DNA of 64,000 nt from a virus. The notes under the pieces are model-generated. The model was not told the origin of the DNA. It ran no database searches and saw only the letters and a list, made by a program, of their open reading frames with translations. Positions 1 to 64,000 of the stretch are shown here, one piece after another. The stretch's first letter is position 1. The number at the start of each line of letters is the position of its first letter. Position numbers and translations under genes: made by a program. The stretch lies in the IMG/VR virus record IMGVR_UViG_3300005471_000011, positions 32,001 to 96,000 of that record; one strand, 5' to 3'.

Positions 1-45
1 CGCCTATAAACTCTCCAGGTGAGCTAATCTCCCTGGAGAGCAGTC

Positions 46-2604
46 ATGGGATTCGCCGAATGCAAACAGCGCCGTGATGGCGAACTGATGGTTGTTGAGC
101 GCCGCGCCTATTCCAGCGGATCACCCGGCGGGCTGTCTGAAATGATCAGCGGCACTGGGGGCGCGATCAACCTCGCGCAAGGCTACCGCCAGCAGGCGAA
201 ATCCCGCGAGGCGATGCGCCACTTCAAGGGCTGGGTCTGGTCCGCGACCACCTTGATTGCCAAGCGCTGCGCCGGGCAGCCGTGGATGGCGGGGCACTAT
301 GAAGAGTCACCACCCGACGCCGGCAAGCGTCCCGGCAGGCTGGGAATCAAGCGGTATATGCGGTATGACAAGGGGCTGATTCCCAGGCTCCAGCGCAAGG
401 CACCCCAGCACGCGGAAGTCGAGCCGGACCAGAACCATCGCGTGCTGTGGGACTTGGATCGTCCCAATCCACAGCAGGGCAAGTTCGAGCTAGTCTATTT
501 CTCGGTGCTCAACCTGCTGCTGACCGGGGAGTGGTTCTGGGTTGGCGGCATCAAAGAAGCGGACGACGATACCGACGCGGAAGACGACCGCCAGGTTGGT
601 GAAATGGAAGTATGGGCGGTCCCATCCGCGTGGATGTCGCGCGATGAGGAGACGGGCGGCTGGAAGATGCAGACGGGCATTGGCGCCGAGGAGATCAAGC
701 TGCCCAAGGAGAACGTGGCGCGCGGCTACTTCCCGGACCCCAGCGATCCCAAGGGCTGCGGCTCGCCGCTGGCATCTTGCATTCAGGCAGTGCGGATCGA
801 CGAGTACATCCTTTCCAGCCAGGAACAGAGCTTTGCACGCGGCATCGACCCCAAGATTGCGCTGGTCGTCGGTTCCCAGCCAGGACCGGACGGTGGCAAG
901 GGCACGCGCCCCAGGCTGGTAGGCGCCCAGCGCCGGCAGATGATCCGCGCCATTCGGCAAGTGTGGTCCCAAACGGTCAATGCGGGCGACCCGGCAATTT
1001 TGGATGGATTGATCGAGGACATCAAGAAGCTCCAGTTCGCGCCCAACGAAATGGATTGGCAAAACTCCGGCAAGATCATCAAGGACCGGATCATGCAGAC
1101 GTTCGGCGTCAATCCGATCACGCTGGGGGAAGTCACGCCTGCCAACAAAGCGCAAGCGGTCGTTGCCGAAACAAACCTTTGCACCAACGCATTGAATCCG
1201 ATCATCGAGAACCTGTCCTGCGCAGCTTCGGAGTTCTTCACGCCGTTCTATGACGATGGCAGCAAGCTGGCAGTCTGGCTGGAGAAAGCCATTCCCAAGG
1301 ACGATGAGCGGGAGGACAGACAATGGTCAGACGCACGCAAGAACGGCGACGTCACTGGAGAAGAAGTCCGCCAGCGTTTGGGATTGGAGGCAAAAGAGGA
1401 AGCGGAACGCAGCGTGCTACTGAGCAATCCCCAGGCGATGACGACGGTCGCCAATATCGCTGCGCAGGTCAGCGGCGGAACGCTGGAGCGGGAGGCGGCG
1501 GTAGCGATCATCGCCGAGTTCTTGCAGATCGCGCCGGAAGTCGCCGAGAAGATGATCCCGGAGCAGGGCGAGCCACCGGCAGCACAACCAGAGGCAAAGC
1601 CGCTTGGCGGCAGTGACGGGAAAAACTCGGCCGCAATGCGTTCGCCTTGGTCGATACGTGCGGTGAGCTTAAAGTCTTTCCGTGGCAAGATTGCCAGGGA
1701 GTTCGTCAAGTCCGCGCACGCGGCACAAGCAGATCGCCTAGAGCGTTCGATGGCGGCACCCATCGCCAAGTGGGTCAGCGACTCGGTCGATCACGCGATG
1801 GCCGGGATATTCGGTGCGCAATGGCTGCCCAGGCCAACCGAGGCCAAGGCGCAGGCAGACGCGCTGCTGGCGGCGCATTTCAGCGTGGACCGATGGACGG
1901 GCGAGCTGGCGAAGCTGCTGGGCAAGCCGTCCTCTCGCGCGTTCGTCGAGGGAGCCATCGCCGAGCACCGCATGGCACAGGCAGCGCTGCGGCGCAGGAA
2001 CCGCGACAAGGCAACCGCTGGCGAGTTCGCGTCCGAAGTCACCGGGGAAGTCTGGTTCGACGTGGATATCCCGGAATGGATCATTTCAGCAGCGCGAGCG
2101 TTCTTGGATGCGGCGTTCAACCAACCCTATTGGCTAGAGGTGGCGCAGACGACGCTCAACGACATGGCGATAGCTCTCGGCAATGCCATTTTTGAGGGCA
2201 AGAGCATCCCGCAAATTCGAGACGCGCTGATCGAGCAGTTCGGCTCGGCATACGGCAAGGCGCGAGCGACTTTGATCGCACGGACGGAAGTCGGCGGAGC
2301 GCTGAATGCGGGTGCCATCGCTTCGATCAAGCACACCTACGAGGGAACGGACCTGAAGCCAACCAAGGTCTGGCAATCGGTGCTCGGGCCAACGACGCGG
2401 GAGGAGCACGCGGACGCGGACGGTCAGGAAGTTCCCGTCGATGACAAATTTACCGTTGGCGGTGAGCTATGCGACCATCCCGGTGATGTTAGCTTGTCAA
2501 TTGGAAATCGCGCGAATTGCCAATGTTTCTGCACAGCAGGGCTGGTAGGCGCAGAACTATCAGACGAGGATGCGCAGCGGATCGAGGAAAGCATCGAAGA
2601 ATGA
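46..2604 (+). CDS. Phage portal protein fused to C-terminal Mu gpF-like head morphogenesis domain
   Basis: N-part has portal-like motifs (LDRPNPQQGKFELV..LLLTGEWFW, GSPL, EMDW, IMQTFGVNP, EEVRQRLGL). C-part has RATLIARTE..A, KVWQS....TREEHADADG, PGD...NRANCQC typical of Phage_Mu_F. No internal stop. Confidence 0.85.
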   Translation: MGFAECKQRRDGELMVVERRAYSSGSPGGLSEMISGTGGAINLAQGYRQQAKSREAMRHFKGWVWSATTLIAKRCAGQPWMAGHYEESPPDAGKRPGRLGIKRYMRYDKGLIPRLQRKAPQHAEVEPDQNHRVLWDLDRPNPQQGKFELVYFSVLNLLLTGEWFWVGGIKEADDDTDAEDDRQVGEMEVWAVPSAWMSRDEETGGWKMQTGIGAEEIKLPKENVARGYFPDPSDPKGCGSPLASCIQAVRIDEYILSSQEQSFARGIDPKIALVVGSQPGPDGGKGTRPRLVGAQRRQMIRAIRQVWSQTVNAGDPAILDGLIEDIKKLQFAPNEMDWQNSGKIIKDRIMQTFGVNPITLGEVTPANKAQAVVAETNLCTNALNPIIENLSCAASEFFTPFYDDGSKLAVWLEKAIPKDDEREDRQWSDARKNGDVTGEEVRQRLGLEAKEEAERSVLLSNPQAMTTVANIAAQVSGGTLEREAAVAIIAEFLQIAPEVAEKMIPEQGEPPAAQPEAKPLGGSDGKNSAAMRSPWSIRAVSLKSFRGKIAREFVKSAHAAQADRLERSMAAPIAKWVSDSVDHAMAGIFGAQWLPRPTEAKAQADALLAAHFSVDRWTGELAKLLGKPSSRAFVEGAIAEHRMAQAALRRRNRDKATAGEFASEVTGEVWFDVDIPEWIISAARAFLDAAFNQPYWLEVAQTTLNDMAIALGNAIFEGKSIPQIRDALIEQFGSAYGKARATLIARTEVGGALNAGAIASIKHTYEGTDLKPTKVWQSVLGPTTREEHADADGQEVPVDDKFTVGGELCDHPGDVSLSIGNRANCQCFCTAGLVGAELSDEDAQRIEESIEE

Positions 2605-2933
2605 TAGACGCACTAGTCGGTCATCTCGTCGGCGATTATCTGCTCCAAAATGACTGGATGGCGGCAGGCAAAAAGCGGTCGCACTTTATTTGCGCGGTTC
2701 ACGTCGGCATTTACACGGCGGCTGTTTGCATCATGGCACAGTGGCCGCTCTGGACCATCCCGGCAGTCTTCATCCCGCATTTCCTGATTGACCGCTGGCA
2801 ATTCGTGCCGTGGTACATGAAAACAATCAGGCAGCCGTTTATCGACAACAATCTTTGACCACGGAGCCATCGGCGGCTCCATGAAAACGTGTTTCACATT
2901 CTCTGCCTCTGGATCACTTGGAAGTTCACGTGA
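2601..2933 (+). pseudogene. DUF3307-like membrane protein, broken by a 45-bp internal inversion (2841-2885)
   Basis: HLVGDYLLQNDWMA, HVGIY and HFLIDR motifs; stop at 2856-2858. Re-inverting 2841-2885 restores FMEPPMAPWSKIVVD-NVFHILCLWITWKFT* ending at 2933, overlapping the next start (GTGA). Confidence 0.7.
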
Positions 2934-3613
2934 AGCCCTTCGACATTGCCGCGATCATCAACGACGCCGAGTACATGCGCTACGTGCGCAACGTGCTGCG
3001 TCCGGCACGCATCGGCGGAATGCGGCGGCGAGCCATTCTCGCGGCGCTCTATCGCGCGTGGCAGGCATCCGGCTTGCCGTCAATCACCGGCGTCGAGGTC
3101 GGCGTCAAGCACGGCACCATGTCACACCAGGTTCTGGCGCACCTTCCATGCGTCTCCAAGCTGGTCATGGTGGACCCCTGGGAAGAATACCCACAGGACC
3201 ACAAGGACCGCGCCAAGTACAACTACGCCAGCCGGGACAACTCCGCATGGGAGCAGCTCTATCGCCGGGCTTCTAGTCACGTGGCGCAGTTCGGCGACCG
3301 CGCGGACATCTGGCGCATGACCAGCGTGGACGCGGCACGCAGATGCTTCGAGTCACAGGACCAGCATTTCTTCGTGTACCTAGATGCGCGGCACCAGTAC
3401 GACGACGTTCTGGAGGATTGTGAAGTCTGGTGGGATAACGTGCTTCCGGGCGGCTTGCTCTGCGGGGATGACTTTTACCCGGCAGGACATGATCGCCGCC
3501 CAAGCGCCATGCAAGTGAGCACGGCTATCGAGGAGTTTGCGCGGCGCAAGGGCCTGCCGGTGGTGCCTCTGCACCGCAACTTCTTCATTGCTAAACCGCT
3601 AGTTGACGGTTGA
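2930..3613 (+). CDS. Class I SAM-dependent methyltransferase (Methyltransf_24-like)
   Basis: GVEVGV..G, VDPW, FVYLDARHQY..V..D...W...V.PGGLLCGDDF; GTG at 2930. Confidence 0.8.
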   Translation: MKPFDIAAIINDAEYMRYVRNVLRPARIGGMRRRAILAALYRAWQASGLPSITGVEVGVKHGTMSHQVLAHLPCVSKLVMVDPWEEYPQDHKDRAKYNYASRDNSAWEQLYRRASSHVAQFGDRADIWRMTSVDAARRCFESQDQHFFVYLDARHQYDDVLEDCEVWWDNVLPGGLLCGDDFYPAGHDRRPSAMQVSTAIEEFARRKGLPVVPLHRNFFIAKPLVDG

Positions 3614-3631
3614 TAGCGGAGTCTGTAAAAT
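3603..3631 (+). promoter_or_regulatory. Sigma70-type promoter
   Basis: TTGACG (3603-3608), 17 bp, TAAAAT (3626-3631). Confidence 0.7.
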
Positions 3632-3660
3632 ACACGCGCTGCCAAGACCATTACCCGCGA

Positions 3661-3760
3661 TGACCGTCGGGAGCGTGACAGCCGGCAGCAAGTAGGTTTT
3701 CGGGGGCTGTCAGCGCTGAATCCTTGCACGCCAAGCCTGCCGAACGGTCACGCTACTTGC
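3661..3760 (+). ncRNA. Candidate structured RNA (nested stems plus pseudoknot)
   Basis: 3661-3670 pairs with 3740-3750; 3672-3683 pairs with 3705-3717; loop GCAAGTAG (3688-3695) pairs with CTACTTGC (3753-3760); lies just downstream of a promoter. Confidence 0.5.
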
Positions 3761-3761
3761 C

Positions 3762-3968
3762 GAGGCACCCAGGCTGAACGCGCAGTGCCGCGAGATCTTG
3801 GCGCGTCTCCAGCAGGGGCGGGCCAGCAACCGAGAGTTGGCGGCAATTGCGCTGAAATACACGGGCCGGATCAGTGACCTGCGCAAGCCGTCAGCGGGCG
3901 GTCACAAGATCGTAGTCGTGGAGCGAAATCGAGAGACCGGACTAACGTGGTATGAGCTGCAACCATGA
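3762..3968 (+). pseudogene. Winged-HTH small protein remnant without an evident start codon
   Basis: Frame reads EAPRLNAQCREILARLQQGRASNRELAAIALKYTGRISDLRK...WYELQP*, with its stop overlapping the kdsB ATG. In-frame stop at 3717 and no start codon between it and the domain. Confidence 0.45.
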
Positions 3969-4747
3969 AAATTTTGGTAATTATCCCAGCCCGCCTGGAC
4001 AGCAAGCGGCTGCCGCGCAAGCTGCTGCTGAGTGAGACGGGCAAGCCGCTGATCCAGCATGTAATCGAAAGATGTTCGCAATCAGTGATCGGACGCACTC
4101 GTGACGACCTTGGCCGGTTCAACATCGTCGTCATGTCTCGCGATCCTGAGTTGCTGAGCATTGCCGGAGAATGCGGCGCGGCGGTATGGCTGTGCATTCG
4201 CGAGTATCTCAATGGAACAAGCCGGGCAACGGAGCTGTTTGAAGATTGCGCCGTCTGCCTGGGCTGGGACGTGGTATGCATCGTCCAAGCCGACTACCCA
4301 GAAATCCATCCCGAGCTAATCGACCAAGTCATCAGCGAGCTAGAGCGGCATCCCGAATGGGACTGCGCGACGGCGGCAGAAAAACTAAACATCGCGAATG
4401 CGGACGCGCTGCAATCGGCGGATCGTGTCAAGGTTCTACTGACCCCTGACGGGATGGCGGCGGACTTCACGCGGCACCCGCTTTACGACCTGCGTCTGCG
4501 ATTCAAGAACGGAAATTACGTCGTAGCAGGCCCGCACGTCGGCATCTACGCTTATCGCCGGGACGCATTGCTCCGCTACGCAGCCGCCGGCCCGTGCGAG
4601 CGAGAGGTTAGCGAGTCGCTGGAGCAACTGCGGGCGCTGCACCTGGGAATGCGAATGGGCGTGGTGCTGACTGGCCATGCACCGGCAGGCATCGACACCC
4701 GCGAGGACTATGAAGCGTTTGTCGCACGCTGGAAGGCAAAGCAATAA
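3965..4747 (+). CDS. kdsB: CMP-Kdo synthetase (3-deoxy-manno-octulosonate cytidylyltransferase) homolog
   Basis: IIPARLDSKRLPRKLL..GKPLIQHV, GTSR, VQAD.P, HVGIYAYRRDAL, ESLEQLRAL, GIDT.ED. Confidence 0.85.
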   Translation: MKILVIIPARLDSKRLPRKLLLSETGKPLIQHVIERCSQSVIGRTRDDLGRFNIVVMSRDPELLSIAGECGAAVWLCIREYLNGTSRATELFEDCAVCLGWDVVCIVQADYPEIHPELIDQVISELERHPEWDCATAAEKLNIANADALQSADRVKVLLTPDGMAADFTRHPLYDLRLRFKNGNYVVAGPHVGIYAYRRDALLRYAAAGPCEREVSESLEQLRALHLGMRMGVVLTGHAPAGIDTREDYEAFVARWKAKQ

Positions 4748-5083
4748 ATGGTCACGCGCGATGACATGCTGGTAGCCTCAGACCTGCTCCAGGATCGCGG
4801 CTTTGACTCTGCGGCAATGCTGCTGCGCTGGCACGCGGAAGTGATGGAGCCTGGGCACGAATACCAGGACGATGCGTGGCGACAGGACTGGGAGCCGGAT
4901 TTGTCATCGTCGAGCGAGTCAAGCGAATCCAGCACCAGCGAGCTAAGCACCAGCACGAGTTCCACGCCGAGTTCTTCTAGCAGCACCAGCAGTCCGATAA
5001 GTTCATCTTCAGACCCGCCAATGCGCAGGCAGCGAATGCGAGCACGGCGGGCAACGGCTAGGCGAAGGATCGGGCGACGATAA
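4748..5083 (+). CDS. Hypothetical protein with short Ser tract and Arg-rich tail
   Basis: Abuts kdsB stop; stop adjacent to the next start. Confidence 0.5.
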   Translation: MVTRDDMLVASDLLQDRGFDSAAMLLRWHAEVMEPGHEYQDDAWRQDWEPDLSSSSESSESSTSELSTSTSSTPSSSSSTSSPISSSSDPPMRRQRMRARRATARRRIGRR

Positions 5084-5280
5084 TGGAAAGTCTGAAAGTA
5101 AAACGGGACCATGATGCAGCAGCGCAACGTTTGATAGACGATTTGTCACAGAGTCTTGTCTCTGCCGAACGGAAGATAAAAGAAACACTGGCACTGGCAC
5201 GCCGGCACAGCTCACCTGCGACGAATCCCGGTGCGCACGCGCTGGCGAACAAGATCATCCAAATCCTGGAGGAGCCGTGA
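5083..5280 (+). CDS. Hypothetical protein
   Basis: Overlapping start/stop coupling on both sides. Confidence 0.5.
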   Translation: MESLKVKRDHDAAAQRLIDDLSQSLVSAERKIKETLALARRHSSPATNPGAHALANKIIQILEEP

Positions 5281-5605
5281 CCAATAATCCTACGCAAATC
5301 AGCATGTCGCTCTTGCGGGCGCTAGGCATTCCAGGAGAGCGAATCCGCTCAGTAGATCTGCATTTTGATTTCTCCGGAACGCTGCCAGTAGCCACAGTGT
5401 AGAATATCTCCTTACAAAGCAGCAGGCAGATGCCGTCGGTGCGGTGGTAAAGAAATTCAAGTTGATCCCGATGGAGCAAACCGAACGATGCCAAATATGC
5501 GGGACTGACCCCGTTGCATTTATTGGCGGCATTGCTGCATTTTATGCCGAAGGCCACGTTGACCAGGATGATCCCGAATATCCCAAACCGCTAAATCACA
5601 AATGA
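5277..5605 (+). pseudogene. Hypothetical protein with 2-nt frameshift near 5399
   Basis: GTG 5277 frame reads to ...LPVATV*. Removing one GT from GTGTAGAA continues VEYLLTKQQADAVG...PKPLNHK* to 5605, overlapping the next ATG. Confidence 0.5.
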
Positions 5606-5979
5606 TGCTCTACAGCTCCAGCGAGATGCTTGGCCTCGTGGCCAAGGTGTACCTCCAGCAAGCGTCCTTAGTCATCGGCAAGGCAGCCAAAAAAGCCGGC
5701 AAGCCGGTGGGCCAGTTCATGGACGCCGCGCCCGAGGTGGCGAAGCGCGGGCTGAAGCTGACGCGCACGCTTCACAAGCGGTTCGAGCGAGGCGACTACC
5801 GGCACACCGAGGCGGAGCTGGCGATGCTTGAAGCCTACTGCGAGTGGCTGATCGACACGGCCCAGACGCTGGGCGGGCACCCGGTGCGGGAGTTCAAGAT
5901 CAACCGCGCCAGCATGATGCAGCACCGGCCGTTGGACCGGACCTATGCCGAGGTCATCGGCGCAGTGAGGCAACTGTGA
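5602..5979 (+). CDS. Hypothetical protein
   Basis: In-operon ORF with GC3-biased codon use. Confidence 0.55.
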   Translation: MMLYSSSEMLGLVAKVYLQQASLVIGKAAKKAGKPVGQFMDAAPEVAKRGLKLTRTLHKRFERGDYRHTEAELAMLEAYCEWLIDTAQTLGGHPVREFKINRASMMQHRPLDRTYAEVIGAVRQL

Positions 5980-5992
5980 AAGGGATATAAAG

Positions 5993-6685
5993 ATGGCAAT
6001 TGACATCACCGCTGTATCTAGGCTAAAGCATGCCGACTTGCACAATGCGGCAAAAAAGCTCGGCGGACAATCGGCGCTGGCTAAATTCCTCGGAGTTCAC
6101 GTTTGCGAGATTGGACAATGGTGCAATCTCAGAAAAACACCGCCAAAATCCTGGCCGCCTGAAAGGCTAAATGAAATCGAGCGTAAGCTGTTCGAATTGA
6201 CGAACAAAACTTTAGATCAGCTTTTCCCAAAAGAGCTTCAGGATGCGGAGGAATTCCTGAAGGCACGCAAGGTTATTGAGACGACGAGAACAGTTGAAGT
6301 GGCGGCTTTAATCCGATACGCCGAGAGAACCGCCGAGCGGCTTTCATTTAGCAACGATTCGCAAGCAGAAAAGCTTCACGATCTTGAAGTGCTGAAGGAA
6401 CGGATTCGGAAGTCCATGAAAACGCTTTCGGACCGTGAAAATAAAATACTTGAACTGCGATTTGGACTTAACGGCTGCGAGACGCATACGCTTGCAGAAG
6501 TGGGTAGCGTTCTAGGAATAACCGGAGCACGTGTTAGGCAAATAGAATCGAAGGCTATTCGCAAATTGCAACAGCCCAGCCGATCATTTGAATTAGTTGC
6601 GTTTGCCCCAGAACGAATTGGAGCTTTGCCGCCTTACCAGCAGCCAAGGGAAGTGTGGCCAAGTGAGTTAATAGCTGACGGATAG
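5993..6685 (+). CDS. Transcription regulator: N-terminal Cro-like HTH plus C-terminal sigma70 region 4
   Basis: GGQSALAKFLGV...IGQW; LSDRENKILELRFGL...TLAEVGSVLGITGARVRQIESKAIRKL. Confidence 0.8.
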   Translation: MAIDITAVSRLKHADLHNAAKKLGGQSALAKFLGVHVCEIGQWCNLRKTPPKSWPPERLNEIERKLFELTNKTLDQLFPKELQDAEEFLKARKVIETTRTVEVAALIRYAERTAERLSFSNDSQAEKLHDLEVLKERIRKSMKTLSDRENKILELRFGLNGCETHTLAEVGSVLGITGARVRQIESKAIRKLQQPSRSFELVAFAPERIGALPPYQQPREVWPSELIADG

Positions 6686-6719
6686 TCCGCAGCAGTGCCA
6701 TCTGTTACAACTTTCTCGC

Positions 6720-6959
6720 ATGGCACCGCAGATCACCGCTGGCCGGCAGATACCCGACACCGACGCCGACCGCTGCCAGCAAGAGCTGGACATCCTCAAG
6801 ACCCAGATAGCGCCGGCCATCCTGGCGGAGTTCACTTCCCGCGTCGTGGCGCGCTGCTATGGCAGCTTCCAAGCCAGTTTCAAGTTCACGGACGGGCAGG
6901 TGACGGGCTTTCAAATCTCCGGCCTAAGCGAGAAGAGGCTTGACCGGACGAGTGGATAA
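6720..6959 (+). CDS. Hypothetical protein
   Basis: 79-aa ATG ORF with plausible composition. Confidence 0.5.
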   Translation: MAPQITAGRQIPDTDADRCQQELDILKTQIAPAILAEFTSRVVARCYGSFQASFKFTDGQVTGFQISGLSEKRLDRTSG

Positions 6960-7111
6960 AGTGTAAAACCCTCAAGAGTTAGGAACGCGCCCGAGTTATT
7001 CGGTGAGCAACCGGAAGCCGGGGCGTTGCCGCGATCAAGTAGTGCTGGACTTAGCCCCAGCGCGTACAGAGAGCGACGACGCCCCGGCTTTCGTCGTTTC
7101 AGGACCAATCC

Positions 7112-8119
7112 GTGGCAAAACAAATCACGTTCGCCCTGGGAACAGCGGGAAACCTGTCAGCGCGGACGTTGACGATCCGCGCCATGGTCAATGGGGACTA
7201 CACCGACCACCTGACCACCCAAGCGCTGGCGGGCACGGTCGAGGAAGCCACGGCGGTGATCCCGGACGACTTGAACTGTGAAGCGGTGCTGATCGACCGC
7301 CGCAGCGAGTTCACGATGGCACCGGTGGTGCTGCATTTCGTGACGTCTTCGCAGATTTACCGGGATGTTCAAAGCTCCGCCGCGCCGCGATCCATCAGCG
7401 CGGGCATGCTGCGGATCGTGGACGTGGAGGAGTTGAGCGAATCGTCGGCCAGCTCGCTATCGACAAGCACGCTGAGTTCGGTCAGCAGCAGCAGCACGAG
7501 CACTTTGAGCAGCAGCTCGACAAGTTCTGTCTCCAGTAGTTCGTCCAGCCTCAGTTCCGTTAGCTCTTCCAGCAGCACTCGCAGCTCACTCAGTTCCGTT
7601 AGTTCGTCTAGCTCTAGCCATTCGACGAGCAGCGTCTCAAGCCCCAGCTCGGCCAGCAGCAGCTCGACCTCTTCGGTGTCGAGCAGCAGCAGCAGCCGGT
7701 CCACGGCATCCAGCGTGTCCAGCAGTTCCACGAGCACGCTTACGAGTTCCAGCGTCAGCTCGTCCAGTACATCGACTGTGTCAAGCTCCAGCTCAAGCAC
7801 GACGCAGACGATCAGCAGCAAATCCACGCTGTCCAGCTCGACTCGCAGCAGCAGCTCGTCCGTTACCGCGTCGAGCTTGTCGAGTTCGAGCACTTCATCC
7901 GTGTCAAGCAGCAGCTCCTCGCGCAGCCGCTCCAGCGTCAGCACGGCATCGTCATCCTCAACAAGCAGCCCTTCCACCCTATCCTCGTCGTCGAGTTCTA
8001 CGTTCAGCACTGCCTCGTCCAGTTCGAGCAGCGCCTCGTCCAGTTCGAGCAGCGTTTCTTCGTCAAGTTCAAGTACATCGTCGCTCAGCTCATCTTCGAG
8101 CAGCGTCGGCGACCTGTAG
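7112..8119 (+). CDS. Ser/Thr-rich protein (about 105-aa N-domain plus about 220-aa Ser/Thr tract)
   Basis: GTG start preceded by AGGA; tract uses all six Ser codons. Confidence 0.75.
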   Translation: MAKQITFALGTAGNLSARTLTIRAMVNGDYTDHLTTQALAGTVEEATAVIPDDLNCEAVLIDRRSEFTMAPVVLHFVTSSQIYRDVQSSAAPRSISAGMLRIVDVEELSESSASSLSTSTLSSVSSSSTSTLSSSSTSSVSSSSSSLSSVSSSSSTRSSLSSVSSSSSSHSTSSVSSPSSASSSSTSSVSSSSSSRSTASSVSSSSTSTLTSSSVSSSSTSTVSSSSSSTTQTISSKSTLSSSTRSSSSSVTASSLSSSSTSSVSSSSSSRSRSSVSTASSSSTSSPSTLSSSSSSTFSTASSSSSSASSSSSSVSSSSSSTSSLSSSSSSVGDL

Positions 8120-8134
8120 CAAAGGAACCTAAGT

Positions 8135-8788
8135 ATGCCGATCCGCATCAACCTTCCCGCCGCAGCCCGCATGATCCAGCAGAAGTCCCCTGCGGAGTTG
8201 ACCGGCGTTTACGTCGCCGTCGCAACCAAGTGCAAGGAGCTGAAGCTCACTCCGGGCCGTCGCGACACGGTGGCACCGCAGCCGTCCACCGGGGAAGGCA
8301 ACATCAACTTCCGAACTCTGATCCAGTTCGCTGAATCAGTGGAGCCTCATCCGGAGAATGAGCCGGAGGCGCCGAAGATTCTGGAGCAGGACAAGCTGCG
8401 TGACGGCGACAGCCAAGAGGTAATCGACGCGAAGGCATCGACCCAGCAGCGCAAGACGCAGGATCAGAGACGATTCGAAGCGGCGAAGGCAGAACGCAAC
8501 GAGAACCACCGGGCGTTGCGGGTTCTGCTGGGAGCTTTGACGGCGCGGTTCACTACGGCCGGCATTCCGCTGCCGGAGATCCCCAAGACAGCAGCGGAAA
8601 TTGCTGCGGCCGATAAAGTCGCGGCCGACAAGAAAGCCGCTGATGACAAGGCAGCGGCCGATAAAGTCGCCGCGGAGAATGCTTCATCCCAGGTGCCGGC
8701 GCAGCAAATGAAAGCGCCGGCAGCGCCGCCCAAGGTTGGAGCACCGCCACAACCACCGGCAGGGCGCAGGGGTCCTCCTGTTGGCTAA
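8135..8788 (+). CDS. Hypothetical protein, Ala/Lys/Pro-rich C-terminus
   Basis: AAGGA RBS; AADK repeats. Confidence 0.65.
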   Translation: MPIRINLPAAARMIQQKSPAELTGVYVAVATKCKELKLTPGRRDTVAPQPSTGEGNINFRTLIQFAESVEPHPENEPEAPKILEQDKLRDGDSQEVIDAKASTQQRKTQDQRRFEAAKAERNENHRALRVLLGALTARFTTAGIPLPEIPKTAAEIAAADKVAADKKAADDKAAADKVAAENASSQVPAQQMKAPAAPPKVGAPPQPPAGRRGPPVG

Positions 8789-8855
8789 CGCACATTTCAT
8801 GGATGAGACGGCAGCCGCGGCCGGAAAACGCGGCATATTTTGAGAGCCAAGAGTC

Positions 8856-11834
8856 ATGCCGATTCCAAAACCCAACGACGGCGAATCCGAGTCCGACTTC
8901 CACGCACGCTGCATGGAAGCTATCGGCGGAGAATACGAGCCGGACCAAGCCAACGCGATCTGCTTTTCGCAGTATCGCGGCGACAAGCGGTCCGTGATGC
9001 TCTCGATGGTCAAGGGTCGCACGTCGGGCGAGTTCGGCTACGGCATCACCACGGCGGATCGGTATGTGGAGCAGGTGATCAAATCCTGCGGCGTGGAAGC
9101 CTCGCTGTTCAACGGCCCGGCGGCGCAGGTCGCGGCGGCGATGAAGCACGCGGCTGGCATGCTGGCGTTCTGCGGCAAGGACCAGCGCCAGGACAAGATC
9201 GAAACCGGCATGGCGGCGATGCGCAAGTTGATCGGCATGGAGCCGCCGGTGCACTCCATGATGGCAATCGTCCACCGGCTAACGACGCCGCGAGAGGACC
9301 GGGACGGCGACACGCTCCAGACCAAGGGCGCACGTCCCGACCCCAAGATGCCGTTCCTGTGGCAGCATGTGTCCACGATCCCCATCGGCAAGCTGGCGCG
9401 GGTGCTAGAGCACACGGAAGAAGTGCTGAAGATGGCGACCGTGCTCCTGGACTTGAACTCGCTGACATCAGATGTCGGCAAGCTGTTTGAGGCAGAGGCG
9501 CTGCGGTTCAGTCACGGGTTCATCCCGACCAACTTTGAGGAGCGCAAGGGCGGTCCGATGGCACGGTTCAACGTGCTGGAGTTCGATGTGGTCGAGGAGT
9601 CCGCCGTCAGCGTGCCTTCCAATGTGGACGCGGAAGTGGAGCTGTTCAGCCGAGGCAAGCTCTCCAGCGATCTGGTCAAGTCCCACGCGAAGTCGCTGTT
9701 CGACGCGCGTATCAAATCCATGCCAGTAACCGACAAGGCCAAGGCGATTTTCGAGAAGGAATCCAGCGGCAAGGGATTCCCTCGCTGTGAGGTCTGCGGG
9801 CAGATCGCCAAGCTGGAGGGCACCAAGCGATGCAAGGCGTGCCGCAGCGGCAAAAAGGAAACCAGCAACCTCGTCCGCAAGATGTTCGACATCGCGACCC
9901 AGCGAGTCGAACCGACGACGATGGAATGCGACTGGGCGGCGCGGTACATCGGCTGCTCGGTCAAGGACCTGCACATCCATTCCACGTCGGCGCGCGGGAT
10001 TATGGTGGGCGGATTTCTCAAGGGGCTGGAACTGGCATGCCAGGAATTTCAGTGCAGCGACACCCGCAACATCAAAGGCGAATCGGAGTCGCCGCCGGTC
10101 TTTGAAACCAAAGAGATCGACAGCAGCACGCGGCAGAACTTCCTGGTGGAAGGCATCCGATTCTGGCACGGCGAAGGCTATAAGATCGTCACGCGCGTGG
10201 AGCCGTACTGGGATTCCCAGCAGCTCGTCGTTTACGCCGAAGAGGGCGAGCAGGCGCAGAAAATCATCGACGATGCCTGGGAATGGCTGGCCAAGAACAA
10301 CCCGCTCAAGGGGCAGGCGTTCGCGCTGACGGGAAGTTGGATCAGCAAGAGCGGCATTGGCTGGGACGACGTGTTCCTGGAAAAGAAGATCGAGGATTCC
10401 CTCAAACGCACGGTGCGGGTCATCAATGAAAAAGGCATTGACGCTGCCAACCGCGGCCTCATTCTTAGTGGCCCACCGGGTACGGGAAAAACTTTGTCCG
10501 CGCGGGTCATGCTCAACGAGACGAAGAACACCACGTTCATCTGGGTTAGCCCCAAGGACTTTTATCGCGGCGGCGGCTTCATGGAGGCGTTCTCGCTGGC
10601 GCGCCAGCTTGCCCCGACGGTGCTGATGTTCGAGGACATCGACAACTGGATTGACCGGTACTCGGTGGACCTGATCAAAGCGGAGATGGACGGGCTGCAA
10701 GAGTCCACGGGCGTTGTAACGATCCTGACGACCAACTTCCCGGACCAGTTGCCGGCGGCGCTGATCGACCGACCCGGTCGTTTCCATGACGTGCTGGAAA
10801 TCCACTTGCCGTCCAAGGACGTGCGGTTGCGGATGCTCCAGAAGTGGGCTGCGGATGCCACTCTGGACGCTTTGGCGGCGATGGCAGAGGAGACGGAGGG
10901 CTACAGCGGGGCGCACGTGTATGAGTTGTGCAGCTTCGCCAAGGTGCTCAAGGACGAAGACGGCAGCACGCTCGATGAAGCACTGACCAAGGCGTTTGCC
11001 AAGGTTAAGGATCAGCGCGAACTGATCAATCAGAACCAACTTGCCGGCAGCAGCTACCGTCCAAGCCGCCGGGATATCACTGACTTGGTCGCTAAAGGCT
11101 GGACGCGAGAAGAACGAATCACCGAAGGCGGAATTCAATACCGCCTCACAAAAGGAGTGGCGGCAATGGACACCAAGATCGGCGATGTGCTGCCCATGAT
11201 CGGCCCCATCCCACATGAAGGGGAAGCAGCGGCTGATTTCCAGTCGCGCTGCATCCTCGATCCAACAATGCTTGGCAACTACCCGACGGTGTCGGACCGG
11301 GAGAGCGCCTGCCGAATTTTGTTCTCTCGCGGCGACGGCATCTTCGCGGCAGCCAAGCCAACGACCAAGGAAGTCGGCACGTGCAAGGAATGCAGCAAGG
11401 AGATGGAACTCAATCCCCAAGGCTTGTGCGCCGAGTGCGCCAGGAAACGCGACGCCGCCGGCTACGACGAGAGCGGCCAACCGAAGTCGGCACCGGTTCA
11501 GATCAAGGCAGGGCGCGTGCTGTCCAAGCGAAACATCGAGCGGCTCAGCGAAGCGCTCAAGCGGCACCAGGAAGGCATCGAGCGGATCAAGGGCGTGCTG
11601 GACGACGCCAACCCGACCGAAGAAGTCGCACCAACGGAGCCAGGTGCCAATGCACCGCTCGCCGGACCAGATCACGTGATGACCCAGGCGGTGCTGCTGG
11701 TCGCCGAGGACCGCGCCGCGCGGGACAAACTGCGCAAGGCCATCGATGCGTTCGATTTGGCGGACGAAGAGGAGCAGAAATCATCGGATTACGAATCACT
11801 GTTCGAAGAGGCGTTAGTTGCGGAAACGGCTTGA
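8856..11834 (+). CDS. HK97-type prohead protease fused to AAA+ ATPase and Zn-finger motifs
   Basis: Protease: DRDGD, FLWQH..IPIGK, FSHGF, EESAVSVPSN. ATPase: GPPGTGKT, LMFEDID, LTTN, DRPGRF, GYSGA. Two CxxC..CxxC pairs. Immediately upstream of the capsid gene. Confidence 0.85.
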   Translation: MPIPKPNDGESESDFHARCMEAIGGEYEPDQANAICFSQYRGDKRSVMLSMVKGRTSGEFGYGITTADRYVEQVIKSCGVEASLFNGPAAQVAAAMKHAAGMLAFCGKDQRQDKIETGMAAMRKLIGMEPPVHSMMAIVHRLTTPREDRDGDTLQTKGARPDPKMPFLWQHVSTIPIGKLARVLEHTEEVLKMATVLLDLNSLTSDVGKLFEAEALRFSHGFIPTNFEERKGGPMARFNVLEFDVVEESAVSVPSNVDAEVELFSRGKLSSDLVKSHAKSLFDARIKSMPVTDKAKAIFEKESSGKGFPRCEVCGQIAKLEGTKRCKACRSGKKETSNLVRKMFDIATQRVEPTTMECDWAARYIGCSVKDLHIHSTSARGIMVGGFLKGLELACQEFQCSDTRNIKGESESPPVFETKEIDSSTRQNFLVEGIRFWHGEGYKIVTRVEPYWDSQQLVVYAEEGEQAQKIIDDAWEWLAKNNPLKGQAFALTGSWISKSGIGWDDVFLEKKIEDSLKRTVRVINEKGIDAANRGLILSGPPGTGKTLSARVMLNETKNTTFIWVSPKDFYRGGGFMEAFSLARQLAPTVLMFEDIDNWIDRYSVDLIKAEMDGLQESTGVVTILTTNFPDQLPAALIDRPGRFHDVLEIHLPSKDVRLRMLQKWAADATLDALAAMAEETEGYSGAHVYELCSFAKVLKDEDGSTLDEALTKAFAKVKDQRELINQNQLAGSSYRPSRRDITDLVAKGWTREERITEGGIQYRLTKGVAAMDTKIGDVLPMIGPIPHEGEAAADFQSRCILDPTMLGNYPTVSDRESACRILFSRGDGIFAAAKPTTKEVGTCKECSKEMELNPQGLCAECARKRDAAGYDESGQPKSAPVQIKAGRVLSKRNIERLSEALKRHQEGIERIKGVLDDANPTEEVAPTEPGANAPLAGPDHVMTQAVLLVAEDRAARDKLRKAIDAFDLADEEEQKSSDYESLFEEALVAETA

Positions 11835-11900
11835 CGCCGCCCGCAGTGTTCCATAGACGGGCCGCTGCTGCGGCGATAGAACTGTAACCTTCCTAGGAGA

Positions 11901-13535
11901 ATGATCATGAAAGTCACGAGCCAATTGAAGGCGTGGCTCCAGAGCGAAAAAGGCGTCAAGCCGGACGCGACGGAGCAGGACTACCGACAGGCCGCCGCCA
12001 AGGCGCTGACGGATGACACCAACCCGCTGTCTGCGGAGAAGTTTGCGGAGCTGACGGCAGGGGAGGCAGTAAAGCCCGCCAACGCCATGCTGGCGATGAT
12101 GGAGAAGATGAACGCCCGGCTGGACGAGCAAGATGCTCGTTTCAAGAGCATAGAGACAGGTGGTCACCGCGCGGAAGCACCGATCGTTCCAGCCGGCTTG
12201 AAAGCGGCGATCATGGGCGGTGCCAGCGAGATCCCCGACGCCAGCGGTCAGCCGCGCATCAAGCGAGCGGCGGAGCGCTACAACAAGGCGCGCGGCGAGC
12301 TGCGATTCCCGGAGCCGGAGATCAAGAACGAGCGGTATGCCCTGCATCCCCGCAAGGGCCAGCTCGCCAGCTACGGCTCCGCCGGTCGCCATTGCGGCGA
12401 GTTTCAGGTCGGGCAACTTTCCGAGCTGGAGAAGGCTTGCTGCGGCTCATTCATCAAGTTCAGCATCCACAAGGCAGCCAACGGCTTTGGTCCGCCGGTG
12501 CCGCACAACCTGCGCATGAACGATCAAGACTGGGACTTGGTCCAGTACATGATCGAGGAGTGCGAGTGGGGCGGTGTGCTCCACGGGGAAGGCAGCGACT
12601 TCGAAGGCGCGGTCGGCTTGAACGGCAAGCAGCGCCTGATCAAGGGCGCGCAGTTCAACATGCAGAAGGCGCTGCTGGACGATAACACGTCCGGCGGTCT
12701 GGAAGCGGCGCCGATCTTCTTCGACGAGATGCTGATCACCACGCCGCTGCTTCACGGGGAATTGTTCCCGTCGGTGGAAGTTATCAACGTCACGCGCGGG
12801 CGGCGCATCGAGGGCGTCACGATGTCCAACGTGACCCTCGGCGCGGCGACGGAAGGTTCCACGATCACTCTGTTCAACACCGCAGCTTTCATTGCGGCGT
12901 TCGACACGACGATCTTCGTGTGCATGGGTGCCATCGAAATCGGTCTGGACTTCCTGTCCGACTCTCCGATTGACATTGCCGGCGCGGTGGCCAAGAGCTA
13001 CCAGGAGCGGCTGCTGTCCTGGCTGGACGAGCAGATCGCCATCGGCGACGGCACCACGGAGCCGGAAGGTTTGCTTAACAGCGGTGCCACGTCCGTCGGT
13101 TCCACCAACACGTCGGCAGGTCCTTGGACGATTGGCGATGAGTTGGCGCTGATGTTCGCCGTGGCCAAGCAGTATCAAACTGGCTTTGACCGCTCGCGTA
13201 TCCGCTACAGCGGCAACGAAGTGACGTACCGCCGGCTGCGGTCGATCCAGGTGACGACCTCGGATCAGCGACTCGTCCAGGGCATGGACGTGCGGTCGTA
13301 CATGATCCTGGACCAGCCTTACGCCGTGAACGGCAACTGGACCAACCGCCAGCTTGCCTACGCGAATCTGGCTCGTTACCGGATGTATCGCCGCCTTGGC
13401 ATGACCGTCCGCTGGGAAACCGCCGGCGCCACACTGGGTCGCAGCAACACCGGTTTGCTGATTGCCCGCTCGCGTTGGGGTGGGCAGTTGACGGACGCGC
13501 TGGCCGCTTCTCTTTGCACCGACGGCATGTCGTAA
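11901..13535 (+). CDS. Major capsid protein (HK97 fold) with long N-terminal scaffold-like extension
   Basis: AGGAG RBS; SGGLEAAP, EGSTI, FLSDSPIDI, DEQIAIGDGTTEPEGLL, RWGG; position after the protease. Confidence 0.85.
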   Translation: MIMKVTSQLKAWLQSEKGVKPDATEQDYRQAAAKALTDDTNPLSAEKFAELTAGEAVKPANAMLAMMEKMNARLDEQDARFKSIETGGHRAEAPIVPAGLKAAIMGGASEIPDASGQPRIKRAAERYNKARGELRFPEPEIKNERYALHPRKGQLASYGSAGRHCGEFQVGQLSELEKACCGSFIKFSIHKAANGFGPPVPHNLRMNDQDWDLVQYMIEECEWGGVLHGEGSDFEGAVGLNGKQRLIKGAQFNMQKALLDDNTSGGLEAAPIFFDEMLITTPLLHGELFPSVEVINVTRGRRIEGVTMSNVTLGAATEGSTITLFNTAAFIAAFDTTIFVCMGAIEIGLDFLSDSPIDIAGAVAKSYQERLLSWLDEQIAIGDGTTEPEGLLNSGATSVGSTNTSAGPWTIGDELALMFAVAKQYQTGFDRSRIRYSGNEVTYRRLRSIQVTTSDQRLVQGMDVRSYMILDQPYAVNGNWTNRQLAYANLARYRMYRRLGMTVRWETAGATLGRSNTGLLIARSRWGGQLTDALAASLCTDGMS

Positions 13536-13619
13536 TGATGCCGTGACAAACCATCGAGCCTGTCAGCAGGAACGCTGGCAGGCCGATTTCCCGCGTGTTT
13601 CATTTCTTAGGAGCCTCAC

Positions 13620-14306
13620 ATGAGCAACGAAGGTCAAGGGTCGAGTCAGCCTCCGCCTGAGCAGAAGAACCAGCCGCAGCGCGCGCGCTGGCCGGATGTG
13701 CTCACGGTGGAGTTTGGCAACGATCACCAGACGGTCCAGGTGGTCATCAACAGCAAGCCCATCGACGGTCCCGTTCGTGGGTCGTTCAACAAGGGGCGCA
13801 TGGGCAGCCGCAAGCACCGCGCCAGCTCCTCCAACAACGCCTACGAGGAGGGAACGCTGCTGGGCATGCGCACGCTTTCCGACGCTACAAACCGAATCCC
13901 TGACATGCCAGGAATAAGGCTGGTACTGGACTGCCAGCGACGCACGGCGATCCTGTTTGATCCCTGCGAGCCGGGCGGGGACGGGGAAGCGGCGATGAAA
14001 GCCTACAACGTATTCGCGGAGTCCAAGCAGTTCCCAGGCTTCGACGTAGCGGCACCCGTTCGCCGCCGGGAATACAAGAAGCTGGAGGACGACCAGATGA
14101 AGTCCATCCTGGTCGAGCTTCGCAACAAGCTGGATGGCGGCATGCTGAGCGTCGTCAGCGGAGATCTTCCGAGCATGGAAGCCATCGACAAGATGGCGGG
14201 GCGAGAGATTTACGACCCGTGGAACACCGATGGTCCCAAGCCCAAGTACAAGGATGAGCTAGGCAAGTGGCGTGAAAGCCGCGAGCGACTGGCCTCGCAG
14301 TTCTAA
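13620..14306 (+). CDS. Hypothetical protein
   Basis: AGGAG RBS; 228-aa ORF. Confidence 0.65.
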   Translation: MSNEGQGSSQPPPEQKNQPQRARWPDVLTVEFGNDHQTVQVVINSKPIDGPVRGSFNKGRMGSRKHRASSSNNAYEEGTLLGMRTLSDATNRIPDMPGIRLVLDCQRRTAILFDPCEPGGDGEAAMKAYNVFAESKQFPGFDVAAPVRRREYKKLEDDQMKSILVELRNKLDGGMLSVVSGDLPSMEAIDKMAGREIYDPWNTDGPKPKYKDELGKWRESRERLASQF

Positions 14307-14360
14307 ATCATTTGAGCCAGCACGGCTGTGGGATGAGGCTCCTCCGGCCTTGCAGCGGGA

Positions 14361-14408
14361 CCGAGCAAGCCGGGCCAGTAACCCTGGACCCGGCTGCTCG
14401 GCTTTTTT
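14361..14408 (+). terminator. Rho-independent terminator
   Basis: CCGAGC-AAGCCGGG-CCAG...CTGG-ACCCGGCT-GCTCGG stem followed by TTTTTT. Confidence 0.6.
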
Positions 14409-14420
14409 GGAGTGTAAACC

Positions 14421-14582
14421 ATGCCGGGGACGCAAGACAAGGCGCAGCGGCCGGCGGAGCAGGCAGGGAAGTGCCAGCATTGCTCCGGCACCGGGACGAC
14501 GAAGAAGGCAAACGGCGCAAAGGTCGCGTGCATGCACTGCCGAGGAACGGGCAGCGCGGCGCGCGGCTATGTGACCAAGTAA
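14421..14582 (+). CDS. Small protein with two DnaJ-type CxxCxGxG zinc-finger motifs (not in ORF track)
   Basis: GGAG RBS; 53 aa with CQHCSGTG and CMHCRGTG. Confidence 0.65.
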   Translation: MPGTQDKAQRPAEQAGKCQHCSGTGTTKKANGAKVACMHCRGTGSAARGYVTK

Positions 14583-14613
14583 AGTTCGGGGCATTCATGG
14601 ACGCAATCAGGCG

Positions 14614-14901
14614 ATGGACGGCGACCCGTTGCATTCTGAACAGCTAATGCGGCTGACCATCGCGGTTGAAAAACTCGCGAGCGAGGTCGCCAACCAGACC
14701 AGGGTGATTAATGATTCAACCCAAAAAATAGCCGAGATTGAGGAGCGGATTGCCGGCGAGAACGGCATATCAACCAGGTTGGCCGTTGGCGAGGATCGCT
14801 TGAAGCGGCTCAGCACGACGGTGTACGGGACGATTGCTGTGGTCGGGACGGAGTTCATTGGTTTCGTGTTCATTATCCTCGAAAGACTGCTCAAGCGATG
14901 A
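14614..14901 (+). CDS. Coiled-coil protein with C-terminal transmembrane helix (holin-like position and shape)
   Basis: Heptad-like N-part; hydrophobic VYGTIAVVGTEFIGFVFIIL. Confidence 0.55.
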   Translation: MDGDPLHSEQLMRLTIAVEKLASEVANQTRVINDSTQKIAEIEERIAGENGISTRLAVGEDRLKRLSTTVYGTIAVVGTEFIGFVFIILERLLKR

Positions 14902-15401
14902 CGATGTCTGAAAGCATTAACACAGACTCCGTCGCTTCCGTCATCGAGGAACTGAAGGGAATCAGGGCAGCGCTGCGAGGCGAGCGCAAGATCGGCGCCC
15001 TGCCCATCATGCTTCAGGATGTGCTGTCGAGCGTGCCGCTGCTGATCGTCGATATGGATAGCGGCAAAATCCTGTACGCGACGGAAGAAGCGGATGATCT
15101 GTTCGGCTACATCCCAGGCGAGTTAGCCGGCAAAGACTTGCACGTTTTGATCCCCAAGGAACTCCGGGATCGGCATCGTGAACATCTTCAGAAATACCGC
15201 GAGTGGCCTCGCAAACGCCGGATGGGGATATTCGGGATGGATTTAATGGGACTGCACCGGGATGGCCATACGTTTCATTTGGCGATTGGGCTCGTGCCGC
15301 GCGTCGTGGATGAGCAACGCATCGTCATCGCAACGATCTTCGACGCGGATACTTCCGTGGAACCATCGCTGCATTACGACGCGGGAGGGTTGAAGCATTG
15401 A
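14898..15401 (+). CDS. Stand-alone PAS domain protein
   Basis: ADDLFGY..GELAGKDLHVLIP..LRDRH...Y....R.MG...LMGLHRDGHTF..AIGL. Confidence 0.8.
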   Translation: MTMSESINTDSVASVIEELKGIRAALRGERKIGALPIMLQDVLSSVPLLIVDMDSGKILYATEEADDLFGYIPGELAGKDLHVLIPKELRDRHREHLQKYREWPRKRRMGIFGMDLMGLHRDGHTFHLAIGLVPRVVDEQRIVIATIFDADTSVEPSLHYDAGGLKH

Positions 15402-15595
15402 ACCCGCAGTCCAATCAATTTGTGGTGGCAGTGTTAATCGGGTTGGCGCTGGTCTCGCCTTGGTTCGGCGTCATAACAGTGTGGGTCTTGGTCAACGGGT
15501 TGTCGAAACGGTTCGATTATTTCCAGGGCTATTGGGAGAGCAGGCTGGCGAAGCGAGACAGCACAGTCAAGGATGCGCAGGTAGCTCAGAAGTGA
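15398..15595 (+). CDS. Small membrane protein
   Basis: One long hydrophobic segment; start overlaps the PAS gene stop. Confidence 0.45.
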   Translation: MNPQSNQFVVAVLIGLALVSPWFGVITVWVLVNGLSKRFDYFQGYWESRLAKRDSTVKDAQVAQK

Positions 15596-15631
15596 GATTG
15601 CCGATGCGCAGAGCGATGACAAGAGCGACTC

Positions 15632-18600
15632 ATGCGGACAAAGCGAAAACTCATCTTCGTGCCGGCGGCAGCGGAAGGGCCTAGTAATTTCCCGTCTGGA
15701 GCTATTGGCATTTTTCTCTTAGGCGGTGGCAGCGGCGACACGATTCCTAATCTCGTCTCTGGTATATCTGACCTGACGCTCGTCGGCTCGGAAGACCCGC
15801 CCGACGACGCTTCGAATCCGCCAGGCAATCACGATGCCATAAGATTCGATGGCAAGTTGACGCTCAACTCCGGCATCGGACCAACCTACACGCATACCTT
15901 CCCGCTCGACTACACGAAGGGCACCTACGCGGTCAGCGAGCCATTTCCCAATACGTTCGGGAGTGGCGGGACGTGGGGAGTTAGGTTCCGCTCAGCGCCG
16001 TGGGTGTTTTACGGAGAAGGAGAGTACCTCCCGATGGCAAGTGCCGGACAGATGGGCATTTGCACTTTCCGGCCTTACGACATGGCTACCGAGAGTGAGC
16101 TGTACCCCAACATCGAGGACGGCGCGCGGTATCTTAGATTCATCCGGTATGATCCTACCCCCGGCCAGCTCTTTATGGTTGCTGGAGAGGGCAACCCGGA
16201 ACTCGGCCCGAACTCAGACAGGATCGACGCGGTTGACGCCTATCCTGACTACGGCATGAGCGACATGGACGTTGACCATATCGCTATCGTCTCGTTCACG
16301 CCTGAGTACGTAAAGCTTTACGTTGACAATGTGCTGGTTGGCACGACTACTCGTCAGACAGAGAACTACGAAACTGACTATTTAACGATCCAGCTTGGCC
16401 TTCACAACCTGATTCATTCTTCGGAGCGATGCTACTTCGACGGCGAGTTGAACTGGCTTGCCGTCTATGACAGAACGCTGACGGGCGATGCGACAAACGA
16501 AGGGGAAAACCCGACCGGAGAAATCAACGCTCTGTATGAGGCGATGGCCGCTGAGCCGGGCACGTATCCGACTTACGAGTCCATCGTCCTCCCGCACGAC
16601 ACGATTCCCAATCTAGCCGTCTCGGCTGACACCAAGGCCATAAGCAGCGGGCCGTGGTCTAGTTCTGCTACTTGGGATAACGGGCTGCCGGCTGCTGGCG
16701 ACACTTGGGGAATCTGCGCTGGGATCGTCGTTGACTATGACATGGGCAACGACACGACTCGCTATCGGGCGGGCGGTATCGCTCCCACAGGACGGTTGAG
16801 GTTTCCGCGAGACGCAGACAGCCAACTCTGGATTCAGCACCTGATGGAGTATTGGGACGAGGATAGCGGCAAGCTCGGCTGGCTGGACATGGGCACGGAG
16901 ACGAATCCCATCCAAGCAGCATTCACCTGCGAGACCATTATTCTCAATGAACCGCTGGAAACAGGAACAGCAGCGTCTCCCGGTGTTGACCCCAAGCAGT
17001 ACGGCAACGGTTTGATTTCTCTTGGCAAGTGGACGGCGAAAGGTAAGGAACGCACGCGGCTGCTGCGACTGGGTGCCGAGCCGCAGGCGACGGATACGAC
17101 GCTCACTCTCTCGGCGACTCCGACCGGCTGGGAGGACGGCGACGATCTTCTCATACCCGACAGCCGCCAGCTTGATTCCAGCACCTATCTAGGAAACTAT
17201 GCCTCACATTGGGAGATTCGGCAGCAGGCCAGTCGCAGCGGGACGGTGGTGACGCTTGACTCCGCTTTGAGCTACGACCATCCAGGCGGTGAGTCCAACT
17301 ACAGCGTCGGGCAAGGGACCGGTGAGGCGGACTTTCTGCCGCACGTCGCGAATCTGACGAGCAACGTCATTGTGCGGTCGGAGGACGGGACCGGAACTCG
17401 TGGGCATATCTTCGTGACGCATCGGGCACATCTTGATATCTGCGACATCCGAATCTCGCAGATGGGCCGGACGGCTAATGGGCCGGCGTCCAGCGGCACA
17501 CAGGGATTAAACAACACGATCCTCGGCAAGACTGTAACTGGGGCGACGAACGCCAGCCCAATCGTCGTCACGGTCTCCGACGACTTCACCGAACTGCGGA
17601 ACCTGCTCCACAATGGTGATGAGGTCTATATCTCTGGCGTCGGTGGCAACACGGCAGCCAACGGCACGTTCACTATCGCCAACGTAACGCTGGGGCTGTT
17701 CGTATATACGTTCGAGCTTGTCGGAACGACTGGGAACGGCGCATACACCAGCGGTGGAACTGTCAACCACATCGGCACGAATCAGATCGGCCGGTATGCC
17801 TTCCACGCTCACCACTTGTATGGACCCGTGAACGGCGTCGGTGACTTCTCGACCGAGACCGCTGACTTGGTATTGGAGGCGACAACAGCCACTGGCGACT
17901 CTATCTTGGCGGCCACCGGATCAGCGGGACCTGACCCAATCGACCTGACAGGCGTCCAGCGTCAGGGAAGGATCGAGCGGGTAGTGATCGACGATCCGTT
18001 GCCGGCCCCGCCTTCGGCCACGCTGCCGGCGTCGAAGTGGGGCATGACAGTCCACGGTACGGGCTACCTGGAAATCAAGGACTGCGTTGTTTTGCACTAT
18101 GCCGGTTCTGGAGGTGCCATTGAGGATGGCAGCGAGAAGCACAATGCATTCATCCGCGTCGCCAACTTTAGCTGCATTGGAGACGTGAGCGCCCGCGAGA
18201 CGGACGGTCGCTCCGGCACCGGCATCTTTGGCATCGGCTTCAACAACTTCTTCATCGACTGCGTGTCCGCCGGCTGCGCTGGCAAGTACAGCGGCATCGT
18301 CTCTGGTTCGGGCTATCTGCTCTTTGTTCCCCCGTCTTCTACAGCCAACACGCGCCAGCCGCTGTATCCGGGTGCGGACGTCCACGACGGCACGGAGGGC
18401 GTGGATTACGAGTTGGTCAACATCTTGGAACAGCCAATCGCTGCGTTCTATCGCAATGAGGCATACGGTGCCATCGCCGCAGCTATTGACATCTGGCACC
18501 TCGGCAGCGGTGGGTACAGCACGGTGGACGTGACGCCTACCGTGCTGCTGGAGTGCGTGAGTTGGCACGCCTGGGAAGAGGGTCTAGCGTTCCTCTACCC

Positions 18601-19288
18601 GACCTCAAATCTCATCATCGACGGCTGCGTGTATCGGGGCGACACCACCGCGGGAGAACCAACGTATCGCGGACTGATGTGGGGCGACTACTGGAATGGC
18701 GGCGACTCCCACATTCGCAACTGCGACTTCCGTGGATGCATGGATGGGATTAGCGGGAACACCAACATTCACGGTACTCTGAGGATCGAGAACGTCAATC
18801 TGCTGGTGAAGCAACACGGCATTGCGATTGATACGCCGTCAACGCCGGGCACGGGCAGCGGCTCCGGGGACCAGGAAATCCGCATCGTCAACTGCCCGGA
18901 GGTGACGTTCTACGGCTCGGTGAGCCCGCGATATGAAATCGCGATGGTTTATTCGATTGCCGCTGGCAATACCAACCTGCGTGTGTTGCAGGCGGTGTAC
19001 ATCGAGGACTACCACCAAGTCACTGATGACAACTTCCGCTTGTATTACGAGGAGCAGCTCAGCACATACGTGATGCCGCAGTCCGTCGGCTCACCGACGT
19101 TCCTCACAGCTTGCCCAGAGGCTGATTTGACGAACGCGGAAGCCTACGTGGCCTACCACCAGGACGGCACCGCCAAGAGTCCGCCGGGCAGTTTAGGTGA
19201 CAGCGAAGGCTGTGCGATTGCGGGGGCGGTCGCTCCAGACGACTATACGACGCGAGCAGAGATTCTCGGTCTCATCGACGAAAGCTAG
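15632..19288 (+). CDS. Large virion or receptor-binding-like protein: LamG-like, G8-like and parallel beta-helix domains
   Basis: HIAIV...KLYVDNVLVG...YFDGEL (LamG-like); SGPWSSSATW..GLP (G8-like); VANLTSNV, LGRY-like IGRYAFHAH, WGMTVHGT, IEDGSE..N (G8/PbH family); ATNASPIVVT...GDEVYISGVGGNTAANG module. Confidence 0.65.
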   Translation: MRTKRKLIFVPAAAEGPSNFPSGAIGIFLLGGGSGDTIPNLVSGISDLTLVGSEDPPDDASNPPGNHDAIRFDGKLTLNSGIGPTYTHTFPLDYTKGTYAVSEPFPNTFGSGGTWGVRFRSAPWVFYGEGEYLPMASAGQMGICTFRPYDMATESELYPNIEDGARYLRFIRYDPTPGQLFMVAGEGNPELGPNSDRIDAVDAYPDYGMSDMDVDHIAIVSFTPEYVKLYVDNVLVGTTTRQTENYETDYLTIQLGLHNLIHSSERCYFDGELNWLAVYDRTLTGDATNEGENPTGEINALYEAMAAEPGTYPTYESIVLPHDTIPNLAVSADTKAISSGPWSSSATWDNGLPAAGDTWGICAGIVVDYDMGNDTTRYRAGGIAPTGRLRFPRDADSQLWIQHLMEYWDEDSGKLGWLDMGTETNPIQAAFTCETIILNEPLETGTAASPGVDPKQYGNGLISLGKWTAKGKERTRLLRLGAEPQATDTTLTLSATPTGWEDGDDLLIPDSRQLDSSTYLGNYASHWEIRQQASRSGTVVTLDSALSYDHPGGESNYSVGQGTGEADFLPHVANLTSNVIVRSEDGTGTRGHIFVTHRAHLDICDIRISQMGRTANGPASSGTQGLNNTILGKTVTGATNASPIVVTVSDDFTELRNLLHNGDEVYISGVGGNTAANGTFTIANVTLGLFVYTFELVGTTGNGAYTSGGTVNHIGTNQIGRYAFHAHHLYGPVNGVGDFSTETADLVLEATTATGDSILAATGSAGPDPIDLTGVQRQGRIERVVIDDPLPAPPSATLPASKWGMTVHGTGYLEIKDCVVLHYAGSGGAIEDGSEKHNAFIRVANFSCIGDVSARETDGRSGTGIFGIGFNNFFIDCVSAGCAGKYSGIVSGSGYLLFVPPSSTANTRQPLYPGADVHDGTEGVDYELVNILEQPIAAFYRNEAYGAIAAAIDIWHLGSGGYSTVDVTPTVLLECVSWHAWEEGLAFLYPTSNLIIDGCVYRGDTTAGEPTYRGLMWGDYWNGGDSHIRNCDFRGCMDGISGNTNIHGTLRIENVNLLVKQHGIAIDTPSTPGTGSGSGDQEIRIVNCPEVTFYGSVSPRYEIAMVYSIAAGNTNLRVLQAVYIEDYHQVTDDNFRLYYEEQLSTYVMPQSVGSPTFLTACPEADLTNAEAYVAYHQDGTAKSPPGSLGDSEGCAIAGAVAPDDYTTRAEILGLIDES

Positions 19289-19293
19289 AACCA

Positions 19294-20118
19294 ATGGCAT
19301 GGACCCAGCAAGTCGAGGACACTTTTACTGGTAGTTTTACCGACCAGATCGCCGGTCGGACCCCAGATACGCAGGGATCAGCTTGGGGGGCTGATCAAGG
19401 GACGGCTGCCGACTGGGTTATTGATGTAACACCCGACGCAATCGACATCGGGGCTTCCGGCGACACTTGGATACTGAACACGACAGCGCTGGCCGACAAG
19501 CAGGCGGCGGAAGTCGTGATGAAGGATGCGCAAGGGATCATCGGCGTCGGCGTGCGGCTGGACGCTTCCGGCAACGGCTACATGGCTCGTTGGGACAGCC
19601 GAGCAATCGCTCAGGATTTGCAGCTTTCCAAGATTTCTTCGGGGACGTTTTCCAGTCTAGGCAGTTACACGTCTGCAAATGGTGCTGATGGCGACGTGTT
19701 AAGAATTGAGGTTGATGGAACATCGTTGACCGTGCTAATCAACGGTTCTGTGGTAATAGGCCCGACGACGGATGCAACTTACAGTTCTGGCAACGCCGGA
19801 ATGTGGACGAATGCGGCAACGAACGGAAAGATCAACTCGTTTAAGGCTTTTGACGAGGCGGCTGATGAAAGCAGCTCCAGTGCGTCCTCGTCAAGCACTA
19901 GCAGCGTTTCGTCCAGTTCGACATCCTCCGCGAGCAGCTCCAGCACGAGTACGGTCAGTTCGTCATCGACGAGCAGCGAATCGTCCTCTTCGACATCTTC
20001 TGCATCCTCTAGTTCCACGTCTTCAGCGTCCAGCTCGTCAAGTTCTTCGAGCGCCGACGTTATCGCTTTTGTCCCCATCCTGAAACGGAGATACGTCCAT
20101 GAGAGTTTATACGCTTGA
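19294..20118 (+). CDS. Beta-sandwich (lectin-like) protein with C-terminal Ser tract
   Basis: GDVLRIEVDGTSLTVLING..TDATYSSGNAG, then DEAADE followed by about 60 Ser/Thr residues. Confidence 0.7.
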   Translation: MAWTQQVEDTFTGSFTDQIAGRTPDTQGSAWGADQGTAADWVIDVTPDAIDIGASGDTWILNTTALADKQAAEVVMKDAQGIIGVGVRLDASGNGYMARWDSRAIAQDLQLSKISSGTFSSLGSYTSANGADGDVLRIEVDGTSLTVLINGSVVIGPTTDATYSSGNAGMWTNAATNGKINSFKAFDEAADESSSSASSSSTSSVSSSSTSSASSSSTSTVSSSSTSSESSSSTSSASSSSTSSASSSSSSSSADVIAFVPILKRRYVHESLYA

Positions 20119-20587
20119 GCATCAGATCGCGGCGCTGAACCCGGCGGCTGGCGACAGCCTGCTGATCATCGAGCTGCCCAGTGATCTCGTCGTCGCGATC
20201 TTTAAGGTCGGGGTTTACAATCTCGACAATGACGTGCACGAAATGATCGACGTGGGGCTGTTCCGCGTCAACAACAAGGGCAGCCTTGCGGGCGGTGGCT
20301 CAGCGCCAACGCCGCGCCTGCATGACGGCGGCGATGTAGCCAGCAGCGTGGTTGTCTATGAAGCAGGCAACACTGGCATGGCAACGGAGCCGACGAGCTG
20401 GTTTTCCAATCCATACGATCAGCAGGGCGTGTCGAATCTATCCGGCTACGAGCGGGAATGGCCGCGCGACGTGTCGAAATGCCCGATCCTCAGCCCCAGC
20501 CAATTGGCTGGCCTGCGCCTGATGACGGCAGTATCCACGGGATTCAAAGCCCAGTGCCTGATTGAGTTCGCCGAGATCGGAGGCTAG
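20099..20587 (+). CDS. Hypothetical structural protein
   Basis: GGAG RBS; in operon. Confidence 0.6.
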   Translation: MRVYTLEHQIAALNPAAGDSLLIIELPSDLVVAIFKVGVYNLDNDVHEMIDVGLFRVNNKGSLAGGGSAPTPRLHDGGDVASSVVVYEAGNTGMATEPTSWFSNPYDQQGVSNLSGYEREWPRDVSKCPILSPSQLAGLRLMTAVSTGFKAQCLIEFAEIGG

Positions 20588-20611
20588 TACGAATGACATG
20601 GAGGCGCAGCA

Positions 20612-20929
20612 ATGGTCACGTGGAAAATCTATTACGGGGACGCGAGCACGTTTTCCAATGAGGACGGGCCGCCTGAATCTGCGCCATGCGGCCGAGTCAT
20701 CTGCGTAGCGTTCTACGACGAGGACAATCGCCGCAAACTCTGCCATCAAGCGGACTTCTACATCTGGGACAAAGGCCGCTGGTTCTCCGCCAGCGATTCC
20801 GGTTTCTGGCAGTACATGGGCGAGCCAGGTTTCAAGGTCGTGAAGTTCGGCCGTGAGATCGGCGACTTGGAATACCGGCGGATCATGTCGGCAGCAATGA
20901 ACGACCTGCCGCTGGAGAACGCCGACTAA
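20612..20929 (+). CDS. Hypothetical protein
   Basis: GGAGG RBS; stop overlaps the next ATG. Confidence 0.65.
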   Translation: MVTWKIYYGDASTFSNEDGPPESAPCGRVICVAFYDEDNRRKLCHQADFYIWDKGRWFSASDSGFWQYMGEPGFKVVKFGREIGDLEYRRIMSAAMNDLPLENAD

Positions 20930-23421
20930 TGACATGCCCGGCCGCATTCAACCAGAAAGCTTTTCGCGGCCGAAACGACGACGGCAACGAGACGACTGCC
21001 ACCTGGAAGGCGAACCAGAACACCAACTGGACGCAACTCGTTGACGTCAATTTCCGGGTGCGGTTTGAGATCCAGGAGACGGCCGCTTGCGCGGGGGCCA
21101 ACAAGGTTTGGCGCCTGCAATACAACCGCAATTCCGCTGGCTGGGTTGACGTCAGCGGTTCCAGCAACGTCGTGCGCGCATCCGCGTCCGCGAATTTAGC
21201 GGACGGTGCAAACCTGACCGACCAGCTCACGGTTGGGACCGGGACGTTCATCGGCGCGACTGGCTTCGACGAAGTGGACGGCAATGCCGGCGGTGCCTCG
21301 ATGGACGTGGCCGCGTCCGGCCATTCGGAGTGCGAGTTTTCCGTACAACTGCGCTCGGCCGATGTGTCGGACGGCGACGCGATTCAGCTTCGCGTCAGCG
21401 ACGCCGGGACGGCAATCGCCGCATACGATGCGACGCCTAGCATGACCGCAGACGTGCAAAGCGCCAGCTCTGCAAGCTCGGTCAGCAGTTCCAGCACCAG
21501 CAGCATTTCATCGTCCTCGACGAGTTCTGCGTCATCATCGTCAACGAGTTCCGCAAGCTCAGTCAGCAGCTCTAGTACCTCGTCGGCAAGCTCCAGCAGC
21601 ACGTCGTCAGCCTCAAGTGTTTCCAGTTCATCAACCTCCAGCGCCAGTTCTGTTTCGTCGGAATCATCTTCCAGTACGAGCAGCGAATCTTCGTCGAGCA
21701 CAAGCACGGCCAGCTCACTGTCTTCATCATCAACTTCGTCGGCCAGCTCGGTATCAAGCAGCAGTTCTAGTACCTCGCAGAGCGCCGGCGGTACCAGCTA
21801 TCGTTACGTCATCACGCGGCGGACGACGCGGTTCCTGTACGAGGAATATCCGCTGCCAAGAACAGCCGCGGATCGCCTGGCACCACAGGAGGAAGAAAGC
21901 AGCAATAGTTCTAGCTCGACCTCCAGCGCAAGTTCTTCGTCAACGTCTAGCGCTTCGTCCTCAAGCACGAGCACGGAATCATCGAGCGTCAGCAGCTCCT
22001 CGACATCCACGGCTTCAAGCAGCTCAACCTCGTCGGCGTCGTCGAGCAGCACGAGCACCGCTTCCTCGCTGAGTAGCGAATCCAGCGTCAGTTCGGTTTC
22101 GAGTTCCTCTACTAGCAGCGAGTCATCAAGCAGTACGTCCTCGGCAAGTAGTATTTCGTCATCGAGCACCAGTAGCGCCAGTTCTGTTTCCAGCAGCTCA
22201 ACATCCTCACCGACAAGCGAATCCAGCGCTAGTTCGGTGTCCAGCTCCAGCGTCAGTAGCTCATCCACCTCCAGCGAATCATCTTCCAGTACATCGTCGA
22301 TCAGCTCTAGCTCCACAAGCACTGCCTCCACAAGTTCTTCTGGCGTTGGCCCAACCATCGTTTATGTGGTGATCCGGCGAACCATGCGGTTTGCTAAGCC
22401 GGAAGATGATCGCTCGGACGCCGTCATCGTCGAAACGACTGTTGTCGAAGATGAGGAGTCGAGTTCATCCACAGCCAGCAGCGTTTCTTCGTCGAGCACA
22501 AGTTCCGCCAGCTCCAGCTCGACATCCACTGTTTCTTCATCCTCGACCAGCTCGGCAAGTTCGGTCAGTTCGGTCAGTAGTAGCTCCACTTCATCCGCTT
22601 CTTCAAGCAGCACGTCGAGCGTCTCAATCGCCAGTTCGCTGAGTTCGGTTTCCAGCTTATCGACATCAAGCATCTCGTCGTCTAGCACCAGTACCGCGAG
22701 TAGCAGCGTTTCATCCTCTAGCACTAGCAGTGCGAGCAGCAGCTCGACATCCAGCGCATCCTCAAGCAGCACGTCAACGCAAAGCAGCTCAGTATCGAGT
22801 TCTTCTACGTCGAGCATTTCAAGCAGCTCTACGTCGTCGATCAGCTCTAGCTCAACGTCAACCGAAAGCAGTTCCCAGTCGGTGGACGAGTCAACGTCCA
22901 GCACGCGATCTTCGTCCAGCACGTCGAGCATTTCGAGTTCATCGACCTCCTCCGCATCGTCGATCAGCTCCGTCAGCAGCAGCTCGACCTCCAGCGTTAG
23001 CTCGGCATCCTCCGCCAGCTCGTCTAGCACGAGCACCGCGTCGAGTTTGTCCAGCTCCTCAACGTCCTCGGTCAGCAGCGTTAGTTCTGTTTCAAGTTCA
23101 AGCACCTCAAGCGTCAGCAGCGCATCGACGCTCAGCTCCTCTTCGACGAGTTCAATCTCCAGCCTGTCCTCGGCCAGCTCGCAAAGTTCCTCCAGCACCA
23201 GCTCGGCAAGCAGTTCCTCGACAAGCAGCATCTCCTCATCGAGCACGAGTAGCCTGTCTTCTCAAAGCAGTTCCAGCCTTTCCACGAGTTCCAGCTCCAG
23301 CGGTTTGGGATTGTTTCCGGCCTGCGCAGGTGCTACAAGGGTTGGGATTGCTCACGCGGGAGCACGACGGGTAGGACCATACACTGCGGGGGCGCAGCGC
23401 AAGTCGGAGGAACGCGAATGA
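20929..23421 (+). CDS. Mucin-like protein: beta-rich N-domain plus three long Ser/Thr tracts
   Basis: Tracts at about 21460-21783, 21898-22341 and 22459-23301, separated by two related linkers (YRYVITRRTTRF / IVYVVIRRTMRF). Confidence 0.75.
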   Translation: MTCPAAFNQKAFRGRNDDGNETTATWKANQNTNWTQLVDVNFRVRFEIQETAACAGANKVWRLQYNRNSAGWVDVSGSSNVVRASASANLADGANLTDQLTVGTGTFIGATGFDEVDGNAGGASMDVAASGHSECEFSVQLRSADVSDGDAIQLRVSDAGTAIAAYDATPSMTADVQSASSASSVSSSSTSSISSSSTSSASSSSTSSASSVSSSSTSSASSSSTSSASSVSSSSTSSASSVSSESSSSTSSESSSSTSTASSLSSSSTSSASSVSSSSSSTSQSAGGTSYRYVITRRTTRFLYEEYPLPRTAADRLAPQEEESSNSSSSTSSASSSSTSSASSSSTSTESSSVSSSSTSTASSSSTSSASSSSTSTASSLSSESSVSSVSSSSTSSESSSSTSSASSISSSSTSSASSVSSSSTSSPTSESSASSVSSSSVSSSSTSSESSSSTSSISSSSTSTASTSSSGVGPTIVYVVIRRTMRFAKPEDDRSDAVIVETTVVEDEESSSSTASSVSSSSTSSASSSSTSTVSSSSTSSASSVSSVSSSSTSSASSSSTSSVSIASSLSSVSSLSTSSISSSSTSTASSSVSSSSTSSASSSSTSSASSSSTSTQSSSVSSSSTSSISSSSTSSISSSSTSTESSSQSVDESTSSTRSSSSTSSISSSSTSSASSISSVSSSSTSSVSSASSASSSSTSTASSLSSSSTSSVSSVSSVSSSSTSSVSSASTLSSSSTSSISSLSSASSQSSSSTSSASSSSTSSISSSSTSSLSSQSSSSLSTSSSSSGLGLFPACAGATRVGIAHAGARRVGPYTAGAQRKSEERE

Positions 23422-23798
23422 CGGTTGCCAACAATGCGGGGCTGACGTTCTACGCCGAGCGCAACCGCAAGTGCGTGTTCGAGGTGCCAATCGGGGAAGC
23501 GGACCTTGACGACGCTTTGATCGCCAGCGACGACAATGTTCGCGTCAAGATCGGGCGCAATGGGCAGGCACCGCTTCTAGAAATCCAAAGCGCCAGCGCA
23601 ACGGACAACGGGAGCATCTGCACGGCCGCCAACCCAACTATTGTCACCATCGCGGCCGGGGACATGACTTTCGCCGCCGGCATCTACGATATGGAGGTTC
23701 TGATCATCGACAAGTCGGAAGCCAACGCGCCGAAGAAGGCGGAGACCGGCGTGTTTGTCTTGCGTGAATCTTTCGGCGGAGATGTTGGGCTAACGTAA
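23418..23798 (+). CDS. Hypothetical structural protein (Ig-like beta sandwich likely)
   Basis: AGIYDMEV motif; coupled to the upstream stop. Confidence 0.55.
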   Translation: MTVANNAGLTFYAERNRKCVFEVPIGEADLDDALIASDDNVRVKIGRNGQAPLLEIQSASATDNGSICTAANPTIVTIAAGDMTFAAGIYDMEVLIIDKSEANAPKKAETGVFVLRESFGGDVGLT

Positions 23799-23809
23799 AT
23801 GGTGCCACT

Positions 23810-24634
23810 ATGATTGTCCTTGAGGCTGAACTTCGCGGGGCGCTGGGATTGCTGCCGAACATCACCGACGTGCAGCGGGTGCGGTGCACGCTGGCGCTGC
23901 TGGGCGGGCACGCTGCCGTGCGGACCTATATCCACTACGACCCCGAGCAAAAGGCAGGTATTGCTGAGTTCTACCCCAGGAACGAGCTGAGCGCCGTAGA
24001 AAGCCTTGACGGCACGTGGGACGTGTCCGGCGGCAAGGCTGTCTTTGAAGGCGACACGCTGCTCGGAAGGTATTTGCAACTTCAGCGGCTTCCGGTTCGT
24101 GCAGTCACTGATCTTCGCGTTGACCTGGACGCACGCAGCGGGCAAGGAGCAGGGGATTTTGCATCCGATACCATCTGGACCGTCGGCGAGGACTACTGGG
24201 TGGAGTGGGACCAGGCGAATGTGTGCTTATCGGGGCAGTTGATCAGCGACCGCGGTTGGCCAGCATCCATCGGTAAGGTCCGCGTCGTCTATCGCGCGGG
24301 CTATAGTCCAATCGAGTTCAATGGTCCGGCGGCGGAAAGCGACACCGATGGCGAGGATGTCATCACGACGCAAGGGATTGACGCCAGCGCGCTGAAGTAC
24401 GGCTGCCTGATGGCTTGCGTCGCCAAGTTCCATACCCTTAGCTCGTGGGCGGTCAACTCGATCACCGGATCGCTCACCACCGGTCCGCTCCAGAGCGAAC
24501 GCATGGGCGACTACAACTATACGCTCGCCAATCCCCAGGCTTCGTCGCTAGTCGCCGGCATGGCAAATACGCTGCCGAACGAGATCAAAGAATACCTTGA
24601 GCCCTTCGTCAATTATGGGATTCTCGTTGGATGA
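23810..24634 (+). CDS. Head-tail connector / adaptor protein
   Basis: LQRLPVRAVT, VRVVYRAGY, QSERMGDYNYT, IKEYLEPF pattern of gp6/gp15-like adaptors. Confidence 0.65.
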   Translation: MIVLEAELRGALGLLPNITDVQRVRCTLALLGGHAAVRTYIHYDPEQKAGIAEFYPRNELSAVESLDGTWDVSGGKAVFEGDTLLGRYLQLQRLPVRAVTDLRVDLDARSGQGAGDFASDTIWTVGEDYWVEWDQANVCLSGQLISDRGWPASIGKVRVVYRAGYSPIEFNGPAAESDTDGEDVITTQGIDASALKYGCLMACVAKFHTLSSWAVNSITGSLTTGPLQSERMGDYNYTLANPQASSLVAGMANTLPNEIKEYLEPFVNYGILVG

Positions 24635-24825
24635 GCTTGCCGACAAACCTGTACTGCGAATGCGGACGCATCGCACTTTACGCGCGGAACGTACAAGGCA
24701 AGGCACGAGCGCAAAGCGTCTGCCGGGAGTGCCACGAGCAGGAAGTCCGCAACAGCATTCGCGAGCCTGGTTTTATTGAGTCTCGCGCCGAGCGCATCAT
24801 CCGCAAGCCGATTGGGTCTGTATGA
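24631..24825 (+). CDS. Small Cys-containing protein
   Basis: CECG...CRECH; overlapping start and stop codons. Confidence 0.5.
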   Translation: MSLPTNLYCECGRIALYARNVQGKARAQSVCRECHEQEVRNSIREPGFIESRAERIIRKPIGSV

Positions 24826-25283
24826 TCTACAAACTGACGGAACAAGTCTGGTGGGGCAACTGGGAATCGCCAGTGGAGGCCGGGCGGGATGTTCGCTGCA
24901 TCATCAATGTTGCACATAGCTTCAGCCGCCGCCGAGGACGGAATGCCTATTGGGCGCGCCAAGAGCAGGTCCCGTGGGAGACGATTACCTTTCGATTTGC
25001 CAAGAAGGACCGGATGGATGTGACGCCTGAATACCTGGCAGCAATAGCGTCCGCCGTTGATTCAGCAGTGCTTCTCGGCAAGCTGCCAATCTTGACGCAT
25101 TGCCAGATGGGCGGGCATCGCGGGCCAACCACTGCCTTGTTCGTCGCGTGGCATTTGGCGGGCAGAACGCGATCCGCCTTCAATGAGCTGCACGCCAAGG
25201 CGCTGAAGTTGTTCCCGCGTCTCGCCAACGGCAGCAATTTTTACAAGTCAACGCTGGCTTTCTGCGAAGTGAACAGCCGATGA
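24822..25283 (+). CDS. Dual-specificity / PTP-like phosphatase
   Basis: CIINVA and ILTHCQMGGHRG (HCx5R P-loop). Confidence 0.75.
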   Translation: MIYKLTEQVWWGNWESPVEAGRDVRCIINVAHSFSRRRGRNAYWARQEQVPWETITFRFAKKDRMDVTPEYLAAIASAVDSAVLLGKLPILTHCQMGGHRGPTTALFVAWHLAGRTRSAFNELHAKALKLFPRLANGSNFYKSTLAFCEVNSR

Positions 25284-25633
25284 GCCTGCTCGACAACTTT
25301 CCGCACACGATTGACTTAGCCAGGGCGACGTACAGCGTTGGCGGCTACGGTGGCGACAAGCATACGCTGACGAGCTTCATTACGGGAGAAGCCGCGTGGG
25401 TTCAGGTCGCTTCGCAAAAAGAAATCGCGGAGTTCGCAAAGAAAGACCAGGACGTCAGCCACAAGATTTACCTTCGCCGCGATCCAGGACTTCAGCTTGA
25501 CGACGATATCTTGGTCCACGGCGGACCCTACGACGGCAAGCACCTAAAGGCGAAGAGCTGGGCGGACGCGACGGCTGGCCTTGGGTACGCATGGAAGTTG
25601 TTCGCATCCCTCAACCGCGAGTCGCAAGCATGA
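25280..25633 (+). CDS. Head closure (stopper) protein
   Basis: Size, position, and GGYGG..AWVQ..SHKIY pattern. Confidence 0.55.
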   Translation: MSLLDNFPHTIDLARATYSVGGYGGDKHTLTSFITGEAAWVQVASQKEIAEFAKKDQDVSHKIYLRRDPGLQLDDDILVHGGPYDGKHLKAKSWADATAGLGYAWKLFASLNRESQA

Positions 25634-25971
25634 ACGTCGTTGGATTCGCCTCGCTGGATGATTTCATCGGCGAGCTGCGCCGCGAGAAAAACAACATCGC
25701 CGACCGCATCGTGCGCTGGCACGAGAACCGCAGCCCGGAGCAGGAAGAACAGCTAACATTTCACTTGGAAGTCTGGGCGACAGCCATCGCCAAGTGCGAG
25801 GACAATGACTACCTGCTGGAGTTCGAAGCGGCGGCGGGACGGGACAGCGAGATCGACGGGGACCGCTCCAGCGAAGCCAGCCAGCGGGCGGCGACGGCAC
25901 GCGCCAAGCTAGCGGAAGCGTGCGACGACCTGGGGCTGCAACTGCGTCCCGGCAAGATTGAGGTCTGCTAG
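25630..25971 (+). CDS. Hypothetical protein
   Basis: ATG at 25630 overlaps the upstream stop. Confidence 0.55.
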   Translation: MNVVGFASLDDFIGELRREKNNIADRIVRWHENRSPEQEEQLTFHLEVWATAIAKCEDNDYLLEFEAAAGRDSEIDGDRSSEASQRAATARAKLAEACDDLGLQLRPGKIEVC

Positions 25972-26451
25972 ATGGCGAAGCTGCCAAATTCGCGCATGCC
26001 GCTGGAAGCGTTCAACGCCCGCACGCTCAAAAATTGGAACCTCAAGCGGATCAAGTTCGACGTTCGGCTCAACCTGAACATCGACCGGCTGGTTGCCAAT
26101 ACCAAGCTGACGGTCGCGCAGAGGATCAAGATTGCAGGCCAGCTACTGCGCGACGGCGTTGTGGTAAATTTGTCCCGCCCAGTCCGCAAGTACCGCAGCA
26201 AGCGCACCGGCAAGATGGTGGTCGATCCCAAGAGCCGCAGCGTGCGCGGGGAATTCCCGCGTGCCGATACGACGCGGCTTCTCAAGGACATCTACCATCT
26301 CTTCCGGTCGGAGGAGCTTGCCAGCTACGTAGGCACGCGCCTGCTATACGGGAAGATTCTGGAAACGAGAATGGATCGTTCGTTCCTGCGCCGCACACTG
26401 AATGAGCTGCGCGGAAAATTGCTGATGATCGTCCGGGGAAGCAAGCTATAA
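25972..26451 (+). CDS. Neck protein (HK97 gp10-like)
   Basis: Basic protein; RS..GEFPRADTTRL..DI, VGT...YGKILE, RSFLRRTL. Confidence 0.6.
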   Translation: MAKLPNSRMPLEAFNARTLKNWNLKRIKFDVRLNLNIDRLVANTKLTVAQRIKIAGQLLRDGVVVNLSRPVRKYRSKRTGKMVVDPKSRSVRGEFPRADTTRLLKDIYHLFRSEELASYVGTRLLYGKILETRMDRSFLRRTLNELRGKLLMIVRGSKL

Positions 26452-26458
26452 TCCGGCC

Positions 26459-26977
26459 ATGACAATTAACCCCCGCGGCAGTTGGTCCATCCATAAGGCA
26501 ATCGAAGAGCGCTGGGTGGACAAGGGCTTGGACACAGCATTCCGCGCCGAGTGGCCCACCCCGGCTACCACGCAGTATCTCAGCCTGAACGATTCAGAGG
26601 CGCGCCCCGGCAAGCCGATCCATCCGACGCCGTATTGCGTCTATGAGGTTGGCGAGCCAATCATCCTGAGCCACAGCACGGGCGCGGCAGATGACGACGT
26701 TCCGGTGGATACCCATCGCAAGTACATCGACGTTCCTGTGCAGTTCACGATCTACGCCATACAGAAGGGTGCTTTAAACGGCAAAGAGATGGCTGTCCAG
26801 TTCGCCAAGCTTGTCGCCCGGCAATTCGACAGGGCTTTATATACGCTTGAGGAGGACGAGCAGATCGACGTGATGATCGATCCCGACTTCGGCACCAGGC
26901 AGGATGACCAGACCTGGTCCTGGACGCTCCAGTACCGCATCAGAATCGAAGGCAAGTATCTGATCGCCTTGTCTTGA
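26459..26977 (+). CDS. Tail terminator / completion protein
   Basis: TPYCVY, VQFTIY motifs; position before the tube gene. Confidence 0.55.
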   Translation: MTINPRGSWSIHKAIEERWVDKGLDTAFRAEWPTPATTQYLSLNDSEARPGKPIHPTPYCVYEVGEPIILSHSTGAADDDVPVDTHRKYIDVPVQFTIYAIQKGALNGKEMAVQFAKLVARQFDRALYTLEEDEQIDVMIDPDFGTRQDDQTWSWTLQYRIRIEGKYLIALS

Positions 26978-27105
26978 GCGTTACGGCTTGACCCGCCGGA
27001 GAGGCGGGTGCTACAACTACGCTCTGCATTCGGACCCGGCGCGAGCATTCCGCTCGCAACGCCTCGCCGCTGGTTCGCACCTTCCTTGGGAAGCGGTGCG
27101 CGGCG

Positions 27106-27873
27106 ATGAACCGAAGCGCGAGCGGCAAGATTCGGCTAACGCTGGAATCCACGCTGGTCAACTTGCTTGACAGCCAAGTCCCGGCGACCTGCTCCGTCGG
27201 CGCGGACTTCTCGGCCACGCTGAACAACGGCATCGAAGCTGACCAGTTTAACCGCGCCTGGGCAAGCGGGGACCGGGCGCTTTCTTCCGGCGCAAGCGAG
27301 ACGCTCGACCTTTACCAAATGACCGGCATGGACATCGGTGCCGGAGCGGGCAATGACGGCTTGGGGTTGGCGTGCCTTTTTGAAGAGATCGTCGCCATTG
27401 TGATCAATGTTTCGGCAGGGACCGGGGCGCTGGAAATCGAGCCCGGTGGCGCAAGTGGGTTGACGGCACTGGGGATATTGACGGCGGCGCTGGGCGGCGC
27501 GTTGAGCTTGAACGACTCACTGGTGCGGATTGCCAGATCGGCCGGCGGGATCGACCTATCCTCGACCAAGAAAAATGTCAAGTTCACTGCCAACGGTGGG
27601 CCGGTCACATACTCCGTGACGATCTTCGGACGCCATGACGACGAGGAAAGCTCATCTTCCAGCAGCAGCTCCACCAGTTCGCTGTCTTCTTCGAGCACGT
27701 CGTCCGTAAGCAGCGAGTCGTCCAGTAGCACCGCAAGCTCCAGCACAACTTCAACTTTGAGCAGCGTCAGCAGCTCTAGCACGTCGAGCGTTTCTTCGTC
27801 GAGCACTTCATCCGCGAGCAGTTCGTCTTCATCCACTAGCACAGCGAGCAGCAGCTCGTCCAGCAGTTCCTAG
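27106..27873 (+). CDS. Virion protein family paralog 1 with C-terminal Ser tract
   Basis: About 180-aa domain ending GRHDDEE, then Ser/Thr to the stop. Confidence 0.75.
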   Translation: MNRSASGKIRLTLESTLVNLLDSQVPATCSVGADFSATLNNGIEADQFNRAWASGDRALSSGASETLDLYQMTGMDIGAGAGNDGLGLACLFEEIVAIVINVSAGTGALEIEPGGASGLTALGILTAALGGALSLNDSLVRIARSAGGIDLSSTKKNVKFTANGGPVTYSVTIFGRHDDEESSSSSSSSTSSLSSSSTSSVSSESSSSTASSSTTSTLSSVSSSSTSSVSSSSTSSASSSSSSTSTASSSSSSSS

Positions 27874-27888
27874 TAAGGAAACACCACG

Positions 27889-28323
27889 ATGAGCGGTCAA
27901 TCTGCAATCAACGGCAAGTACGGCAAAGCCGTCATCGATGGGACGCTTGTTACGCGCCTGACCAATTGGCGTATCAATCCCATCGCAACGACCAGCGTGT
28001 GGGCGGACAGCGAGAGCGCTGGCTACGCCAACAGCTTGACGGCGCGCAAGCACGCCACGGGCACCATCGGCGGCAAGTTCGACACCAACAAGAAGCCGTA
28101 CACGATCTTCGACGTCGGCGATAACGTCATCTTGGCGCTGTTCAATGAGCTTTCCAGCACGCTCTACTGGCTGTTCCTTTCCGCGAACATCACTTCCTTC
28201 GAAATGGAAACCGACATCGACGGTTTGACCGTGGTTGGATGGACGGCCAACTGGGAAGCGGACGGCATTTTCTACAGCCCGTCGCAAAACAAGCCCATCG
28301 CGGTGACACTGCCATCGTCTTAG
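27889..28323 (+). CDS. Major tail (tube) protein
   Basis: AAGGA RBS; GKYGK, NWRIN, ATGTIGG, ANITSFEME, WTANWEADG; upstream of chaperone and tape measure genes. Confidence 0.65.
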   Translation: MSGQSAINGKYGKAVIDGTLVTRLTNWRINPIATTSVWADSESAGYANSLTARKHATGTIGGKFDTNKKPYTIFDVGDNVILALFNELSSTLYWLFLSANITSFEMETDIDGLTVVGWTANWEADGIFYSPSQNKPIAVTLPSS

Positions 28324-28353
28324 TGAATCGAGCAAGACCGGAGGAGCCTACCT

Positions 28354-28863
28354 TTGGAATCGAACGGAAAGAGCCTCAGCGCCGGCTGCCGCAAGCGGCG
28401 CAACATGCCCATGCAGGACGGGACGCATGTGGAGCTTTACGCTCTGCTGCTGACCGATTTAGCGTTTCTTCAGGAAGAAGCGGCGCACGCCAGGCGCAGG
28501 GAGCTGATCGAAACCTACGTGCGGAATATCGACCTGCTGCCGGATACAATGTCGCCGGAGCAAAAGCTGGAAATCATCAAGGACGCTTTCAGGCGTGCGG
28601 AGGATATTCGCGCCGACACCATCGGCATTGCTGGCGGTGATCAGTGGGCGGACAACACGATGCGAGGGTTGCTCACGCAAATCTGGGTCAGCCTGCGACC
28701 GGGCATACCTGGATTGACGTTTGACCAGACCGCCGAGATGTGGTCCCAGCGCAGCCGCGAAGAGGTCCAGGCAACCGCCGCAGCGGTCCAGGAGATAAGC
28801 AAGCCAACCCTGGGAAACGCATTGCCCCCGGCGGAGATGGCTCCGGCGGGGGCGGGCCGATAG
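28354..28863 (+). CDS. Tail assembly chaperone (gpG-like)
   Basis: GGAGG RBS with TTG start; position between tube and tape measure; slippery site near the end. Confidence 0.7.
   Translation: MESNGKSLSAGCRKRRNMPMQDGTHVELYALLLTDLAFLQEEAAHARRRELIETYVRNIDLLPDTMSPEQKLEIIKDAFRRAEDIRADTIGIAGGDQWADNTMRGLLTQIWVSLRPGIPGLTFDQTAEMWSQRSREEVQATAAAVQEISKPTLGNALPPAEMAPAGAGR
28812..28853 (+). promoter_or_regulatory. Programmed -1 ribosomal frameshift signal
   Basis: G GGA AAC in the correct frame (28812-28818), followed after about 5 nt by the GC-rich stem GCCCCCG..GGAG-ATGG-CTCC..CGGGGGC. Confidence 0.75.
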
Positions 28864-29162
28864 CCTGGGCCAGAATCTTTCGCACGATCTACGTCGAGTC
28901 AATGGGCCGCGTGCTGCCAAACGACCTGGAGCAGCTCACGCTGGACCAATTCTTGATAACATGGCTGAGCAATGAGGAGCTTGGCGCGGGCAAGACGAGC
29001 TTCACACCGGAGGAAGCAGCGGAGAAAGGACTGGACGTGGAAGTGGGCGGCAAGACCGGGGTGCAAATCGCGCTAGAGAAAGCCGCCAAGAAGCGGCGCG
29101 CCGAGGCTCGCGCAGCGCGGATCGCCAAGCGTGCGGCGCGCAAGGAGGTCGCCAATGGCTGA
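28818..29162 (+). CDS. Tail assembly chaperone frameshift extension (gpT-like)
   Basis: -1 frame open to 29162; LPNDLEQLTLDQF motif. Confidence 0.65.
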   Translation, partial: RIAPGGDGSGGGGPIAWARIFRTIYVESMGRVLPNDLEQLTLDQFLITWLSNEELGAGKTSFTPEEAAEKGLDVEVGGKTGVQIALEKAAKKRRAEARAARIAKRAARKEVANG

Positions 29163-30429
29163 CATGCTGGGCGAAGCCTACGTTGTCATCCGCGCCAGCA
29201 TGGACAAGGTGCGCGGCGACTCCGCCAAAGCAGGCGATGAGATCAAGCGCAGCCTGCTACAATCGCTGACAGGTTTTGATCTGCCGGAAGGCATTTCCCC
29301 GAAGATGATTGCCGGGGTTGGCGCTGCTGCGCTGGCAGCGGCCGGTGCCTATGGGGTGTTTCGGACGGCCCAAGCCGAGTGGAACGAGAACATCAAGGAA
29401 GGCACAAAGCTATCCGAGGAGTTCAGTAAAGCTGAGGCGCGGCGGCGGGCGGCGCTGGAGGTCAACAGCCGAGTCGGGTTCAACGTCAGCGAGCTGCGAG
29501 AACAGGCCAAGGTCATCGACGACGCAGTTGCCGGTTCCAAAGCGAAGATCACGGAAGCCCAAACTCAACTGTTGGCTTTCCGAAACATTCAAGGCGACAA
29601 CTTCAAACGGGCCACGAAGGACGCGGTGGATTTGGCGGCGGCGATTGGCTCGGACTTGCCATCGGCGGCGCATCTCTTGGGGCGTTCGCTGAGCGATCCG
29701 GAGCGCGGCATGATGCATCTACGCCGGGCAGGCGTGCTGCTGACGGATACTCAACAGAAGCTCGTGCGGCAGTTCGCCGCCGCCGGCCAATCGGCCAAGG
29801 CGCAGGAAGTCTTGCTAGGCGCCCTAGAAAACCAATACGGCGGATTCGCTGAGAAAGCCGTGCGACCATTAGACCGCCTGAAAAGCGAGCTGGAAGACGT
29901 GCGGAGAAAGATCGGCGACATCATGCAGGAGCGAAAGCCGCTGCTGCTGCAAGTAGAGATTGCTTTCGCGCATGGACAATTGGGGTTGGAGGACGAAGTC
30001 CAGAACCTTCTCACGCCGTTGTCGAAGGCGCTGAACACGACCAGCGACAAGCTGATCAATGGACTAATCGAAAACTCAGCTCGGACATGGGTGATGCTCC
30101 AATCTATGTTTTTTGGTCCGGCTGGCCCAGCAATGATTCTACTTGGAAGGCTGCAACGTGCTCGTCAAAAGCAGTTCGCAGATGCGATGCCGGGCAAGGA
30201 TGGTCATGGCGGTTTGGCACCAGAACCTCCAGAGCGGGAGACGCCGCAGGGAGTCTTCACCGCCATCCAATTATCTAACAAGCTCGACGAAATATACCGC
30301 GGCGACAACCAGCGGAAACTTCTGGATCTGACGGCTGAGGGCAACCAGATCGCCAAGGACGGGTTCAGCACTTTGGCCGAACGACTGAAGCCGCAGAACG
30401 ATACCATCCCCGTCGCGAGGCCCCGATGA
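29155..30429 (+). CDS. Tape measure protein (short, about 424 aa)
   Basis: LGEAYVVIRA, AQTQLLAFRNI, AVDLAAAIGSDL.SAA..LGRSLSDP..G...LRRAGV; helical and Ala-rich. Confidence 0.75.
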   Translation: MADMLGEAYVVIRASMDKVRGDSAKAGDEIKRSLLQSLTGFDLPEGISPKMIAGVGAAALAAAGAYGVFRTAQAEWNENIKEGTKLSEEFSKAEARRRAALEVNSRVGFNVSELREQAKVIDDAVAGSKAKITEAQTQLLAFRNIQGDNFKRATKDAVDLAAAIGSDLPSAAHLLGRSLSDPERGMMHLRRAGVLLTDTQQKLVRQFAAAGQSAKAQEVLLGALENQYGGFAEKAVRPLDRLKSELEDVRRKIGDIMQERKPLLLQVEIAFAHGQLGLEDEVQNLLTPLSKALNTTSDKLINGLIENSARTWVMLQSMFFGPAGPAMILLGRLQRARQKQFADAMPGKDGHGGLAPEPPERETPQGVFTAIQLSNKLDEIYRGDNQRKLLDLTAEGNQIAKDGFSTLAERLKPQNDTIPVARPR

Positions 30430-31451
30430 CCGCAACCTCGGAGCTAACTCGTTCGCGCTTCTCGACGCCAAGGGGGATCAAGTACGCGCTGACCAAGGGG
30501 CCGGACTTCCAGCGCGAAGCGCACGGCAAGACAACGGCCGAAGCTACCTATCGGGTTTACGGGCGGCAGGTATTGGACTTTATCGACGAGATGTTGCCGC
30601 TGCCTTTCATCCGGGACGGCAAGATCATCCAGCCACAGATAACAAGGATAAGAAATACCGTCAGCCAGGCCGGCGGCGGATATCTGTCAGCGGCGCGAAT
30701 CAGTTCCGTCGCGATGGCGGAGCCGGATGGCATCGGGATTATCGATCCATTCAAGCTAGATACGAATGCGGACAGTTTGACAAACGGCCATCAGACCTAC
30801 AGCCGCTATGCGCTGGTGACGATCCAGTACGAGAGCAACATTGACGCGGCGTGGAGCGGCGACCGCACCAACAAGGATGACCCGGTTCGGTTCCTGGACA
30901 TGACAGTTGGTGCGAATTTTGAGTTCTATTCCATCAAGTCGAACAGCAACTTACTCGGAGCCTCTCCTGAATTATCCGTGTCCGCCGGTGCGGCAGTCGC
31001 AACTCCGATCAAAGACCTGACCGCTCCAGTCGTCTATTTACGTCCGCTGGTCGAACACACTGGCCATTGGGCCTGGGCCGTGAACCCAAACTTCGGAAAA
31101 ATATGGGAGCAACTTGGCTCGGTCAATTCGAAGAAGCTGAGCTACATCAAGGATGCCGAGCCGGAGACGGTGATGTTCATGGGGATCGCTGGCAGGCAGG
31201 AATACCGCCATGCCGGGAACTCACGGACGCTTCGCACGTGGGCGCTTGATTTTAGGTTTCTTCAGCGGCAGATTCGCGCACCGGCAATCGTCAACGGACT
31301 GGAGTCAACGGTGCTCTGCGGTTGGAATCACACCTACGATGCCAGCACGCAAAGCTTCATCCGGCTGTATCGAAGGCCAAGTCCAAACGCTTCTCGCGTT
31401 CCTCTGTATCGGCTTTCCGACTTCTCTGACCTCTATGAGACTGGGCCATAA
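30426..31451 (+). CDS. Tail tip / distal tail protein
   Basis: Directly after the tape measure gene; VN...PETVMFMG, GWNH, PLY..DFS.L. Confidence 0.55.
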   Translation: MTATSELTRSRFSTPRGIKYALTKGPDFQREAHGKTTAEATYRVYGRQVLDFIDEMLPLPFIRDGKIIQPQITRIRNTVSQAGGGYLSAARISSVAMAEPDGIGIIDPFKLDTNADSLTNGHQTYSRYALVTIQYESNIDAAWSGDRTNKDDPVRFLDMTVGANFEFYSIKSNSNLLGASPELSVSAGAAVATPIKDLTAPVVYLRPLVEHTGHWAWAVNPNFGKIWEQLGSVNSKKLSYIKDAEPETVMFMGIAGRQEYRHAGNSRTLRTWALDFRFLQRQIRAPAIVNGLESTVLCGWNHTYDASTQSFIRLYRRPSPNASRVPLYRLSDFSDLYETGP

Positions 31452-32935
31452 TGCTTCGCGCAGACTTCCGCGACACACCGATGATCCCGACCGGGGGACT
31501 GCTCAATGAGATGAGCGGTGGCGTCAACGCTGTCCAACCCGCTGGGCTATCGAGCTTCAATCAGGGGATATTTGGAAAGCACGTCGGGACGCCAGAAACG
31601 ATCATCGGTACGGCGGTGATCACGGATGACAGCAACCTCTGCCAGATTCCTGCAGGCCAGACGGAGACAGATGCCCCATGCGGGCGCGAAGGAAAGTACG
31701 CGGCGGTCTTTCGCTACCACGACGGCAACCGCTGGCAGAACCGCGAGACGGTGCTGCGGATCGACGCGGGAGGCTACCACAATGGTACGCCTGGGCAAGG
31801 CAACATCCCCATCTACGGCGTCGGCGACGTCGTCCCGGCGTTCTACGATCAGCAGAGGCTGTGGTGCATCCCCATCCAGTCGCCGCCCGACAGGGATTGC
31901 GTGGCGGCGTTCCGCGGGCAGACAAATCAAGGCGTGCCGCGCGGCCAAGCGGGGGACTGCCTATCTCCGGATGCTGCGGAGGTTCATTGCCAGCAGTTCC
32001 GCTCTTCGTTCGGCAATTGGAAGTCATTGACGCCAAAGCTGATCTTTCCACCTATGCGGCAGAAGGACGGGCACATAATTGCGCAGTGCAGCGCGATCAC
32101 GGTCTTGCACCACATGGAAGAGGTCCGGCTGGCTTGCGTCATGCATCAGCACTCGCGAGCGGTGCTGCGGATTCCCGGCCACGGCATCGACTTTCGGTTC
32201 ATCGCCAAGCTTGGCGCCGGCGCAGGTTCCGGAGTGGCACCGCTGATCAACACTCCCAAGGGCGTGGCGACTCTGGGCGGGCTTGCCAAATACGCGGAAT
32301 CCTCCGGCAGGTTCATCGGCTCGCCGGCGGTTCTGTCTTTCGGCAATTCCATCCGCGTGGCGATGGCCAGCGCCAACGATGAGTGGTTGGTGGAGCTGAC
32401 CTGGGGCGCGGAGGTCATCCAGGACAATCTGACGACGTTCGCCAAGATCAAGGTGCCGCCGGGGGACAGCTCCGGCAACACCTTGCAAACCGGCGAGTTC
32501 ATGGACCCCATCGAGGACGCTTACCACGATGCGATCCTGGTCAAAGACCACACCGGCGCAGAGTACACGGATCGCACGATGAGAATCTGGCTGTCCTTTA
32601 TCGACCGCTGGTCATCGGACATTGTCGCAGGGGAGCAGGGCAGGGTTTATGGTCCCGTGGAGTACGCCGGCATCGTCACTGCCGGCGGCGAAGAACGACC
32701 GCTATATGTGACGACGGCAATCGAGGAGGAGTATTTTGCCAAGACCGTTAACGGCAGCGGCACGATGGCGAAGGATACCAGCGAGAGCTTCCTGCTGTAC
32801 TACAAGAACTGGCAGCCATCTAAGGTGACGAAGAACGCTACAAGTTCCTTCGGCGCGATCAAGCGTGGCAAACGGTGCGTGCTCAAGCGCATGAACGGGT
32901 TCCTGGTCGCCAGCCAAGCGGAGTGCGGCTCGTGA
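31451..32935 (+). CDS. Tail-associated protein
   Basis: Coupled ORF in the tail module. Confidence 0.55.
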   Translation: MLRADFRDTPMIPTGGLLNEMSGGVNAVQPAGLSSFNQGIFGKHVGTPETIIGTAVITDDSNLCQIPAGQTETDAPCGREGKYAAVFRYHDGNRWQNRETVLRIDAGGYHNGTPGQGNIPIYGVGDVVPAFYDQQRLWCIPIQSPPDRDCVAAFRGQTNQGVPRGQAGDCLSPDAAEVHCQQFRSSFGNWKSLTPKLIFPPMRQKDGHIIAQCSAITVLHHMEEVRLACVMHQHSRAVLRIPGHGIDFRFIAKLGAGAGSGVAPLINTPKGVATLGGLAKYAESSGRFIGSPAVLSFGNSIRVAMASANDEWLVELTWGAEVIQDNLTTFAKIKVPPGDSSGNTLQTGEFMDPIEDAYHDAILVKDHTGAEYTDRTMRIWLSFIDRWSSDIVAGEQGRVYGPVEYAGIVTAGGEERPLYVTTAIEEEYFAKTVNGSGTMAKDTSESFLLYYKNWQPSKVTKNATSSFGAIKRGKRCVLKRMNGFLVASQAECGS

Positions 32936-32940
32936 TCGGC

Positions 32941-33672
32941 ATGGCTGGAGAAATCTGCTGCTGCGGAATGCCGGTTGTCGCTCTATGGACGCTGGACTCA
33001 AGTTGGCACTACGCACAGCTTTGCAGCTTCGAGTCGGCCGACGGGTGCTTCCCGACGGTGGCTTTGACGGCACCACCTTGCGCCAGCGCTTCCATCGAAT
33101 GCCCGACGAAACCGGAGACGGACCCGGACGGTAGCGGGGTTGGCACACCAAAGTCCAGCGACATCGACCGATGGAACGAAGATCGAATCGCACTGAACAC
33201 GTACCGGTCCGCGCACGAGGACCGCTGGCCAATCGCTATCGGGGAGCTTGGAGGTAAGTTCCGCAACTGGGCCGGAGTCATCGGCGCTCTAATGCCTAGC
33301 GGGGAGGCCAACGCCAAGGACACCTACGGCGACGTGGAAATAAGATTCACGGGGACCAGCCCCACGGCTCGTGTCACGCTCGCGGATCTCCAAGACTTAT
33401 TTGACGACTTGTTCGCCAAGCACAACTTGGGTGGCAAGACGGGGACGGCGACGCTTCTGCTCGGCGTTGATAATTCAGGATCGATCACGCTCAGCCAATG
33501 GCCAGCGGCGGTCAAGGCGAGTTTTTTGGCTTACATTGCCTCGGACTATCCCAACGTGACCATCCGCGAATACACATTGACCATCGCTTTGTCTTCGGGG
33601 GACACGGAGCGGTGGCTGAAGCAGATCAAAGATCAATATCAAATCTTAATTCAAGCAGCGGAGGGGCCGTGA
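32941..33672 (+). CDS. Cys-rich N-terminus protein with DxSxS (vWA MIDAS-like) motif
   Basis: EICCCG; LLLGVDNSGSI. Confidence 0.5.
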   Translation: MAGEICCCGMPVVALWTLDSSWHYAQLCSFESADGCFPTVALTAPPCASASIECPTKPETDPDGSGVGTPKSSDIDRWNEDRIALNTYRSAHEDRWPIAIGELGGKFRNWAGVIGALMPSGEANAKDTYGDVEIRFTGTSPTARVTLADLQDLFDDLFAKHNLGGKTGTATLLLGVDNSGSITLSQWPAAVKASFLAYIASDYPNVTIREYTLTIALSSGDTERWLKQIKDQYQILIQAAEGP

Positions 33673-33980
33673 AGTGCGACCCGCAAAAGATCGGCGTGGC
33701 GATGGCCGTGTGCCGAGTCTGCAGACAGCCGTTGCAAGGAGATTCCTTGCCGGACTGTCCAGGACCAGGGACAGCGCAGCCTGCCTCGCCGCAATCCACC
33801 AACGAGTTCACCGCCCAGGAGATTGCGGTGCTGCTGCCGGGCATCGAGGATCAGACTTTGATCGGGAACAGGTTGGCGGCAATGTTCAAGGAAATTGGCT
33901 TTCCGCCGTGCGAAGCCTGCGACGACAGGCGAGCGTATCTGAACCGCGCTGAACTTTGGCTGCGAAACTATCTCGGATAG
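33669..33980 (+). CDS. Small Cys-rich protein
   Basis: GTG overlaps the upstream stop; CRVC, IGNRLA..FKEIG.PPCEAC..RRAYLN. Confidence 0.55.
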   Translation: MKCDPQKIGVAMAVCRVCRQPLQGDSLPDCPGPGTAQPASPQSTNEFTAQEIAVLLPGIEDQTLIGNRLAAMFKEIGFPPCEACDDRRAYLNRAELWLRNYLG

Positions 33981-34028
33981 TGCCGCGAGACTCGCGGTGA
34001 TATGCTTTGAGGCAACAGGAATCCAAGC

Positions 34029-35741
34029 ATGGGCGTCAGGTCTGCCACCGGCACATTCTCCTTGCTGGCCAAGGTGGAGTTGACCAATGCGCAGGACGAT
34101 GCCCAAACCGGCACGGCCAACCTGGGCACGTTCATCCGGCAAGCCCTGGAAAACGGCGTCGCGGAAAACCAGATCGACAGGGCCTGGAGCAACCAAAGCG
34201 GCTACTTGCAATCCGGGGAAACGCTGGACATCTCCCTGAGCACCTTTGCCAACCAGAACCTGGGCATGGGCCACGGCAAGGATGCGCTGGGCCAGACGAT
34301 GGACCTGCTGGCGATTGTCGGATTCGGTTTGACGCAGACCGCCGGCGCCGGCCGCCTTGAATTGAATCCCAGCCTGCCGGCGAGTAATGCGACATGGGTG
34401 CCAACTTTGAGTGTCGCTAACGGCGGCGCGTTCTATCCGGGCCGGGCAATCGCATTGTTTGCGCCGGGAGAACCGGCGATTAACATCACCCCCGGCAGCG
34501 CGGACGTCATCCGCTTGAAGGCGACGGGCGGTGACGTCAACTATTCCCTGGCGATTCTGGGCCGGCACGACGAGGAGGAAAGCAGCTCGTCCAGCACGAG
34601 CAGCACTTCGTCCGTGAGTAGCTCGTCATCGAGCACGAGCACGAGCACCAGCTCCCAGAGCACGGAATCCAGCAGCACGACTTCGAGCGTTTCTAGTTCA
34701 TCTACGAGCGCAGACACTTCCAGCGTCAGCTCGTCCAGTAGCTCGACCTCGTCAGTATCTTCCAGCTCAACCAGCAGCGTCAGTTCATCGAGCAGTTCGA
34801 AGTCCGGTGAGAGTTCAACACGGTCGAGTTCATCCACCTCTTCGGCATCGAGTTCGAGCACGTCTTCGGCTAGTAGCAGCTCCACAAGTTCGGCGTCGTC
34901 TAGTTCCACCAGTTCGGTGTCGAGCAGCAGCAGCTCCCAGAGCTTCTCGTCCGCGTCATCCAGTTCCACGAGCACGCTATCGAGTTCCAGCACTTCAAGC
35001 GCAAGCTCGTCAAGCTCGTCGAGTTCGAGTTCGTCGAGTCAGTCGGCTTCTAGCCAGTCCAGCCTTTCCTCCTCCAGTACAAGCAGTGCATCGTCATCAT
35101 CGTCCAGCACGCTGACCGGAAATCTGCGATTCTCCGATTCATTCAACCGTGAGCTTCTGGGATTGACAGACGGATTGGGCTATACCGCGGCAGGGTTTGA
35201 AGATCTTGGAACCGGAGGAAGCGGCTTTGACTTAAATTCCGCCAACGGGGCGAACATCGTAGCGAACAAGATGCGTCTCAATTACGTCGATGGAGACGCG
35301 GAAGTCAACGTCATCATTTTCCCGAACGTCAACGGGGACATCTACGCCTATTATCGCCTTGCATTTCTTGGGACGTCCTCGTTCGTCGCGCTGCGCCTCT
35401 ACACGGCGAGCGATCTATCCACCTGGGTGGAAGTGCGGTTCACAAACGCGGTGGACGAGTTCGACAACGACAAAATCTCGATCCGGACGCAAAGCGCCAC
35501 GCTCGACGAGGAAATTGCCGGCAGTGCCGTTCCTAATGTATATCTCCAGTTGGAGGGAACTGTCCTGTCCGCCCAGTGGGAGGACGTTGTCGTGTCCGCT
35601 GATCTTGGTTCAGTGCCGACGTTCTACCGCGCCGCCATCGTCGCGCAGAACAAGGACCTGGACACCGGGATCGCGCACGAGTTCGACAACTGGTTTGTCT
35701 GCACGGTGGTCCCGACCGGCACTTCCACTTGGCCGCTCTAA
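34029..35741 (+). CDS. Virion protein family paralog 2: shared domain, about 175-aa Ser tract, C-terminal lectin-like domain
   Basis: Shared domain ends GRHDEEE; the C-domain starts FSDSFNR and ends EFDNW. Confidence 0.75.
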   Translation: MGVRSATGTFSLLAKVELTNAQDDAQTGTANLGTFIRQALENGVAENQIDRAWSNQSGYLQSGETLDISLSTFANQNLGMGHGKDALGQTMDLLAIVGFGLTQTAGAGRLELNPSLPASNATWVPTLSVANGGAFYPGRAIALFAPGEPAINITPGSADVIRLKATGGDVNYSLAILGRHDEEESSSSSTSSTSSVSSSSSSTSTSTSSQSTESSSTTSSVSSSSTSADTSSVSSSSSSTSSVSSSSTSSVSSSSSSKSGESSTRSSSSTSSASSSSTSSASSSSTSSASSSSTSSVSSSSSSQSFSSASSSSTSTLSSSSTSSASSSSSSSSSSSSQSASSQSSLSSSSTSSASSSSSSTLTGNLRFSDSFNRELLGLTDGLGYTAAGFEDLGTGGSGFDLNSANGANIVANKMRLNYVDGDAEVNVIIFPNVNGDIYAYYRLAFLGTSSFVALRLYTASDLSTWVEVRFTNAVDEFDNDKISIRTQSATLDEEIAGSAVPNVYLQLEGTVLSAQWEDVVVSADLGSVPTFYRAAIVAQNKDLDTGIAHEFDNWFVCTVVPTGTSTWPL

Positions 35742-35744
35742 CCC

Positions 35745-36449
35745 ATGTCCAGCCGCGAAGCTACCGCCGATATCAAACTCGTCCTGGAGGCGACGATTGT
35801 CAATGCGCTGCCCGATGGGCAGGAGCCATCGGCAGGGCTAGGACTGACGGTCGCTACTAAGTTCGACAGCGGCACATCCGAGAATCAGTACAACCGCGAA
35901 TGGGAGGACAAGCGAACGCTGCTGTCCGGCGCTTCGGAAGACTTGGACTTTTTCGACTTCACGGGATTCGACATCGGTGCAGGAGCGGGCAAGGATGCCT
36001 TGGGGCAGGACTTGCGGTTGCAGGAAATCGTCACGCTGATCATTCAGCAGACCGGCGGCGATGGAAAGCTGGAAATCAACGCGACCGATCCTACGGGCAT
36101 GCTGCTGTGGGTGCGCAGGTTCACAGTGGCCAATGGCGCGGCGACAGGTAAGACGTTGCTGTTCATGCACTCGCCGGGCGAGATCGGCTATCCGGTGATT
36201 GAAGGATCTTCATTCGAAGTCCGGGTAAGTGCCAACGGCGGGGACGTTGAATACACGGTCGTCGTGCTGGGGCGCGACACCGAAGAAGAATCTACGAGCA
36301 GCCGGTCATCGAGCAGCTCCAGCGTCAGCAGTATTTCCAGCAGCTCGACAAGTTCACGGTCCAGTTCGTCCACGAGCAGCGCGAGTAGTTCGTCAGTATC
36401 TAGCAGCTCGACGAGCAGCGTATCCTCTTCCAGTAGCAGTTCGTCATGA
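35745..36449 (+). CDS. Virion protein family paralog 3 with C-terminal Ser tract
   Basis: Shared domain ends GRDTEEE; Ser tract runs to the stop. Confidence 0.75.
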   Translation: MSSREATADIKLVLEATIVNALPDGQEPSAGLGLTVATKFDSGTSENQYNREWEDKRTLLSGASEDLDFFDFTGFDIGAGAGKDALGQDLRLQEIVTLIIQQTGGDGKLEINATDPTGMLLWVRRFTVANGAATGKTLLFMHSPGEIGYPVIEGSSFEVRVSANGGDVEYTVVVLGRDTEEESTSSRSSSSSSVSSISSSSTSSRSSSSTSSASSSSVSSSSTSSVSSSSSSSS

Positions 36450-37489
36450 GCCAGGAAACACGCGCGGAAGGAATCGCCCGACGCCGGCGGGAGCGTGAGG
36501 CTCGCAAGGCGGCGAGGGAAGCCAAAAGCCAGCAGCGGCAGGCGCAACGCGAGGCAATGGGCGGACCCATGCCGGAAGCAATGGCCGATCCCGGCACGGA
36601 TGATCCGCTGGAGGTCTGCGACCGGGACAAGCGGCCGACGCACGCCATGCGCAACCAGTGGGCGGGCTGCGCGGCGTTCCTCGTCTGCGGGGGACCGAGC
36701 CTGCGGCAGATCGACCTATCGTTCCTGCGCGAGCGCGGGATCGTTTCGCTTGGCATCAACAACGTCGCGGGATACGCTCCCGTCCGCGCGTGGTGCTACA
36801 GCGACTCCACACACAAGTTCCACCACGGGATATTCTTCGATCCCAACATCATCAAGTTCGTTCCCAAGCCGAGATTAGAGAAGAACGACAAGAGCCGCGT
36901 GCGCGCCAAGCTGCCGGACGGAACGTTTCGCTGGACCGGCAGGCACGTTTCGCAGTGTCCCAACGTGTTCGGGTTCCCTCGCGAGACGAAGTTCTTCCCG
37001 GAGCAGTTCTTCTCGCTGCCGTATGCCAGTTGGGGTGCGAGCGACAAGCACCCGGAGATGAACTACCGCGCAAAAAACATTTTCACGTTCTTCATCGGGT
37101 TCCGGCTGCTCCACTACCTGGGCGTGCGACGGGTTTACATGTTGGGCGTGGACTTCAAGATGGACGCCGCGCAGGGTTATGCTTTCGGTCAGGCGCGCTG
37201 GCCCGGCGCCGTCAACGGCAACAACGGCAAGTACCGGATCGCCACGGGCATGCTCCAGGAGTTGCGCCCGCATTTCGAGAAGGCTGGGTTCGAGGTTTAT
37301 CAGACCAACCCGGACAGCGCGCTGCGGGTATTCGATTACGTTCCGCTGGCGACCGCCATCCAGGATTGCCGGGGAGCGGTTCCGCCGGAACCGTGGTCAG
37401 AAGATGCCTTGGAGGGGTGGTACGAAGATATCACCCCGGAAGGGCAGCAGAAGCCGACGGATGCGCCAGAAACCGCAGAAGAGGACTGA
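36446..37489 (+). CDS. Maf / MptE / CstII-fold putative glycosyltransferase
   Basis: AFLVCGGPSL, LGINN, LHYLGVRRVYMLGVDF, VYQTN..S.L..F. Confidence 0.6.
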   Translation: MSQETRAEGIARRRREREARKAAREAKSQQRQAQREAMGGPMPEAMADPGTDDPLEVCDRDKRPTHAMRNQWAGCAAFLVCGGPSLRQIDLSFLRERGIVSLGINNVAGYAPVRAWCYSDSTHKFHHGIFFDPNIIKFVPKPRLEKNDKSRVRAKLPDGTFRWTGRHVSQCPNVFGFPRETKFFPEQFFSLPYASWGASDKHPEMNYRAKNIFTFFIGFRLLHYLGVRRVYMLGVDFKMDAAQGYAFGQARWPGAVNGNNGKYRIATGMLQELRPHFEKAGFEVYQTNPDSALRVFDYVPLATAIQDCRGAVPPEPWSEDALEGWYEDITPEGQQKPTDAPETAEED

Positions 37490-38019
37490 TGCGCTATCTC
37501 GTGGTTGATCTTGAGGCTACGTGCTGCGATGATGATTCGATTGCAGCCAGCGAGCAGGAGACCATCGAGATTGGTGCGGCGATGCTTGATCGAGCAGTGG
37601 TCGCAACCTTCCAGACGTTCGTGCGCCCGCAAAGACATCCGTTGCTGACTCGGTTCTGCATGGAGCTGACAGGCATCAAGCAGCAAGATGTTGATAGCGC
37701 CGCGCCATTACCGGCGGCATTCACGTCATTCCTTGAATGGGCGCTTCAATTTGGGGCATGGCACTTTGCCTCATGGGGGACATTCGATGAGCAGCAATTG
37801 TTGCGCGACTGCGCCTTCCACGACATAGCGTACCCGATGGGAAGGCACATCGACTTGGCGCACGTGTTTAGGAAGCACGCGGGCTGCACCGCTGGGCGCG
37901 AGCGAGCAATGCGGTTGCTTGGAGTTAAGCCGGAAGGCACACGCCATCGCGGGATAGATGACGCCAGGAACGCAGCAGGCATCGCCGCAGAGATGCAGTC
38001 GCGTGGTTGGATGACGTAG
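37489..38019 (+). CDS. DEDDh 3'-5' exonuclease (ERI-1/KapD-like)
   Basis: VVDLEATC, ETIEIGA, FCMELTGIKQ, SWGTFD, HRGIDDARN; true ATG at 37489. Confidence 0.85.
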   Translation: MRYLVVDLEATCCDDDSIAASEQETIEIGAAMLDRAVVATFQTFVRPQRHPLLTRFCMELTGIKQQDVDSAAPLPAAFTSFLEWALQFGAWHFASWGTFDEQQLLRDCAFHDIAYPMGRHIDLAHVFRKHAGCTAGRERAMRLLGVKPEGTRHRGIDDARNAAGIAAEMQSRGWMT

Positions 38020-38025
38020 CAGTCA

Positions 38026-38763
38026 CTACGGGAGTTTGCCGCGTCGCAATTCGGAGTAGGAGATCGGCGGACGCGGCGATAGGTTCTCAATGGGCTGCTC
38101 GACCGCTTGCTGTGCCGCCTGCTGAATGTCGAGCACCTGCTTCTCCGCTTGCTCGCGCTCGACGGCTTCGATGTCCCGGCGCACCTGCTCAAGCTGGACC
38201 TGCCGGACCTCGGCGGCGGTAAGTCGTTTTGGCTGGGGCAATGTCGGCTCGCGGACGATCTTGGGCTTGACGTTGGCGGCGACGCTGACGGTTTGCGGCT
38301 CCGCAGCTACCGGTGCCGGCTGGGCGGGGTTGAAGGGGTCCAAGTTCTGGACGCCGCAGATGATCAGCCAGCCCAAGGCCAGCCCGCCAGCGCCCCCCAG
38401 GACGCAGCGGACGACGTGATCGGCTAGCGAAGGCAGCTTGTCGCGATGCCTGCGCCGGCGGTGCTGGCGGATGGCAAATGCAGGCCGGGCAGCTTGAACC
38501 GCGGGGGCGCAGGTCAAGGGTGGAGCGAACGGTTCGCCGGACTCCAGCTCGATCCCCTGGCTCTCGCCGCCCAGGGCTCGCCAGGACGCCCAGAAGTCAT
38601 CCCGGTTGGCACACATGCCTTCATGGACCAACAGCGGTCCCAAGCCTCCTGCGCAGCTACAGTGCAGCCCCAGGCCCATGACGGCGACGGGTGTAGCCAC
38701 AAGCTGCTGTCCGAAGAACGTCACGTTAAGCGGTTTCATTGCCAAGCCTCCCAGATTTCCCAT
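38026..38763 (-). CDS. Hypothetical membrane-anchored protein
   Basis: Fills the gap on the - strand; one hydrophobic helix, then Pro/Ala linker and coiled coil; start uncertain. Confidence 0.45.
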   Translation of the reverse strand: MGNLGGLAMKPLNVTFFGQQLVATPVAVMGLGLHCSCAGGLGPLLVHEGMCANRDDFWASWRALGGESQGIELESGEPFAPPLTCAPAVQAARPAFAIRQHRRRRHRDKLPSLADHVVRCVLGGAGGLALGWLIICGVQNLDPFNPAQPAPVAAEPQTVSVAANVKPKIVREPTLPQPKRLTAAEVRQVQLEQVRRDIEAVEREQAEKQVLDIQQAAQQAVEQPIENLSPRPPISYSELRRGKLP

Positions 38764-38938
38764 GTTGCCGGTGTCATTTTACCGTCACGCGCCAAACAAA
38801 AAAACGGCGCATTTGTATAGGGGGACGGCTGATCACGGACATGCGGCGCATATGAGTTTGGCGTGTCCCTATTGACTTTGCCGGCAAACCGCCATAGCGG
38901 CACTGTGGTTTACGGGATTTTCCAGGTATTTTCAGCTA

Positions 38939-38967
38939 TTGACGCAGAAACTTTGAATCGGTAAAAT
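38939..38967 (+). promoter_or_regulatory. Sigma70-type promoter
   Basis: TTGACG, 17 bp, TAAAAT. Confidence 0.7.
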
Positions 38968-39009
38968 AACGGCACTGGGCCAACGAATACATGATAGGGA
39001 ACGCAAACC

Positions 39010-39414
39010 ATGACCACCGAGGACGAAAATGAAAACCTTCAGCAAGCAGCGGTTGACCAAGGCAATTCAGAAGTACGCCAGGAAGCACGGCTTCAGCGCC
39101 AGCACGGTGAGGACGGTAACAAGCCTGCGACTGGCCGCGCTCCGCGAAAGCGGTTTGGTTTAGGCTCCGGCAACACGCCGGCAATCGGCTGGCACACATT
39201 TCAGCAGTGCGAGAATGCCATCCGCTGCGACCGAATCAACGTGATGCTGGATTCCGGCAAGCGAGTGTTCGGCGACGACGGGAAGGACGAGCCAGGGACA
39301 TGGCACGAGATAGAAGAGGCGGTTGAACCGATGAGCCACGGCTTGTATGTGAAAACAAAGGACGGGAGGAGGATTCGGATTTATGCCTACGACGCATCGG
39401 ATGCACGACAATAG
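39010..39414 (+). CDS. Hypothetical protein
   Basis: ATG downstream of the promoter. Confidence 0.45.
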   Translation: MTTEDENENLQQAAVDQGNSEVRQEARLQRQHGEDGNKPATGRAPRKRFGLGSGNTPAIGWHTFQQCENAIRCDRINVMLDSGKRVFGDDGKDEPGTWHEIEEAVEPMSHGLYVKTKDGRRIRIYAYDASDARQ

Positions 39415-39471
39415 GGCTTCGGCCCTTAATGCGGCTCGGCACGTTGCCGAACGGTCCCAAGGAGCCCAGTA

Positions 39472-40434
39472 ATGGCATGGCATGACTACCCACTTGCGAT
39501 CCGCGGCATGGCTGCGACAGCCGGCCGCACGGAGCAGGGACTCATCGACCACATGCAGGAGATCGTGCGGCGGGACATGATCACCGGCGCTCGCAAGGTC
39601 GCCTTCATCAACAGCCTGGCGCATTTCGGAGGGGAGTTGCGGTGGACACAGGCGCATCGCCCGTACTATGACGTCTATCCGTCGGTAGTTCGGGCTTTCC
39701 TCAACGTGGACCTGGACAAGCTGCTTTGCGACCACGTGCGGCTGCCAATCCCGGACTTGCTTGTCCGATTCCAGCCGGGGCATGAGTTGCCGGGCGGCGA
39801 CGGCGCTTTGGTGCGCAGCTTCCTGGTGAGCATGACCGAGCAGCACAGAACCTCCAACGCCGGCATGCTGGTCGGCATCGATGAATGGCGGGAAGGGCAG
39901 GAAGTCCCCAACCACACGGTCACCGTAGTATCGCTGGCACCTGGGACGACCGTCATGTCGCGGCTAGTTCGCGGGCGTGAAATCACGGGCACGCTGATCG
40001 AGGCCGGCGTGAATGATACCACAGTGGATAACGTATTCCGGTTCGCGGTGGCTCTGTGCCTACTCAAAGACCAGATGGACTTAGTCAGCCCCGAACCGCT
40101 GGAGGCCGACCGCAGTAAGTGGGACGCGACCCATGATCCAAAGCTGCTGGAAAAGGCAGCGCGGCGCGGCAAGCGATGCTGGTCCATCGGCAAGCACATC
40201 GAGGTCGCACCGGGATTCCGCCGTCCGCATTTTGCGATCCGCTGGATGGGCAAAGGCGGCACGGACCCGAGGCTGCGACCCATCAAGGGCTGCCTTGTGC
40301 GGCGTGAGAAGCTGGCGGAAGTCCCCACGGGCTACCTGGACATCCAGCTAGACGAGGAAGCCTTAGCCGCAGTAGAATCCGCGCATGGAACGCCAGCCAA
40401 AGCCGTGGGGACGGACGACCCCCATCATCCGTGA
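39472..40434 (+). CDS. Hypothetical phage protein
   Basis: AAGGAG RBS; 320 aa; PGFRRPHFAIRW.GKG motif. Confidence 0.7.
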   Translation: MAWHDYPLAIRGMAATAGRTEQGLIDHMQEIVRRDMITGARKVAFINSLAHFGGELRWTQAHRPYYDVYPSVVRAFLNVDLDKLLCDHVRLPIPDLLVRFQPGHELPGGDGALVRSFLVSMTEQHRTSNAGMLVGIDEWREGQEVPNHTVTVVSLAPGTTVMSRLVRGREITGTLIEAGVNDTTVDNVFRFAVALCLLKDQMDLVSPEPLEADRSKWDATHDPKLLEKAARRGKRCWSIGKHIEVAPGFRRPHFAIRWMGKGGTDPRLRPIKGCLVRREKLAEVPTGYLDIQLDEEALAAVESAHGTPAKAVGTDDPHHP

Positions 40435-40834
40435 CCCGCTGTATCACGTTGATCGCATCGCCGTTGAGCCGGGAGGGCACTGCTCCATCCACCGCCACTT
40501 GCACAAGAGCAACGCTTTTCACGTACTATCCGGCGCGCTGCTCGTAGTGCGGTTCACCCAGGTCGGAGGCGTCGGGCCGCACACGTGGATGACCGCCGGG
40601 AACACTTACACGCTCTATCCCGGCTGGTGGCATCAGTTCTGGACGAAGATCGGCGCTGAGGCATTAGAGGTGTACCTGCCGGCGACGGAGAACCCGGTTG
40701 ACGTGGCAGACATCGAGCGGCATCCGCAGTTCAGCGAGGGCGGAATTCTGGATTACAACATGCTCACTCCGCGATGGCACCAAGTATTCAAGCCGCTGGA
40801 GATCGAAGTCCCGGCGCTGCAACTCCAGCTATAG
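40385..40834 (+). CDS. Cupin-domain protein (sugar isomerase-like)
   Basis: CSIHRHLHKSNAFHVLSG...PGWWHQF...LEVY. Confidence 0.7.
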   Translation: MERQPKPWGRTTPIIRDPLYHVDRIAVEPGGHCSIHRHLHKSNAFHVLSGALLVVRFTQVGGVGPHTWMTAGNTYTLYPGWWHQFWTKIGAEALEVYLPATENPVDVADIERHPQFSEGGILDYNMLTPRWHQVFKPLEIEVPALQLQL

Positions 40835-40842
40835 GAAACCTG

Positions 40843-41067
40843 ATGGGCTGGTATCCGTGTGAGCTATGCAAAGGCAACGGGTGGGCGCTGAAGCCGGGCA
40901 AGGGCTGGTGGCACGTGCTGCTGTGGGCGTTGCACTGGGACATGGCGTCACCTTCGCGGACCCCTTGGATGCAATGCCCACACTGCAACGGCAGGGGCTA
41001 CGAGCCGCCGCCGTGGACGGGAAGCAGGCCATTGCCTCCACCTCCACCGCCGAAGAAGTATGCCTGA
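40843..41067 (+). CDS. Small protein with two CxxCxGxG motifs
   Basis: CELCKGNG and CPHCNGRG; ATG at 40843. Confidence 0.55.
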   Translation: MGWYPCELCKGNGWALKPGKGWWHVLLWALHWDMASPSRTPWMQCPHCNGRGYEPPPWTGSRPLPPPPPPKKYA

Positions 41068-41272
41068 TGCACGAGACGTTCCGGCGCTGGCAGGAGATCG
41101 GCGGCTTGGTCCGCGAATCTGGCTGCTTCGCCCTGGTGGACCGGATGGCTTTGCGGGAATATACCAACGTGGGCAGCTTGCAGCGTTGGCAGGTGATTGA
41201 CGAGTCCCAGGAGTGGTATCGGACGTTTCGCAGCGCGGCGCAGGCAGCGACCTGCCTGGAGGATCAAACCTG

Positions 41273-41536
41273 ATGGCTGCCACGATTCTCACCGATGAGC
41301 TTTCACCCGCTGAGCGATTTGCCACGGCCGTCGGCTTGGTGCTTGCCGGCGACTACTTCAAGCTGGACGCGAAGAACCCAGACGAGGAATACCAAATCAC
41401 GATCATGATCGCCAAGCTGGTAGAGAGATTGAACGTCAGCAAGGAATTCAGCCGCGCCGCTGCGGAGACGGCGGAGTTGGGCCAAATCTTCCGCGAGGCG
41501 CGTTCCGAGATCAACGCCAAGAGGCGCGGTAAATGA
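41273..41536 (+). CDS. Hypothetical protein
   Basis: GGAGG RBS; ATG at 41273. Confidence 0.5.
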   Translation: MAATILTDELSPAERFATAVGLVLAGDYFKLDAKNPDEEYQITIMIAKLVERLNVSKEFSRAAAETAELGQIFREARSEINAKRRGK

Positions 41537-41817
41537 AGTGCGAAAACAACTGCCGCAAGACTTCATCTCACTGCCATTGCTGCGCGGAAGTCTCGCCGCC
41601 GCTGGAGTGCGTCCCGTGCCGGCTATGCGGGGATCGCGACGAGATGTACGCGGAGATCCCCGTGGAGGGCGACTGGCACGGGCAAGGCTTCGTCATGCGG
41701 ATCGGCTGCCTCTGTCCGGCGTCGATGGAGCTTGAGAAGGACGAGACGCGAACGGAGTTTGAAATCTACGAGGAATCTATTTTGCAGTGGAACGAAATGC
41801 AGGAGGATCGAGGGTGA
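41533..41817 (+). CDS. Small Cys-rich protein (Lar-like layout)
   Basis: PCRLCG...IGCLC...ILQWN. Confidence 0.45.
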   Translation: MKCENNCRKTSSHCHCCAEVSPPLECVPCRLCGDRDEMYAEIPVEGDWHGQGFVMRIGCLCPASMELEKDETRTEFEIYEESILQWNEMQEDRG

Positions 41818-42641
41818 ACATCCGCGAGAACCTAACCGTCGTCGTGGGCGTGGACGCCAAGACGCTGATCCAGTTCGAGCAGTCCCACAGGACATGGCGG
41901 CTGCACCATCCGTGGCTGTTTCAAATCCCTTGGGTCGTGTTCTTCGACGGCGAAGTCGAGAACCTTAAGACCGCCATCCATGAGCGCAGGCAGTTCCCGG
42001 AAGGCACAACGTTCGTTTCCTGGCCGCACTGCGCCTACAAGCTGGACGGGGAGACGCTGCGGAAGCCCAAGTACGAATCCCAACGGGAAAAAATGCTTTC
42101 CGGGCACGTTTACGTTCCAGCAATGTTCGTTGAAACGGATTGGCACCTGAAGCTGGATACCGACTGCGTGGCACAAGGGCCATCTCCAAACTGGCCAGAC
42201 CCGGAATGGTTCAGACAGGACGACTTTGATCGGTTCCCAGCGTGGGTCGCGCCGAAATGGTTTTACACGAAAGGGATCAATGCTCTTGGCAGGCTAGAGG
42301 ATTGGGGAGACCGCGTGCAGGCGCTGGCTCAGAAGCCGCGATTGAACATTCCATTTGATCCAAAAGCGATGCGGGTCGGGCATCCACGTATGTGTAGCTG
42401 GTGCTCTTTTTATCGAACGTCCTTTACAAAGAGGCTTGTCAATTGGCTCAGCGAAACTATGCCGCCTGGGCAATTACCAATCCCAAGTCAAGATGGCGTC
42501 GCGTGGTACGCCGCAGCGCGCGCAGGTGAATACACTCGGATTGCTAATCAGAAATCGCATCTTTGGACCAATGTCCCGAAGCTCGGTAACTTGATCGCGC
42601 TCGTGCAGCGAGTCATGCGCGGAGAGCCGGTTGATGCTTAA
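41814..42641 (+). CDS. GT-A-like glycosyltransferase
   Basis: VVVGVD, VETDWHLKLDTD (DxD), PSQD; GTG at 41814. Confidence 0.55.
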   Translation: MNIRENLTVVVGVDAKTLIQFEQSHRTWRLHHPWLFQIPWVVFFDGEVENLKTAIHERRQFPEGTTFVSWPHCAYKLDGETLRKPKYESQREKMLSGHVYVPAMFVETDWHLKLDTDCVAQGPSPNWPDPEWFRQDDFDRFPAWVAPKWFYTKGINALGRLEDWGDRVQALAQKPRLNIPFDPKAMRVGHPRMCSWCSFYRTSFTKRLVNWLSETMPPGQLPIPSQDGVAWYAAARAGEYTRIANQKSHLWTNVPKLGNLIALVQRVMRGEPVDA

Positions 42642-43180
42642 GACAGCCATTTCCAGGTCGCGCCGTACAGTACATCCCTTACGCAACCGACGCTGACGTT
42701 GAACACTGCTGCGATCCATTTATGACGCTTGCCGACAGCGCGAAATGCTCGAATCGCATGGACCTCTTGTTCGGTCAGGATGGCACTTCCGTGTCCTTCT
42801 CCTTTGGCAATTGTGCCGTGAATGATTTTATCATTCATGTTGCTCTTGCGGGTATCCCATCGCAAGTTGTCAATATCATTATCGTGCTCGTTCCCGTTTT
42901 CATGGCAGCCTTCCAGGCCGACCGGACATGGCCCAACAAAAACTGCAAGCATTAATTGATGCATCAAAATTTGCAATTCGCGGCCAGCCTTTCCGTCTTT
43001 CAATGTGGCCTTGAGGTAATTGCCACGACGTTGCAATTTCAATCTGCGAGGCGTTTTGTAAACCCCACCATTCCCGCCAGGTTTTTTGATTGACCAGAGT
43101 TGCCCGGACCGCGAGAGAAAATAACCGGGCCAATCCGGGATTGGCGTCAATTCAGGAATAGCGGTAGAATCCGCAGACAT
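42638..43180 (-). CDS. HNH homing endonuclease with C-terminal HTH
   Basis: PIPDWPGY..S..G, MHQLMLAVFVGPCP, CHENGNEHDN...NLRWDTRKSN; lower GC, opposite strand. Confidence 0.85.
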   Translation of the reverse strand: MSADSTAIPELTPIPDWPGYFLSRSGQLWSIKKPGGNGGVYKTPRRLKLQRRGNYLKATLKDGKAGRELQILMHQLMLAVFVGPCPVGLEGCHENGNEHDNDIDNLRWDTRKSNMNDKIIHGTIAKGEGHGSAILTEQEVHAIRAFRAVGKRHKWIAAVFNVSVGCVRDVLYGATWKWLS

Positions 43181-43495
43181 TCGATGTACCTCCAGTAAAG
43201 GTGCATTGGGTTCGGCCGTGCCGGGGCTAAATCCGGCACGGCCCCTATTGTACAGTAGGCGGGGAATGATTCAACGCATGGCCAAGAGCATCCTCAAGGA
43301 TGATGAACCCCAGCCTCGCAAGCTCAAGGATTCCGAGCGCAGCGCGCGAGGGTTGGGCTGGGAATACAAGCGACGCGGCCGGTTGCTCAAGTCCAATCCA
43401 TTTCCAGCCGGCACCTTGAAGCACTCAGAATTCATCGCGGGCTGGAACGAATACACGCCGCCGGACAGCAAGACGGCGCACGACGGGGACATCGA

Positions 43496-44407
43496 ATGAA
43501 TGACGGTTGTTTGTTTTTTAACGCTGGTTCCCGCCATGCCATCCACTTGATCGTCGCACTGGCTTCGCTGCGCAAGCACTGGCAAGGTCCCGTGGCAGTC
43601 GTCACGGAGGTTGACGGACCCGGTCGGCGCGTCGCGGAAGCGTGCGCCGAGGATGGGCGGCTGGGTGCGATCCAGGTGATCCCCAGCGAGGAAGTCCAGG
43701 CTGGCGGCAGCGGCAAGGCTTATTACAGCAAGACCAAGCTACCGCGTCTGACGCCGTTCGACCGCACAATATTCCTGGACGCCGACGTGCTGGTGGTCAA
43801 ACCATTCCAGGAGCTGTGGCCTGAAGAAGGCGAGGCAGTGATCACGCAATTCTCTGACTGGGTATCTACGGGCGGCAAGATGTCCCAGAGAATTAAAGGC
43901 TGGCGGGAGGTAGAGCCGCATCGCGTAGCAAGGCAGCTCGCGGAGAAGTGGCCGGCGATCAACACTGGGGTCATCGCGTGGTGCGGCGACGGCGGCGAGT
44001 GGGCACAGGACTGGACGGACACCGGTTCGCGGCGGATCAGCTTCATCGGCGATGAAATAGCGATGCAGTTAATCTTTCCGGATCATGAGTGCCGCATCGT
44101 CGCGTGCCATTTCAACGCCAGTCCTGTGTTCGATGCCTGTCCCATCCGCGAGAAGTATAAGTGGCCTTGGGACGAGGAGCACGGCGTTGCGGTGCGCAGC
44201 GAGGACGTTCGGGTTTGGCATTTTCATGGGTTCAAAGCGTGGAAGCGTCCCGCCGGTTGGAAGCTCTATCGGCAGAACTACATGGACGCACTGGACGTGA
44301 ATCTAGCCGGCATCCGCGAACACCCGGTCAATGGCAAGCACTTGAATCTGCTGCCGGAGCAGGATCAGCGGATCATTCGCGGCGCTATGATGGCGGCGGT
44401 TAGTTGA
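43496..44407 (+). CDS. GT8-like glycosyltransferase
   Basis: LASLRKH, K...TPFDRTIFLDADVL, AINTGV, GDE, FN, WHFHG. Confidence 0.75.
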   Translation: MNDGCLFFNAGSRHAIHLIVALASLRKHWQGPVAVVTEVDGPGRRVAEACAEDGRLGAIQVIPSEEVQAGGSGKAYYSKTKLPRLTPFDRTIFLDADVLVVKPFQELWPEEGEAVITQFSDWVSTGGKMSQRIKGWREVEPHRVARQLAEKWPAINTGVIAWCGDGGEWAQDWTDTGSRRISFIGDEIAMQLIFPDHECRIVACHFNASPVFDACPIREKYKWPWDEEHGVAVRSEDVRVWHFHGFKAWKRPAGWKLYRQNYMDALDVNLAGIREHPVNGKHLNLLPEQDQRIIRGAMMAAVS

Positions 44408-44432
44408 CGGTTGAATGTAGCGTCTGTAAAAT
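44404..44432 (+). promoter_or_regulatory. Sigma70-type promoter (probably near-leaderless transcript)
   Basis: TTGACG, 17 bp, TAAAAT; ATG at 44440. Confidence 0.7.
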
Positions 44433-44439
44433 GCTGGTC

Positions 44440-45264
44440 ATGAAAACCGTCGAAATCATCACGCATTGTTTCGCCGAGAAGATTCCCGCGTTCGCTTCAC
44501 TGCTGACGGCACAACTCAGCAGCTTGATCCTGTGGGAGCCGAGGAACTGCATGGCGGTTCTAACGATTTGCTATGCAGAAGATGACCAGCGAACAAAATG
44601 GGTTATCGAACGACTGGTCGAAATTGTGGACGGTTGCAAGGAGGATGAACCGGAACTGGCCCGTGCAATTGATACCGGCTTAGTGCCGTGCCCGCATCCT
44701 AGAGTCGATATGAAGTTGCTGTTTGAGCTAGACCGCGCAAAACTATTTCGTCGCTCTATCGGACGCAACATGGCAGCTCGCCGTAGCCGCGCAGACATCG
44801 TGTGGTTCGCAGACTGCGACTACATCTTCGGAGAAGGCTGCCTGGACGCGCTGGCTGCCTCTGAGTTCACCGGCTTGACATATCCCCAAGAGGTCCAAAT
44901 CCACCGCGCACACCACATCGGCGACGCGGAGATTGCCAGGATCAAGCCGGGCGAGCTGTTCACGCCGGACCTGTCGTTGTTTGAAACCAAGCGGGAGAAG
45001 TTCGCCATCGGCGGGCTGCAAATCGTTCCCGGCGACGTGGCGCGGAAGTATGGCTACTGCGACGGCGGACGCTGGCAGAAGCCGGCTGATCCGGCGCAAG
45101 GATTCCAGGACACGCGAGAGGACAAAGCTTACCGCCAGGAGATGATCGAGAAGTGCGGGCCAAGCAAGGCGATCCATCTACCCAACCTTTATCGGTTCCG
45201 CCACAGTGAGTCGGCTTTTGAGGATTCCGCCAAGCGGCTGGCGCAGACCGCTGGAAAGGTCTAA
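44440..45264 (+). CDS. GT2-like glycosyltransferase
   Basis: RSIGRNMAARRSRADIVWFADCDYIF, GGLQI, ED, RH. Confidence 0.75.
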   Translation: MKTVEIITHCFAEKIPAFASLLTAQLSSLILWEPRNCMAVLTICYAEDDQRTKWVIERLVEIVDGCKEDEPELARAIDTGLVPCPHPRVDMKLLFELDRAKLFRRSIGRNMAARRSRADIVWFADCDYIFGEGCLDALAASEFTGLTYPQEVQIHRAHHIGDAEIARIKPGELFTPDLSLFETKREKFAIGGLQIVPGDVARKYGYCDGGRWQKPADPAQGFQDTREDKAYRQEMIEKCGPSKAIHLPNLYRFRHSESAFEDSAKRLAQTAGKV

Positions 45265-45464
45265 TGTCAAAGCCAGATTCCTATCGCCAATGCACGCTCA
45301 GGCGGACCGCTGCAAAGAACACGATCATTGAAATGGTCGAGTGGGTGCCGCAGCGCATAGCTTCCATCGACAACGTGGTTGAATGCAACGGCTTCGCTTG
45401 GTTTATAGTCCATGTTGGTCAGGAATCCAGCGATCCGCGTTCGGCGCATGTGAAAACCAAATGA
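45264..45464 (+). CDS. Hypothetical protein
   Basis: Overlapping start and stop on both sides. Confidence 0.5.
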   Translation: MSKPDSYRQCTLRRTAAKNTIIEMVEWVPQRIASIDNVVECNGFAWFIVHVGQESSDPRSAHVKTK

Positions 45465-46003
45465 GCCGCCTCTTCCCTGAAGTCATCCGCGACCGTGGAC
45501 TAGTGCGCGAAGTGTTCATAGAAACCGGCACGGGAGGCGGCATGTCCGTGCGGCGCTGCCGCAGGCTGTTCAGCATGATCCACACGATTGAGTCCGACCT
45601 AGCGACCTACCAGAAGGCTGCACATGACCTGCGCACGTTCGGCAACGTGCGGTGCCACCACGGGCGCTCACCAGACCTGCTGCGCCGGATCATTGATCCC
45701 AAACTGCCGACGCTGTTCTACCTGGATGCGCACGCTGTGGCGCAGAACCCAGAACTGCCGGCACCCATCCAGGAATGTCCCCTGCTGGACGAGCTGCGCG
45801 CGATCTTCTCTTTCTCTTGGTCTGAGCCGCCGCCGATCATGGTGGATGACGCGGGCATGTACGGCGAGGAGTTCTGGTCTGGCAAGCGGGCGAAGGGCTA
45901 TGACCGGGCGCAGTGGCCGACGCTAGCGCAGGTGCTCGACGAACTCCCGGCGGGCTACCGCGCCAGCAACCACCGGGATATTCTGATCCTGGAGCCTCAA
46001 TGA
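45461..46003 (+). CDS. SAM-dependent methyltransferase-like protein
   Basis: FIETGT..G, IHTIE, G.S, FYLDAH, CPLLDEL, IMVDDA. Confidence 0.7.
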   Translation: MSRLFPEVIRDRGLVREVFIETGTGGGMSVRRCRRLFSMIHTIESDLATYQKAAHDLRTFGNVRCHHGRSPDLLRRIIDPKLPTLFYLDAHAVAQNPELPAPIQECPLLDELRAIFSFSWSEPPPIMVDDAGMYGEEFWSGKRAKGYDRAQWPTLAQVLDELPAGYRASNHRDILILEPQ

Positions 46004-46041
46004 AAAACTACACATCAACCGTTCCCGCTGACCGCACTGTC
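46000..46041 (+). pseudogene. 5' fragment (14 codons) of a phage gene interrupted by the IS element
   Basis: MKNYTSTVPADRTV joins in frame to SEIESMLVRAG at 50057. Confidence 0.75.
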
Positions 46042-46097
46042 GGCTTTGCCTAGAAAGTCGCGTTTGCCTAGTAAGTCGGCGGTCTGCCCAGAAAGTC

Positions 46098-48740
46098 TTA
46101 GCGAGGCTTGCGATTTTTAGCCACTGCTTTTGGCGGCGGCATTTGTCGCTTCTGGATCTTTGGCAAGGAGCGTTTTCTTGTCTTAGCTGTTGCTTGCGGC
46201 GCTGACTCGGCCAACGGCGATGACCGCTTTGCCAGAACCTCCACGGGAATGTCGCTTTCGCTCACGCCTCCCATCGGCAACATTCTGGCGATTCCAGCGG
46301 TTAGCTCGCCAAGTTCTTCGATTGCGCTAACTTGCTGTCGCTTTAGCTCCCTAGCACGATCAAGAAGCGCAACAACCGTTTTCATCTGTGATTTTGTCTT
46401 CGGCAGAGCGACAACCATTTCAAGGAATCGTTTTTCTTTATAGCGATTGCGGCTTGTCTTCGTCGATCCGGTCGAAATTCGGTCCACTTCGTCAAGGTAT
46501 TGCGGGCTGTTTAAGCAATGAACGACATACGACGACACCAACTCAGGTTCATCAACGTCCCCGCGCACGATGAAGGTTGGGAACTCGCCGGAAACATGAC
46601 AGCCATCGTGCTCCGGCGGGACTACGGCGAATGAGCCACGGAAGGCAAACAGGCGATTGTAAATGACGCTGCCCGCGGAAACTTGATTCAGCTTGCTACC
46701 CTTAATCAACCGCCCTGACTTCTCCTCTCGGACGAAGGTGCCCAGCCCCCACCACTTTACCCCCAATACGCGATAGTGACGCTCCCGGTCAATCTTCTCC
46801 ATGTGTTTAGTCTGAATGAACAATTCAGATAGCGCAACTGGCTGAGTTTCGAGGCCAGAGAATGCTATGCGAATATCAGCCAACGCTGATTTCAGGGCCG
46901 TGGTTATCAGAGAAAGATGCCCCTCGACAGCGGCTACGTTGGTTGCAATTTCAGCATCGGTTGGCGGAACGACTGGCAGTCGCTTTCGGTAATACTCCGC
47001 ATCCATGCGATCTTCGAGCGTGGCAACCCAGCTTTGCGGGTGCGCTTGACTCTTCTTTCCGCGCGAGAATGCCCTGTAGTCAAGTAGAACCTCTGGAAGT
47101 TGATTGCCGGCCACGGGAGCACCATTCGGCGCGTAGCCGCTGTTTTCAACCACCGCCATGAATGTTTCGCCCTGCGCCCCAGTCTCATCGACTTCGGGCT
47201 TCTTTTCCAAAAACAGAATGCTCGTCTTGGACCTCGCGTTGTAGCCTTCAAACGTAACCGCTGGCAAACTGACTATCCCCTTAATCCAGGCGTGCTGCTT
47301 GATGTAGTCGCGAACCTTAACCTTGCTGTCGTTGTTCAAAATGCCGTCGATTACGACAATGGCAACTGAGCCACCCGGCTTCACCAATCGCAAGCTACGC
47401 TCGACAGCTAGGATTACTCGATCTTGTTTGTGCTTTCTCCTGAGTTCATACCGACTCAAGATCGCGACATCGCTCTCGTATGACCCGAACGGTGGATTAG
47501 TGATGCAGAGATCGAATGTCCCCTCTTGGATTTTCCCCGGCACGTCCACTAAGCCATGATGCTTAACAATCCCAGCGCTGCCGTCCCCGTGGACGATCAT
47601 GTTCATTTTGCAAGCCAGTGTCGTCCGCTCTTTCCAATCGGTTCCAAAAATGCAGCGATTTGATAGCTCGATTTTCCACTTCGATTTTTCATCCTCGCTG
47701 AACTCCTGAAGCCTGATTTTCTCGCTGACGACCTCAAAGGCATAGATTAGGAATCCGCCTGTCCCGCAAAATGGGTCGATGATCTTTTGGCCGATCTTCG
47801 GGTCAATCGCGTCCACCATGAACTCGACTACATTACGCGGCGTGAAAAACTCTCCTAAGCCGCCAGTGAATGTGTCCCCAAGAAAATACTCGAACGCTTC
47901 GCCCTTCACGTCGAACGCCGTCAGTGATAGGTCGTAGCCTTCAAACTGGCTTACGATGGTGCGAATTGTTCGATCATCTAGGGCGATATTGCTGTCAGGA
48001 TCGAAGAGGTCGGAGAATTGCGGGTCTTCCTTGGTTTCTTGCCAAATCTGCTTGACGACGTTGACGCCCAGCTTCGCGAGCGTGTCATCGAATACCTTTG
48101 TCCGAAACCGATTGGCGTCCCCCGGATGCGTTCGCTCTTCGTGCATTTTGCAGAAGAGCACCTTCGACATTTCGTCAAATGCCTTGGTGGGGTCATCGCC
48201 TTGGTTATTCCGTATCTCGTTGTGGCAGGCGCGCAAGATCGACTTGAACGACTGCACGTCGTCGATGATGAAGAGTTCGTGTTTCGCCTCCAGCCGTAGC
48301 GATTCCTGCACTTCGGCGCTGACGACGAACTTTACAAAATCATCTGAGAGATCTCGCCTGTGCGGTAGATCTGCAAGCCGGTTTTTGCTAAGCGACTGAT
48401 ACACCCGCGTCTGGAGGCCGTTGGTAACGACCACTAGCGGCGCGATTCGCGGCAGCAGCCTTGCGTAAGAAATCGCCTGCTCAGTATCCCGGCGAATTAA
48501 CGGTTCCCCTGGAGGCTTGGTTTCGCAAACGATTAGCGGCGTGGTCTTGGCGGTCGTCGTATAGACCACCGCATCGGCAAAAATCGTCTTTGTTTTGCGC
48601 CCCTCTTGGATCTCGATTGGCTTGTTAAAATCAATACAGTTCTGCTTGTATCCACGCAACCCCAGATAGGGAACAAGGAACTTGACCTTCACGTCCTCCT
48701 CGGACAAAAGATCATCGGGGGCCGGCAGAGAATAGGACAT
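46098..48740 (-). CDS. Fused restriction-modification protein: HsdR_N-like nuclease, N6 methyltransferase and specificity (TRD) domain
   Basis: SEEDVKVK, AD..VY...IVCETK, QAISYA; GEFFTPR, DPFCGTGGFL, TNPPFG; C-terminal HsdS-like region; likely ATG at 48740. Confidence 0.85.
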   Translation of the reverse strand: MSYSLPAPDDLLSEEDVKVKFLVPYLGLRGYKQNCIDFNKPIEIQEGRKTKTIFADAVVYTTTAKTTPLIVCETKPPGEPLIRRDTEQAISYARLLPRIAPLVVVTNGLQTRVYQSLSKNRLADLPHRRDLSDDFVKFVVSAEVQESLRLEAKHELFIIDDVQSFKSILRACHNEIRNNQGDDPTKAFDEMSKVLFCKMHEERTHPGDANRFRTKVFDDTLAKLGVNVVKQIWQETKEDPQFSDLFDPDSNIALDDRTIRTIVSQFEGYDLSLTAFDVKGEAFEYFLGDTFTGGLGEFFTPRNVVEFMVDAIDPKIGQKIIDPFCGTGGFLIYAFEVVSEKIRLQEFSEDEKSKWKIELSNRCIFGTDWKERTTLACKMNMIVHGDGSAGIVKHHGLVDVPGKIQEGTFDLCITNPPFGSYESDVAILSRYELRRKHKQDRVILAVERSLRLVKPGGSVAIVVIDGILNNDSKVKVRDYIKQHAWIKGIVSLPAVTFEGYNARSKTSILFLEKKPEVDETGAQGETFMAVVENSGYAPNGAPVAGNQLPEVLLDYRAFSRGKKSQAHPQSWVATLEDRMDAEYYRKRLPVVPPTDAEIATNVAAVEGHLSLITTALKSALADIRIAFSGLETQPVALSELFIQTKHMEKIDRERHYRVLGVKWWGLGTFVREEKSGRLIKGSKLNQVSAGSVIYNRLFAFRGSFAVVPPEHDGCHVSGEFPTFIVRGDVDEPELVSSYVVHCLNSPQYLDEVDRISTGSTKTSRNRYKEKRFLEMVVALPKTKSQMKTVVALLDRARELKRQQVSAIEELGELTAGIARMLPMGGVSESDIPVEVLAKRSSPLAESAPQATAKTRKRSLPKIQKRQMPPPKAVAKNRKPR

Positions 48741-48952
48741 TATGCCCTCTTTGTCCCGGTAGGTTTCTTCGGCTTGTCCCAATAGGGGCTTTTGCAGTGC
48801 GGGCACACTCGCGGATGTTCGTCCGGTTTCCGCGGAACCCATTCGTGAGAACATCGCTCACAACGATACCCCGGCACGGTGAGTTTGATTTTCGCCATAG
48901 CCGGTATCTTACCAGATAATCAGTTATTTCAAAGGCAAATACTAGCCGGGGA

Positions 48953-48981
48953 TTGACGAATACTTACTTAGATAGTATATT
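48953..48981 (+). promoter_or_regulatory. Promoter of the transposase
   Basis: TTGACG, 17 bp, TATATT. Confidence 0.6.
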
Positions 48982-49020
48982 ACTACGAAAGTAAGACACA
49001 GACTGACTGGAGTTACTGCC

Positions 49021-50028
49021 ATGAACGACCGCGAGCAACGTGGGTTGACAATCGCCGCACTGACGAAGTTGGTCCGCAAGGGCGGTATTTGGGTTGTGCC
49101 TTCACAATCTGGACCAGCGAAATATACCGTTTGCCCAGATCCGATCAATCCCCACTGCACGTGCGCGGACCACGAAACCCGCGGCTGTAAGTGTAAACAC
49201 ATTTTCGCCGTCGAATTCGCGATGAAGCGCGAAGAGGCGGCAGACGGCACGGTGACGGAAACGCGGTCGATTACCCTGACTGAGAAGCGGACGACCTACA
49301 CTCAGGATTGGCCCGCGTACAATGCCGCCCAAACCACTGAGAAGGGCACGTTCCAGGTAATGCTCCGCGACTTGTGCAATGGAATACAGGAACCGCAGCA
49401 GGGGATGGGACGCCCTCGCATCCTGCTCCGAGATGCCCTCTTCGCAGCTTGCTTCAAGGTCTATTCCACGTTCTCAGGCCGGCGGTTTATGACCGACCTG
49501 AAAGAGGCGCACGGGGAAGGCCACCTAACCCGCTGCCCGTCGTACAATTCGATCTTCGCTGTTTTTGAATCGCCAGAGACCGATGGCGTACAGCTTCCCA
49601 AGCTGCTCGGAACGACGGCCCAGCGATTCACGGTCAAGGAGGTTTCTGCCGACTTAGCTTACTCGACTAACACGAACCTAGCGGAAGTGGACGCGCTCGG
49701 CGCGTCGCCAATGATCCCATTCAAGCGGAACGCGGTCGCCACATCCGGCGGCTTGTGGTCCAAGATGTTTCACTACTTTCAATTTCACCGCCAAGAATTT
49801 CTGAGCCGCTATCACCTGCGGTCGAATGTCGAGAGCACATTCTCTATGATCAAGAGGAAGTTCGGCGATTCGCTGCGGAGCAAGACTGACGTAGCGATGA
49901 AGAATGAAACGCTGGCCAAGCTGGTTTGCCACAACATTTGCTGCGTCATTCAGGAAATGCACGAATCGGGCGTCGATCCGACTTTCTGGGCAGATTCGGC
50001 AGTTGCCCAGAAAGGAGCCAACAACTAG
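49021..50028 (+). CDS. DDE transposase with N-terminal SWIM Zn finger, apparently internally deleted
   Basis: CTC.D...CKCKH (SWIM); VSADLAY and YHLRSNVESTFSMIK; first catalytic Asp region not seen. Confidence 0.8.
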   Translation: MNDREQRGLTIAALTKLVRKGGIWVVPSQSGPAKYTVCPDPINPHCTCADHETRGCKCKHIFAVEFAMKREEAADGTVTETRSITLTEKRTTYTQDWPAYNAAQTTEKGTFQVMLRDLCNGIQEPQQGMGRPRILLRDALFAACFKVYSTFSGRRFMTDLKEAHGEGHLTRCPSYNSIFAVFESPETDGVQLPKLLGTTAQRFTVKEVSADLAYSTNTNLAEVDALGASPMIPFKRNAVATSGGLWSKMFHYFQFHRQEFLSRYHLRSNVESTFSMIKRKFGDSLRSKTDVAMKNETLAKLVCHNICCVIQEMHESGVDPTFWADSAVAQKGANN

Positions 50029-50056
50029 GACTTATTGGGCAAAGCCCCGCACTGTC

Positions 50057-50479
50057 TCAGAAATCGAAAGCATGCTCGTTCGCGCTGGTGCCAGAAGTAT
50101 CTCCAAGGAATACGCCAACGGCTCAGTCCAGGCGCTTAACTTTGTGATCATGTGTCCTGAGACGCAGGCACCACTTGGCGTGCGTTTGCCGGCTGACCAG
50201 GAAGCGGTTTTTCAAGTATTGAAAAAGGCGCGCAGCCCTCGCGCTCGCTGGCATCGCGGGTGGGAAGATAAAGTCCGCGAGCAAGCCAAGCGAACCGCCT
50301 GGAGGCTGATGTTCGACTGGGTAGCCGTGCAGCTCTCGCTGATAGAGATGAAGCAAGCGGAGCTAATGCAGGTGTTCTTGCCGTATTTGTGGGCTGGCAA
50401 GACGACGTTTTACGAGTCGATCAAGCAAAACAAATTTGCTGCGCTGAGCTATGAGGGCGAAAGGCCGAGCGAGCAATGA
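50057..50479 (+). pseudogene. 3' fragment of the IS-interrupted phage gene
   Basis: Continues the frame of 46000-46041; QAKRTAWR...DWV..QL...QVFLPY. Confidence 0.75.
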
Positions 50480-51294
50480 ACGCACGAGGCGTCCTGTATT
50501 ACAACATCGGCGACCGCTACGCCGTGCCGCTGGCGGTGTCCCTGATGACGCTGCGCGACTGGTACGCGGGTCCGGTGGCAATCGTCACGGACATGGCTGG
50601 TATCCCGTGGATTCGCAAGATGCTCAAGATTCCCGGCTTGCTGCCACTGGATATCATCCCCATGCTGCCGGAAAGCTCCTCCGAGCAGTGGCGCTATCTT
50701 GCCAAGCTCGAACTGCCGGAGCTATCACCGTTCGCCTCCACGGTCATGCTGGACGCGGACACGCTGGTCGTCGGGTCCATCGAGGAGTTGTGGCCCGACA
50801 TGAAATCCGGGGAAGTGGTCCTGACAAATCGTTCCAACGGCGCCACGGCTCACGTCAAGATGCGGCTGCGATGCCAGCAGTGGATTGATATCGCTCCGCT
50901 GCGCGCGAGGCGCGTGCGTTCCCAGCGGTTCAAGGTTGCCGCGATCAACACGGGCATCATGGCTTGGTCGCGCAACAGCTCGCCTTTCGTGCGCGAATGG
51001 TACCGGCTGGCGAGGCTCCGTCCGATCCACAGTTGCGACGAGATGGCGGCACAGCTCACCTATCCCGACTTCCCGCACAGGATTCTGGATTCCCGCTACA
51101 ATGCCAACGTGACCTACGACCGGGAGGACGTGCGAATCTGGCACGGGCCGCGGTCACAGTTCTGGAAGGCAGGCGGGCGCGGCAGGGCGCTGTGGACGCC
51201 TTATTTCCGGCGAGAACTGCCATTGCTGCGAGAGCTGCTGCCAACGGCGGCGTGGCTTGGTGGCTGGCTGGAAAGGGAAACAGGGAAAGCATGA
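50476..51294 (+). CDS. GT8-like glycosyltransferase, paralog of 43496-44407
   Basis: SPFASTVMLDADTL, AINTGI, CDE, YN, VRIWH. Confidence 0.75.
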   Translation: MNARGVLYYNIGDRYAVPLAVSLMTLRDWYAGPVAIVTDMAGIPWIRKMLKIPGLLPLDIIPMLPESSSEQWRYLAKLELPELSPFASTVMLDADTLVVGSIEELWPDMKSGEVVLTNRSNGATAHVKMRLRCQQWIDIAPLRARRVRSQRFKVAAINTGIMAWSRNSSPFVREWYRLARLRPIHSCDEMAAQLTYPDFPHRILDSRYNANVTYDREDVRIWHGPRSQFWKAGGRGRALWTPYFRRELPLLRELLPTAAWLGGWLERETGKA

Positions 51295-51899
51295 GCGGCA
51301 CCTCGGCGCAGCTTACGGCGGTCACGTGCGTATATTGGATGCACCGCTACAACTTTGAGCCGCGAACGATTCTGAACATCGGTATTGGCAAGACGTGTCC
51401 TGAGTTGGCGATCTGGCAATGGCTGCTGCCAAACGCGCAAATCCTTGGCGTTGATCCACGCTGGAGCCCGCGCGGCAACTGGAGCAGGGGCGGTGCCAAG
51501 CAGCTCAAGGTTGGCGTCGGGGACGGGACCAAGCCCACGGCGACTTACTGCGGCGATTGCCGGTCGGTCAAGTGCGAAAACCCAGCGCACACCGCGCACA
51601 AGTCCACCGCGACCATGACGACGATTGACCAGATCGTCGCGGACGAGAAACTCCAGCCGCCGTTTTTTATCTGGATGGACATTGACGGCGGGGAGATCGA
51701 CGCGATCCACGGTGCCAAGCTGACGCTGCCGCACGCGGGATACATGAACGTGGAGTTCTGCGACCACAAGCAGATTCCGGAGCACCGCGAGCAGTTGCAC
51801 TTGCTGCTAAACGCTCACAGCTTCGTCCTCATGTACGATCACAAGGCCGTGTCTCAGGACAGGCTTTATCGCAACCGCCGCTTCAAGATGCCAAAATGA
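51291..51899 (+). CDS. FkbM-like methyltransferase
   Basis: ILNIGIG, TTIDQI, FIWMDIDGGEIDAIHGA..TL, NVE; ATG at 51291. Confidence 0.65.
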   Translation: MSGTSAQLTAVTCVYWMHRYNFEPRTILNIGIGKTCPELAIWQWLLPNAQILGVDPRWSPRGNWSRGGAKQLKVGVGDGTKPTATYCGDCRSVKCENPAHTAHKSTATMTTIDQIVADEKLQPPFFIWMDIDGGEIDAIHGAKLTLPHAGYMNVEFCDHKQIPEHREQLHLLLNAHSFVLMYDHKAVSQDRLYRNRRFKMPK

Positions 51900-52087
51900 T
51901 CAAGGACGTGCTGACTCCCAAGGATGTTGCGAAGCTGACTGGCTTCAGCCAGAGCACCATCAAGAAATGGATGGATCGTGGCTTGCTTAAGGGCTGGCGC
52001 ATTCCCGGCTCGAACCACCGACGGTTCGACCGCGAGACCGTGCTGGCGTTCCTGCGCAGCAACGGGATTCCGGAACCTGCGCCATGA
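51896..52087 (+). CDS. Excisionase-like HTH_17 DNA-binding protein
   Basis: VLTPKDVAKLTGFSQSTIKKWMDRGLLKGWRIPGSNHRRF. Confidence 0.8.
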   Translation: MIKDVLTPKDVAKLTGFSQSTIKKWMDRGLLKGWRIPGSNHRRFDRETVLAFLRSNGIPEPAP

Positions 52088-52596
52088 TCCGCCTGGGGTT
52101 CACCCGCTACGAGTTGCCGGAGCTGATCGACCTGCAAGGCTACAAGCGCGCCGTCGAGGTCGGAATCAACCTTGGCCAGTTCAGCTATCATCTGCTCAAG
52201 TACTCCAAGCTGGAGCTGCTTGTCAGCGTGGACAGTTACCCAGGCAAGTACCGCAAGGCGATGCCGAGCGCCAAAAACTATTTGGCGCCGTTCGGGGCGC
52301 GGTCGCAGTTGTTGCGGCGATCCAGCGTGGACGCGGCAGCGACCGTCGCTAACGGATTCTTTGACTTCGTGTATATTGACGCGGCGCACGACTATGCCAG
52401 CGTTCATGCTGACATTGAGGCATGGGCGAGGACGGTTCGTCCGGGTGGGCTGCTCGCTGGCCACGACTACACGCCGGCGCACGCGGGCGTGATGCAGGCG
52501 GTGGACGAGTTCACGTCCAATTCAAACTGGACGCTTTTTTCGACGCGCGAGCTGTGGGCGAGTTGGATGTTCTTTGTGCCGGAGTCGGCTAGTTGA
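52084..52596 (+). CDS. Class I SAM methyltransferase (Methyltransf_24-like)
   Basis: VEVG...G.FS, FDFVYIDAAHDY, VRPGGLLAGHDY. Confidence 0.85.
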   Translation: MIRLGFTRYELPELIDLQGYKRAVEVGINLGQFSYHLLKYSKLELLVSVDSYPGKYRKAMPSAKNYLAPFGARSQLLRRSSVDAAATVANGFFDFVYIDAAHDYASVHADIEAWARTVRPGGLLAGHDYTPAHAGVMQAVDEFTSNSNWTLFSTRELWASWMFFVPESAS

Positions 52597-52621
52597 CACG
52601 GCACGCAGCACTATGTAAAAT
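52593..52621 (+). promoter_or_regulatory. Sigma70-type promoter driving the RAMP/array module
   Basis: TTGACA, 17 bp, TAAAAT. Confidence 0.75.
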
Positions 52622-52630
52622 GCCAGCCGT

Positions 52631-52716
52631 GGCTACCAACCATCTCGCAAACATACGCGCCCTCTGCGCGAGGTTTTCTCTTGGTTGGTAGCCTGGGTTA
52701 GCCCGCGCAGGGGGCG
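52631..52716 (+). promoter_or_regulatory. Structured 5' leader (stem plus pseudoknot or alternative pairing)
   Basis: GGCTACCAACCA (52631-52642) pairs with TGGTTGGTAGCC (52682-52693); loop 52658-52670 pairs with 52704-52716. Confidence 0.55.
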
Positions 52717-52762
52717 TTCCTTCTGCGGGGCATGGCAACTGTTTTTCGAGGAGCCTCAGGTT

Positions 52763-53554
52763 ATGACGACTGCAACTGTTGGAAAGAATCGGTTGAACGG
52801 AGACACGGCGCTTGATGGCGACATCCAGGTCGCCGAGGATCAGGCGCGAGCCAACGCCAAGGAGAAGGGCAAGAAAGAGACGATCCAGGTCAAGCCGCTG
52901 CGGCTCAAGGTGCTTGAGGTCATCATCATCGGCACCGCGCCGCTGCTCCAGTTGCGTTTCTCCGCCAAGGCAATCGCCAAGATGCGGGCGACGCAGGAAG
53001 CCGGGGGGCAGGCCAAGTCCAAGAAGAACCGCGAGGCACGGGACTTCCACGCGGATTACCTGGGTGCCTTTCATCTGTTCGCTGACGGCACTCCCGGATT
53101 CCCGGCATCGGCGATCCGCGCGGCGTGCATCAGCGCGTGCCGCACGTGCAATTTCAAGATGACGCTGGCGAAGCTTTCCATTTTCACGCTGGCGGACGGC
53201 TTGGACATCGTGGACGGCATCCCGCTGGTCAAGGTGTTCGGCACGCCGGAGGAGACAGTAATGCCTGTTCGAAATCAAACTGGCGTTACGGATTTGCGGG
53301 CGCGTCCGATGTTCAAAGCCTGGAAGGCAAAAGTTCGAATCCGCTTCGATGAAGACCAGTTTTCTGCGCAAGATGCGTACAACCTTCTCTGCCGCGCCGG
53401 CGCTCAGGTCGGTATCGGAGAAGGACGGCCGGACTCACGCGAGTCGGCCGGCATGGGGCTGGGCACTTTCCGCGTGATCCTGCCGGACGATGAAGCGAGC
53501 GACGAGGAGGCGTTGCAGATTCCTTGGAAGGCGAAGGCGGTGGTTGAAGCCTAG
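52763..53554 (+). CDS. RAMP / Cas7-like (RRM-fold) protein
   Basis: GAGGAG RBS. First strand VIIIGTAPLL, then GFPASAIRAA, RARPMF..W...VRIRF and a C-terminal Gly-rich loop AG.QVGIGEGRP....GMGLGTFRV, the same order of motifs as in RAMPs. Confidence 0.65.
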   Translation: MTTATVGKNRLNGDTALDGDIQVAEDQARANAKEKGKKETIQVKPLRLKVLEVIIIGTAPLLQLRFSAKAIAKMRATQEAGGQAKSKKNREARDFHADYLGAFHLFADGTPGFPASAIRAACISACRTCNFKMTLAKLSIFTLADGLDIVDGIPLVKVFGTPEETVMPVRNQTGVTDLRARPMFKAWKAKVRIRFDEDQFSAQDAYNLLCRAGAQVGIGEGRPDSRESAGMGLGTFRVILPDDEASDEEALQIPWKAKAVVEA

Positions 53555-54470
53555 GCTCGTTTGTCGCGGATAGTTTAGGAGTGCCTTGTCCCGCATTGTT
53601 CGGGCGAGGCAGGCATGGTAAGTCGCGGCATGCCTAGTCGCTGTTTGGCAGGCATGTCCCGACGTGTTAGGGCAAGCTGCGGCACCGCGGGCTGTGTCAC
53701 GGCGCGGCAGGCATGTCCCGTTGGTCCGCTTCGGTCGGTATGGCACGGAGAGGTACGGCAGGCTTGACTAGTCCCGGAATGGTCGGTCGGTCATGGCAGG
53801 CATTACCCGTCACGCTTCGGTATGGCAAGACGCGGCAGGCAAGATTCGTCTCGGCAGGATTCGTCTCGGTTGGTTCTGGAATGGCATGTCAAGGTCTGGC
53901 AGGCCCGTCGGGTCTGGCCGTTGCTGGGCACGGTTTGCACGCGGTATGGCAGGCATGGCTGAGCGAGTCCCGTTGTGTTCCGGTCCGGCAGGAGCGGAAG
54001 GTTTCGGCGGGGTGTGGTAGGTCTCGGCAGGCTAGTATTGGAGCGTTTCGGATTGGTGAGGCACGGTTTCGCAGGCGAGCCAAGGCATGTCAGGTCCGGA
54101 CGATGAGCGGCTCGGCAGGCATGGAACGGCAAGTTGAGTTTGGACTAGTCGCGGTTCGGCAGGCGTGGAGCGTTCGGTTCGACATGTTAGGGTGCGGATC
54201 GTATGGTCCGCTACGGCAGGCACGTCGGGTCAGGACTGTGCGGAGCGAGTTCGGGCACGGTCAGACGCGGCAGGCCAGCCATCGCATGGCGCGTTTGGTC
54301 CTTGCAAGGCTATGCAGGTCCCGGCAGGCAGCGCGGGTCATGGTAAGGCAAGGCATGGTTCGTCGTCGCAGGCGAGGTTCGTCAAGTCCCGGTGGTAAGC
54401 GATTCGTCGCGGAGAGGTTTGGCAGGCGTGTCACGGAGAGTTCAGCAGTGGGTTTGTCAAGGCAGGCACG
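53555..54470 (+). repeat. Noncoding array 1: about 19 GGCAGGC-anchored units built of G-N-Y-N-N pentamers
   Basis: Anchors at 53608, 53647, 53706, 53757, 53795, 53834, 53898, 53948, 53987, 54026, 54070, 54114, 54158, 54215, 54269, 54323, 54367, 54421, 54461; 13 of 18 spacings equal 4+5n. Confidence 0.85.
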
Positions 54471-54503
54471 GTTTTATTTCTTTCACAATCAGGAGATCGT
54501 TTT

Positions 54504-55007
54504 ATGGTGACCGAGATCAATGATGCAGTACGCAATGAAATGCTGGCGCTGCTCGATGACGACGGGCTGCTCAAGCCTGAAGCCGTCGTTGCGGCGGCAG
54601 CCAATGAAGCCAGCAGCATGCACAAGTTCTTCACTTGGGACGATGCTAAGGCAGCCGCCAAGTGCCGGCTGGAAGAGGCGCGTGCTCTGATCCGCAACGT
54701 CGAATGCCAGTACGATGAAAACTGGCTCAAGGGTCCGGTCCCGGCGTTCGTCAGCTTGGCGAATGATCGTGGACGCGAGGGCGGCGGCTATCGCTCCACG
54801 CCAGCGGTGCTGACCAACAATCAGCTTCGCGCGGAGCTGATCGCTACCGCCAAGAAGGAACTGGAGTCCTGGGCGCGACGGCACAAGGTGCTTCGCGGCT
54901 ATGTGCTCAACGTGCTGGTCGCCAGCGGGATTGAGCCGACTGGCATTTTTTCAGAGTCCGAGATTGGCTTGACAGTTACAGGAGGAGGCGATCAGGAAGC
55001 GGCATAG
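54504..55007 (+). CDS. Accessory protein between the two arrays
   Basis: AGGAG RBS; GLLKPEAVVAAA...SSMHKFFTWDD..AA..CRLEEARALIR, GGGYR. Confidence 0.75.
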   Translation: MVTEINDAVRNEMLALLDDDGLLKPEAVVAAAANEASSMHKFFTWDDAKAAAKCRLEEARALIRNVECQYDENWLKGPVPAFVSLANDRGREGGGYRSTPAVLTNNQLRAELIATAKKELESWARRHKVLRGYVLNVLVASGIEPTGIFSESEIGLTVTGGGDQEAA

Positions 55008-55988
55008 CAGGTTAGGCACGGATCGTTATGACTGGCCCCGACTAGGTTTGTCATGCGCGGCTTGGCAGGCGAGATTTGCCCTGTTCAGGATCGTCGTGTC
55101 GCGGCGGCGCAGGCAGCGAGGGTCTGGTCGATGCTCGGCAAGGTCCGTCACGGCAGGCCGGGCTAGGCAAGTCTGATTCTGACACGGCAGTTCCCGGCAG
55201 TCGCGGTTAGTCTTGCTGCGACCAGTTAGGGCAAGGCAGGCACGGCCCGTGCCTGGATCGTGCCATAACGAACCGCGTCGGAACACGAACCGCGGCAGGC
55301 CAGACTGGTCAGGGGACGGCTCGAAAGGCACGGCACGATCCGTCATGGTGTGGCAGGCACGGCTAGTCAGGACTGCGCACGATCCGTTTTGGTCCGGCAG
55401 GCGCGACGCGACGTGATCTGTCTGGGAACGTCGTGACGAGGTCTGGCAGGTACGTCTGGTTGGGGCGCGATCCGTCATGGTATGGCGCGGCAGGCTAGGC
55501 ACGGCAGGACGCGGCAGGGCGCGACGCGGATGATCCCGGCAGGCAAGGTGTGTCGAGGCGAGGTTGATCGCGGTAAGATCGTGGCAGGCGAGGCATGTCC
55601 GGTCAGCGACTGGCATGCTGAGGCGGGTCGCGGCAGGGCGGCTTGGCAGGCGTGTTTTGGTCAGCCTCGGTGTGGCTTGCTTTGGCAGGCGCGGTTAGAC
55701 TGGTTTCGTCGCGACTAGGCACGGCAGGCACGTCTTGACTAGGCTGGGAGCTGTAGGTCGCGTTTTGGCTGGGCAGGCAGGTCTCTGCATGGTCCGGACG
55801 GAAAGGCTCGGCTCGGCAGGCACGCAATGTCACGGCACTGCGAGGTCAGCTATGGCGCGGAAGGGCAGGCATGTCACGAACCGTCAGCGCCCGGTTTGGC
55901 GAGTCGGGTCGCGGCAGGTTAGTCCAGTCAAGGACAGGTCAGGCATGCTTCGGTTCGGCAGGCAAGGCGTGGCATGAAAGTCCTGCCG
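55006..55988 (+). repeat. Noncoding array 2: about 21 GGCAGGC-anchored pentamer units
   Basis: Anchors at 55006, 55064, 55108, 55152, 55196, 55235, 55294, 55352, 55396, 55445, 55489, 55538, 55583, 55645, 55684, 55723, 55772, 55815, 55864, 55913, 55957; 15 of 20 spacings equal 4+5n. Confidence 0.85.
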
Positions 55989-56001
55989 ATGAAAGGAAAT
56001 C

Positions 56002-56847
56002 ATGAACTGGAAATCTCCGCCGGCAGACCAGTCTAAAGTCTGGCTGAACAAGTCTTTAGAAATTCAGATATTACTCGCGTGCAACTGGTCGTGTGTTAGT
56101 TGCGATCAGTTCAGCCAGTTCTCTAAGTTCGCCTGGGTCAAGAAGGGCACGATGAGTTTGGAGCAGATCGCGCACTTCTGCGCCGAGATGCGCGCCGGCA
56201 ATTTCTACTTCGGTCGGATTCGGCTGGTCGGAGGTGAGCCGACGATCCATCCTCGCTTCGGAGAGATCGTCGGCATGCTTCGCGAGGAGTTGATCGACAA
56301 CGGCCACGTAGCGGTCCTGGAGGTTGTCACCAACGGTTCGCACCCGGAGAAGATCAAGCCGGTGGCGCACCTGATCAACCGCGTGCGCGTCAGTGATGAT
56401 AACGACAAGCAAAAACATCACACGGCGAACCTGATTGCCACGCCGGCATCACTTGGCTACCAAGGAAAGCGGTGCAACCAGCCGGAGCATTGCGGCTGGT
56501 CTTTGAGCTATTATGGGTTTGCGCCTTGCAGCTCTGCCGGTGGAATCATGCGGCTGCGCGACCTGATGTCAGAGCACCAGCGAACCAGCCTTCCGCAGGT
56601 CAAAGGCACCGAGGCCAACTGGCCGAAGTTGCAGAATCTTTGCGACCAGTGCTACCATGCATTGCGTAGCGAGGACAAAATCAAGTCCGGCACGTCGGAC
56701 CCATCCAGGAACATGCCCAGCGAAGAAGCTGCAGTCCACGTCAACAAGTGGGCGGGCGGTCACAAGCCCGACTGGAAAATCTACGGGCAGGAAGCCAATG
56801 AAAATCCCGCTCATGGCGACGCGCTACGACCTGCCGGCGCTGTTTGA
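56002..56847 (+). CDS. Radical SAM protein
   Basis: CNWSCVSC, GGEPTIHP, VTNG, C-terminal Cys cluster (C..C, PC, CDQC). Confidence 0.85.
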   Translation: MNWKSPPADQSKVWLNKSLEIQILLACNWSCVSCDQFSQFSKFAWVKKGTMSLEQIAHFCAEMRAGNFYFGRIRLVGGEPTIHPRFGEIVGMLREELIDNGHVAVLEVVTNGSHPEKIKPVAHLINRVRVSDDNDKQKHHTANLIATPASLGYQGKRCNQPEHCGWSLSYYGFAPCSSAGGIMRLRDLMSEHQRTSLPQVKGTEANWPKLQNLCDQCYHALRSEDKIKSGTSDPSRNMPSEEAAVHVNKWAGGHKPDWKIYGQEANENPAHGDALRPAGAV

Positions 56848-57322
56848 CGCGCTGAAGTACCGGGTCGGCGCGGAGATTGGCGTTGACCACGGCTATTTCT
56901 CACGGCACCTGCTGGCATCGTCCAGGCTAGATCGTCTGTACTCCGTGGATTCCTGGCAGGGTAAGTTCGGCAAGTGCATCGCGGACGCCAAGCATTACCT
57001 CGCGGAGTTCGGGCATCGGTCGGAGATCATCCACCGCAGCGCGTCCCAGGCAGCGGCATCGCTGTCCGACAACAACGTGCGGCTGGACTTCGCGTATATT
57101 GACGCTTCCCATCGGGAGCAATCGGTAGCATTGGACATGCAGGACTGGGCACCGTTGGTCAAGCCGGGCGGGTGCCTGTGCGGGCATGACTACTGCGACC
57201 AGCCTATGACTGGGGTAATCCAGGCGGTGGACGGATTCGCGGCGGAGCGTGGGTTGCCGGTGTTCGTCACTTCCGAGCCGTGGGCGTCATGGCTAATCTT
57301 TATGCCGGAGCAAGCAGCATGA
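56798..57322 (+). CDS. Class I SAM methyltransferase, close paralog of 52084-52596
   Basis: TRYDLP, AEIGV..GYFS, LDFAYIDASH, VKPGGCLCGHDY, WASW. Confidence 0.85.
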   Translation: MKIPLMATRYDLPALFDALKYRVGAEIGVDHGYFSRHLLASSRLDRLYSVDSWQGKFGKCIADAKHYLAEFGHRSEIIHRSASQAAASLSDNNVRLDFAYIDASHREQSVALDMQDWAPLVKPGGCLCGHDYCDQPMTGVIQAVDGFAAERGLPVFVTSEPWASWLIFMPEQAA

Positions 57323-58077
57323 GCATCACCGTCGTTCGCGCCCTCTGGGGCGATATGGAAATGGTCACGCACGCCAAGGCGCAGACCGACGTCCGCGCGT
57401 GCCTGGAGCGCAATCAAGACCTTGGCGCGCCGCTCAAGGTGTTCTGCTTCGGGCAGAAGAACCTCCAGTTCCTCAACCGCTTCGGCGTGTCGGCAACGAT
57501 GCTGGACACGAACCCCGTCGTGGATTGGAACAAGACGAAAGCGCGATCCACGCTGGACCAGGGGCGCGTCAACTACGGGCTGTCCCAGTGGCGCCACAAG
57601 CTGGAGGCGGTCCTCGCTGGGCTCGCCGGCAGCCCTGGCGGCGTCATCTGGCTGGACTGGGATACCGTGGTCAATAAGCCAATCGACGCGGCGCTGCTCT
57701 CGTCCCTCGCTTCCGGTCCTCGCTTCCAGGGACGCATGCGGCAATATCACACGCCGCATGCTCCCTGGCGAGAGGCGGAGTTCGGCGTGCGCCGCGTCTA
57801 TCACGGCGGCTGCTGGTATGTGCGAGATCCCCAGGTCATTCACAAGGCAATCGGCGTCCAGGCGAAGCGCTACCCGAAAATGCCAGACGAGACGGCGCTC
57901 TCATGGTACGTGGACTACAAAATGCTCGACGGTCCCAAGCTTCCCGAAGCGCACCGGGAAGCCAAGATCGACAATCCGCTGCTGTACTCGACCAAGGAGA
58001 ACGTGATCCCGTCAGATGCCAAGCCGTATTTTTCCGAGGGCGCTGTCCGGCACGTCGGAAGGGAAAAGAAGCGGTAG
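57319..58077 (+). CDS. GT-A-like glycosyltransferase
   Basis: WRHKL, VIWLDWDTVV (DxD), GG, PDE; ATG at 57319. Confidence 0.55.
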   Translation: MSITVVRALWGDMEMVTHAKAQTDVRACLERNQDLGAPLKVFCFGQKNLQFLNRFGVSATMLDTNPVVDWNKTKARSTLDQGRVNYGLSQWRHKLEAVLAGLAGSPGGVIWLDWDTVVNKPIDAALLSSLASGPRFQGRMRQYHTPHAPWREAEFGVRRVYHGGCWYVRDPQVIHKAIGVQAKRYPKMPDETALSWYVDYKMLDGPKLPEAHREAKIDNPLLYSTKENVIPSDAKPYFSEGAVRHVGREKKR

Positions 58078-58824
58078 ATGAAACCACGATTCGAGCAGCT
58101 TGAAAAGCGCGACACGCCGGCGACTCTGTTCCTCGACTTCAACGGCAACGTAGAGGCCGATTGGGGCCAATGGCACAACATCCAGACGCCTGCCTTCCAA
58201 GGGGACGCGGCGAAAGTCACTGCGCTGGTTGCCCAGGACTTCGCCCGGTTCAATATTGATGTCGTAGCGGGCGAGGGTCAGCGGATCGAGGGCCAGACCA
58301 TGACCGTGGTTGTCGGCGGCGTCTGGCAGGACTGGTATGGCTACTACGCGGGAGGAACAGCATCGCATGGGGCATTCCTGAATACGAATCCCAGCGTGGC
58401 CTTTGTTTTCAGCAACTCTCTTGGCAACATGACCACCTTGGTCGCCTGCGCGATCGCTCACGAGACTGGGCACTTGCTCGGCTTGAATCATCAAGCAGCA
58501 TCGGGCTACATCATGAGCGTCTATGCCAGCAGTTCCCAGAAGTGGGCTGAGGGTGAGATCACCACGATTGGCGACCAGTTGGGTTTTGATTCCGACTACG
58601 TTGCACCAGCTCCTTTGATCATGCTGACCGTGCAGCCGAAGCTCGCCGGCTACCGCAAGTGGGAATGGCGAGTCGAGGCTAATCGCCTGCCGGCGGGAAC
58701 CTACGAGGTCAAAGCGACCTGGACAACAGCGCTGCCGAAAACGGTGCATGTTGTGGCTGGCAAGGTGCTCGTTATCCGGCTCGCGGCGAAAGTTGCAGGG
58801 CCGATATTGTTGCGGAAGATTTAG
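58078..58824 (+). CDS. Metzincin-type zinc metalloprotease with planctomycete-type N-terminal motif
   Basis: AHETGHLLGLNH plus Met-turn YIMS; LFLDFNG; N-terminus PRFEQLEKRDTPAT. Confidence 0.8.
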   Translation: MKPRFEQLEKRDTPATLFLDFNGNVEADWGQWHNIQTPAFQGDAAKVTALVAQDFARFNIDVVAGEGQRIEGQTMTVVVGGVWQDWYGYYAGGTASHGAFLNTNPSVAFVFSNSLGNMTTLVACAIAHETGHLLGLNHQAASGYIMSVYASSSQKWAEGEITTIGDQLGFDSDYVAPAPLIMLTVQPKLAGYRKWEWRVEANRLPAGTYEVKATWTTALPKTVHVVAGKVLVIRLAAKVAGPILLRKI

Positions 58825-58840
58825 ACACAAGGGAAAGATA

Positions 58841-59368
58841 ATGAACGCCATAATGATTGACCCAAAGCGGATATGGAAAACGTCAGACTTGGATTACTGC
58901 GTTGCCGAGGAATTGTTCGGCTGGAAGTGGCTCGCATATCTCGGAATTCCGGTAAGGGACACGCCGGGCTATCCGAACAAGGTTCTTGTGCGTCAGTTTT
59001 TCAGCCCCGGCATCGAGGCCAATAAGCATTGGCTGGACTACTTCGCGCATAAAGGAGGAGGATTTCAGCCAGCAACCGGCGATGAGCCACTGAGTTATCG
59101 GTATTGCTCCTCGCAGGGACCGGAGATGGTTCCGTATTTTAGCGGCCACCAAGAGGCGATGAGGGCGATGGAGGAGGAGTTGGACCGCCGCAATCTGTTT
59201 GACGATTACCAAAAGCATATTGCGGCGCAGCTTCGATGCCTCAATGACGACGAAACATTCGACGTGAAAAAAGTTAGGAACGCTGATTGCGAAACGCGAT
59301 GCATCGCAGCGCTGGCAGCGGTCGGCAGTAAGTATGTGACGCAGAATCCACCAGACGACGCGGCTTAA
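58841..59368 (+). CDS. Hypothetical phage protein (ABA-sandwich-like)
   Basis: LDYCVAEELFGW...VPYFS...CIAAL. Confidence 0.5.
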   Translation: MNAIMIDPKRIWKTSDLDYCVAEELFGWKWLAYLGIPVRDTPGYPNKVLVRQFFSPGIEANKHWLDYFAHKGGGFQPATGDEPLSYRYCSSQGPEMVPYFSGHQEAMRAMEEELDRRNLFDDYQKHIAAQLRCLNDDETFDVKKVRNADCETRCIAALAAVGSKYVTQNPPDDAA

Positions 59369-59374
59369 CAAATC

Positions 59375-59908
59375 ATGGAAGGTGCGACTAGAGAAGCGGT
59401 AATGGATCATCCGCCAGTCCGAGATAATTGGTTTCAAGCCGTCCGTAGAGCCTTCAGCGCGCAGGTCAAGCCGTTTGCCGGCAAGCCGATCACCTACGTC
59501 GAAACGGGCTGCTGGTGCGGAGCCTCTGCGGAGTGGGTCTGCCAGAATCTGCTGACGCACCCAGATGCCTGCGGCTATGGCATCGACCCGTGGGTATCGA
59601 TGGGCGGCAAGCACGACCAGAAACGCATGGATGAGATCGCGGCGTATGCTGACTTCGTGCTGGCGTTCCCGCATTTGAAGGTCGGGTCACTGGTCATCTG
59701 GGACGACTACGGTATCGCGCTGCGCAAGCCGGACCATCCGATCCCTGACGTAGCGGCGGCGGTGGAGTCGATCATGCACTCATTCAAGATATTCCTGGAG
59801 CAGACCGGGCAGGGCAAGCAGTTCTACGCGCGAGTGGTGCGCAAACCGGAGCTGGGGCGGTATATTGGTCCCGAAGAAATTCTGCAAGGAGCACGCGATG
59901 CCGGTTGA
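59375..59908 (+). CDS. SAM methyltransferase-like protein, apparently with internal in-frame deletion
   Basis: YVETGCWCGAS, GIDPW and D..LAF..LKVG.LVIWDDY are present, but the central IDG.H segment is missing. Confidence 0.6.
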   Translation: MEGATREAVMDHPPVRDNWFQAVRRAFSAQVKPFAGKPITYVETGCWCGASAEWVCQNLLTHPDACGYGIDPWVSMGGKHDQKRMDEIAAYADFVLAFPHLKVGSLVIWDDYGIALRKPDHPIPDVAAAVESIMHSFKIFLEQTGQGKQFYARVVRKPELGRYIGPEEILQGARDAG

Positions 59909-60623
59909 AGTGCCGCCGCTGGAGTTGACGCCCGGCGAGTATTCTTACTCCCACGATTGGTTCGAGCGGGACTACGGCTCCAAGCCGCACCTGAAGCGAG
60001 AAAGCACTCGGCAGCTCTACGAGCGGCTGCTGCTGCCGCAGAAGAACAAGATTCGCCGGATACTTGAAATAGGAATTTCCGAGGGCCGCAGCGTCGTCTG
60101 GTTCCTGCAAACAATGCAACCAACTGAATGGCTGGGAATCGATCCTTGGTTACCGGGGCGTTGGGAAACTTATCAGCCGGAGCATCGGCGCCGAAGGTTC
60201 TGGCACAACATGGGCGTTCTTGCTGGGGTCCAAGAACTCGTTGGCTTTCCACGCAAGGCAGATTACGGACTGCCTCGCGAAACATTCCGGCTACTCGATT
60301 GCCACTGCGCCGTCGCCTGGGCGAGGAGCCAGGAATATCTTCAGCACCAATACATACAGGACTACGGCAAGGAGAAATTCGACCTGGTCATTATCGACGG
60401 ATTACATCATGGATGGGGGGCGCTTACAGACGCGGTGCTCTCGTTCGGCATCCTGCGCAACGGCGGGTTGATCATCTTTGACGACACCCATCGTCGTTGG
60501 CAGCACGGCAAGGCGCACGTCCACGAGGCGGTCAACGGCTTTCACATGGGCTTTGAAGGATGGGTGAGACGCGAATTCGAGAACGGCCGACAAACTTGGC
60601 TGCGTAAAATCAGGGATACGTAA
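59898..60623 (+). CDS. Class I SAM methyltransferase (Methyltransf_24-like)
   Basis: YSHDWF, ILEIGISEGRS, GIDPW, FDLVIIDGLH, GGLIIFDD. Confidence 0.85.
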   Translation: MPVEVPPLELTPGEYSYSHDWFERDYGSKPHLKRESTRQLYERLLLPQKNKIRRILEIGISEGRSVVWFLQTMQPTEWLGIDPWLPGRWETYQPEHRRRRFWHNMGVLAGVQELVGFPRKADYGLPRETFRLLDCHCAVAWARSQEYLQHQYIQDYGKEKFDLVIIDGLHHGWGALTDAVLSFGILRNGGLIIFDDTHRRWQHGKAHVHEAVNGFHMGFEGWVRREFENGRQTWLRKIRDT

Positions 60624-60624
60624 A

Positions 60625-60903
60625 ATGCGGCTCGACGTCAGCACGGAAACAAAAATCACCCGCTGGCAAAAAGGACGAAAGAGAACCGCTTGCGTCTTGC
60701 CGCCGGGATATCGGGTGATCATCCGCGCGCCGAAACCGCTGTTTTTATGGGCGAGCACGCACGACGTTTGTTTCACACGGCTCCAGGATGCGCAGCGTGC
60801 CAAGGCTGCGCTGGAGCAAGCGGGTCTGGTCACATTTCAGGCGCTGATGAAAGCGGGACCGGAGAAGGTGCGGCAGATCATGCTTGAGGCAATGGCGTGG
60901 TAG
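60625..60903 (+). CDS. Hypothetical protein
   Basis: In-operon ATG ORF. Confidence 0.5.
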   Translation: MRLDVSTETKITRWQKGRKRTACVLPPGYRVIIRAPKPLFLWASTHDVCFTRLQDAQRAKAALEQAGLVTFQALMKAGPEKVRQIMLEAMAW

Positions 60904-60920
60904 CTCCTTGCGCCCCCCTG

Positions 60921-60948
60921 TTGACAAACCGGCACGGGCGGTTAAATT
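60921..60948 (+). promoter_or_regulatory. Promoter upstream of the tRNA
   Basis: TTGACA, 16 bp, TAAATT, ending 6 nt before the tRNA 5' end. Confidence 0.55.
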
Positions 60949-60954
60949 GGTCGC

Positions 60955-61028
60955 CGTGGGGTGGAGCAGCCCGGTAGCTCGCGAGGCTCATACCCTCGAG
61001 GACGGCGGTTCAAATCCGCTCCCCACAA
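60955..61028 (+). tRNA. tRNA-Met (CAT), initiator-like; CCA not encoded
   Basis: Acceptor CGTGGGG/CCCCACA with C1:A72 mismatch; D-arm GAGC..GGTA..GCTC; anticodon arm CGAGG-CTCATAC-CCTCG; T-loop TTCAAAT. Confidence 0.9.
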
Positions 61029-61276
61029 CTTGCCGCGATCTCCCGCGGATAATCACGTCCAGGAGACAAACGAGCCAATAGACAAAATTCGAGCGCTGGC
61101 CCGGTCTGTGGGTAGTCAATCCCGCAGTCATCCACTTGCGAATATCAGCGGCCTTCTTTGGCCCACCTGGACGGACGTCGTAGGGGAGAGGGAGAGCTGG
61201 GCCGGTGCTCGTTTTGCGCGCAGAGCCAGCGAAGCCTCACGCGAGCTTTGAGCCACGGACTGAAGGAACGACGGCT

Positions 61277-62032
61277 ATGGACGTCGGTGAGCGCCAGGCT
61301 GGCGCAGACGGTAGGCGATTCGTAATCATCGGCATGGACGCTTTTAAGGCGATCAGCCAAGTCGGCCATTCAGGATTCTGCGTGCTGGCAGCGCTCAACT
61401 CTTATGCGGACCAGCACGGCCGCTGCTGGCCTTCCCTGGAGCGATTGGCAGCCTTGACGTGCCTGAAAAAGCGGGCGGTCCAGAACGCTCTTGGAAAGCT
61501 CAGGAAAGCCGGTCTGGTGTCCTGGAAGCCGCATTATACCGGCAATCTAACCCAGACTTCCAATCACTACTTAATCGCGGTCAATGCCCTACCGTTGGTA
61601 GGGCGCACCAAAATGCGCGGGGAGGGCGCACCGGAGTGCGCGGGGAGGGCGCACCAAAATGCGCCCGAACTAGACCAGGGTGAACTAGACCAGGGTGAAC
61701 TAGAAGTGATTGACCATGTAAATGTCTTTGTTTCTTGTGAAGACTGGCAAGCGAAATTTAATGAATTCGTTTCCATGCTGCCGCGTCGCGCCGCGCCGGA
61801 GGACCGGGCGTTTGTTGGCCAGCTTGCGTGGCTGCTGAAATCTGGGGCCAATATCTGGCCGAAGATCCGTGACGCATTCGCCGGTGTCAAAGCGTGCCGG
61901 CCAAGGCACCCGGTCGCCTATCTGCGGACGATCCTCAACGGCACGGTCGGTGAGGAGACGCTGAAGGCAATGCTGCGCCGAGCGCCGAGCTATGACGAAT
62001 CCCGACGTCAACTTAAAGGAGCAGTCGCCTGA
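61277..62032 (+). CDS. Phage replication initiator (N-terminal HTH_36-like)
   Basis: L.SYAD..G.CWPSLERLA....KRAVQNAL..L...GLV...SNHY; PVAYLRTIL; upstream of dnaB. Confidence 0.75.
   Translation: MDVGERQAGADGRRFVIIGMDAFKAISQVGHSGFCVLAALNSYADQHGRCWPSLERLAALTCLKKRAVQNALGKLRKAGLVSWKPHYTGNLTQTSNHYLIAVNALPLVGRTKMRGEGAPECAGRAHQNAPELDQGELDQGELEVIDHVNVFVSCEDWQAKFNEFVSMLPRRAAPEDRAFVGQLAWLLKSGANIWPKIRDAFAGVKACRPRHPVAYLRTILNGTVGEETLKAMLRRAPSYDESRRQLKGAVA
61600..61742. repeat. Iteron-like repeats (putative replication origin)
   Basis: AGGGCGCACC at 61600, 61623 and 61646 (23-bp period); GAACTAGA(CCAGGGT) at 61667, 61682 and 61697; followed by an AT-richer stretch. Confidence 0.6.
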
Positions 62033-63477
62033 TGCAACCAAACGGCAAAGTTAAAACAAACGGCAAGCAGAATGGAAAACAGAACGGCGCATCGCCAGTT
62101 GCCGAGTTTCTTGAGCGACAGCAACCGTTCGACCTCAAGGCGGAGTGTTCGCTGCTCGGCAGCGTGATCCTGATGAACGAGGCTATCGATGAGACGTCGC
62201 TGATCCTCAAGGCGGAAGACTTCTACGACGATGCCAATGAAAAAATCTACCGCCAGTTCCTTAAGCTCCACGACGAAGGCAAGAAGATCGACAGCACGCT
62301 GCTCGTTGACCGACTGAAGAAGGACGGGGACTTCGAGGCCATCGGCGGCGCGGCGTACCTGTCCAAGCTGATCAACTGCGTGCCCAACGCGGCGCACGCG
62401 GCCTATTATGCCGAGATCATCCGGGACGCGGCGGTGCTGCGCAAGATCATCCTGCGGTCCACGGAGCTGCTGCGCGACGCTTACGACCGGGCATGCGAGC
62501 CGGCGGACCTCGTCGGCATGGCGGAGAACTACTTCGCGGAGATAGCCGAGCAGGCATTGAACTTGAACGTTGAGCCAGAAAACTTCGGGCCGGTAATGAT
62601 GCGATCCCTCGCCGAACTGGAAAAGCGCATGAGCGGCGAGTCATCGCTTGGCGTAGCATCTGGAATTCACAGATTTGATGACATCGTGGGCCTGAAGGCA
62701 GGGGCTATGACGGTGATCGCTGGAAATAGTTCAATGGGCAAGTCAGCTTGTGCCGGCGGAATTGCGGTTCACGTTGCCAAACACTCGCACGGCGCGGTCC
62801 TGTTTGTCAGTTTAGAGATGACCGAGTTGGAAATGACTGACCGCGTGCTCGCGGCAGAGGCTCGCGTGGAATACTGGCGCATGACCAACGGAACACTCAG
62901 CACGGACGATCGCCAGCGGATCGTTGAGCAAGCGAACGCTCTGAGCAACATTAAATTATTCATAGAAGATTCGCCGGGCATGACGGTATCGCAGATCGCG
63001 GCGCAAGCGAGGCGCATCAAACGCAAGCACGGGCTTGCGTTGCTAGTGGTCGATTACATCGGACTCGTCGAGCCAGACAATCCGAAAGACAACCGGCAGG
63101 AGCAGATCGCCAAGATAAGCCGGAAGCTTAAGATGATGGCAAGAGAACTGAGCGTCCCGGTGATTTGCCTTGCGCAGCTCAATCGAAATGTTGAAAACGC
63201 CAAGGATTGCAGGCCGCGCCTGTCACATCTGAGGGAATCGGCAGCAATCGGCCAGGACGCCGACAACGTGCTGTTCGTCCACCGTCCCAAGTATTACCTA
63301 CGCGAGATGCCAAGCGACGGCAGCGGGGAGGAGGCGGAGATATTGCTGGCCAAGGCGCGCAACGCGCCCACGCGGGAGATCAAGATGCTGTGGTTCGGCA
63401 AGTGGATGCGGTGGGAGAACCCGGCGTCTCCGCAGCACCAGAATTTTAGCGCGCCGTACAGCGACGGAGGGTTCTGA
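62032..63477 (+). CDS. dnaB: Replicative DNA helicase
   Basis: P.DLKAE.SLLG, IGGAAYL, GNSSMGKS, SLEM, VVDYIGL, ISRKLKMMAREL.VPVI.LAQLNR, LRES.AI.QDAD, AKARN. Confidence 0.95.
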   Translation: MQPNGKVKTNGKQNGKQNGASPVAEFLERQQPFDLKAECSLLGSVILMNEAIDETSLILKAEDFYDDANEKIYRQFLKLHDEGKKIDSTLLVDRLKKDGDFEAIGGAAYLSKLINCVPNAAHAAYYAEIIRDAAVLRKIILRSTELLRDAYDRACEPADLVGMAENYFAEIAEQALNLNVEPENFGPVMMRSLAELEKRMSGESSLGVASGIHRFDDIVGLKAGAMTVIAGNSSMGKSACAGGIAVHVAKHSHGAVLFVSLEMTELEMTDRVLAAEARVEYWRMTNGTLSTDDRQRIVEQANALSNIKLFIEDSPGMTVSQIAAQARRIKRKHGLALLVVDYIGLVEPDNPKDNRQEQIAKISRKLKMMARELSVPVICLAQLNRNVENAKDCRPRLSHLRESAAIGQDADNVLFVHRPKYYLREMPSDGSGEEAEILLAKARNAPTREIKMLWFGKWMRWENPASPQHQNFSAPYSDGGF

Positions 63478-63989
63478 TGAAACCGATTCAGGTTGACGCA
63501 TCTCAATTTCGCCCGCTTATGCCGACAGCGTCATTGATCTTGCTTGAGAAAATCCACGGCTGGAAATGGTGGTCCTATTTAGCAACGCAGAGAAATGCTG
63601 ACGGCAAGCGCGAGAAACTGCGGGTGCGTACACTTCGCGATCCAGACTTTCCAAACGATCGGTGGAAAAGATGGGGCGCAGAACCGGACGTTCAACTGCG
63701 AATGGCCGACGGCAACGAGCCGCTGATGCGCATCGAAGGCACCGGCGATGCCATGAGCTTGCCGATCTATCCTTACTTAGAGGGTGACGATGGAGACGCT
63801 GCCGAAATGCTGACGCTGATTGCCAAGGCAGGTTGGCGAGTATCGGCAACGTTCGGATCAAAGCAAGTTGCCGTAGTGCTTTCATGCGCGACCACAATGA
63901 TCGCAGGACATGGCGAGCGATTAGCACATGCCGCGTGTGAGGCCGCAATGTTGCTTCCGAACGACTGGAAACTGAAGGCGCGAATATGA
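63477..63989 (+). CDS. Hypothetical protein (distantly resembles 58841-59368)
   Basis: EKIHGWKWWSYL vs EELFGWKWLAYL; ADGNEPL vs ATGDEPL. Confidence 0.55.
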   Translation: MKPIQVDASQFRPLMPTASLILLEKIHGWKWWSYLATQRNADGKREKLRVRTLRDPDFPNDRWKRWGAEPDVQLRMADGNEPLMRIEGTGDAMSLPIYPYLEGDDGDAAEMLTLIAKAGWRVSATFGSKQVAVVLSCATTMIAGHGERLAHAACEAAMLLPNDWKLKARI

Positions 63990-64000
63990 AATGCCTCACG

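Follow-up and report, generated by a model that had tools for sequence, protein, structure and literature searches.

A set of poly-serine proteins and a linked glycosyltransferase cassette suggest virion O-glycosylation in an uncultured phage

The DNA analysed here (the window) is a stretch of 64,000 nucleotides, positions 32,001 to 96,000 of IMG/VR virus record IMGVR_UViG_3300005471_000011, within a contig of 104,107 bp. A six-frame scan of the whole contig, in which 30-aa windows had to reach 60% Ser+Thr, revealed nine tracts on seven ORFs, all on the plus strand and inside the window (Table 1; genes are designated by their first nucleotide); none was found elsewhere on the contig. Six such genes had been listed for the structural region in a first-pass annotation made from the letters of the DNA. 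All six are confirmed, with tracts of 62–301 aa, and the count proves slightly low, the seventh being a small ORF (4748–5083) with a tract of 52 aa. Together the nine tracts amount to 1,320 aa, comprising 832 Ser and 149 Thr, so that the estimate of about a thousand potential acceptor residues given in the same annotation is accurate.

All seven ORFs are situated in the head/tail gene block, where their neighbours, judged by gene order, are the portal, protease, capsid, adaptor, neck terminator, tape measure and tail-tip genes. Gene 27106 occupies the major-tail-protein slot, between a neck-terminator-like gene and the chaperone/tape-measure genes, while 34029 follows the tail-tip genes. The major capsid protein (11901) has no Ser tail. 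Homologues of 7112 at two other loci (L018 and L030) are likewise Ser-tailed. The carrier-domain model returned only non-specific beta-sandwich matches (Z ≤7.7), and no tail-tube fold match was obtained with the model for 27106. About 90 of the 109 clusters in the carrier-domain family close with “GRHDDDE” and then a poly-Ser tail; in the phage itself an acidic run precedes eight of the nine tract starts. By gene order, the Ser-tract proteins would be part of the virion.

At the tracts all six Ser codons are intermixed, the Ser frame is the sole open frame, and TRF detects only three short 2-copy repeats. These observations rule out slippage arrays and frame artefacts, and the use of six codons with almost no tandem repetition in the DNA points to selection at the protein level.

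Table 1. Ser-tract genes, putative glycan enzymes and associated genes in the window
Feature	Coordinates	Strand	Basis or remark
SAM methyltransferase (Methyltransf_24), just upstream of kdsB-like gene	2918..3613	+	Pfam PF13578, E 6e-12
KdsB-like cytidylyltransferase (CMP-Kdo synthetase type)	3965..4747	+	Pfam CTP_transf_3, 1.5e-30
Small protein with 52-aa Ser/Thr tract; ATG directly after kdsB-like stop codon	4748..5083	+	
100-aa domain, then 234-aa Ser/Thr tail; head gene block	7112..8119	+	
180-aa domain, then 82-aa Ser/Thr tract	19294..20118	+	
830-aa protein: 165-aa domain, then three Ser/Thr tracts (131, 168, 301 aa)	20929..23421	+	
Carrier domain (about 175 aa, beta-sandwich) and 88-aa Ser tail	27106..27873	+	
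Carrier-domain paralogue, then 202-aa Ser stalk, then 200-aa C-terminal domain	34029..35741	+	
Carrier-domain paralogue and 62-aa Ser tail; stop overlaps transferase start (ATGA)	35745..36449	+	
Predicted Maf/GT42-fold transferase T	36446..37489	+	AF2 model, VIA, Foldseek, family profile
Cupin (WbuC / mannose-6-P-isomerase C-terminal type)	40385..40834	+	
Conserved cassette protein, candidate GT-A transferase	41814..42641	+	Invariant K-x-D-x-D
GT8-family glycosyltransferase	43496..44407	+	Pfam GT8 4.5e-5, 23.6 bits vs cut-off 24.3
GT2-like GT-A glycosyltransferase	44440..45264	+	Family profile vs PDB
Second GT8 paralogue	50476..51294	+	35% identity to 43496 in family alignment
FkbM-family methyltransferase	50964..51899	+	Pfam PF05050, 2.7e-7; TIGR01444
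Methyltransf_24 methyltransferase	52084..52596	+	Pfam 5e-16; homologues in 28/74 T loci
Radical SAM enzyme	56002..56847	+	Pfam 4.8e-10
Methyltransf_24 methyltransferase	56657..57322	+	Pfam 2.2e-17
Candidate GT-A (GT8 / Nucleotid_trans-like) transferase	57319..58077	+	Atlas
Weak Methyltransf_24 match	59375..59908	+	Pfam 3.5e-6, N-terminal motif only
Methyltransf_24 methyltransferase	59865..60623	+	Pfam 5.4e-13

The start of gene 36446 overlaps the stop codon of 35745, the last of the Ser-tail genes. We use T for its product and for the family to which it belongs, which is absent from Pfam: neither Pfam nor NCBIfam matched the protein, and none of the at least 297 homologues or clusters carries a Pfam domain. 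PF01973 (MptE-like, DUF115) matched nothing on the whole contig at E values up to 1. The AF2 model of T (pLDDT 94) was found by VIA to be most similar to Maf of Magnetospirillum magneticum (PDB 5mu5; Z 13.0, rmsd 4.0, 201 aa aligned), with 13% identity in the structural alignment, followed by MptE HPPK (Z 10.2), CstII and Cst-I (Z about 9) and the GT29 sialyltransferases (7–9). Foldseek placed CstII at the top. The family profile also matched CstII in the PDB, at an E value of only 0.009 and in an alignment that pairs the nucleotide-loop GGPS and the GxDF..YAF motifs, and CstII/Cst-I (CAZy GT42) represent the sole sequence-level link of the family to characterised proteins. Among 56 members, GGPS (G83, P84, S85), G234, D236 and Y245 are invariant. 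T differs from CstII in about 75 extra N-terminal residues and further insertions, and nothing in it was found to align with the catalytic His of CstII. As modelled, the central fold of T is of the Maf type; since this fold is common to sialyltransferases acting on glycolipids and to a pterin kinase, it is no proof of a protein acceptor.

Maf proteins O-glycosylate Ser/Thr of flagellin, as typified by Maf1 of Aeromonas caviae (PMC4065374). These cytoplasmic enzymes transfer CMP-activated ulosonic-type sugars to Ser/Thr of a protein that is afterwards assembled into a structural filament. The genes for the acceptor and for a CMP-sugar synthetase are linked to that of Maf, as the presumed acceptor and KdsB-like genes are to that of T. 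Apart from the low identity and the lack of a PF01973 match, T would differ in its target, which is presumed to be poly-Ser tails, whereas the Ser/Thr modified by Maf are few and lie in a folded domain of flagellin. The synthetase near T is KdsB-like (8-carbon Kdo), and not PseF, NeuA or LegF. It passes the cut-off for Pfam CTP_transf_3. Models of Kdo cytidylyltransferase take the first five NCBIfam places (2e-51, over the full length), though below the curated cut-offs (174.4 bits against 193 for NF003952; 125 against 155 for TIGR00466), while PseF reached only 6e-9 and 35.9 bits, and the 13 best PDB matches are all KdsB. We regard 3965 as KdsB-like, its sugar specificity being putative. Neither a nonulosonate synthase nor a Kdo synthase was found in the phage.

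Six glycosyltransferase-like genes had been proposed earlier, and four of these have fold or profile matches: 36446 (Maf/GT42 fold), 43496 and 50476 (GT8), and 44440 (GT2-like). The two GT8 genes match the same ORFs in relatives, and a profile of 28 relatives including 50476 matched glycogenin at 6.6e-6, with the D-x-D motif invariant (D95, D97); on this sequence evidence both belong to GT8 (glycogenin/LgtC type). Gene 44440 has no Pfam match, but the seven best PDB matches of its family profile are all GT-A (best E only 0.003), the enzymes matched including TarP, TarS, chondroitin synthase and heparosan synthase, and D137 and D139 are invariant. The remaining two, 41814 and 57319, are candidates based on Atlas leads. 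No PDB or Pfam match was found for 41814, the invariant columns of which are K122, D124 and D126; its Atlas lead is to GT6 (score 0.94), and a 41814-like domain is fused to a GT8 domain at four loci (L045, L056, L059, L073). For 57319 the Atlas feature score is 0.97 and the structure TM 0.65–0.68 to GT8 / PF03407 clusters.

The kdsB, cupin and radical SAM genes noted in the first-pass annotation are indeed present (3965, 40385 and 56002). Its count of about seven methyltransferases has to be amended: six are of the non-DNA type, one of them (59375) weak, and the remaining one, encoded on the opposite strand, is an N6 DNA methylase. The true start of the FkbM-family gene 50964 probably lies after 51294. 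In relatives the cupin gene directly follows T, and 56002 gave only weak and mixed NCBIfam matches. The accessory region also contains a metzincin-like protease gene (58078), and restriction-modification-type genes are located nearby (46098).

T relatives were surveyed at 74 viral loci and 52 loci from bacterial MAGs, and across both sets they adjoin Ser-tract genes and the same cassette. Of the 74 viral loci, 40 have a 41814-like gene no more than 10 kb from T, 38 have GT8, 29 a 44440-like gene, 28 Methyltransf_24 and 23 the cupin. Same-strand Ser/Thr tracts lie beside T at 36 of 51 loci with full flanks, and at 26 of the 30 with two or more cassette genes; 15 of the 51 have no tract near T. 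The co-occurrence of Ser tracts and glycosyltransferase clusters across related phages, put forward earlier as a check, is thus an enrichment and not a rule. Lineages without the carrier domain have another architecture, with the tract gene downstream of T. At such loci the number of tracts per kb is 0.117 within 2.5 kb of T and 0.033 beyond 5 kb in viruses, and 0.165 near T versus 0.032 far from it in MAGs. T adjoins tract genes also where lineages have no further structural genes in common and the genes are ordered differently.

T is present in all nine carrier-domain relatives that have tracts and whose downstream sequence extends for 9.4 kb or more, whereas both tract-free carrier-domain loci (L076 and L103) lack it; because the tail-less relatives form one subgroup, no more than one or two evolutionary events may underlie this contrast. 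A 52-kb MAG contig carries T, GT8, 41814-like, 57319-like and methyltransferase genes and no tract. At L075 the carrier protein is tail-less, yet GT8 and methyltransferase genes are present in the head module. Of five long relatives, two have a KdsB homologue, placed inside the cassette on the downstream side of T, and three have none. Tblastn of T and the carrier domain against 50,697 GenBank phage records gave no match; the whole clade of these phages is uncultured, and the hosts are probably Planctomycetota or Verrucomicrobiota.

We consider O-glycosylation of the virion the best reading of the tracts and the cassette, with a probability of roughly 0.55; the phage would probably sugar-coat its own particle. 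Late proteins of the head/tail block would consist of a folded anchor domain with a long disordered, Ser-dominated tail or stalk, the serines of which phage enzymes would O-glycosylate inside the infected cell. Priming would most likely fall to T, the gene of which is translationally coupled to 35745; as donor T probably uses a CMP-activated ulosonic acid. Since the phage lacks both synthases, the KdsB-like enzyme would draw on host Kdo to produce CMP-Kdo. The glycan could be extended by the two GT8 enzymes, the GT2-like enzyme and the two candidate GT-A enzymes, and tailored by the Methyltransf_24 and FkbM methyltransferases, perhaps also by the cupin and the radical SAM enzyme. The particle would thereby acquire mucin-like bottle-brush appendages, on its tail and probably on the neck or head too. 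The mucin-like, methylated glycan coat envisaged in the first-pass annotation agrees in part with our data: the components listed are present and the cassette is linked, but the capsid protein is tail-less and some T loci are tract-free. A more specific version, which we think rather unlikely, has the phage KdsB-like enzyme making CMP-Kdo, from which T would move Kdo, or else a close 3-deoxy-ulosonic acid, directly onto serines of the poly-Ser tails that start after an acidic lead-in, with a methylated glycan built on top by the other transferases and methyltransferases; PVC-infecting phages would then possess a mucin-like glycocalyx. We know of no report of protein O-Kdo-sylation, and no paper was found that describes such a phage poly-Ser/transferase system.

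If virion O-glycosylation is true, dense mucin-like glycosylation of phage particles would be more than a mycobacteriophage curiosity: a widespread trait of a large and wholly uncultured set of environmental phages and prophage-like elements of Planctomycetota and Verrucomicrobiota, run by an uncharacterised transferase family with at least 297 clusters that lack a Pfam model. The acceptors would have a recognisable design (anchor domain, acidic junction, poly-Ser run), many “hypothetical” phage genes would acquire a function, and a testable enzyme/acceptor pair would become available for protein glycoengineering. A new reading would also be suggested for phage kdsB and similar “auxiliary metabolic genes,” usually assigned to remodelling of host LPS.

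This customary assignment leads to a different explanation, which we judge somewhat unlikely: the tracts would be disordered spacers or entropic bristles, unmodified or modified by the host, that space or shield the tail and neck appendages. The cassette and KdsB would act in infection or lysogeny on the envelope of the host, remodelling its LPS core, O-antigen or capsule, for instance in superinfection exclusion, and the adjacency would be no more than synteny conserved within one group of phages. Phage kdsB and glycosyltransferase genes are commonly read as envelope-modifying auxiliary genes (PMC12801897, bioRxiv 10.64898/2026.09.14.751636), and CstII-type enzymes, which have the fold of T and use CMP-ulosonic acid donors, act on lipo-oligosaccharide sugars. 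The tract-free T loci, including the 52-kb MAG contig, are congruent with this, as are the GT8 and methyltransferase genes of L075. The translational coupling of T to the Ser-tail gene where the late structural operon ends, its position beside tract genes across lineages otherwise differing in structural genes and gene order, its absence from tract-free relatives, and a best structural match to the protein-glycosylating Maf rather than to CstII argue instead for virion O-glycosylation.

It is improbable that the tracts are otherwise modified (by phosphorylation, acylation or similar) or cleaved off in assembly, the sugar enzymes having another target. The acidic run could be a recognition or processing signal and the metzincin-like protease is available in the accessory region; against this, no kinase or acyltransferase was found among the scanned ORFs (a subset of all ORFs), and the cross-genome linkage is specific to T and the transferase cassette. 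Enzymes of the Maf/GT42-fold, GT8, GT2-like, FkbM and Methyltransf_24 types are typical of glycan rather than DNA modification. Glycosylation of phage DNA (hypermodified bases) in evasion of restriction, a common role of phage glycosyltransferases (reviewed in PMC12619734) with which the nearby restriction-modification-type genes would agree, is highly improbable here, given these families, the location of the cassette after the tail genes and not among replication genes, and the failure to find a thymidylate-synthase or hydroxymethylase homologue in the 104-kb record.

Virion glycosylation has precedents in mycobacteriophages Che8, Corndog and Myrna (Freeman et al. 2023, Cell Host Microbe, cited in PMC12619734), where phage glycosyltransferases are reported to decorate C-terminal extensions of capsid and tail-tube subunits. 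The C-terminal Ser tail on 27106, in the major-tail-protein slot, may be comparable. The enzymes belong to other families, the probable host is PVC and not Actinomycetota, and the presumed acceptors, unlike the mycobacteriophage extensions, are 50–300-aa poly-Ser tracts on seven proteins, with the capsid lacking a tail. Among bacteria, Gram-positive serine-rich repeat (SRR) adhesins and Ser/Thr-rich disordered regions of streptococci are O-glycosylated (PMC6973325, PMC12041528), the SRR proteins being exported via an accessory Sec system (PMC6973325). In SRR adhesins as in the phage, low-complexity regions dominated by Ser extend over great lengths, and genes for dedicated transferases lie close by; the regions are dense O-glycan acceptors in the former, and are presumed to be so in the latter. 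SRR proteins are primed by a GtfA/GtfB pair and have short dipeptide-like repeats. No SecA2/Asp or GtfA/B-type matches occurred among the scanned subset of ORFs; unlike SRR regions, the phage tracts have no regular DNA repeat, are carried by proteins of the structural module, and are linked to a Maf-fold enzyme.

The source contig, of which the window covers bases 32001-96000, is a single viral record of 104,107 bp (G+C 59%; about 83% complete by the CheckV estimate), and nearly all of the genes between window positions 46 and about 46,000 lie on the + strand. From 46 to 36449 the gene order is a normal head-to-tail one, as judged by matches to PHROG and Pfam; genes are named here by their start coordinates. 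Searches of GenBank phages by tblastn with the capsid protein, transferase T (36446-37489) and the carrier domain described below found no cultured relatives. The head gene block includes a PAS-domain protein (14898-15401). Immediately before two of the Ser-tract genes is a 1,218-aa protein (15632-19288) with matches to LamG, G8 and the CEMIP beta-helix, which may be polysaccharide-binding or depolymerase-like. GC skew rises to 0.20 at 54001-56000, and the ORFs called in 53713-55616 are without a family match.

Positions in the window of the principal genes and tract starts, with the basis of each assignment
Feature	Position	Basis
Portal fused to MuF-like domain	46-2604	PHROG/Pfam
Protease-AAA fusion, 992-aa ORF in prohead-protease position	8856-11834	Head-protease-type matches and AAA ATPase region (PHROG)
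Major capsid protein	11901	PHROG/Pfam
Head-tail adaptor	23810	PHROG/Pfam
Head-completion gene	25280	Weak match
Neck-terminator gene	26459	Weak match
Tape measure protein	29131	PHROG/Pfam
Tail-tip genes	extend to 36449	PHROG/Pfam
DnaB helicase (62032) and initiator with iteron-like repeats	61-63.5 kb	
Ser-tract starts with acidic lead-in	4904, 7436, 19870, 21898, 22459, 27649, 34581, 36291	
Methyltransf_24	2918, 52084, 56657, 59865; weakly 59375	Pfam/NCBIfam scans
FkbM methyltransferase	50964	Pfam/NCBIfam scans
Radical SAM enzyme	56002	Pfam/NCBIfam scans
WbuC/MPI-type cupin	40385	Pfam/NCBIfam scans
GT8	43496	Near-threshold in direct scan

Scanning the whole contig in six frames for 30-aa windows with at least 60% Ser+Thr identified nine tracts, all on the + strand and all inside the window, totalling 1,320 aa (832 Ser, 149 Thr). 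The six genes in which the first-pass annotation had reported such tracts were all recovered, together with a small seventh ORF (4748-5083). All six serine codons are used in the tracts (AGC 282, TCG 161, TCC 133, AGT 103, TCA 88, TCT 65), the five other frames are stop-rich or encode unrelated residues, and TRF finds just three short two-copy repeats inside them. A frame artefact or a DNA-repeat origin is thereby ruled out, and the composition is maintained at the protein level rather than arising by DNA slippage.

In each Ser protein the tract comes after a folded N-terminal domain. Three of these proteins (27106, 34029 and 35745) share a paralogous domain of ~175 aa, the carrier domain, with pairwise identities of 29-37%; it ends in GRHD(D/E)EE, and the serines follow straight after. 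In 34029 a Ser stretch of 202 aa is followed by a 200-aa C-terminal domain, so that the tract there forms a stalk between two domains. The AF2 model of the carrier domain (pLDDT 81) is a beta-sandwich with non-specific jelly-roll or cupin-like structural matches (Z ≤7.7), no tail-tube protein being among the matches listed, and PHROGs offers the unannotated phrog_22694 alone. Gene 27106 immediately follows the neck-terminator-like gene and is itself followed by the chaperone and tape-measure genes; in L075, a locus from a relative, the carrier domain directly precedes chaperone-like ORFs and then the tape measure. By gene position, both occupy the major-tail-protein slot, and it is from this synteny that we infer virion membership of the Ser proteins.

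Two to four Asp/Glu residues are found within the five positions before eight of the nine tract starts, including those behind non-homologous carrier domains (for instance, GRHDDEE-SSSS, VEDEE-SSSS and PQEEE-SS). This acidic junction may serve as a recognition or priming signal, and the acidic-junction peptide GRHDDEESSSSSSSS would be a candidate acceptor for T.

The start codon of T overlaps the stop of the Ser-tail gene 35745 (ATGA). The T family comprises at least 297 homologue clusters, in none of which a Pfam domain was found, and T itself gave no match to PF01973. A profile of 56 clusters, searched against PDB, matches CstII-type sialyltransferases only (E 0.009); the invariant elements aligned to CstII are a GGPS loop and a GxDF..YAF segment, and the invariant residues include G83/P84/S85, D236 and Y245. 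AF2 models T with high confidence (pLDDT 94). Foldseek ranked CstII first, with Maf also in the list, and VIA-align gave Z 13.0 over 201 residues to Maf 5mu5, followed by an MptE-like kinase (10.2), CstII and Cst-I (~9) and GT29 sialyltransferases (7-9). T thus constitutes a new sequence family in the fold class of Maf, GT42 and GT29. Glycosyltransferases belonging to this class take CMP-ulosonic acids as donors. Maf enzymes add O-linked glycans to flagellin at Ser/Thr (PMC4065374). The stop codon of T is in turn overlapped (ATGA) by a gene for a KapD/DEDD-type 3′-5′ exonuclease (37486-38019), which is the last of the long + strand block before the strand switch and is missing from this position in relatives.

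Downstream of T is a cassette of sugar-enzyme genes. Pfam and NCBIfam gave no match for 36446, 39472, 41787, 44404, 45383, 50476 or 57280, and assignments beyond the direct scans draw on profiles of relatives from the loci, the structure model and Atlas. GT8 identity for 43496 and 50476 comes from a relatives' profile that matches glycogenin at 6.6e-6, with an invariant D-x-D. With the 44440 profile, the seven top-ranking PDB matches (lowest E 0.003) are to TarP, TarS, chondroitin synthase and heparosan synthase, from which 44440 is predicted to be a GT2-like transferase. The 41814 family has an invariant K-x-D-x-D, and four loci encode it as a fusion with a GT8 domain; its profile found zero PDB matches even at E 10, its members are without a meaningful Pfam match, and the Atlas lead is GT6. 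For 57319, Atlas feature and structure leads point to GT8/Nucleotid_trans clusters. Thus, four of the six transferases proposed in the first-pass annotation are supported by profile or model (36446, 43496, 50476 and 44440), whereas 41814 and 57319 are leads only. Its cupin and radical SAM enzyme are present, as are six of its approximately seven methyltransferases (59375 weakly); the seventh (46098-48854, - strand) is instead a 918-aa N6 DNA methylase of restriction-modification type. This gene, a DDE transposase (49021-50028, +) and an HNH endonuclease (42638-43180, -) interrupt the cassette, the genes of which are contiguous in relatives; the three look like a later insertion.

The kdsB call was likewise upheld. 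Gene 3965-4747 matches CTP_transf_3 at 1.5e-30, and its top five NCBIfam matches are full-length Kdo cytidylyltransferase models (2e-51, below the curated cut-offs), while the PseF match reaches just 6e-9; all 13 of its best PDB matches are KdsB. The small Ser-tract ORF begins directly after its stop codon. No KdsA, NeuB or SIS (KdsD) homologue was found in the contig, so the phage encodes the activation step only. Among five long relatives, two have a KdsB-like gene, in both cases inside the cassette.

Scanning viral contigs with the T profile yielded 74 loci. Within 10 kb of T are found 41814-like genes (40 loci), GT8 (38), 44440-like genes (29), Methyltransf_24 (28) and cupins (23), the usual order being T, cupin, 41814-like, GT8, 44440-like. 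Tracts on the same strand as T number 78 (7,576 aa), against 12 small ones on the opposite strand (452 aa). In the common layout, as in this phage, a carrier-plus-tail gene of 230-290 aa lies 7-9 kb upstream of T and a larger internal-tract gene stands just upstream of it. The association of Ser tracts with glycosyltransferase clusters is seen across these relatives: of 51 unique T loci that extend 8 kb or more upstream, 36 have a tract, the proportion being 26/30 for loci with two or more cassette genes and 10/21 otherwise. At viral T loci lacking the carrier domain and other structural homologues, tract density is 0.117/kb within 2.5 kb versus 0.033/kb beyond 5 kb, the far flank being a conservative control from the same clade, not a clade-independent one. 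The coupling of T and tract is an enrichment, not a rule.

The carrier-domain family comprises 109 clusters, of which ~90 keep the junction (RHDDDE) and end in a poly-Ser tail of variable length and sequence; a few full-length members terminate exactly at the junction. A locus search with a four-sequence alignment of the tail-less form returned loci with and without tracts. T is present in all nine tract-bearing carrier loci that reach 9.4 kb or more downstream (for L082, it is L022, from the same contig, that shows T just past the locus end), whereas T and the cassette are absent from both tract-free loci of comparable reach, L076 and L103; Fisher p is nominally ~0.02, the tail-less forms being one subgroup that represents few independent events. 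In L075 the carrier protein is tail-less, yet the head module encodes a GT8 enzyme and a methyltransferase.

Searching prokaryote genomes with T gave 53 loci, in 52 of which the T match could be scored. These MAG loci are almost all from Planctomycetota and Verrucomicrobiota, which points to PVC hosts, and some of the contigs are 0.1-1.9 Mb long. Tract density is 0.165/kb near T versus 0.032/kb far from it. Many are arranged differently, with T followed by a gene with two ~70-aa tracts. On a 1.9-Mb Phycisphaeraceae contig (L159:9851-12036), a T homologue precedes a Ser/Gly-rich protein of 439 aa whose core is Hint/intein-like; this pair follows a tape-measure-like gene and is beside a methyltransferase, in a prophage-like tail region. 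The layout is repeated in L139, L140, L143, L155 and L157. The adjacency of T and Ser-tract genes is therefore not confined to a single gene order or genomic context. Three further loci (L127, L174, L175) all belong to a single MAG contig of 52 kb that bears the label Akkermansia muciniphila, with T, GT8, 41814-like, 57319-like and methyltransferase genes, on which neither a poly-Ser tract nor the carrier domain was found. This bin may be mixed, because the assembly is 4.6 Mb with uneven G+C (56-67%).

The mechanism best supported by these data, to which we assign a probability of roughly 55%, is that the poly-Ser tails of late proteins, which are probably virion components, become O-glycosylated in the cytoplasm. 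Priming of the serines would fall to T, with a CMP-ulosonic donor, plausibly CMP-Kdo; the GT8, GT2-like and GT-A enzymes would lengthen the glycan, and the methyltransferases would tailor it. The main rival reading, judged less probable, is that the tracts are unmodified spacers and that the cassette modifies the host envelope: the fold class of T also includes glycolipid sialyltransferases, and T occurs without tracts in 15 of the 51 full-flank loci as well as on the 52-kb MAG contig. DNA glycosylation is unlikely, since no thymidylate-synthase or hydroxymethylase-type gene was found in the contig. Virion glycosylation itself is known from mycobacteriophages, according to work cited in PMC12619734; our literature search found no published description of a T-type cassette paired with poly-Ser proteins.

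In the replication region, two adjacent sets of tandem repeats (23 nt x 2.8 and 15 nt x 2.5; 61600-61704) are located within an HTH_36 ORF (61205-62032) directly upstream of the DnaB helicase gene. This looks like an iteron-type origin of replication inside the initiator gene.

Follow-up and report, generated by a model that had tools for sequence, protein, structure and literature searches.

Why would a phage build a ring ATPase into its prohead protease? In the textbook account of HK97-type head maturation, ATP is spent on DNA packaging only, with assembly, proteolysis and scaffold removal regarded as energy-free; to our knowledge, prohead proteases of the HK97 gp4 and T4 gp21 types require no ATP. 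The window analysed here, 64,000 nucleotides of a 104-kb IMG/VR contig of an uncultured soil phage from a rhizosphere metagenome, carries inside its head module an open frame at 8856..11834 (plus strand, as are all features below) that translates to 992 aa and a stop. An earlier note had proposed that this single ORF fuses a protease to an AAA ATPase, and the fusion is indeed in frame, with an HK97-type (S78) protease and a classical-clade AAA ATPase both intact. The N-terminus of the protein, P0001 (MPIPKPNDGE), agrees with those of its homologues, and its parts run in the order small Cys-containing domain, S78 prohead protease, Zn ribbon, family-specific N-domain, classical-clade AAA ATPase, second small domain with a Zn ribbon, and C-terminal tail. 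Judged from its sequence and from structure models, the gene is a predicted head-assembly polyprotein (protease, N-domain, AAA, tail) in which an N-domain/AAA cassette is inserted between an S78 protease and a tail common to relatives without the AAA domain.

The genomic setting is that of a head module throughout. The module starts at 46..2604 with an 852-aa portal protein fused to a MuF-like domain (Pfam Phage_portal and Phage_Mu_F; PHROG portal and head-morphogenesis families), and the major capsid protein (544 aa, 11901..13535) has its HK97 fold at aa 292-535 (Pfam Phage_capsid, E = 6e-15; TIGR01554, E = 1e-17). The order portal-MuF, protease, capsid is the same in related loci, where the portal-MuF gene is kept upstream of the protease gene and the protease gene always adjoins the capsid gene. 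P0001 is like HK97 gp4-type proteases in lying between portal and capsid genes and in having a tail after the catalytic domain, but differs from them in ~520 additional residues between the two, made up of the Zn ribbon, the N-domain, the AAA domain and the second mini-domain. PHROG 617-type protease-capsid fusions likewise make the protease part of a larger head polyprotein; in P0001, by contrast, the partner is an ATPase, and the capsid protein has a gene of its own 66 bases downstream.

The protease domain (aa 46-295, 8991..9740) comprises, by model and alignment, a conserved N-terminal helical part and the S78 core. Motifs that had been placed near 9360, 9510 and 9600 lie at aa 168-171 (LWQH, nt 9357-9368), aa 218-222 (FSHGF, nt 9507-9521) and aa 249-256 (SAVSVPSN, nt 9600-9623). 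Catalytic H171 (9366-9368) and S219 (9510-9512) occupy the columns of HK97 gp4 H65 and S114; both are invariant, as are E247, S249 and N256, in an alignment of 16 sequences, HK97 gp4 among them, and H171 and S219 are invariant in 101 family members. Unlike HK97 gp4-type enzymes, P0001 scores under the cut-offs of both family profiles, Peptidase_S78 (PF04586; 16.6 bits, cut-off 21) and TIGR01543 (E = 8.8e-6; 25.9 bits, cut-off 59). The PF04586 cut-off is passed by homologues at 40-60% identity (P0044, 33.6 bits; P0024, 29.6 bits; P0108, 36.7 bits), and aa 143-268 of P0001 match phrog_617 (E = 1e-9). An AlphaFold model of the domain (mean pLDDT 80.9) aligns with T4 gp21 (5jbl_A) in VIA-align at Z = 11.4 and an r.m.s.d. 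of 3.0 Å over 142 of 165 residues, ahead of the varicella-zoster virus (VZV, Z = 6.1) and HCMV (Z = 5.3) proteases, and 5jbl is also its top Foldseek match (probability 0.94). As modelled, the domain is assemblin-like (herpesvirus/T4 gp21) in fold and looks active, and it has fold and catalytic His/Ser in common with the HK97 gp4 and T4 gp21 proteases (MEROPS S78/S77; PF04586; TIGR01543).

Mini-domain 1 (aa 1-45, 8856..8990) is DUF3721-like, with the motif P.P..GE...DF..RC and a second Cys; the corresponding Pfam family PF12518 was matched in the homologues P0012, P0048 and P0051 and gave no match in P0001 at E ≤ 1, and the domain is found in ~41% of aligned family members. The repeat of this motif that the earlier note had reported is present, with copies at aa 4 and aa 784 (47% identity over 17 aa, pairwise E = 3e-6); the second copy defines mini-domain 2 (aa 781-825, 11196..11330), which can also be aligned with the mini-domain at the N-terminus of the L012 homologue, a protein without AAA. 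Two Zn fingers had likewise been claimed, and CxxC pairs occur at 311/326 and 843/858. Zn ribbon 1 (C311-x2-C314 ... C326-x2-C329, 9786..9842; motif and a weak Pfam Zn_ribbon_15 match) is absent from the equivalent position in the close relatives P0002-P0011. Zn ribbon 2, recognised by motif (C843-x2-C846 ... C858-x2-C861, 11382..11438), is kept in close relatives and aligns with the sole Zn ribbon of the L012 protein. Motif and alignments define a C-terminal tail (aa 881-992, 11496..11831) holding KAGRVLSKRN (aa 884-893, nt 11505-11534) and closing with a conserved segment; the L010 and L012 proteins have C-termini that align with it, and the K.GR.LS..N motif of the tail is conserved in members with and without AAA. 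The tail is putatively capsid-docking or scaffold-like, the docking role being suggested by analogy with the tail of HK97 gp4. Inspection by eye showed no cleavage-site motif common to the capsid maturation site and the borders between domains.

The ATPase (aa 531-735, 10446..11060) matches Pfam AAA (PF00004, E = 4.8e-17) and, in the PDB, Cdc48, AFG2 and p97 at 1e-35; among single-domain entries, it matches a p97 D1 fragment (2.6e-20), PAN (1.5e-19) and YjoB (3.3e-19). The claim of a complete AAA+ module held for Walker A (GPPGTGKT, aa 539-546 with K545, at 10470-10493 as reported), for sensor-1 N627 (10734-10736) and for Arg fingers R639 and R642 (within 10770-10781), which lie in the reported DRPGRF (aa 638-643), part of an xRPGRFD two-Arg-finger motif (D638-R639-P-G-R642-F643) that occurs in the second region of homology, together with a GxSGAD-type lid free of a sensor-2 Arg (here SGAH, aa 684-687), in classical-clade AAA proteins; it did not hold for Walker B (E593-D594, 10632-10637), which is not fully canonical. 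Walker A, the E-D pair, sensor-1 and the two Arg fingers do not vary among 165 members, to ~40% identity (sensor-1, the Arg fingers and the lid motif being scored as invariant or nearly so). The Walker B columns read E-D in 165/165 family members (hhhhE593-D594) and D-E in 113/118 cellular controls aligned to the same query, the controls being generic cellular AAA genes among the matches listed from a genome-contig scan, which aligned to the AAA part only (best E = 6e-23). Since both acidic residues are kept with their order swapped, the E-D pair is compatible with activity, and it may mean slow or switch-like hydrolysis; the Bcs1 Walker B also reads E-D. The region aligned with pore loop 1, where AAA proteins that thread polypeptides have an aromatic-hydrophobic-Gly motif, reads D568-F569-[Y/W/H]570-x-x-G573-G574 and falls 5-6 residues short of its counterparts in Cdc48 D1 and D2. 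Several family members have inteins in the P-loop, and inteins usually occupy functionally important sites. The ATPase is preceded by a family-specific N-domain (aa 341-530, 9876..10445), modelled with a mean pLDDT of 85.9 as a helix-grip-like alpha+beta fold with a linker helix after it. The structural neighbours of this N-domain in the Atlas are the N-domains of stand-alone phage and bacterial AAA proteins; among the neighbours are also cellular AAA proteins with a fused substrate-handling domain (ClpS or ClpX zinc finger).

One explanation of such an unusual gene is that it is an artefact, either a misassembly or a decaying selfish insert without present function. All that speaks for this is that relatives dispense with the module and that within the AAA region the Logan assembly has one break, at a word shared with other organisms, and we consider it extremely improbable. 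A 14.7-kb Logan contig covers 8600-10608 with zero mismatches and spans the protease, N-domain and Walker A junctions, and a second, of 47.6 kb, covers 10579-12100, again with zero mismatches; the two overlap by 30 bases and have like depth. The junctions, across which the earlier note had asked for read support, are in this way independently supported, although the sequencing run behind the contigs may be the source sample itself; identical fragments also occur in a second rhizosphere study. No RNA dataset was among the sequencing runs listed as containing the sequence. Misassembly was rejected on these mismatch-free contigs and is very unlikely because the layout recurs in well over 100 independent metagenomic lineages and assemblies, and decay is opposed by catalytic residues that are invariant in the 165 members.

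The protease-AAA layout is present in hundreds of uncultured phages. The N-domain+AAA module occurs in at least 150 clusters at 50% identity, most of them with an S78 protease, and it is tied to prohead proteases in three arrangements. In the first, the protease comes first, as in 72/134 representatives counted by a protease ahead of a recognised Walker A, to which Pfam adds further protease-first members. The second places AAA, protease and capsid in one chain (L006, P0186 and P0197), and in the third, in the Mu-like head module of L009, the AAA module has its own 559-aa gene, which overlaps the protease gene and stops soon after the AAA domain, without the shared tail. Stand-alone relatives of the module occur in phages and bacteria. 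A domain-architecture check had also been suggested: the fusion proved common in metagenomes, and no paper describing or characterising it was found in the literature searched. Cultured phages match the AAA core alone, at 25-29% identity over at most 22% of P0001.

The cassette is accessory. The AAA-less L012 protein aligns with P0001 aa 1-318 and 841-983, so that the cassette sits exactly between protease and tail, and the same slot holds unrelated inserts in the relatives P0051, P0057 and P0108. On the protease tree, the cassette is patchy, having been gained or lost at least 12 times, with at least 4 of the changes forced by well-supported branches (tips labelled by HMM; 23 rows without a recognisable tail left unscored). 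The capsid protein has an N-terminal extension of ~290 aa, a putative scaffold domain, rather than the ~250 aa first reported, the Pfam capsid domain beginning at residue 292. A possible link between this long extension and the ATPase had been raised, but sister phages without AAA (L010-L031) have the same ~290-aa extension, and the idea that it is the special substrate of the ATPase was therefore dropped. Repeated gain or loss, together with these AAA-less sisters, indicate that maturation does not need the cassette. The patchiness also makes it less likely that the protein is an essential unfoldase-protease machine like Lon or FtsH. P0001 is like FtsH and Lon in combining an ATPase ring module and a protease in one polypeptide, and its AAA core is related to that of FtsH (TIGR01241, E = 1e-16), but its protease is of the S78 assemblin-like serine type, not M41 or S16, and the variable order in its family (protease-first or AAA-first), with a split form besides, involves no obligatory fixed coupling; unlike obligate ATP-dependent proteases, its close relatives do without the ATPase.

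Hundreds of uncultured phage lineages thus have a strongly conserved, intact ring ATPase in or beside the maturation protease or within the capsid protein, a hint that head assembly may include an optional step that uses ATP. Our preferred interpretation, which we put forward tentatively, is that the ATPase is a chaperone or unfoldase packaged into the prohead and working with the protease. The tail would dock the protein, as in HK97 gp4, on the capsid protein's N-terminal scaffold domains, which face inwards, and protease and ATPase would thereby be built into the prohead interior. There, the ATPase would oligomerise to a ring, with ATP diffusing in through the porous shell, and would grip, remodel or unfold folded contents such as scaffold domains, passenger domains or the polyprotein itself; the protease would then cut the remodelled material, and the interior would be emptied for DNA. 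Since maturation proceeds without it in close relatives, the cassette would be an accessory helper and no core component. We favour this packaged chaperone because both enzymes are intact and conserved, because the cassette is flanked exactly by protease and shared tail, because the gene always adjoins the capsid gene in a conserved module, because of the tie to prohead proteases in three arrangements, because the neighbours of the N-domain include the ClpS/ClpX zinc-finger AAA fusions and because several members have P-loop inteins. The N-terminal scaffold part of such HK97-fold capsid proteins has been described as internal (PMC12749128), and since the ATPase is N-terminal to the capsid protein in the triple-fusion lineages, it should lie within the shell there. 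If the ATPase does act in the prohead, it would represent an optional ATP-driven step of capsid maturation seen in no model phage. We caution that the packaged-chaperone interpretation is weakened because the pore-loop-1 region falls short of the length seen in threading AAA proteins, because the module is patchy and AAA-less sisters share the capsid extension, because hydrolysis by an E-D Walker B may be slow or switch-like, because unrelated inserts in the same slot fit a passive passenger equally well and because docking of the tail rests on the HK97 analogy.

MuF proteins carry variable domains, and the portal-MuF fusion of this phage, alongside the patchy, accessory distribution of the cassette, the unrelated inserts that fill its slot and the stand-alone relatives of the module in phages and bacteria, is consistent with an alternative interpretation in which the ATPase is itself the passenger. 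The protease-plus-tail protein would then be a delivery vehicle and the ATPase one of several cargo domains placed before the tail, cut free in the head, kept internal and ejected with the DNA to act early in infection on host proteins, for example defence or proteostasis factors. We consider delivery rather unlikely because triple fusions would put one ATPase per capsid subunit in the head, far too much beside DNA, and therefore imply removal; moreover, the separate L009 module lacks the shared tail, the link to the protease in three gene arrangements is more specific than expected of random cargo, and a ring ATPase would have to unfold, traverse the tail and reassemble. If the ATPase is cargo, the protease-tail protein would be a general vehicle for loading enzymes into heads, of interest both to phage biology and to protein packaging into capsid nanocontainers.

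The packaged-chaperone interpretation places the work of the ATPase in clearance; it could instead fall before or during shell assembly. On that reading, the ATPase could keep the protease-tail protein both soluble and inactive, or serve as a nucleus for assembly, either at the portal or beneath capsomers, and ATP binding or hydrolysis would gate protease activation, for which the invariant E-D Walker B, as a slow switch, would be suited; split and stand-alone forms could work in trans. The possible resemblance to Bcs1 also bears on this. Foldseek of the N-domain model returned seven Bcs1 entries (probability 0.85-0.99, E = 1.4e-3 to 5.6e-3), P0001 has a single AAA domain directly after an alpha+beta N-domain as Bcs1 and YjoB do, YjoB is among the best single-domain PDB matches of its AAA domain (E = 3e-19), and the pore-loop-1 region is short, as in Bcs1, which has been reported to be without a canonical pore loop and to handle folded proteins through concerted nucleotide-driven changes (PMC7994207). 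If Bcs1-like, the module may thread no polypeptides. BCS1_N is carried by 13-37% of members in two feature-neighbour clusters of the Atlas, and for stand-alone BCS1-like ATPases of jumbo phages, a head-assembly role in moving or handling folded proteins has been predicted by Iyer et al. 2021 (PMC7824862). Those ATPases are likewise phage-encoded classical AAA proteins, but they are separate genes, and no protease fusion was described for them.

Other comparisons qualify the resemblance. VIA aligned the N-domain with Bcs1 at Z = 5.4-5.8 over 101-111 residues (r.m.s.d. 3.8-6.2 Å), not above unrelated folds; VIA searches of the N-domain against the PDB gave a best Z of 7.4, to an unrelated fold, with no match above background, and Bcs1 was not in the top 50 of a wide VIA search. 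Nor was it in the best 60 PDB sequence matches of the AAA domain, and Pfam BCS1_N (PF08740) gave no match in P0001 at E ≤ 1. PAN and p97 D1 match the AAA domain as well as YjoB does, P0001 differs from Bcs1, a membrane-anchored, heptameric single-ring chaperone with a large substrate cavity, in having no evident transmembrane anchor, and its module is embedded in a phage protease. The N-domain is possibly Bcs1-like. Close relatives dispense with the module in any case, and the present data do not separate assembly-side action from clearance, but with the Bcs1 resemblance this weak and no evident membrane segment, we judge the former unlikely.

A further possibility, which we regard as quite improbable, is that the ATPase belongs to the scaffold itself, as a part gated by nucleotide. 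Six modules, each attached to the inward-pointing N-terminus of a capsid subunit either directly or by way of the tail, would close into a ring under each hexamer, ATP binding would help to template capsomers or shell curvature, and hydrolysis would act as a clock that releases scaffold to the neighbouring protease. If true, this would make capsid assembly subject to an energy-consuming checkpoint, of which we know no case in any tailed phage or herpesvirus. Among the cluster members listed, the only names were 'HK97 family phage prohead protease' and 'DNA polymerase III delta prime subunit'.

The open frame at 8856-11834 (+), in a 104,107-base IMG/VR record from a rhizosphere metagenome (CheckV completeness 83%), encodes a protein of 992 residues (P0001) in which every motif named in the earlier note was found in place. 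By per-position conservation in an alignment of 36 members (A1), the chain comprises a Cys-containing mini-domain present in ~40% of members (aa 1-45), the protease (46-295), a Zn ribbon (306-332), a conserved N-domain (341-530), the AAA domain (531-735), a variable stretch (740-880) that contains a further mini-domain (781-825) and a further Zn ribbon (843-861), and a tail (881-992) with the conserved motif K-A-G-R-V-L-S-x-x-N. The two mini-domains are similar to each other and to PF12518 (DUF3721), a family hit by homologues though not by P0001, and on which full-text literature searches returned no paper. Two intact enzymes share one chain, with the N-domain-AAA cassette (aa 341-740) lying between the catalytic domain and the tail common to the wider family.

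P0001 scored below the Pfam and NCBIfam protease cut-offs and its homologues above them. Residues 40-345, modelled with AlphaFold (mean pLDDT 80.9), matched T4 gp21 with Z 11.4 and an rmsd of 3.0 Å over 142/165 residues, followed by herpesvirus proteases with far lower scores, and T4 gp21 was also the top Foldseek match. H171 and S219 occupy invariant columns aligned with H65 and S114, the catalytic pair of HK97 gp4. The assignment as an HK97-type protease is thereby upheld and, as judged from sequence and model, the enzyme is real and looks active.

The solved structures closest to the AAA domain are Cdc48, AFG2 and p97 and, among single-domain chains, PAN and YjoB; in NCBIfam it comes closest to PAN, CDC48 and FtsH, yet far under every cut-off, and it is the orthologue of no named ATPase. 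Walker A, sensor-1 N627, the D-R-P-G-R-F Arg fingers and an S-G-A-H lid motif are invariant across 165 family members, so the complete AAA+ module described earlier stands except in Walker B, where the acidic order is swapped. This pair (E593-D594) is E-D in 165/165 members, compared with D-E at the same columns in 113/118 cellular AAA genes taken as a control; the swap is a family hallmark and the one oddity of this classical-clade AAA. The segment that lines up with pore loop 1 retains aromatics (F569, Y/W/H570) and is 5-6 residues shorter than that of Cdc48. A 488-aa cellular AAA protein from a Solirubrobacteraceae MAG (L071, 5557-7023) likewise has E-D in Walker B, is 28% identical to the cassette over 309 columns spanning the AAA and the end of the N-domain, and may be a cellular relative. 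Some members (P0016 and P0030; representatives P0123, P0160, P0164, P0174, P0180, P0185, P0206 and P0235) carry large inserts in the P-loop, at about position 202 of the 341-740 query, or near position 100 of the N-domain; since Pfam Intein_splicing matches P0016, at least some of these are inteins in the ATPase.

The fusion, for which the earlier note had allowed misassembly, is real and widespread. Two Logan contigs match the window without mismatch, one over 8600-10608 and the other over 10579-12100, the break between them falling at a word common to AAA genes of other organisms, and identical fragments occur in a sample of a second study. A word-based search found ~45 clusters (90% identity) with the same layout in JGI, ENA, NCBI and Logan assemblies; on this sequence evidence misassembly is very unlikely and the layout common, and we give an artefact of any kind next to no credence. 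Searched exhaustively with HMMER, aa 341-740 matched 383 representatives of 50%-identity clusters (E <= 1e-30), and nearly all of the best 150 cover the N-domain and AAA over almost their whole length (E < 1e-88), a few having interrupting inserts or a cut N-terminus. The family HMM detected the protease in 87 of 134 new representatives (ahead of the recognised Walker A in 72, behind it in 4, and with no Walker A regex site in 11), and Pfam added it in 7 more. Matches in cultured phages are limited to the AAA core and cover <=22% of P0001.

The cassette is accessory. Related loci L010-L031 share the portal-MuF, protease and long-extension capsid genes but show no ATPase within 8 kb, and because the L012 protein, which lacks the AAA, aligns with P0001 only on either side (aa 1-318 and 841-983), the region between is a clean insert of ~520 residues. 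On a protease-domain tree of 101 rows (built by a quick search in IQ-TREE, with SH-aLRT as the sole support measure), scored after leaving out 23 rows without a recognisable tail, cassette presence or absence requires 12 changes, and at least 4 of these changes are forced by well-supported branches. Longer AAA-less relatives carry unrelated inserts in the same slot, and this promiscuity, with the patchy distribution, argues against an essential machine. Such inserts were seen at aa 330-430 of P0057 and at aa ~620-720 of P0051 and P0049, a Cys-rich CxxxCxxC repeat region among them; another is a small conserved domain (...WALFDDYGII...ECYYRA.W) immediately N-terminal to the K.GR.LS..N tail motif.

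The cassette is also connected with the protease and the capsid interior through other gene layouts, and its linkage to prohead proteases is repeated and independent. At L006, N-domain-AAA, S78 protease and HK97-type capsid protein form a single 1043-aa ORF, and P0186 and P0197 represent further clusters of this triple-fusion kind. In the Mu-like head module of L009, the cassette is a 559-aa gene whose last part overlaps the beginning of the S78 protease gene, flanked by a Mu-type portal gene and a gpT-type capsid gene, and in short representatives (442-553 aa) it is the whole protein. HK97-type capsid proteins have their N-terminal scaffold part inside the prohead (PMC12749128), and the ATPase of the triple fusions therefore lies inside the shell. 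We consider it rather doubtful that the cassette is a packaged passenger delivered into the host, and the triple fusions speak against pure cargo. The HK97 gp4 tail reportedly docks on the N-terminal domain of the capsid protein. By analogy, the P0001 tail may dock in the same way, and ATPase rings inside the prohead would assist the protease by remodelling or unfolding internal proteins, a joint reading that we favour tentatively; an assembly-side chaperone or timer seems to us improbable, and some of our credence goes to none of these readings. Two further cassette-bearing ORFs lie upstream of capsid genes (L005, 7041-11150, 1369 aa; L007, 4247-7201, 984 aa); their N-terminal 300-600 residues gave no Pfam protease match and may contain a protease that has diverged or some other partner.

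The N-domain model (mean pLDDT 85.9) is alpha+beta and helix-grip-like, and exhaustive structure comparison gave no match above background (best Z 7.4). Foldseek returned seven Bcs1 entries (probability 0.85-0.99, E near 1e-3), which did not stand out by VIA-align (Z 5.4-5.8). Its structural neighbours in the Atlas are N-domains of stand-alone phage and bacterial AAA proteins, some of which are fused to either ClpS or the zinc finger of ClpX, and BCS1_N is present in a minority of members of two feature-neighbour clusters. On these comparisons we label the cassette possibly Bcs1/YjoB-like, short of membership. No publication on a fusion of prohead protease and AAA came up in full-text searches; the closest idea in print is that of Iyer et al. 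2021 (PMC7824862), who noted stand-alone BCS1-like ATPases in jumbo phages and proposed that these bring folded proteins into heads.

The head module opens with an 852-aa portal-MuF fusion (46-2604, +) bearing a MuF-like head-morphogenesis domain, and this fusion or the same adjacency is kept in related loci; several small or odd genes separate it from the P0001 frame, and the HK97-fold major capsid gene (11901-13535, +) starts 66 bases after that frame. Unexpected inside or beside the module are a cytidylyltransferase (PF02348; 3965-4747, +), a sigma-70 region 4 plus YdaS-like HTH protein (5993-6685, +) and a stand-alone PAS-domain protein (14898-15401, +). Just upstream of the head genes, a 335-aa ORF (7112-8119, +) is nearly pure Ser/Thr in an SSSSTSS rhythm after ~100 ordinary residues, and family searches matched neither it nor the 217-aa Ala/Lys/Pro-rich ORF immediately 5' of the protease gene (8135-8788, +). 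The latter has a weak relative at the equivalent place in L010, one of the AAA-less loci, and may have a scaffold or decoration role.

What the first reader, a model, noticed from the sequence alone, without database searches (positions are those of the whole stretch)
52593..55988. Candidate RNA-guided system: stand-alone RAMP/Cas7-like gene with two non-CRISPR pentamer arrays
Seen: a consensus promoter, a structured leader, a 263-aa gene, a noncoding array of about 0.9 kb, a 167-aa gene and a second array of about 1 kb, all on one strand. The module sits between two paralogous methyltransferases. About 40 units are anchored by GGCAGGC and the unit interiors I read are all different. Established: the protein's motif order (GxxPL first strand, PASAIR helix, C-terminal Gly-rich loop) is that of RAMP proteins such as Cas7 and Csm3, which polymerise along guide RNA in fixed steps. 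No cas1, cas2, cas3 or cas10 is in the window. Inference: the arrays are processed into ~40-60 nt RNAs, each pentamer binds one subunit, and the variable positions encode a gapped target, e.g. to repress competing phages or host genes. I recall a recent report of phage RAMP proteins with GGY/NN-type RNAs (named VIPR). I cannot verify it here, so this may be a divergent member of that family rather than wholly new.
Basis: partly seen in the sequence, partly recalled or inferred. Interest (0 to 1): 0.96.

Follow-up and report, generated by a model that had tools for sequence, protein, structure and literature searches.

The report
Phage VIPR locus, staggered guide arrays
A 104-kb soil phage carries a real example of VIPR, a CRISPR-related RNA-guided DNA silencer published in 2026, with about 43 guide units; two of them spell conserved motifs of other phages' VIPR gene and DNA-methylase gene.

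Summary
The kind of system is already published: VIPR, bioRxiv 10.64898/2026.04.26.720920 and two companion preprints. This scan has also noted it in at least 125 other genomes.

- **Protein.** Gene 52763-53554 encodes a stand-alone RAMP. Its only sequence match among solved structures is the SUSP1 Vipr protein, and its model matches Csm3, Cmr and Cas7-11.
- **Arrays.** Two roughly 0.95-kb arrays consist of G-[G/T]-Y-N-N pentamers. About 43 [G/C]GCA|GGC junctions interrupt them with a 4-nt step, so unit length is 4+5n. This is the paper's "staggered, 1-nt overlapping" architecture.
- **Relatives.** 79 of 80 viral relatives have such arrays beside the gene.
- **Accessory gene.** The 167-aa gene is conserved downstream of vipr and is weakly winged-helix-like.
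- **Guide 53651-53710.** Under the published 1-nt-skip rule it spells, in codon phase, the vipr motif MPVRNATGV. It matches a rival's vipr at 21/24 and the phage's own at 18/24.
- **Guide 54273-54327.** It spells G-LYFSQAIIW of ParB-fused N6/N4 DNA methylases. The 9-dinucleotide core has 42 exact IMG/VR hits. The 10-dinucleotide guide matches 20/20 in 27 of them, against 15/20 in the phage's own homologue.

No target was found for the other guides, and no RNA data exist. Verdict: a new member of a known kind.

The parts
52593..52621 (+). Sigma-70-type promoter TTGACA-N17-(TG)TAAAAT of the module
   Evidence: It matches 11 of 12 consensus positions. The same extended form occurs 4 times in the 104-kb genome, always on the + strand. 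This is a consensus match only; transcription is not shown.
52625..52762 (+). Structured 5' leader before vipr: a 12-bp outer stem followed by a second hairpin
   Evidence: MFE -66.8 kcal/mol, z = -4.5. No Rfam family matches. It has no pentamer period and no blastn match in 199 related loci. Its role is unknown.
52763..53554 (+). vipr: stand-alone RAMP protein, 263 aa. It has an RRM core, a helical insert at about 68-101, a long beta-hairpin thumb at 159-196, and the G-loop QVGIGEGRPDSRESAGMGLG at 215-234.
   Evidence: Sequence against PDB chains gives one hit, SUSP1 Vipr 36pp_D: E 0.0026 for the single protein and 1.6e-6 for the family profile. AF2 model pLDDT is 80.5. Foldseek's top hit is Csm3 at E 3e-6, and VIA gives Z 9.4-8 to Cmr, Csm3 and gRAMP. 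It matches phrog_4652. 5187 homologue clusters exist.
53261..53296 (+). The phage's own vipr codons MPVRNQTGVTDL, homologous to the site spelled by guide 53651
   Evidence: The guide matches the phage's own site at 18/24, with mismatches in codons 4 and 6. It matches the vipr of L164 at 21/24.
53555..54503 (+). vrRNA array 1: 20 anchors and about 180 pentamers
53651..53710 (+). Guide unit of 12 pentamers. Its NN string is AT CC GT AG AA GC AC GG GT AC GC AG, which reads M P V R N A T G V T in codon phase: an anti-vipr guide.
   Evidence: In most related loci the best site is the homologous vipr codon, in phase 0. The match to the vipr of L164 is 18/18 over the first nine dinucleotides and 21/24 overall. 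Across the clade, hits of at least 17/18 number 11 with a 1-nt skip, against 1, 0 and 0 with skips of 0, 2 and 3.
54273..54327 (+). Guide unit of 11 pentamers. Its NN string is CA AT AT GC TG CT AA TA AG CC AG, the antisense image of the codons G-LYFSQAIIW of ParB_N + N6_N4_Mtase genes.
   Evidence: There are 42 exact IMG/VR hits to the 18 specified bases. 41 of them lie on that motif in codon phase. Pfam families were confirmed on all 6 ORFs tested. The match is 20/20 in 27 loci, where shuffled guides reach at most 17. The phage's own homologue matches at 15/20.
54504..55007 (+). Candidate vap (vipr accessory protein), 167 aa: an N-terminal domain that is weakly winged-helix-like, then a long C-terminal helix
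   Evidence: A homologue lies downstream of vipr on the same strand in 113 of 160 related loci. It matches phrog_15946. AF2 pLDDT is 87. Fold matches are weak: Z 4-6.4 to winged-helix proteins and Foldseek E > 0.2.
55008..56001 (+). vrRNA array 2: 23 anchors. It runs up to the ribosome-binding site of the next gene with no terminator.

Best explanation
This is a VIPR (Viral Interference Programmable Repeat) system on a tailed phage from rhizosphere soil.

A strong promoter drives an operon of vipr, array 1, a vap-like gene and array 2. The array transcripts consist of pentamers G-[G/T]-Y-N-N.

By homology with the solved SUSP1 complex, one Vipr protomer binds each pentamer and holds the first three bases. 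It presents the NN pair, so that the NN pairs together read double-stranded DNA as NN-x-NN-x, skipping one target base. Binding then blocks transcription.

The arrays are of the 'staggered' kind. Every 7-11 pentamers a 4-nt step, [G/C]GCA|GGC, shifts the register by one base and marks the end of one guide and the start of the next. This gives about 43 guides and no separate tail.

**Shown here**
- The RAMP fold and the sequence link to SUSP1 Vipr.
- The array grammar and its conservation beside homologues.
- The conserved accessory gene and the phage context.
- Two guides that, under the 1-nt-skip rule and no other, spell conserved protein motifs of other phages' genes in codon phase (vipr itself, and a ParB-fused DNA methylase). 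Each matches the phage's own homologue at only 75%.

**Inferred**
- Transcription and processing of the arrays.
- Filament assembly, DNA binding and silencing.
- The aim: disarming rival phages' VIPR, and stopping their protective DNA methylation.
For: **Membership**
- The only PDB sequence hit is SUSP1 Vipr, over the thumb base and G-loop. Thumb R138 aligns to R181 and G-loop R179 to R222, both invariant in the family.
- The fold is RAMP.
- The record has no Cas1, Cas2 or Pfam RAMPs match.
- The record is a phage: portal, tape measure, DnaB.

**Arrays**
- Period 5 and 4+5n units.
- 79 of 80 IMG/VR relatives have period-5 arrays next to the gene.
- In 95 relatives the anchored logo is G92/G88/C86/N/N, and anchor spacing is 4 mod 5 in 622 of 752 cases. 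This fits the paper's fig. S18 legend.

**Code**
- The anti-vipr guide.
- The anti-methylase guide, with 42 exact hits where five other 18- or 20-base patterns gave 0.
- No self-target above noise in the phage's own genome.
- The two decoded guides lie in opposite sense relative to their target genes, which fits DNA targets rather than mRNA targets.
Against: - No RNA data exist for this phage. Expression, unit boundaries and RNP formation are therefore untested.
- The preprint says staggered arrays were not among the architectures confirmed by small-RNA sequencing.
- The sequence link to SUSP1 Vipr covers only 47 residues.
- Position 2 of the pentamer is relaxed here (G 50%), unlike in most relatives (88%).
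- Only 2 of about 43 guides have an identified target.
- The best anti-vipr match is 21/24, not perfect, and the phage's own gene scores 18/24, a small margin.
- The winged-helix reading of the accessory protein is weak.
Confidence: 0.88

Rival explanations
1. The guide at 53651 is not aimed at rivals. It is either a feedback guide that partially represses the phage's own vipr, or simply a copy derived from a vipr gene.
For: It matches the phage's own vipr at 18/24 at the homologous site in phase 0. The best foreign match found is only 21/24. No exact target exists in IMG/VR or in the GTDB genomes.
Against: - The phage's own site falls below the preprint's 80% criterion, while five foreign vipr genes pass it.
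- The mismatches to the phage's own gene are internal (codons 4 and 6), whereas the match to L164 is an unbroken 18/18.
- The same self-below-non-self pattern is reported for SUSP1-family anti-vipr guides.
- It recurs for the methylase guide: 15/20 for the phage's own gene against 20/20.
Confidence: 0.12
2. The array RNAs guide the protein to RNA (mRNA) rather than to DNA, as in type III CRISPR, whose Csm3 is the nearest fold.
For: The top structural matches are the RNA-targeting Csm3, Cmr4 and Cas7-11. The methylase guide is antisense to the mRNA.
Against: - The anti-vipr guide has the same sense as the vipr mRNA and cannot pair with it.
- For SUSP1 the preprints show dsDNA binding, and silencing when either strand is targeted.
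- They also show incomplete assembly on ssRNA.
- No nuclease or Cas10-like partner was seen among the locus proteins examined.
Confidence: 0.04
3. The arrays are a non-functional pentanucleotide satellite, or they are translated (ORFs 53713-54510 on the + strand and 55026-55616 on the - strand).
For: Long ORFs do run through both arrays.
Against: - The arrays show no 3-base periodicity: lag 3 is -0.17.
- The array ORFs have one marginal tblastn hit in 199 related loci.
- The arrays are strand-specific and lie beside the gene in 79 of 80 relatives.
- The NN positions are variable while G and Y are kept.
- Two units decode to conserved genes.
Confidence: 0.01

Closest known systems
VIPR systems with 'staggered' vrRNA arrays (bioRxiv 10.64898/2026.04.26.720920, text and fig. 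S18 legend)
   Same: A stand-alone Vipr RAMP with an accessory gene and GGY/NN-type pentamer arrays on a phage. Units follow each other with a 1-nt overlap, which here appears as the 4-nt step GGCA|GGC. There is no CRISPR array and no Cas1 or Cas2 match. Guides follow the 1-nt-skip rule and hit other mobile elements, including other VIPR systems.
   Different: - There are two large arrays with about 43 units.
- Pentamer position 2 is relaxed to G/T in this subclade.
- One array lies between vipr and the accessory gene.
- One guide reads a ParB-fused DNA methylase, a target not mentioned in the main text of the two preprints searched for it.
- The paper's type number (I-VII) could not be assigned, because the figures and data tables are not held.
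Type II VIPR of Escherichia phage SUSP1 and the Pseudomonas fulva prophage (same preprint; cryo-EM in 10.64898/2026.04.26.720927; PDB 36pp)
   Same: Thumb base and G-loop are homologous (E 1.6e-6). The aligned positions of R138 and R179 are conserved. Both have a two-gene operon with flanking arrays and follow the 1-nt-skip code. Anti-vipr guides with a lower self-match are also reported there (10.64898/2026.10.15.759431).
   Different: - SUSP1 vrRNAs are about 100 nt, with 9-16 repeats and an invariant pseudoknot tail. Here the units are 39-59 nt and have no tail.
- W178, which stacks on G2 in SUSP1, aligns to an invariant Gly here.
- The protein is 263 aa against 202 aa, with an N-terminal extension of low model confidence (residues 1-18).
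Class 1 CRISPR backbone RAMPs (Csm3, Cmr4, Cas7, Cas7-11)
   Same: The fold is shared: RRM, thumb and G-loop. Foldseek gives E 3e-6 and VIA gives Z up to 9.4. Both polymerise on a guide at a fixed step.
   Different: There are no cas partners and no repeat-spacer array. The period is 5 nt with 2 read bases, instead of 6 nt with 5 read bases. The Pfam RAMPs model does not match.

Membership tests
VIPR | Vipr protein: a stand-alone RAMP (RRM core, thumb, G-loop) related to known Vipr proteins | tested here: met
   The family profile hits SUSP1 Vipr 36pp_D at E 1.6e-6, the only meaningful PDB hit. The model matches Csm3 and Cmr at Z 8-9.4. The model shows a long beta-hairpin and a Gly-rich loop.
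VIPR | Adjacent non-coding tandem pentamers with a conserved GGY (or related) triplet and a hypervariable NN | tested here: met
   The anchored logo is G84 / G50 T29 / Y88 / N / N over 155 pentamers. Relatives give G92/G88/C86/N/N. Lag-5 autocorrelation is 0.34-0.39. Position 2 is relaxed here; the paper allows 'a related consensus'.
VIPR | Minimal locus: vipr plus one accessory gene (vap), with no cas genes and no CRISPR array | tested here: met
   The 167-aa gene is conserved downstream of vipr in 113 of 160 loci. The record has no Cas1, Cas2 or Pfam RAMPs match; cas3 and cas10 were not searched for. Which of vap1-6 it is could not be tested.
VIPR | Guides match natural targets under the 1-nt-skip (NNx) rule, with no self-targets | tested here: met
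   This holds for two guides. Controls with skips of 0, 2 and 3 and with shuffled guides were negative. No self-target rises above noise. The other guides remain undecoded.
VIPR | Mostly viral or proviral location | tested here: met
   The record has portal, tape-measure and DnaB genes. At least 548 IMG/VR contigs hold a relative.
VIPR | vrRNAs are expressed, processed and co-purify with Vipr; the RNP binds dsDNA and silences transcription | not testable with these tools
   No RNA run holds the stretch. Only contigs of two DNA metagenomes were available.
VIPR type II (SUSP1-like) | Each vrRNA ends in an invariant structured 3' tail (pseudoknot) | tested here: not met
   Units abut directly at GGCA|GGC with 4+5n spacing and no conserved tail. 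The locus is therefore not filed as type II.
CRISPR-Cas | Repeat-spacer array and adaptation/effector cas genes | tested here: not met
   No Cas1 or Cas2 is present. The arrays have a 5-nt period and variable-length units, not repeat-spacer structure.

The most novel reading that the evidence does not exclude
Beyond being one more VIPR locus, this phage may use broad-spectrum guides written against near-invariant protein motifs of rivals, while its own paralogues are recoded to escape at 75% match.

One guide would shut off rival phages' ParB-fused DNA methylase. The rival DNA would then be left unmethylated and open to restriction, either by the host or by the IS-borne methylase-specificity gene this phage carries 4 kb upstream. 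That would be a division of labour between RNA-guided silencing and restriction, which is not described in the VIPR preprints.
Probability: 0.3. Interest if true: 0.65.

Novelty: new member of a known kind. Interest (0 to 1): 0.5.

Why it matters
VIPR was described only in 2026, and its 'staggered' arrays were not among the architectures confirmed by RNA sequencing.

- **A model locus.** This one is large and clean, with about 43 units, quantised lengths and a conserved junction. It could be used to work out how such arrays are cut into guides.
- **The code in a distant clade.** The two decoded guides give independent computational support that the 1-nt-skip code also holds in this clade, which is very abundant (more than 5000 protein clusters).
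- **A possible new target class.** The guides point to rival phages' protective DNA methylases, alongside the already reported anti-VIPR guides.

Tried and rejected
**Target scans that found nothing**
- Exact-pattern scans for guides 53651 (20 bases), 55400, 55868, 54371 and 53563 in IMG/VR gave 0 hits each.
- Guide 53651 in the GTDB genome contigs gave 0 hits.
- Guide 53902 (16 bases) gave 9 IMG/VR hits with mixed peptides, in line with chance for that many bases. Its JAMM-like reading 'VHTHPG' is not supported.
- Guide 54219 in 401 Pseudomonadota genomes, with up to 2 mismatches, gave 1 hit against 12 for the reversed control.
- No other window guide hits the 42 methylase contigs or the other fetched loci above shuffled controls.

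**Ideas tested and dropped**
- The idea was that relaxed pentamer position 2 follows from W178 of SUSP1 aligning to Gly, or from the W184F change. The Gly is invariant in relatives that keep G2 at 88%, and W/F does not track G2.

**Host**
- The transposase has no match in plasmids.
- Isolated phages give only distant hits: Cyanophage Cy-LDV1 at 54%, mycobacteriophages at 30%.
- The host remains unknown.

**Other blanks**
- No RNA holder is listed for the stretch.
- Rfam has no match in 52300-56300.
- PADLOC (2023) has no model for either protein.
- The accessory protein has no sequence hit to solved structures.
The metagenome scan returned only relatives of 59% identity or less.
- The VIPR type number could not be assigned, because no figures or supplements are held.


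Full report
**What is there.** The region contains, all on the + strand:
- a near-consensus promoter at 52593-52621 (11 of 12);
- a strongly folded leader (z = -4.5);
- a 263-aa gene (52763-53554);
- a 949-nt non-coding array;
- a 167-aa gene (54504-55007);
- a 994-nt array that runs up to the next gene.

GGCAGGC occurs 32 times in the arrays and 15 times in the remaining 62 kb. Its complement never occurs in the arrays. With the anchor [G/C]GCAGG there are 43 anchors. 29 of the 41 spacings are 4 mod 5, and no two interiors are identical. G autocorrelation peaks at lag 5 (0.34 and 0.39) and is negative at lag 3, whereas the two genes show the opposite. These are the only two period-5 stretches in the whole 104,107-bp record.

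Fixing the frame by the anchors alone gives the pentamer logo G 84% / G 50%, T 29% / pyrimidine 88% / N / N. Each unit is therefore GGCA followed by 7-11 pentamers. Put another way, the last pentamer, GGCAG, shares its final G with the first pentamer of the next unit.

**The class is published.** A literature search found three 2026 preprints on VIPR, Viral Interference Programmable Repeat. According to them:
- VIPR consists of a stand-alone ancestral RAMP (Vipr), an accessory gene (vap) and vrRNAs of alternating GGY/NN.
- One protomer binds each repeat, and the NN pairs read dsDNA with one skipped base between them.
- Binding silences transcription.
- Targets are rival mobile elements, including other VIPR systems.
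- There are seven types, and architectures include 'staggered arrays with overlapping vrRNAs', in which vrRNAs derive from 1-nt overlapping positions.
- The hammerhead-interspersed and single-vrRNA architectures were confirmed by small-RNA sequencing. Staggered arrays were not among those confirmed.

**The protein.**
- Pfam gives nothing.
- Against all PDB chain sequences the only hit is 'SUSP1 Vipr protein' 36pp_D, at E 0.0026 for the single sequence.
- A profile of 40 homologues raises this to E 1.6e-6. The match covers the thumb base and the G-loop.
- In that alignment SUSP1 R138 (thumb, contacts G2) corresponds to R181, and R179 (contacts Y3) to R222. Both are invariant in the family. D177 corresponds to E220 and W178 to an invariant Gly.
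- The AlphaFold model (pLDDT 80.5) matches only CRISPR RAMPs at the top of both fold searches. Csm3 scores Foldseek E 3e-6; Cmr, Csm3 and Cas7-11 score Z 9.4-8.
- The family is very large: 5187 clusters at E <= 0.001 and at least 548 IMG/VR contigs. It is PHROG 4652, of unknown function.
- It occurs in MAGs of many phyla and in Bradyrhizobium, Roseococcus and Rhodanobacteraceae isolates.

**Context.** The record is a tailed phage, with portal, tape measure and DnaB helicase. It is 83% complete by CheckV and comes from a rhizosphere metagenome. Identical low-depth fragments occur in a second rhizosphere study. It has no match to Cas1, Cas2 or the Pfam RAMPs model.

**Relatives.**
- 79 of 80 IMG/VR loci with a homologue have a period-5 G array directly beside it. 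The exception ends about 100 nt after the gene.
- In 95 relatives with at least three anchored units the logo is the canonical G92/G88/C86/N/N.
- Anchor spacings are 4 mod 5 in 622 of 752 cases, so the staggered junction is a property of the clade.
- The relaxed position 2 is shared by a few loci (L017, and L004-L006 and L008, which are among the closest IMG/VR relatives). It does not track the thumb W/F residue.

**The accessory gene.** A homologue of the 167-aa protein lies downstream of vipr, on the same strand, in 113 of 160 loci. It is PHROG 15946. Its model (pLDDT 87) has an N-terminal domain that resembles winged-helix proteins only weakly: Z 4-6.4 and Foldseek E > 0.2. A long helix follows. 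This agrees with the preprint's 'winged-helix-like' Vap examples but does not prove the point.

**Do the guides mean anything?** I segmented the arrays into units, took positions 4-5 of each pentamer, and searched with 0-3 skipped bases.
- Nothing in the phage's own genome exceeds shuffled guides, as the preprint reports for its systems.
- Unit 53651-53710 stood out. In most related loci its best site is the same codon-phased site in vipr, the conserved motif M-[P/A]-V-R-N-A-T-G-V.
- With more loci, the vipr gene of L164 (a deltaproteobacterial MAG contig) matches the first nine dinucleotides 18/18 and the whole guide 21/24. The phage's own vipr matches 18/24, with internal mismatches. By the preprint's 80% criterion, five foreign vipr genes are targets and the phage's own gene is not.
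- Across the clade I scored 1401 guide units against 200 vipr genes. Hits of at least 17/18 numbered 11 with a 1-nt skip, against 1, 0 and 0 with skips of 0, 2 and 3. Some of the 11 are duplicate loci; about 7 are distinct.

**A second decoded guide.** Exact-pattern scans of IMG/VR gave 0 hits for five guides. The nine-dinucleotide core of unit 54273-54327 gave 42 hits. A 16-base pattern gave only 9 hits, so well under one hit is expected by chance at 18 bases.
- 41 of the 42 hits lie antisense and in codon phase on the motif (G)LYFSQAIIW of 360-790-aa ORFs.
- All six ORFs tested carry N6_N4_Mtase, and five of them also carry ParB_N.
- The tenth dinucleotide also matches in 27 loci, giving 20/20 where shuffles reach at most 17. 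The constant terminal AG does not match.
- The target loci fetched show no vipr and no nucleotide similarity to this phage.
- The phage's own ParB-like methylase, 28% identical, has AGLKVRHVLIWVK at this site and matches only 15/20.
- Methylases are not mentioned in the main text of the two preprints searched for the term.

The two decoded guides lie in opposite orientations relative to their target genes. That fits DNA recognition rather than mRNA recognition.

**Mechanism, and what is inferred.** The following were shown here: family membership of the protein, the array grammar, synteny, the phage context, the validity of the code for two guides, and a self-match below the non-self match. 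The following are inferred from the SUSP1 work: one protomer per pentamer, filament formation, dsDNA binding and transcriptional silencing. My own inferences are:
- the 4-nt step breaks the filament register and so delimits guides;
- the terminal GGCAG is a boundary element rather than a reading pentamer;
- silencing a rival's methylase would expose it to restriction.

**Verdict.** This is a genuine and well-formed VIPR locus of the staggered-array kind: a new member of a known kind. This scan has already noted VIPR-like loci in at least 125 other genomes. The added value here is a large model array for the unconfirmed staggered architecture, independent support for the 1-nt-skip code in a distant and very abundant clade, and a candidate new target class.

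Noticed in passing
55255-55284: Inside a 59-nt unit of array 2 the + strand loses the G phase. The reverse complement reads six clean pentamers: GTTCC GACGC GGTTC GTTAT GGCAC GATCC. This is an inverted segment. GGCAC GATCC also occurs in direct orientation in neighbouring units, so the segment could pair with them.
   Followed up: partly
53838-53867: A 15-nt internal duplication, GGCA[A/G] GATTC GTCTC, sits in array 1. It suggests that the array grows by local duplication.
   Followed up: no
56002-56847: A radical-SAM gene starts right after array 2 with no terminator between them. It has a weak PADLOC match to prokaryotic viperins (pVip, E 1e-9) and a Pfam Radical_SAM match at 4.8e-10. It may be co-transcribed with the VIPR module.
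   Followed up: partly
46098-50028: A 918-aa methylase + specificity fusion lies on the - strand (PADLOC MTase_I 1e-82, Specificity_I 1e-16), next to a DDE_Tnp_1 transposase (49021-50028). I checked only the domains.
   Followed up: partly
genome 7846, 13470, 24262, 84593 (the last is window 52593): The extended promoter TTGACA-N17-TGTAAAAT occurs four times in the phage genome, always on the + strand. The VIPR operon shares this promoter form with three other sites.
   Followed up: no
genome 27436-28533 (outside the window): The phage's own ParB-like N6/N4 DNA methylase is 28% identical to the targeted family. Its motif is recoded (KVRHVL instead of YFSQAI) exactly where guide 54273 reads.
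   Followed up: yes
L206:4096-6423, L233:5934-8150: Some targeted methylases are about 740-780 aa long, and their N6_N4_Mtase match is split in two. L206 has a weak Hint (intein-like) match in the insertion.
   Followed up: no
52084-52596 and 56657-57322: The two flanking Methyltransf_24 genes are 48% identical paralogues. The second ORF overlaps the radical-SAM ORF by about 190 nt as listed, so its true start is probably further downstream.
   Followed up: partly
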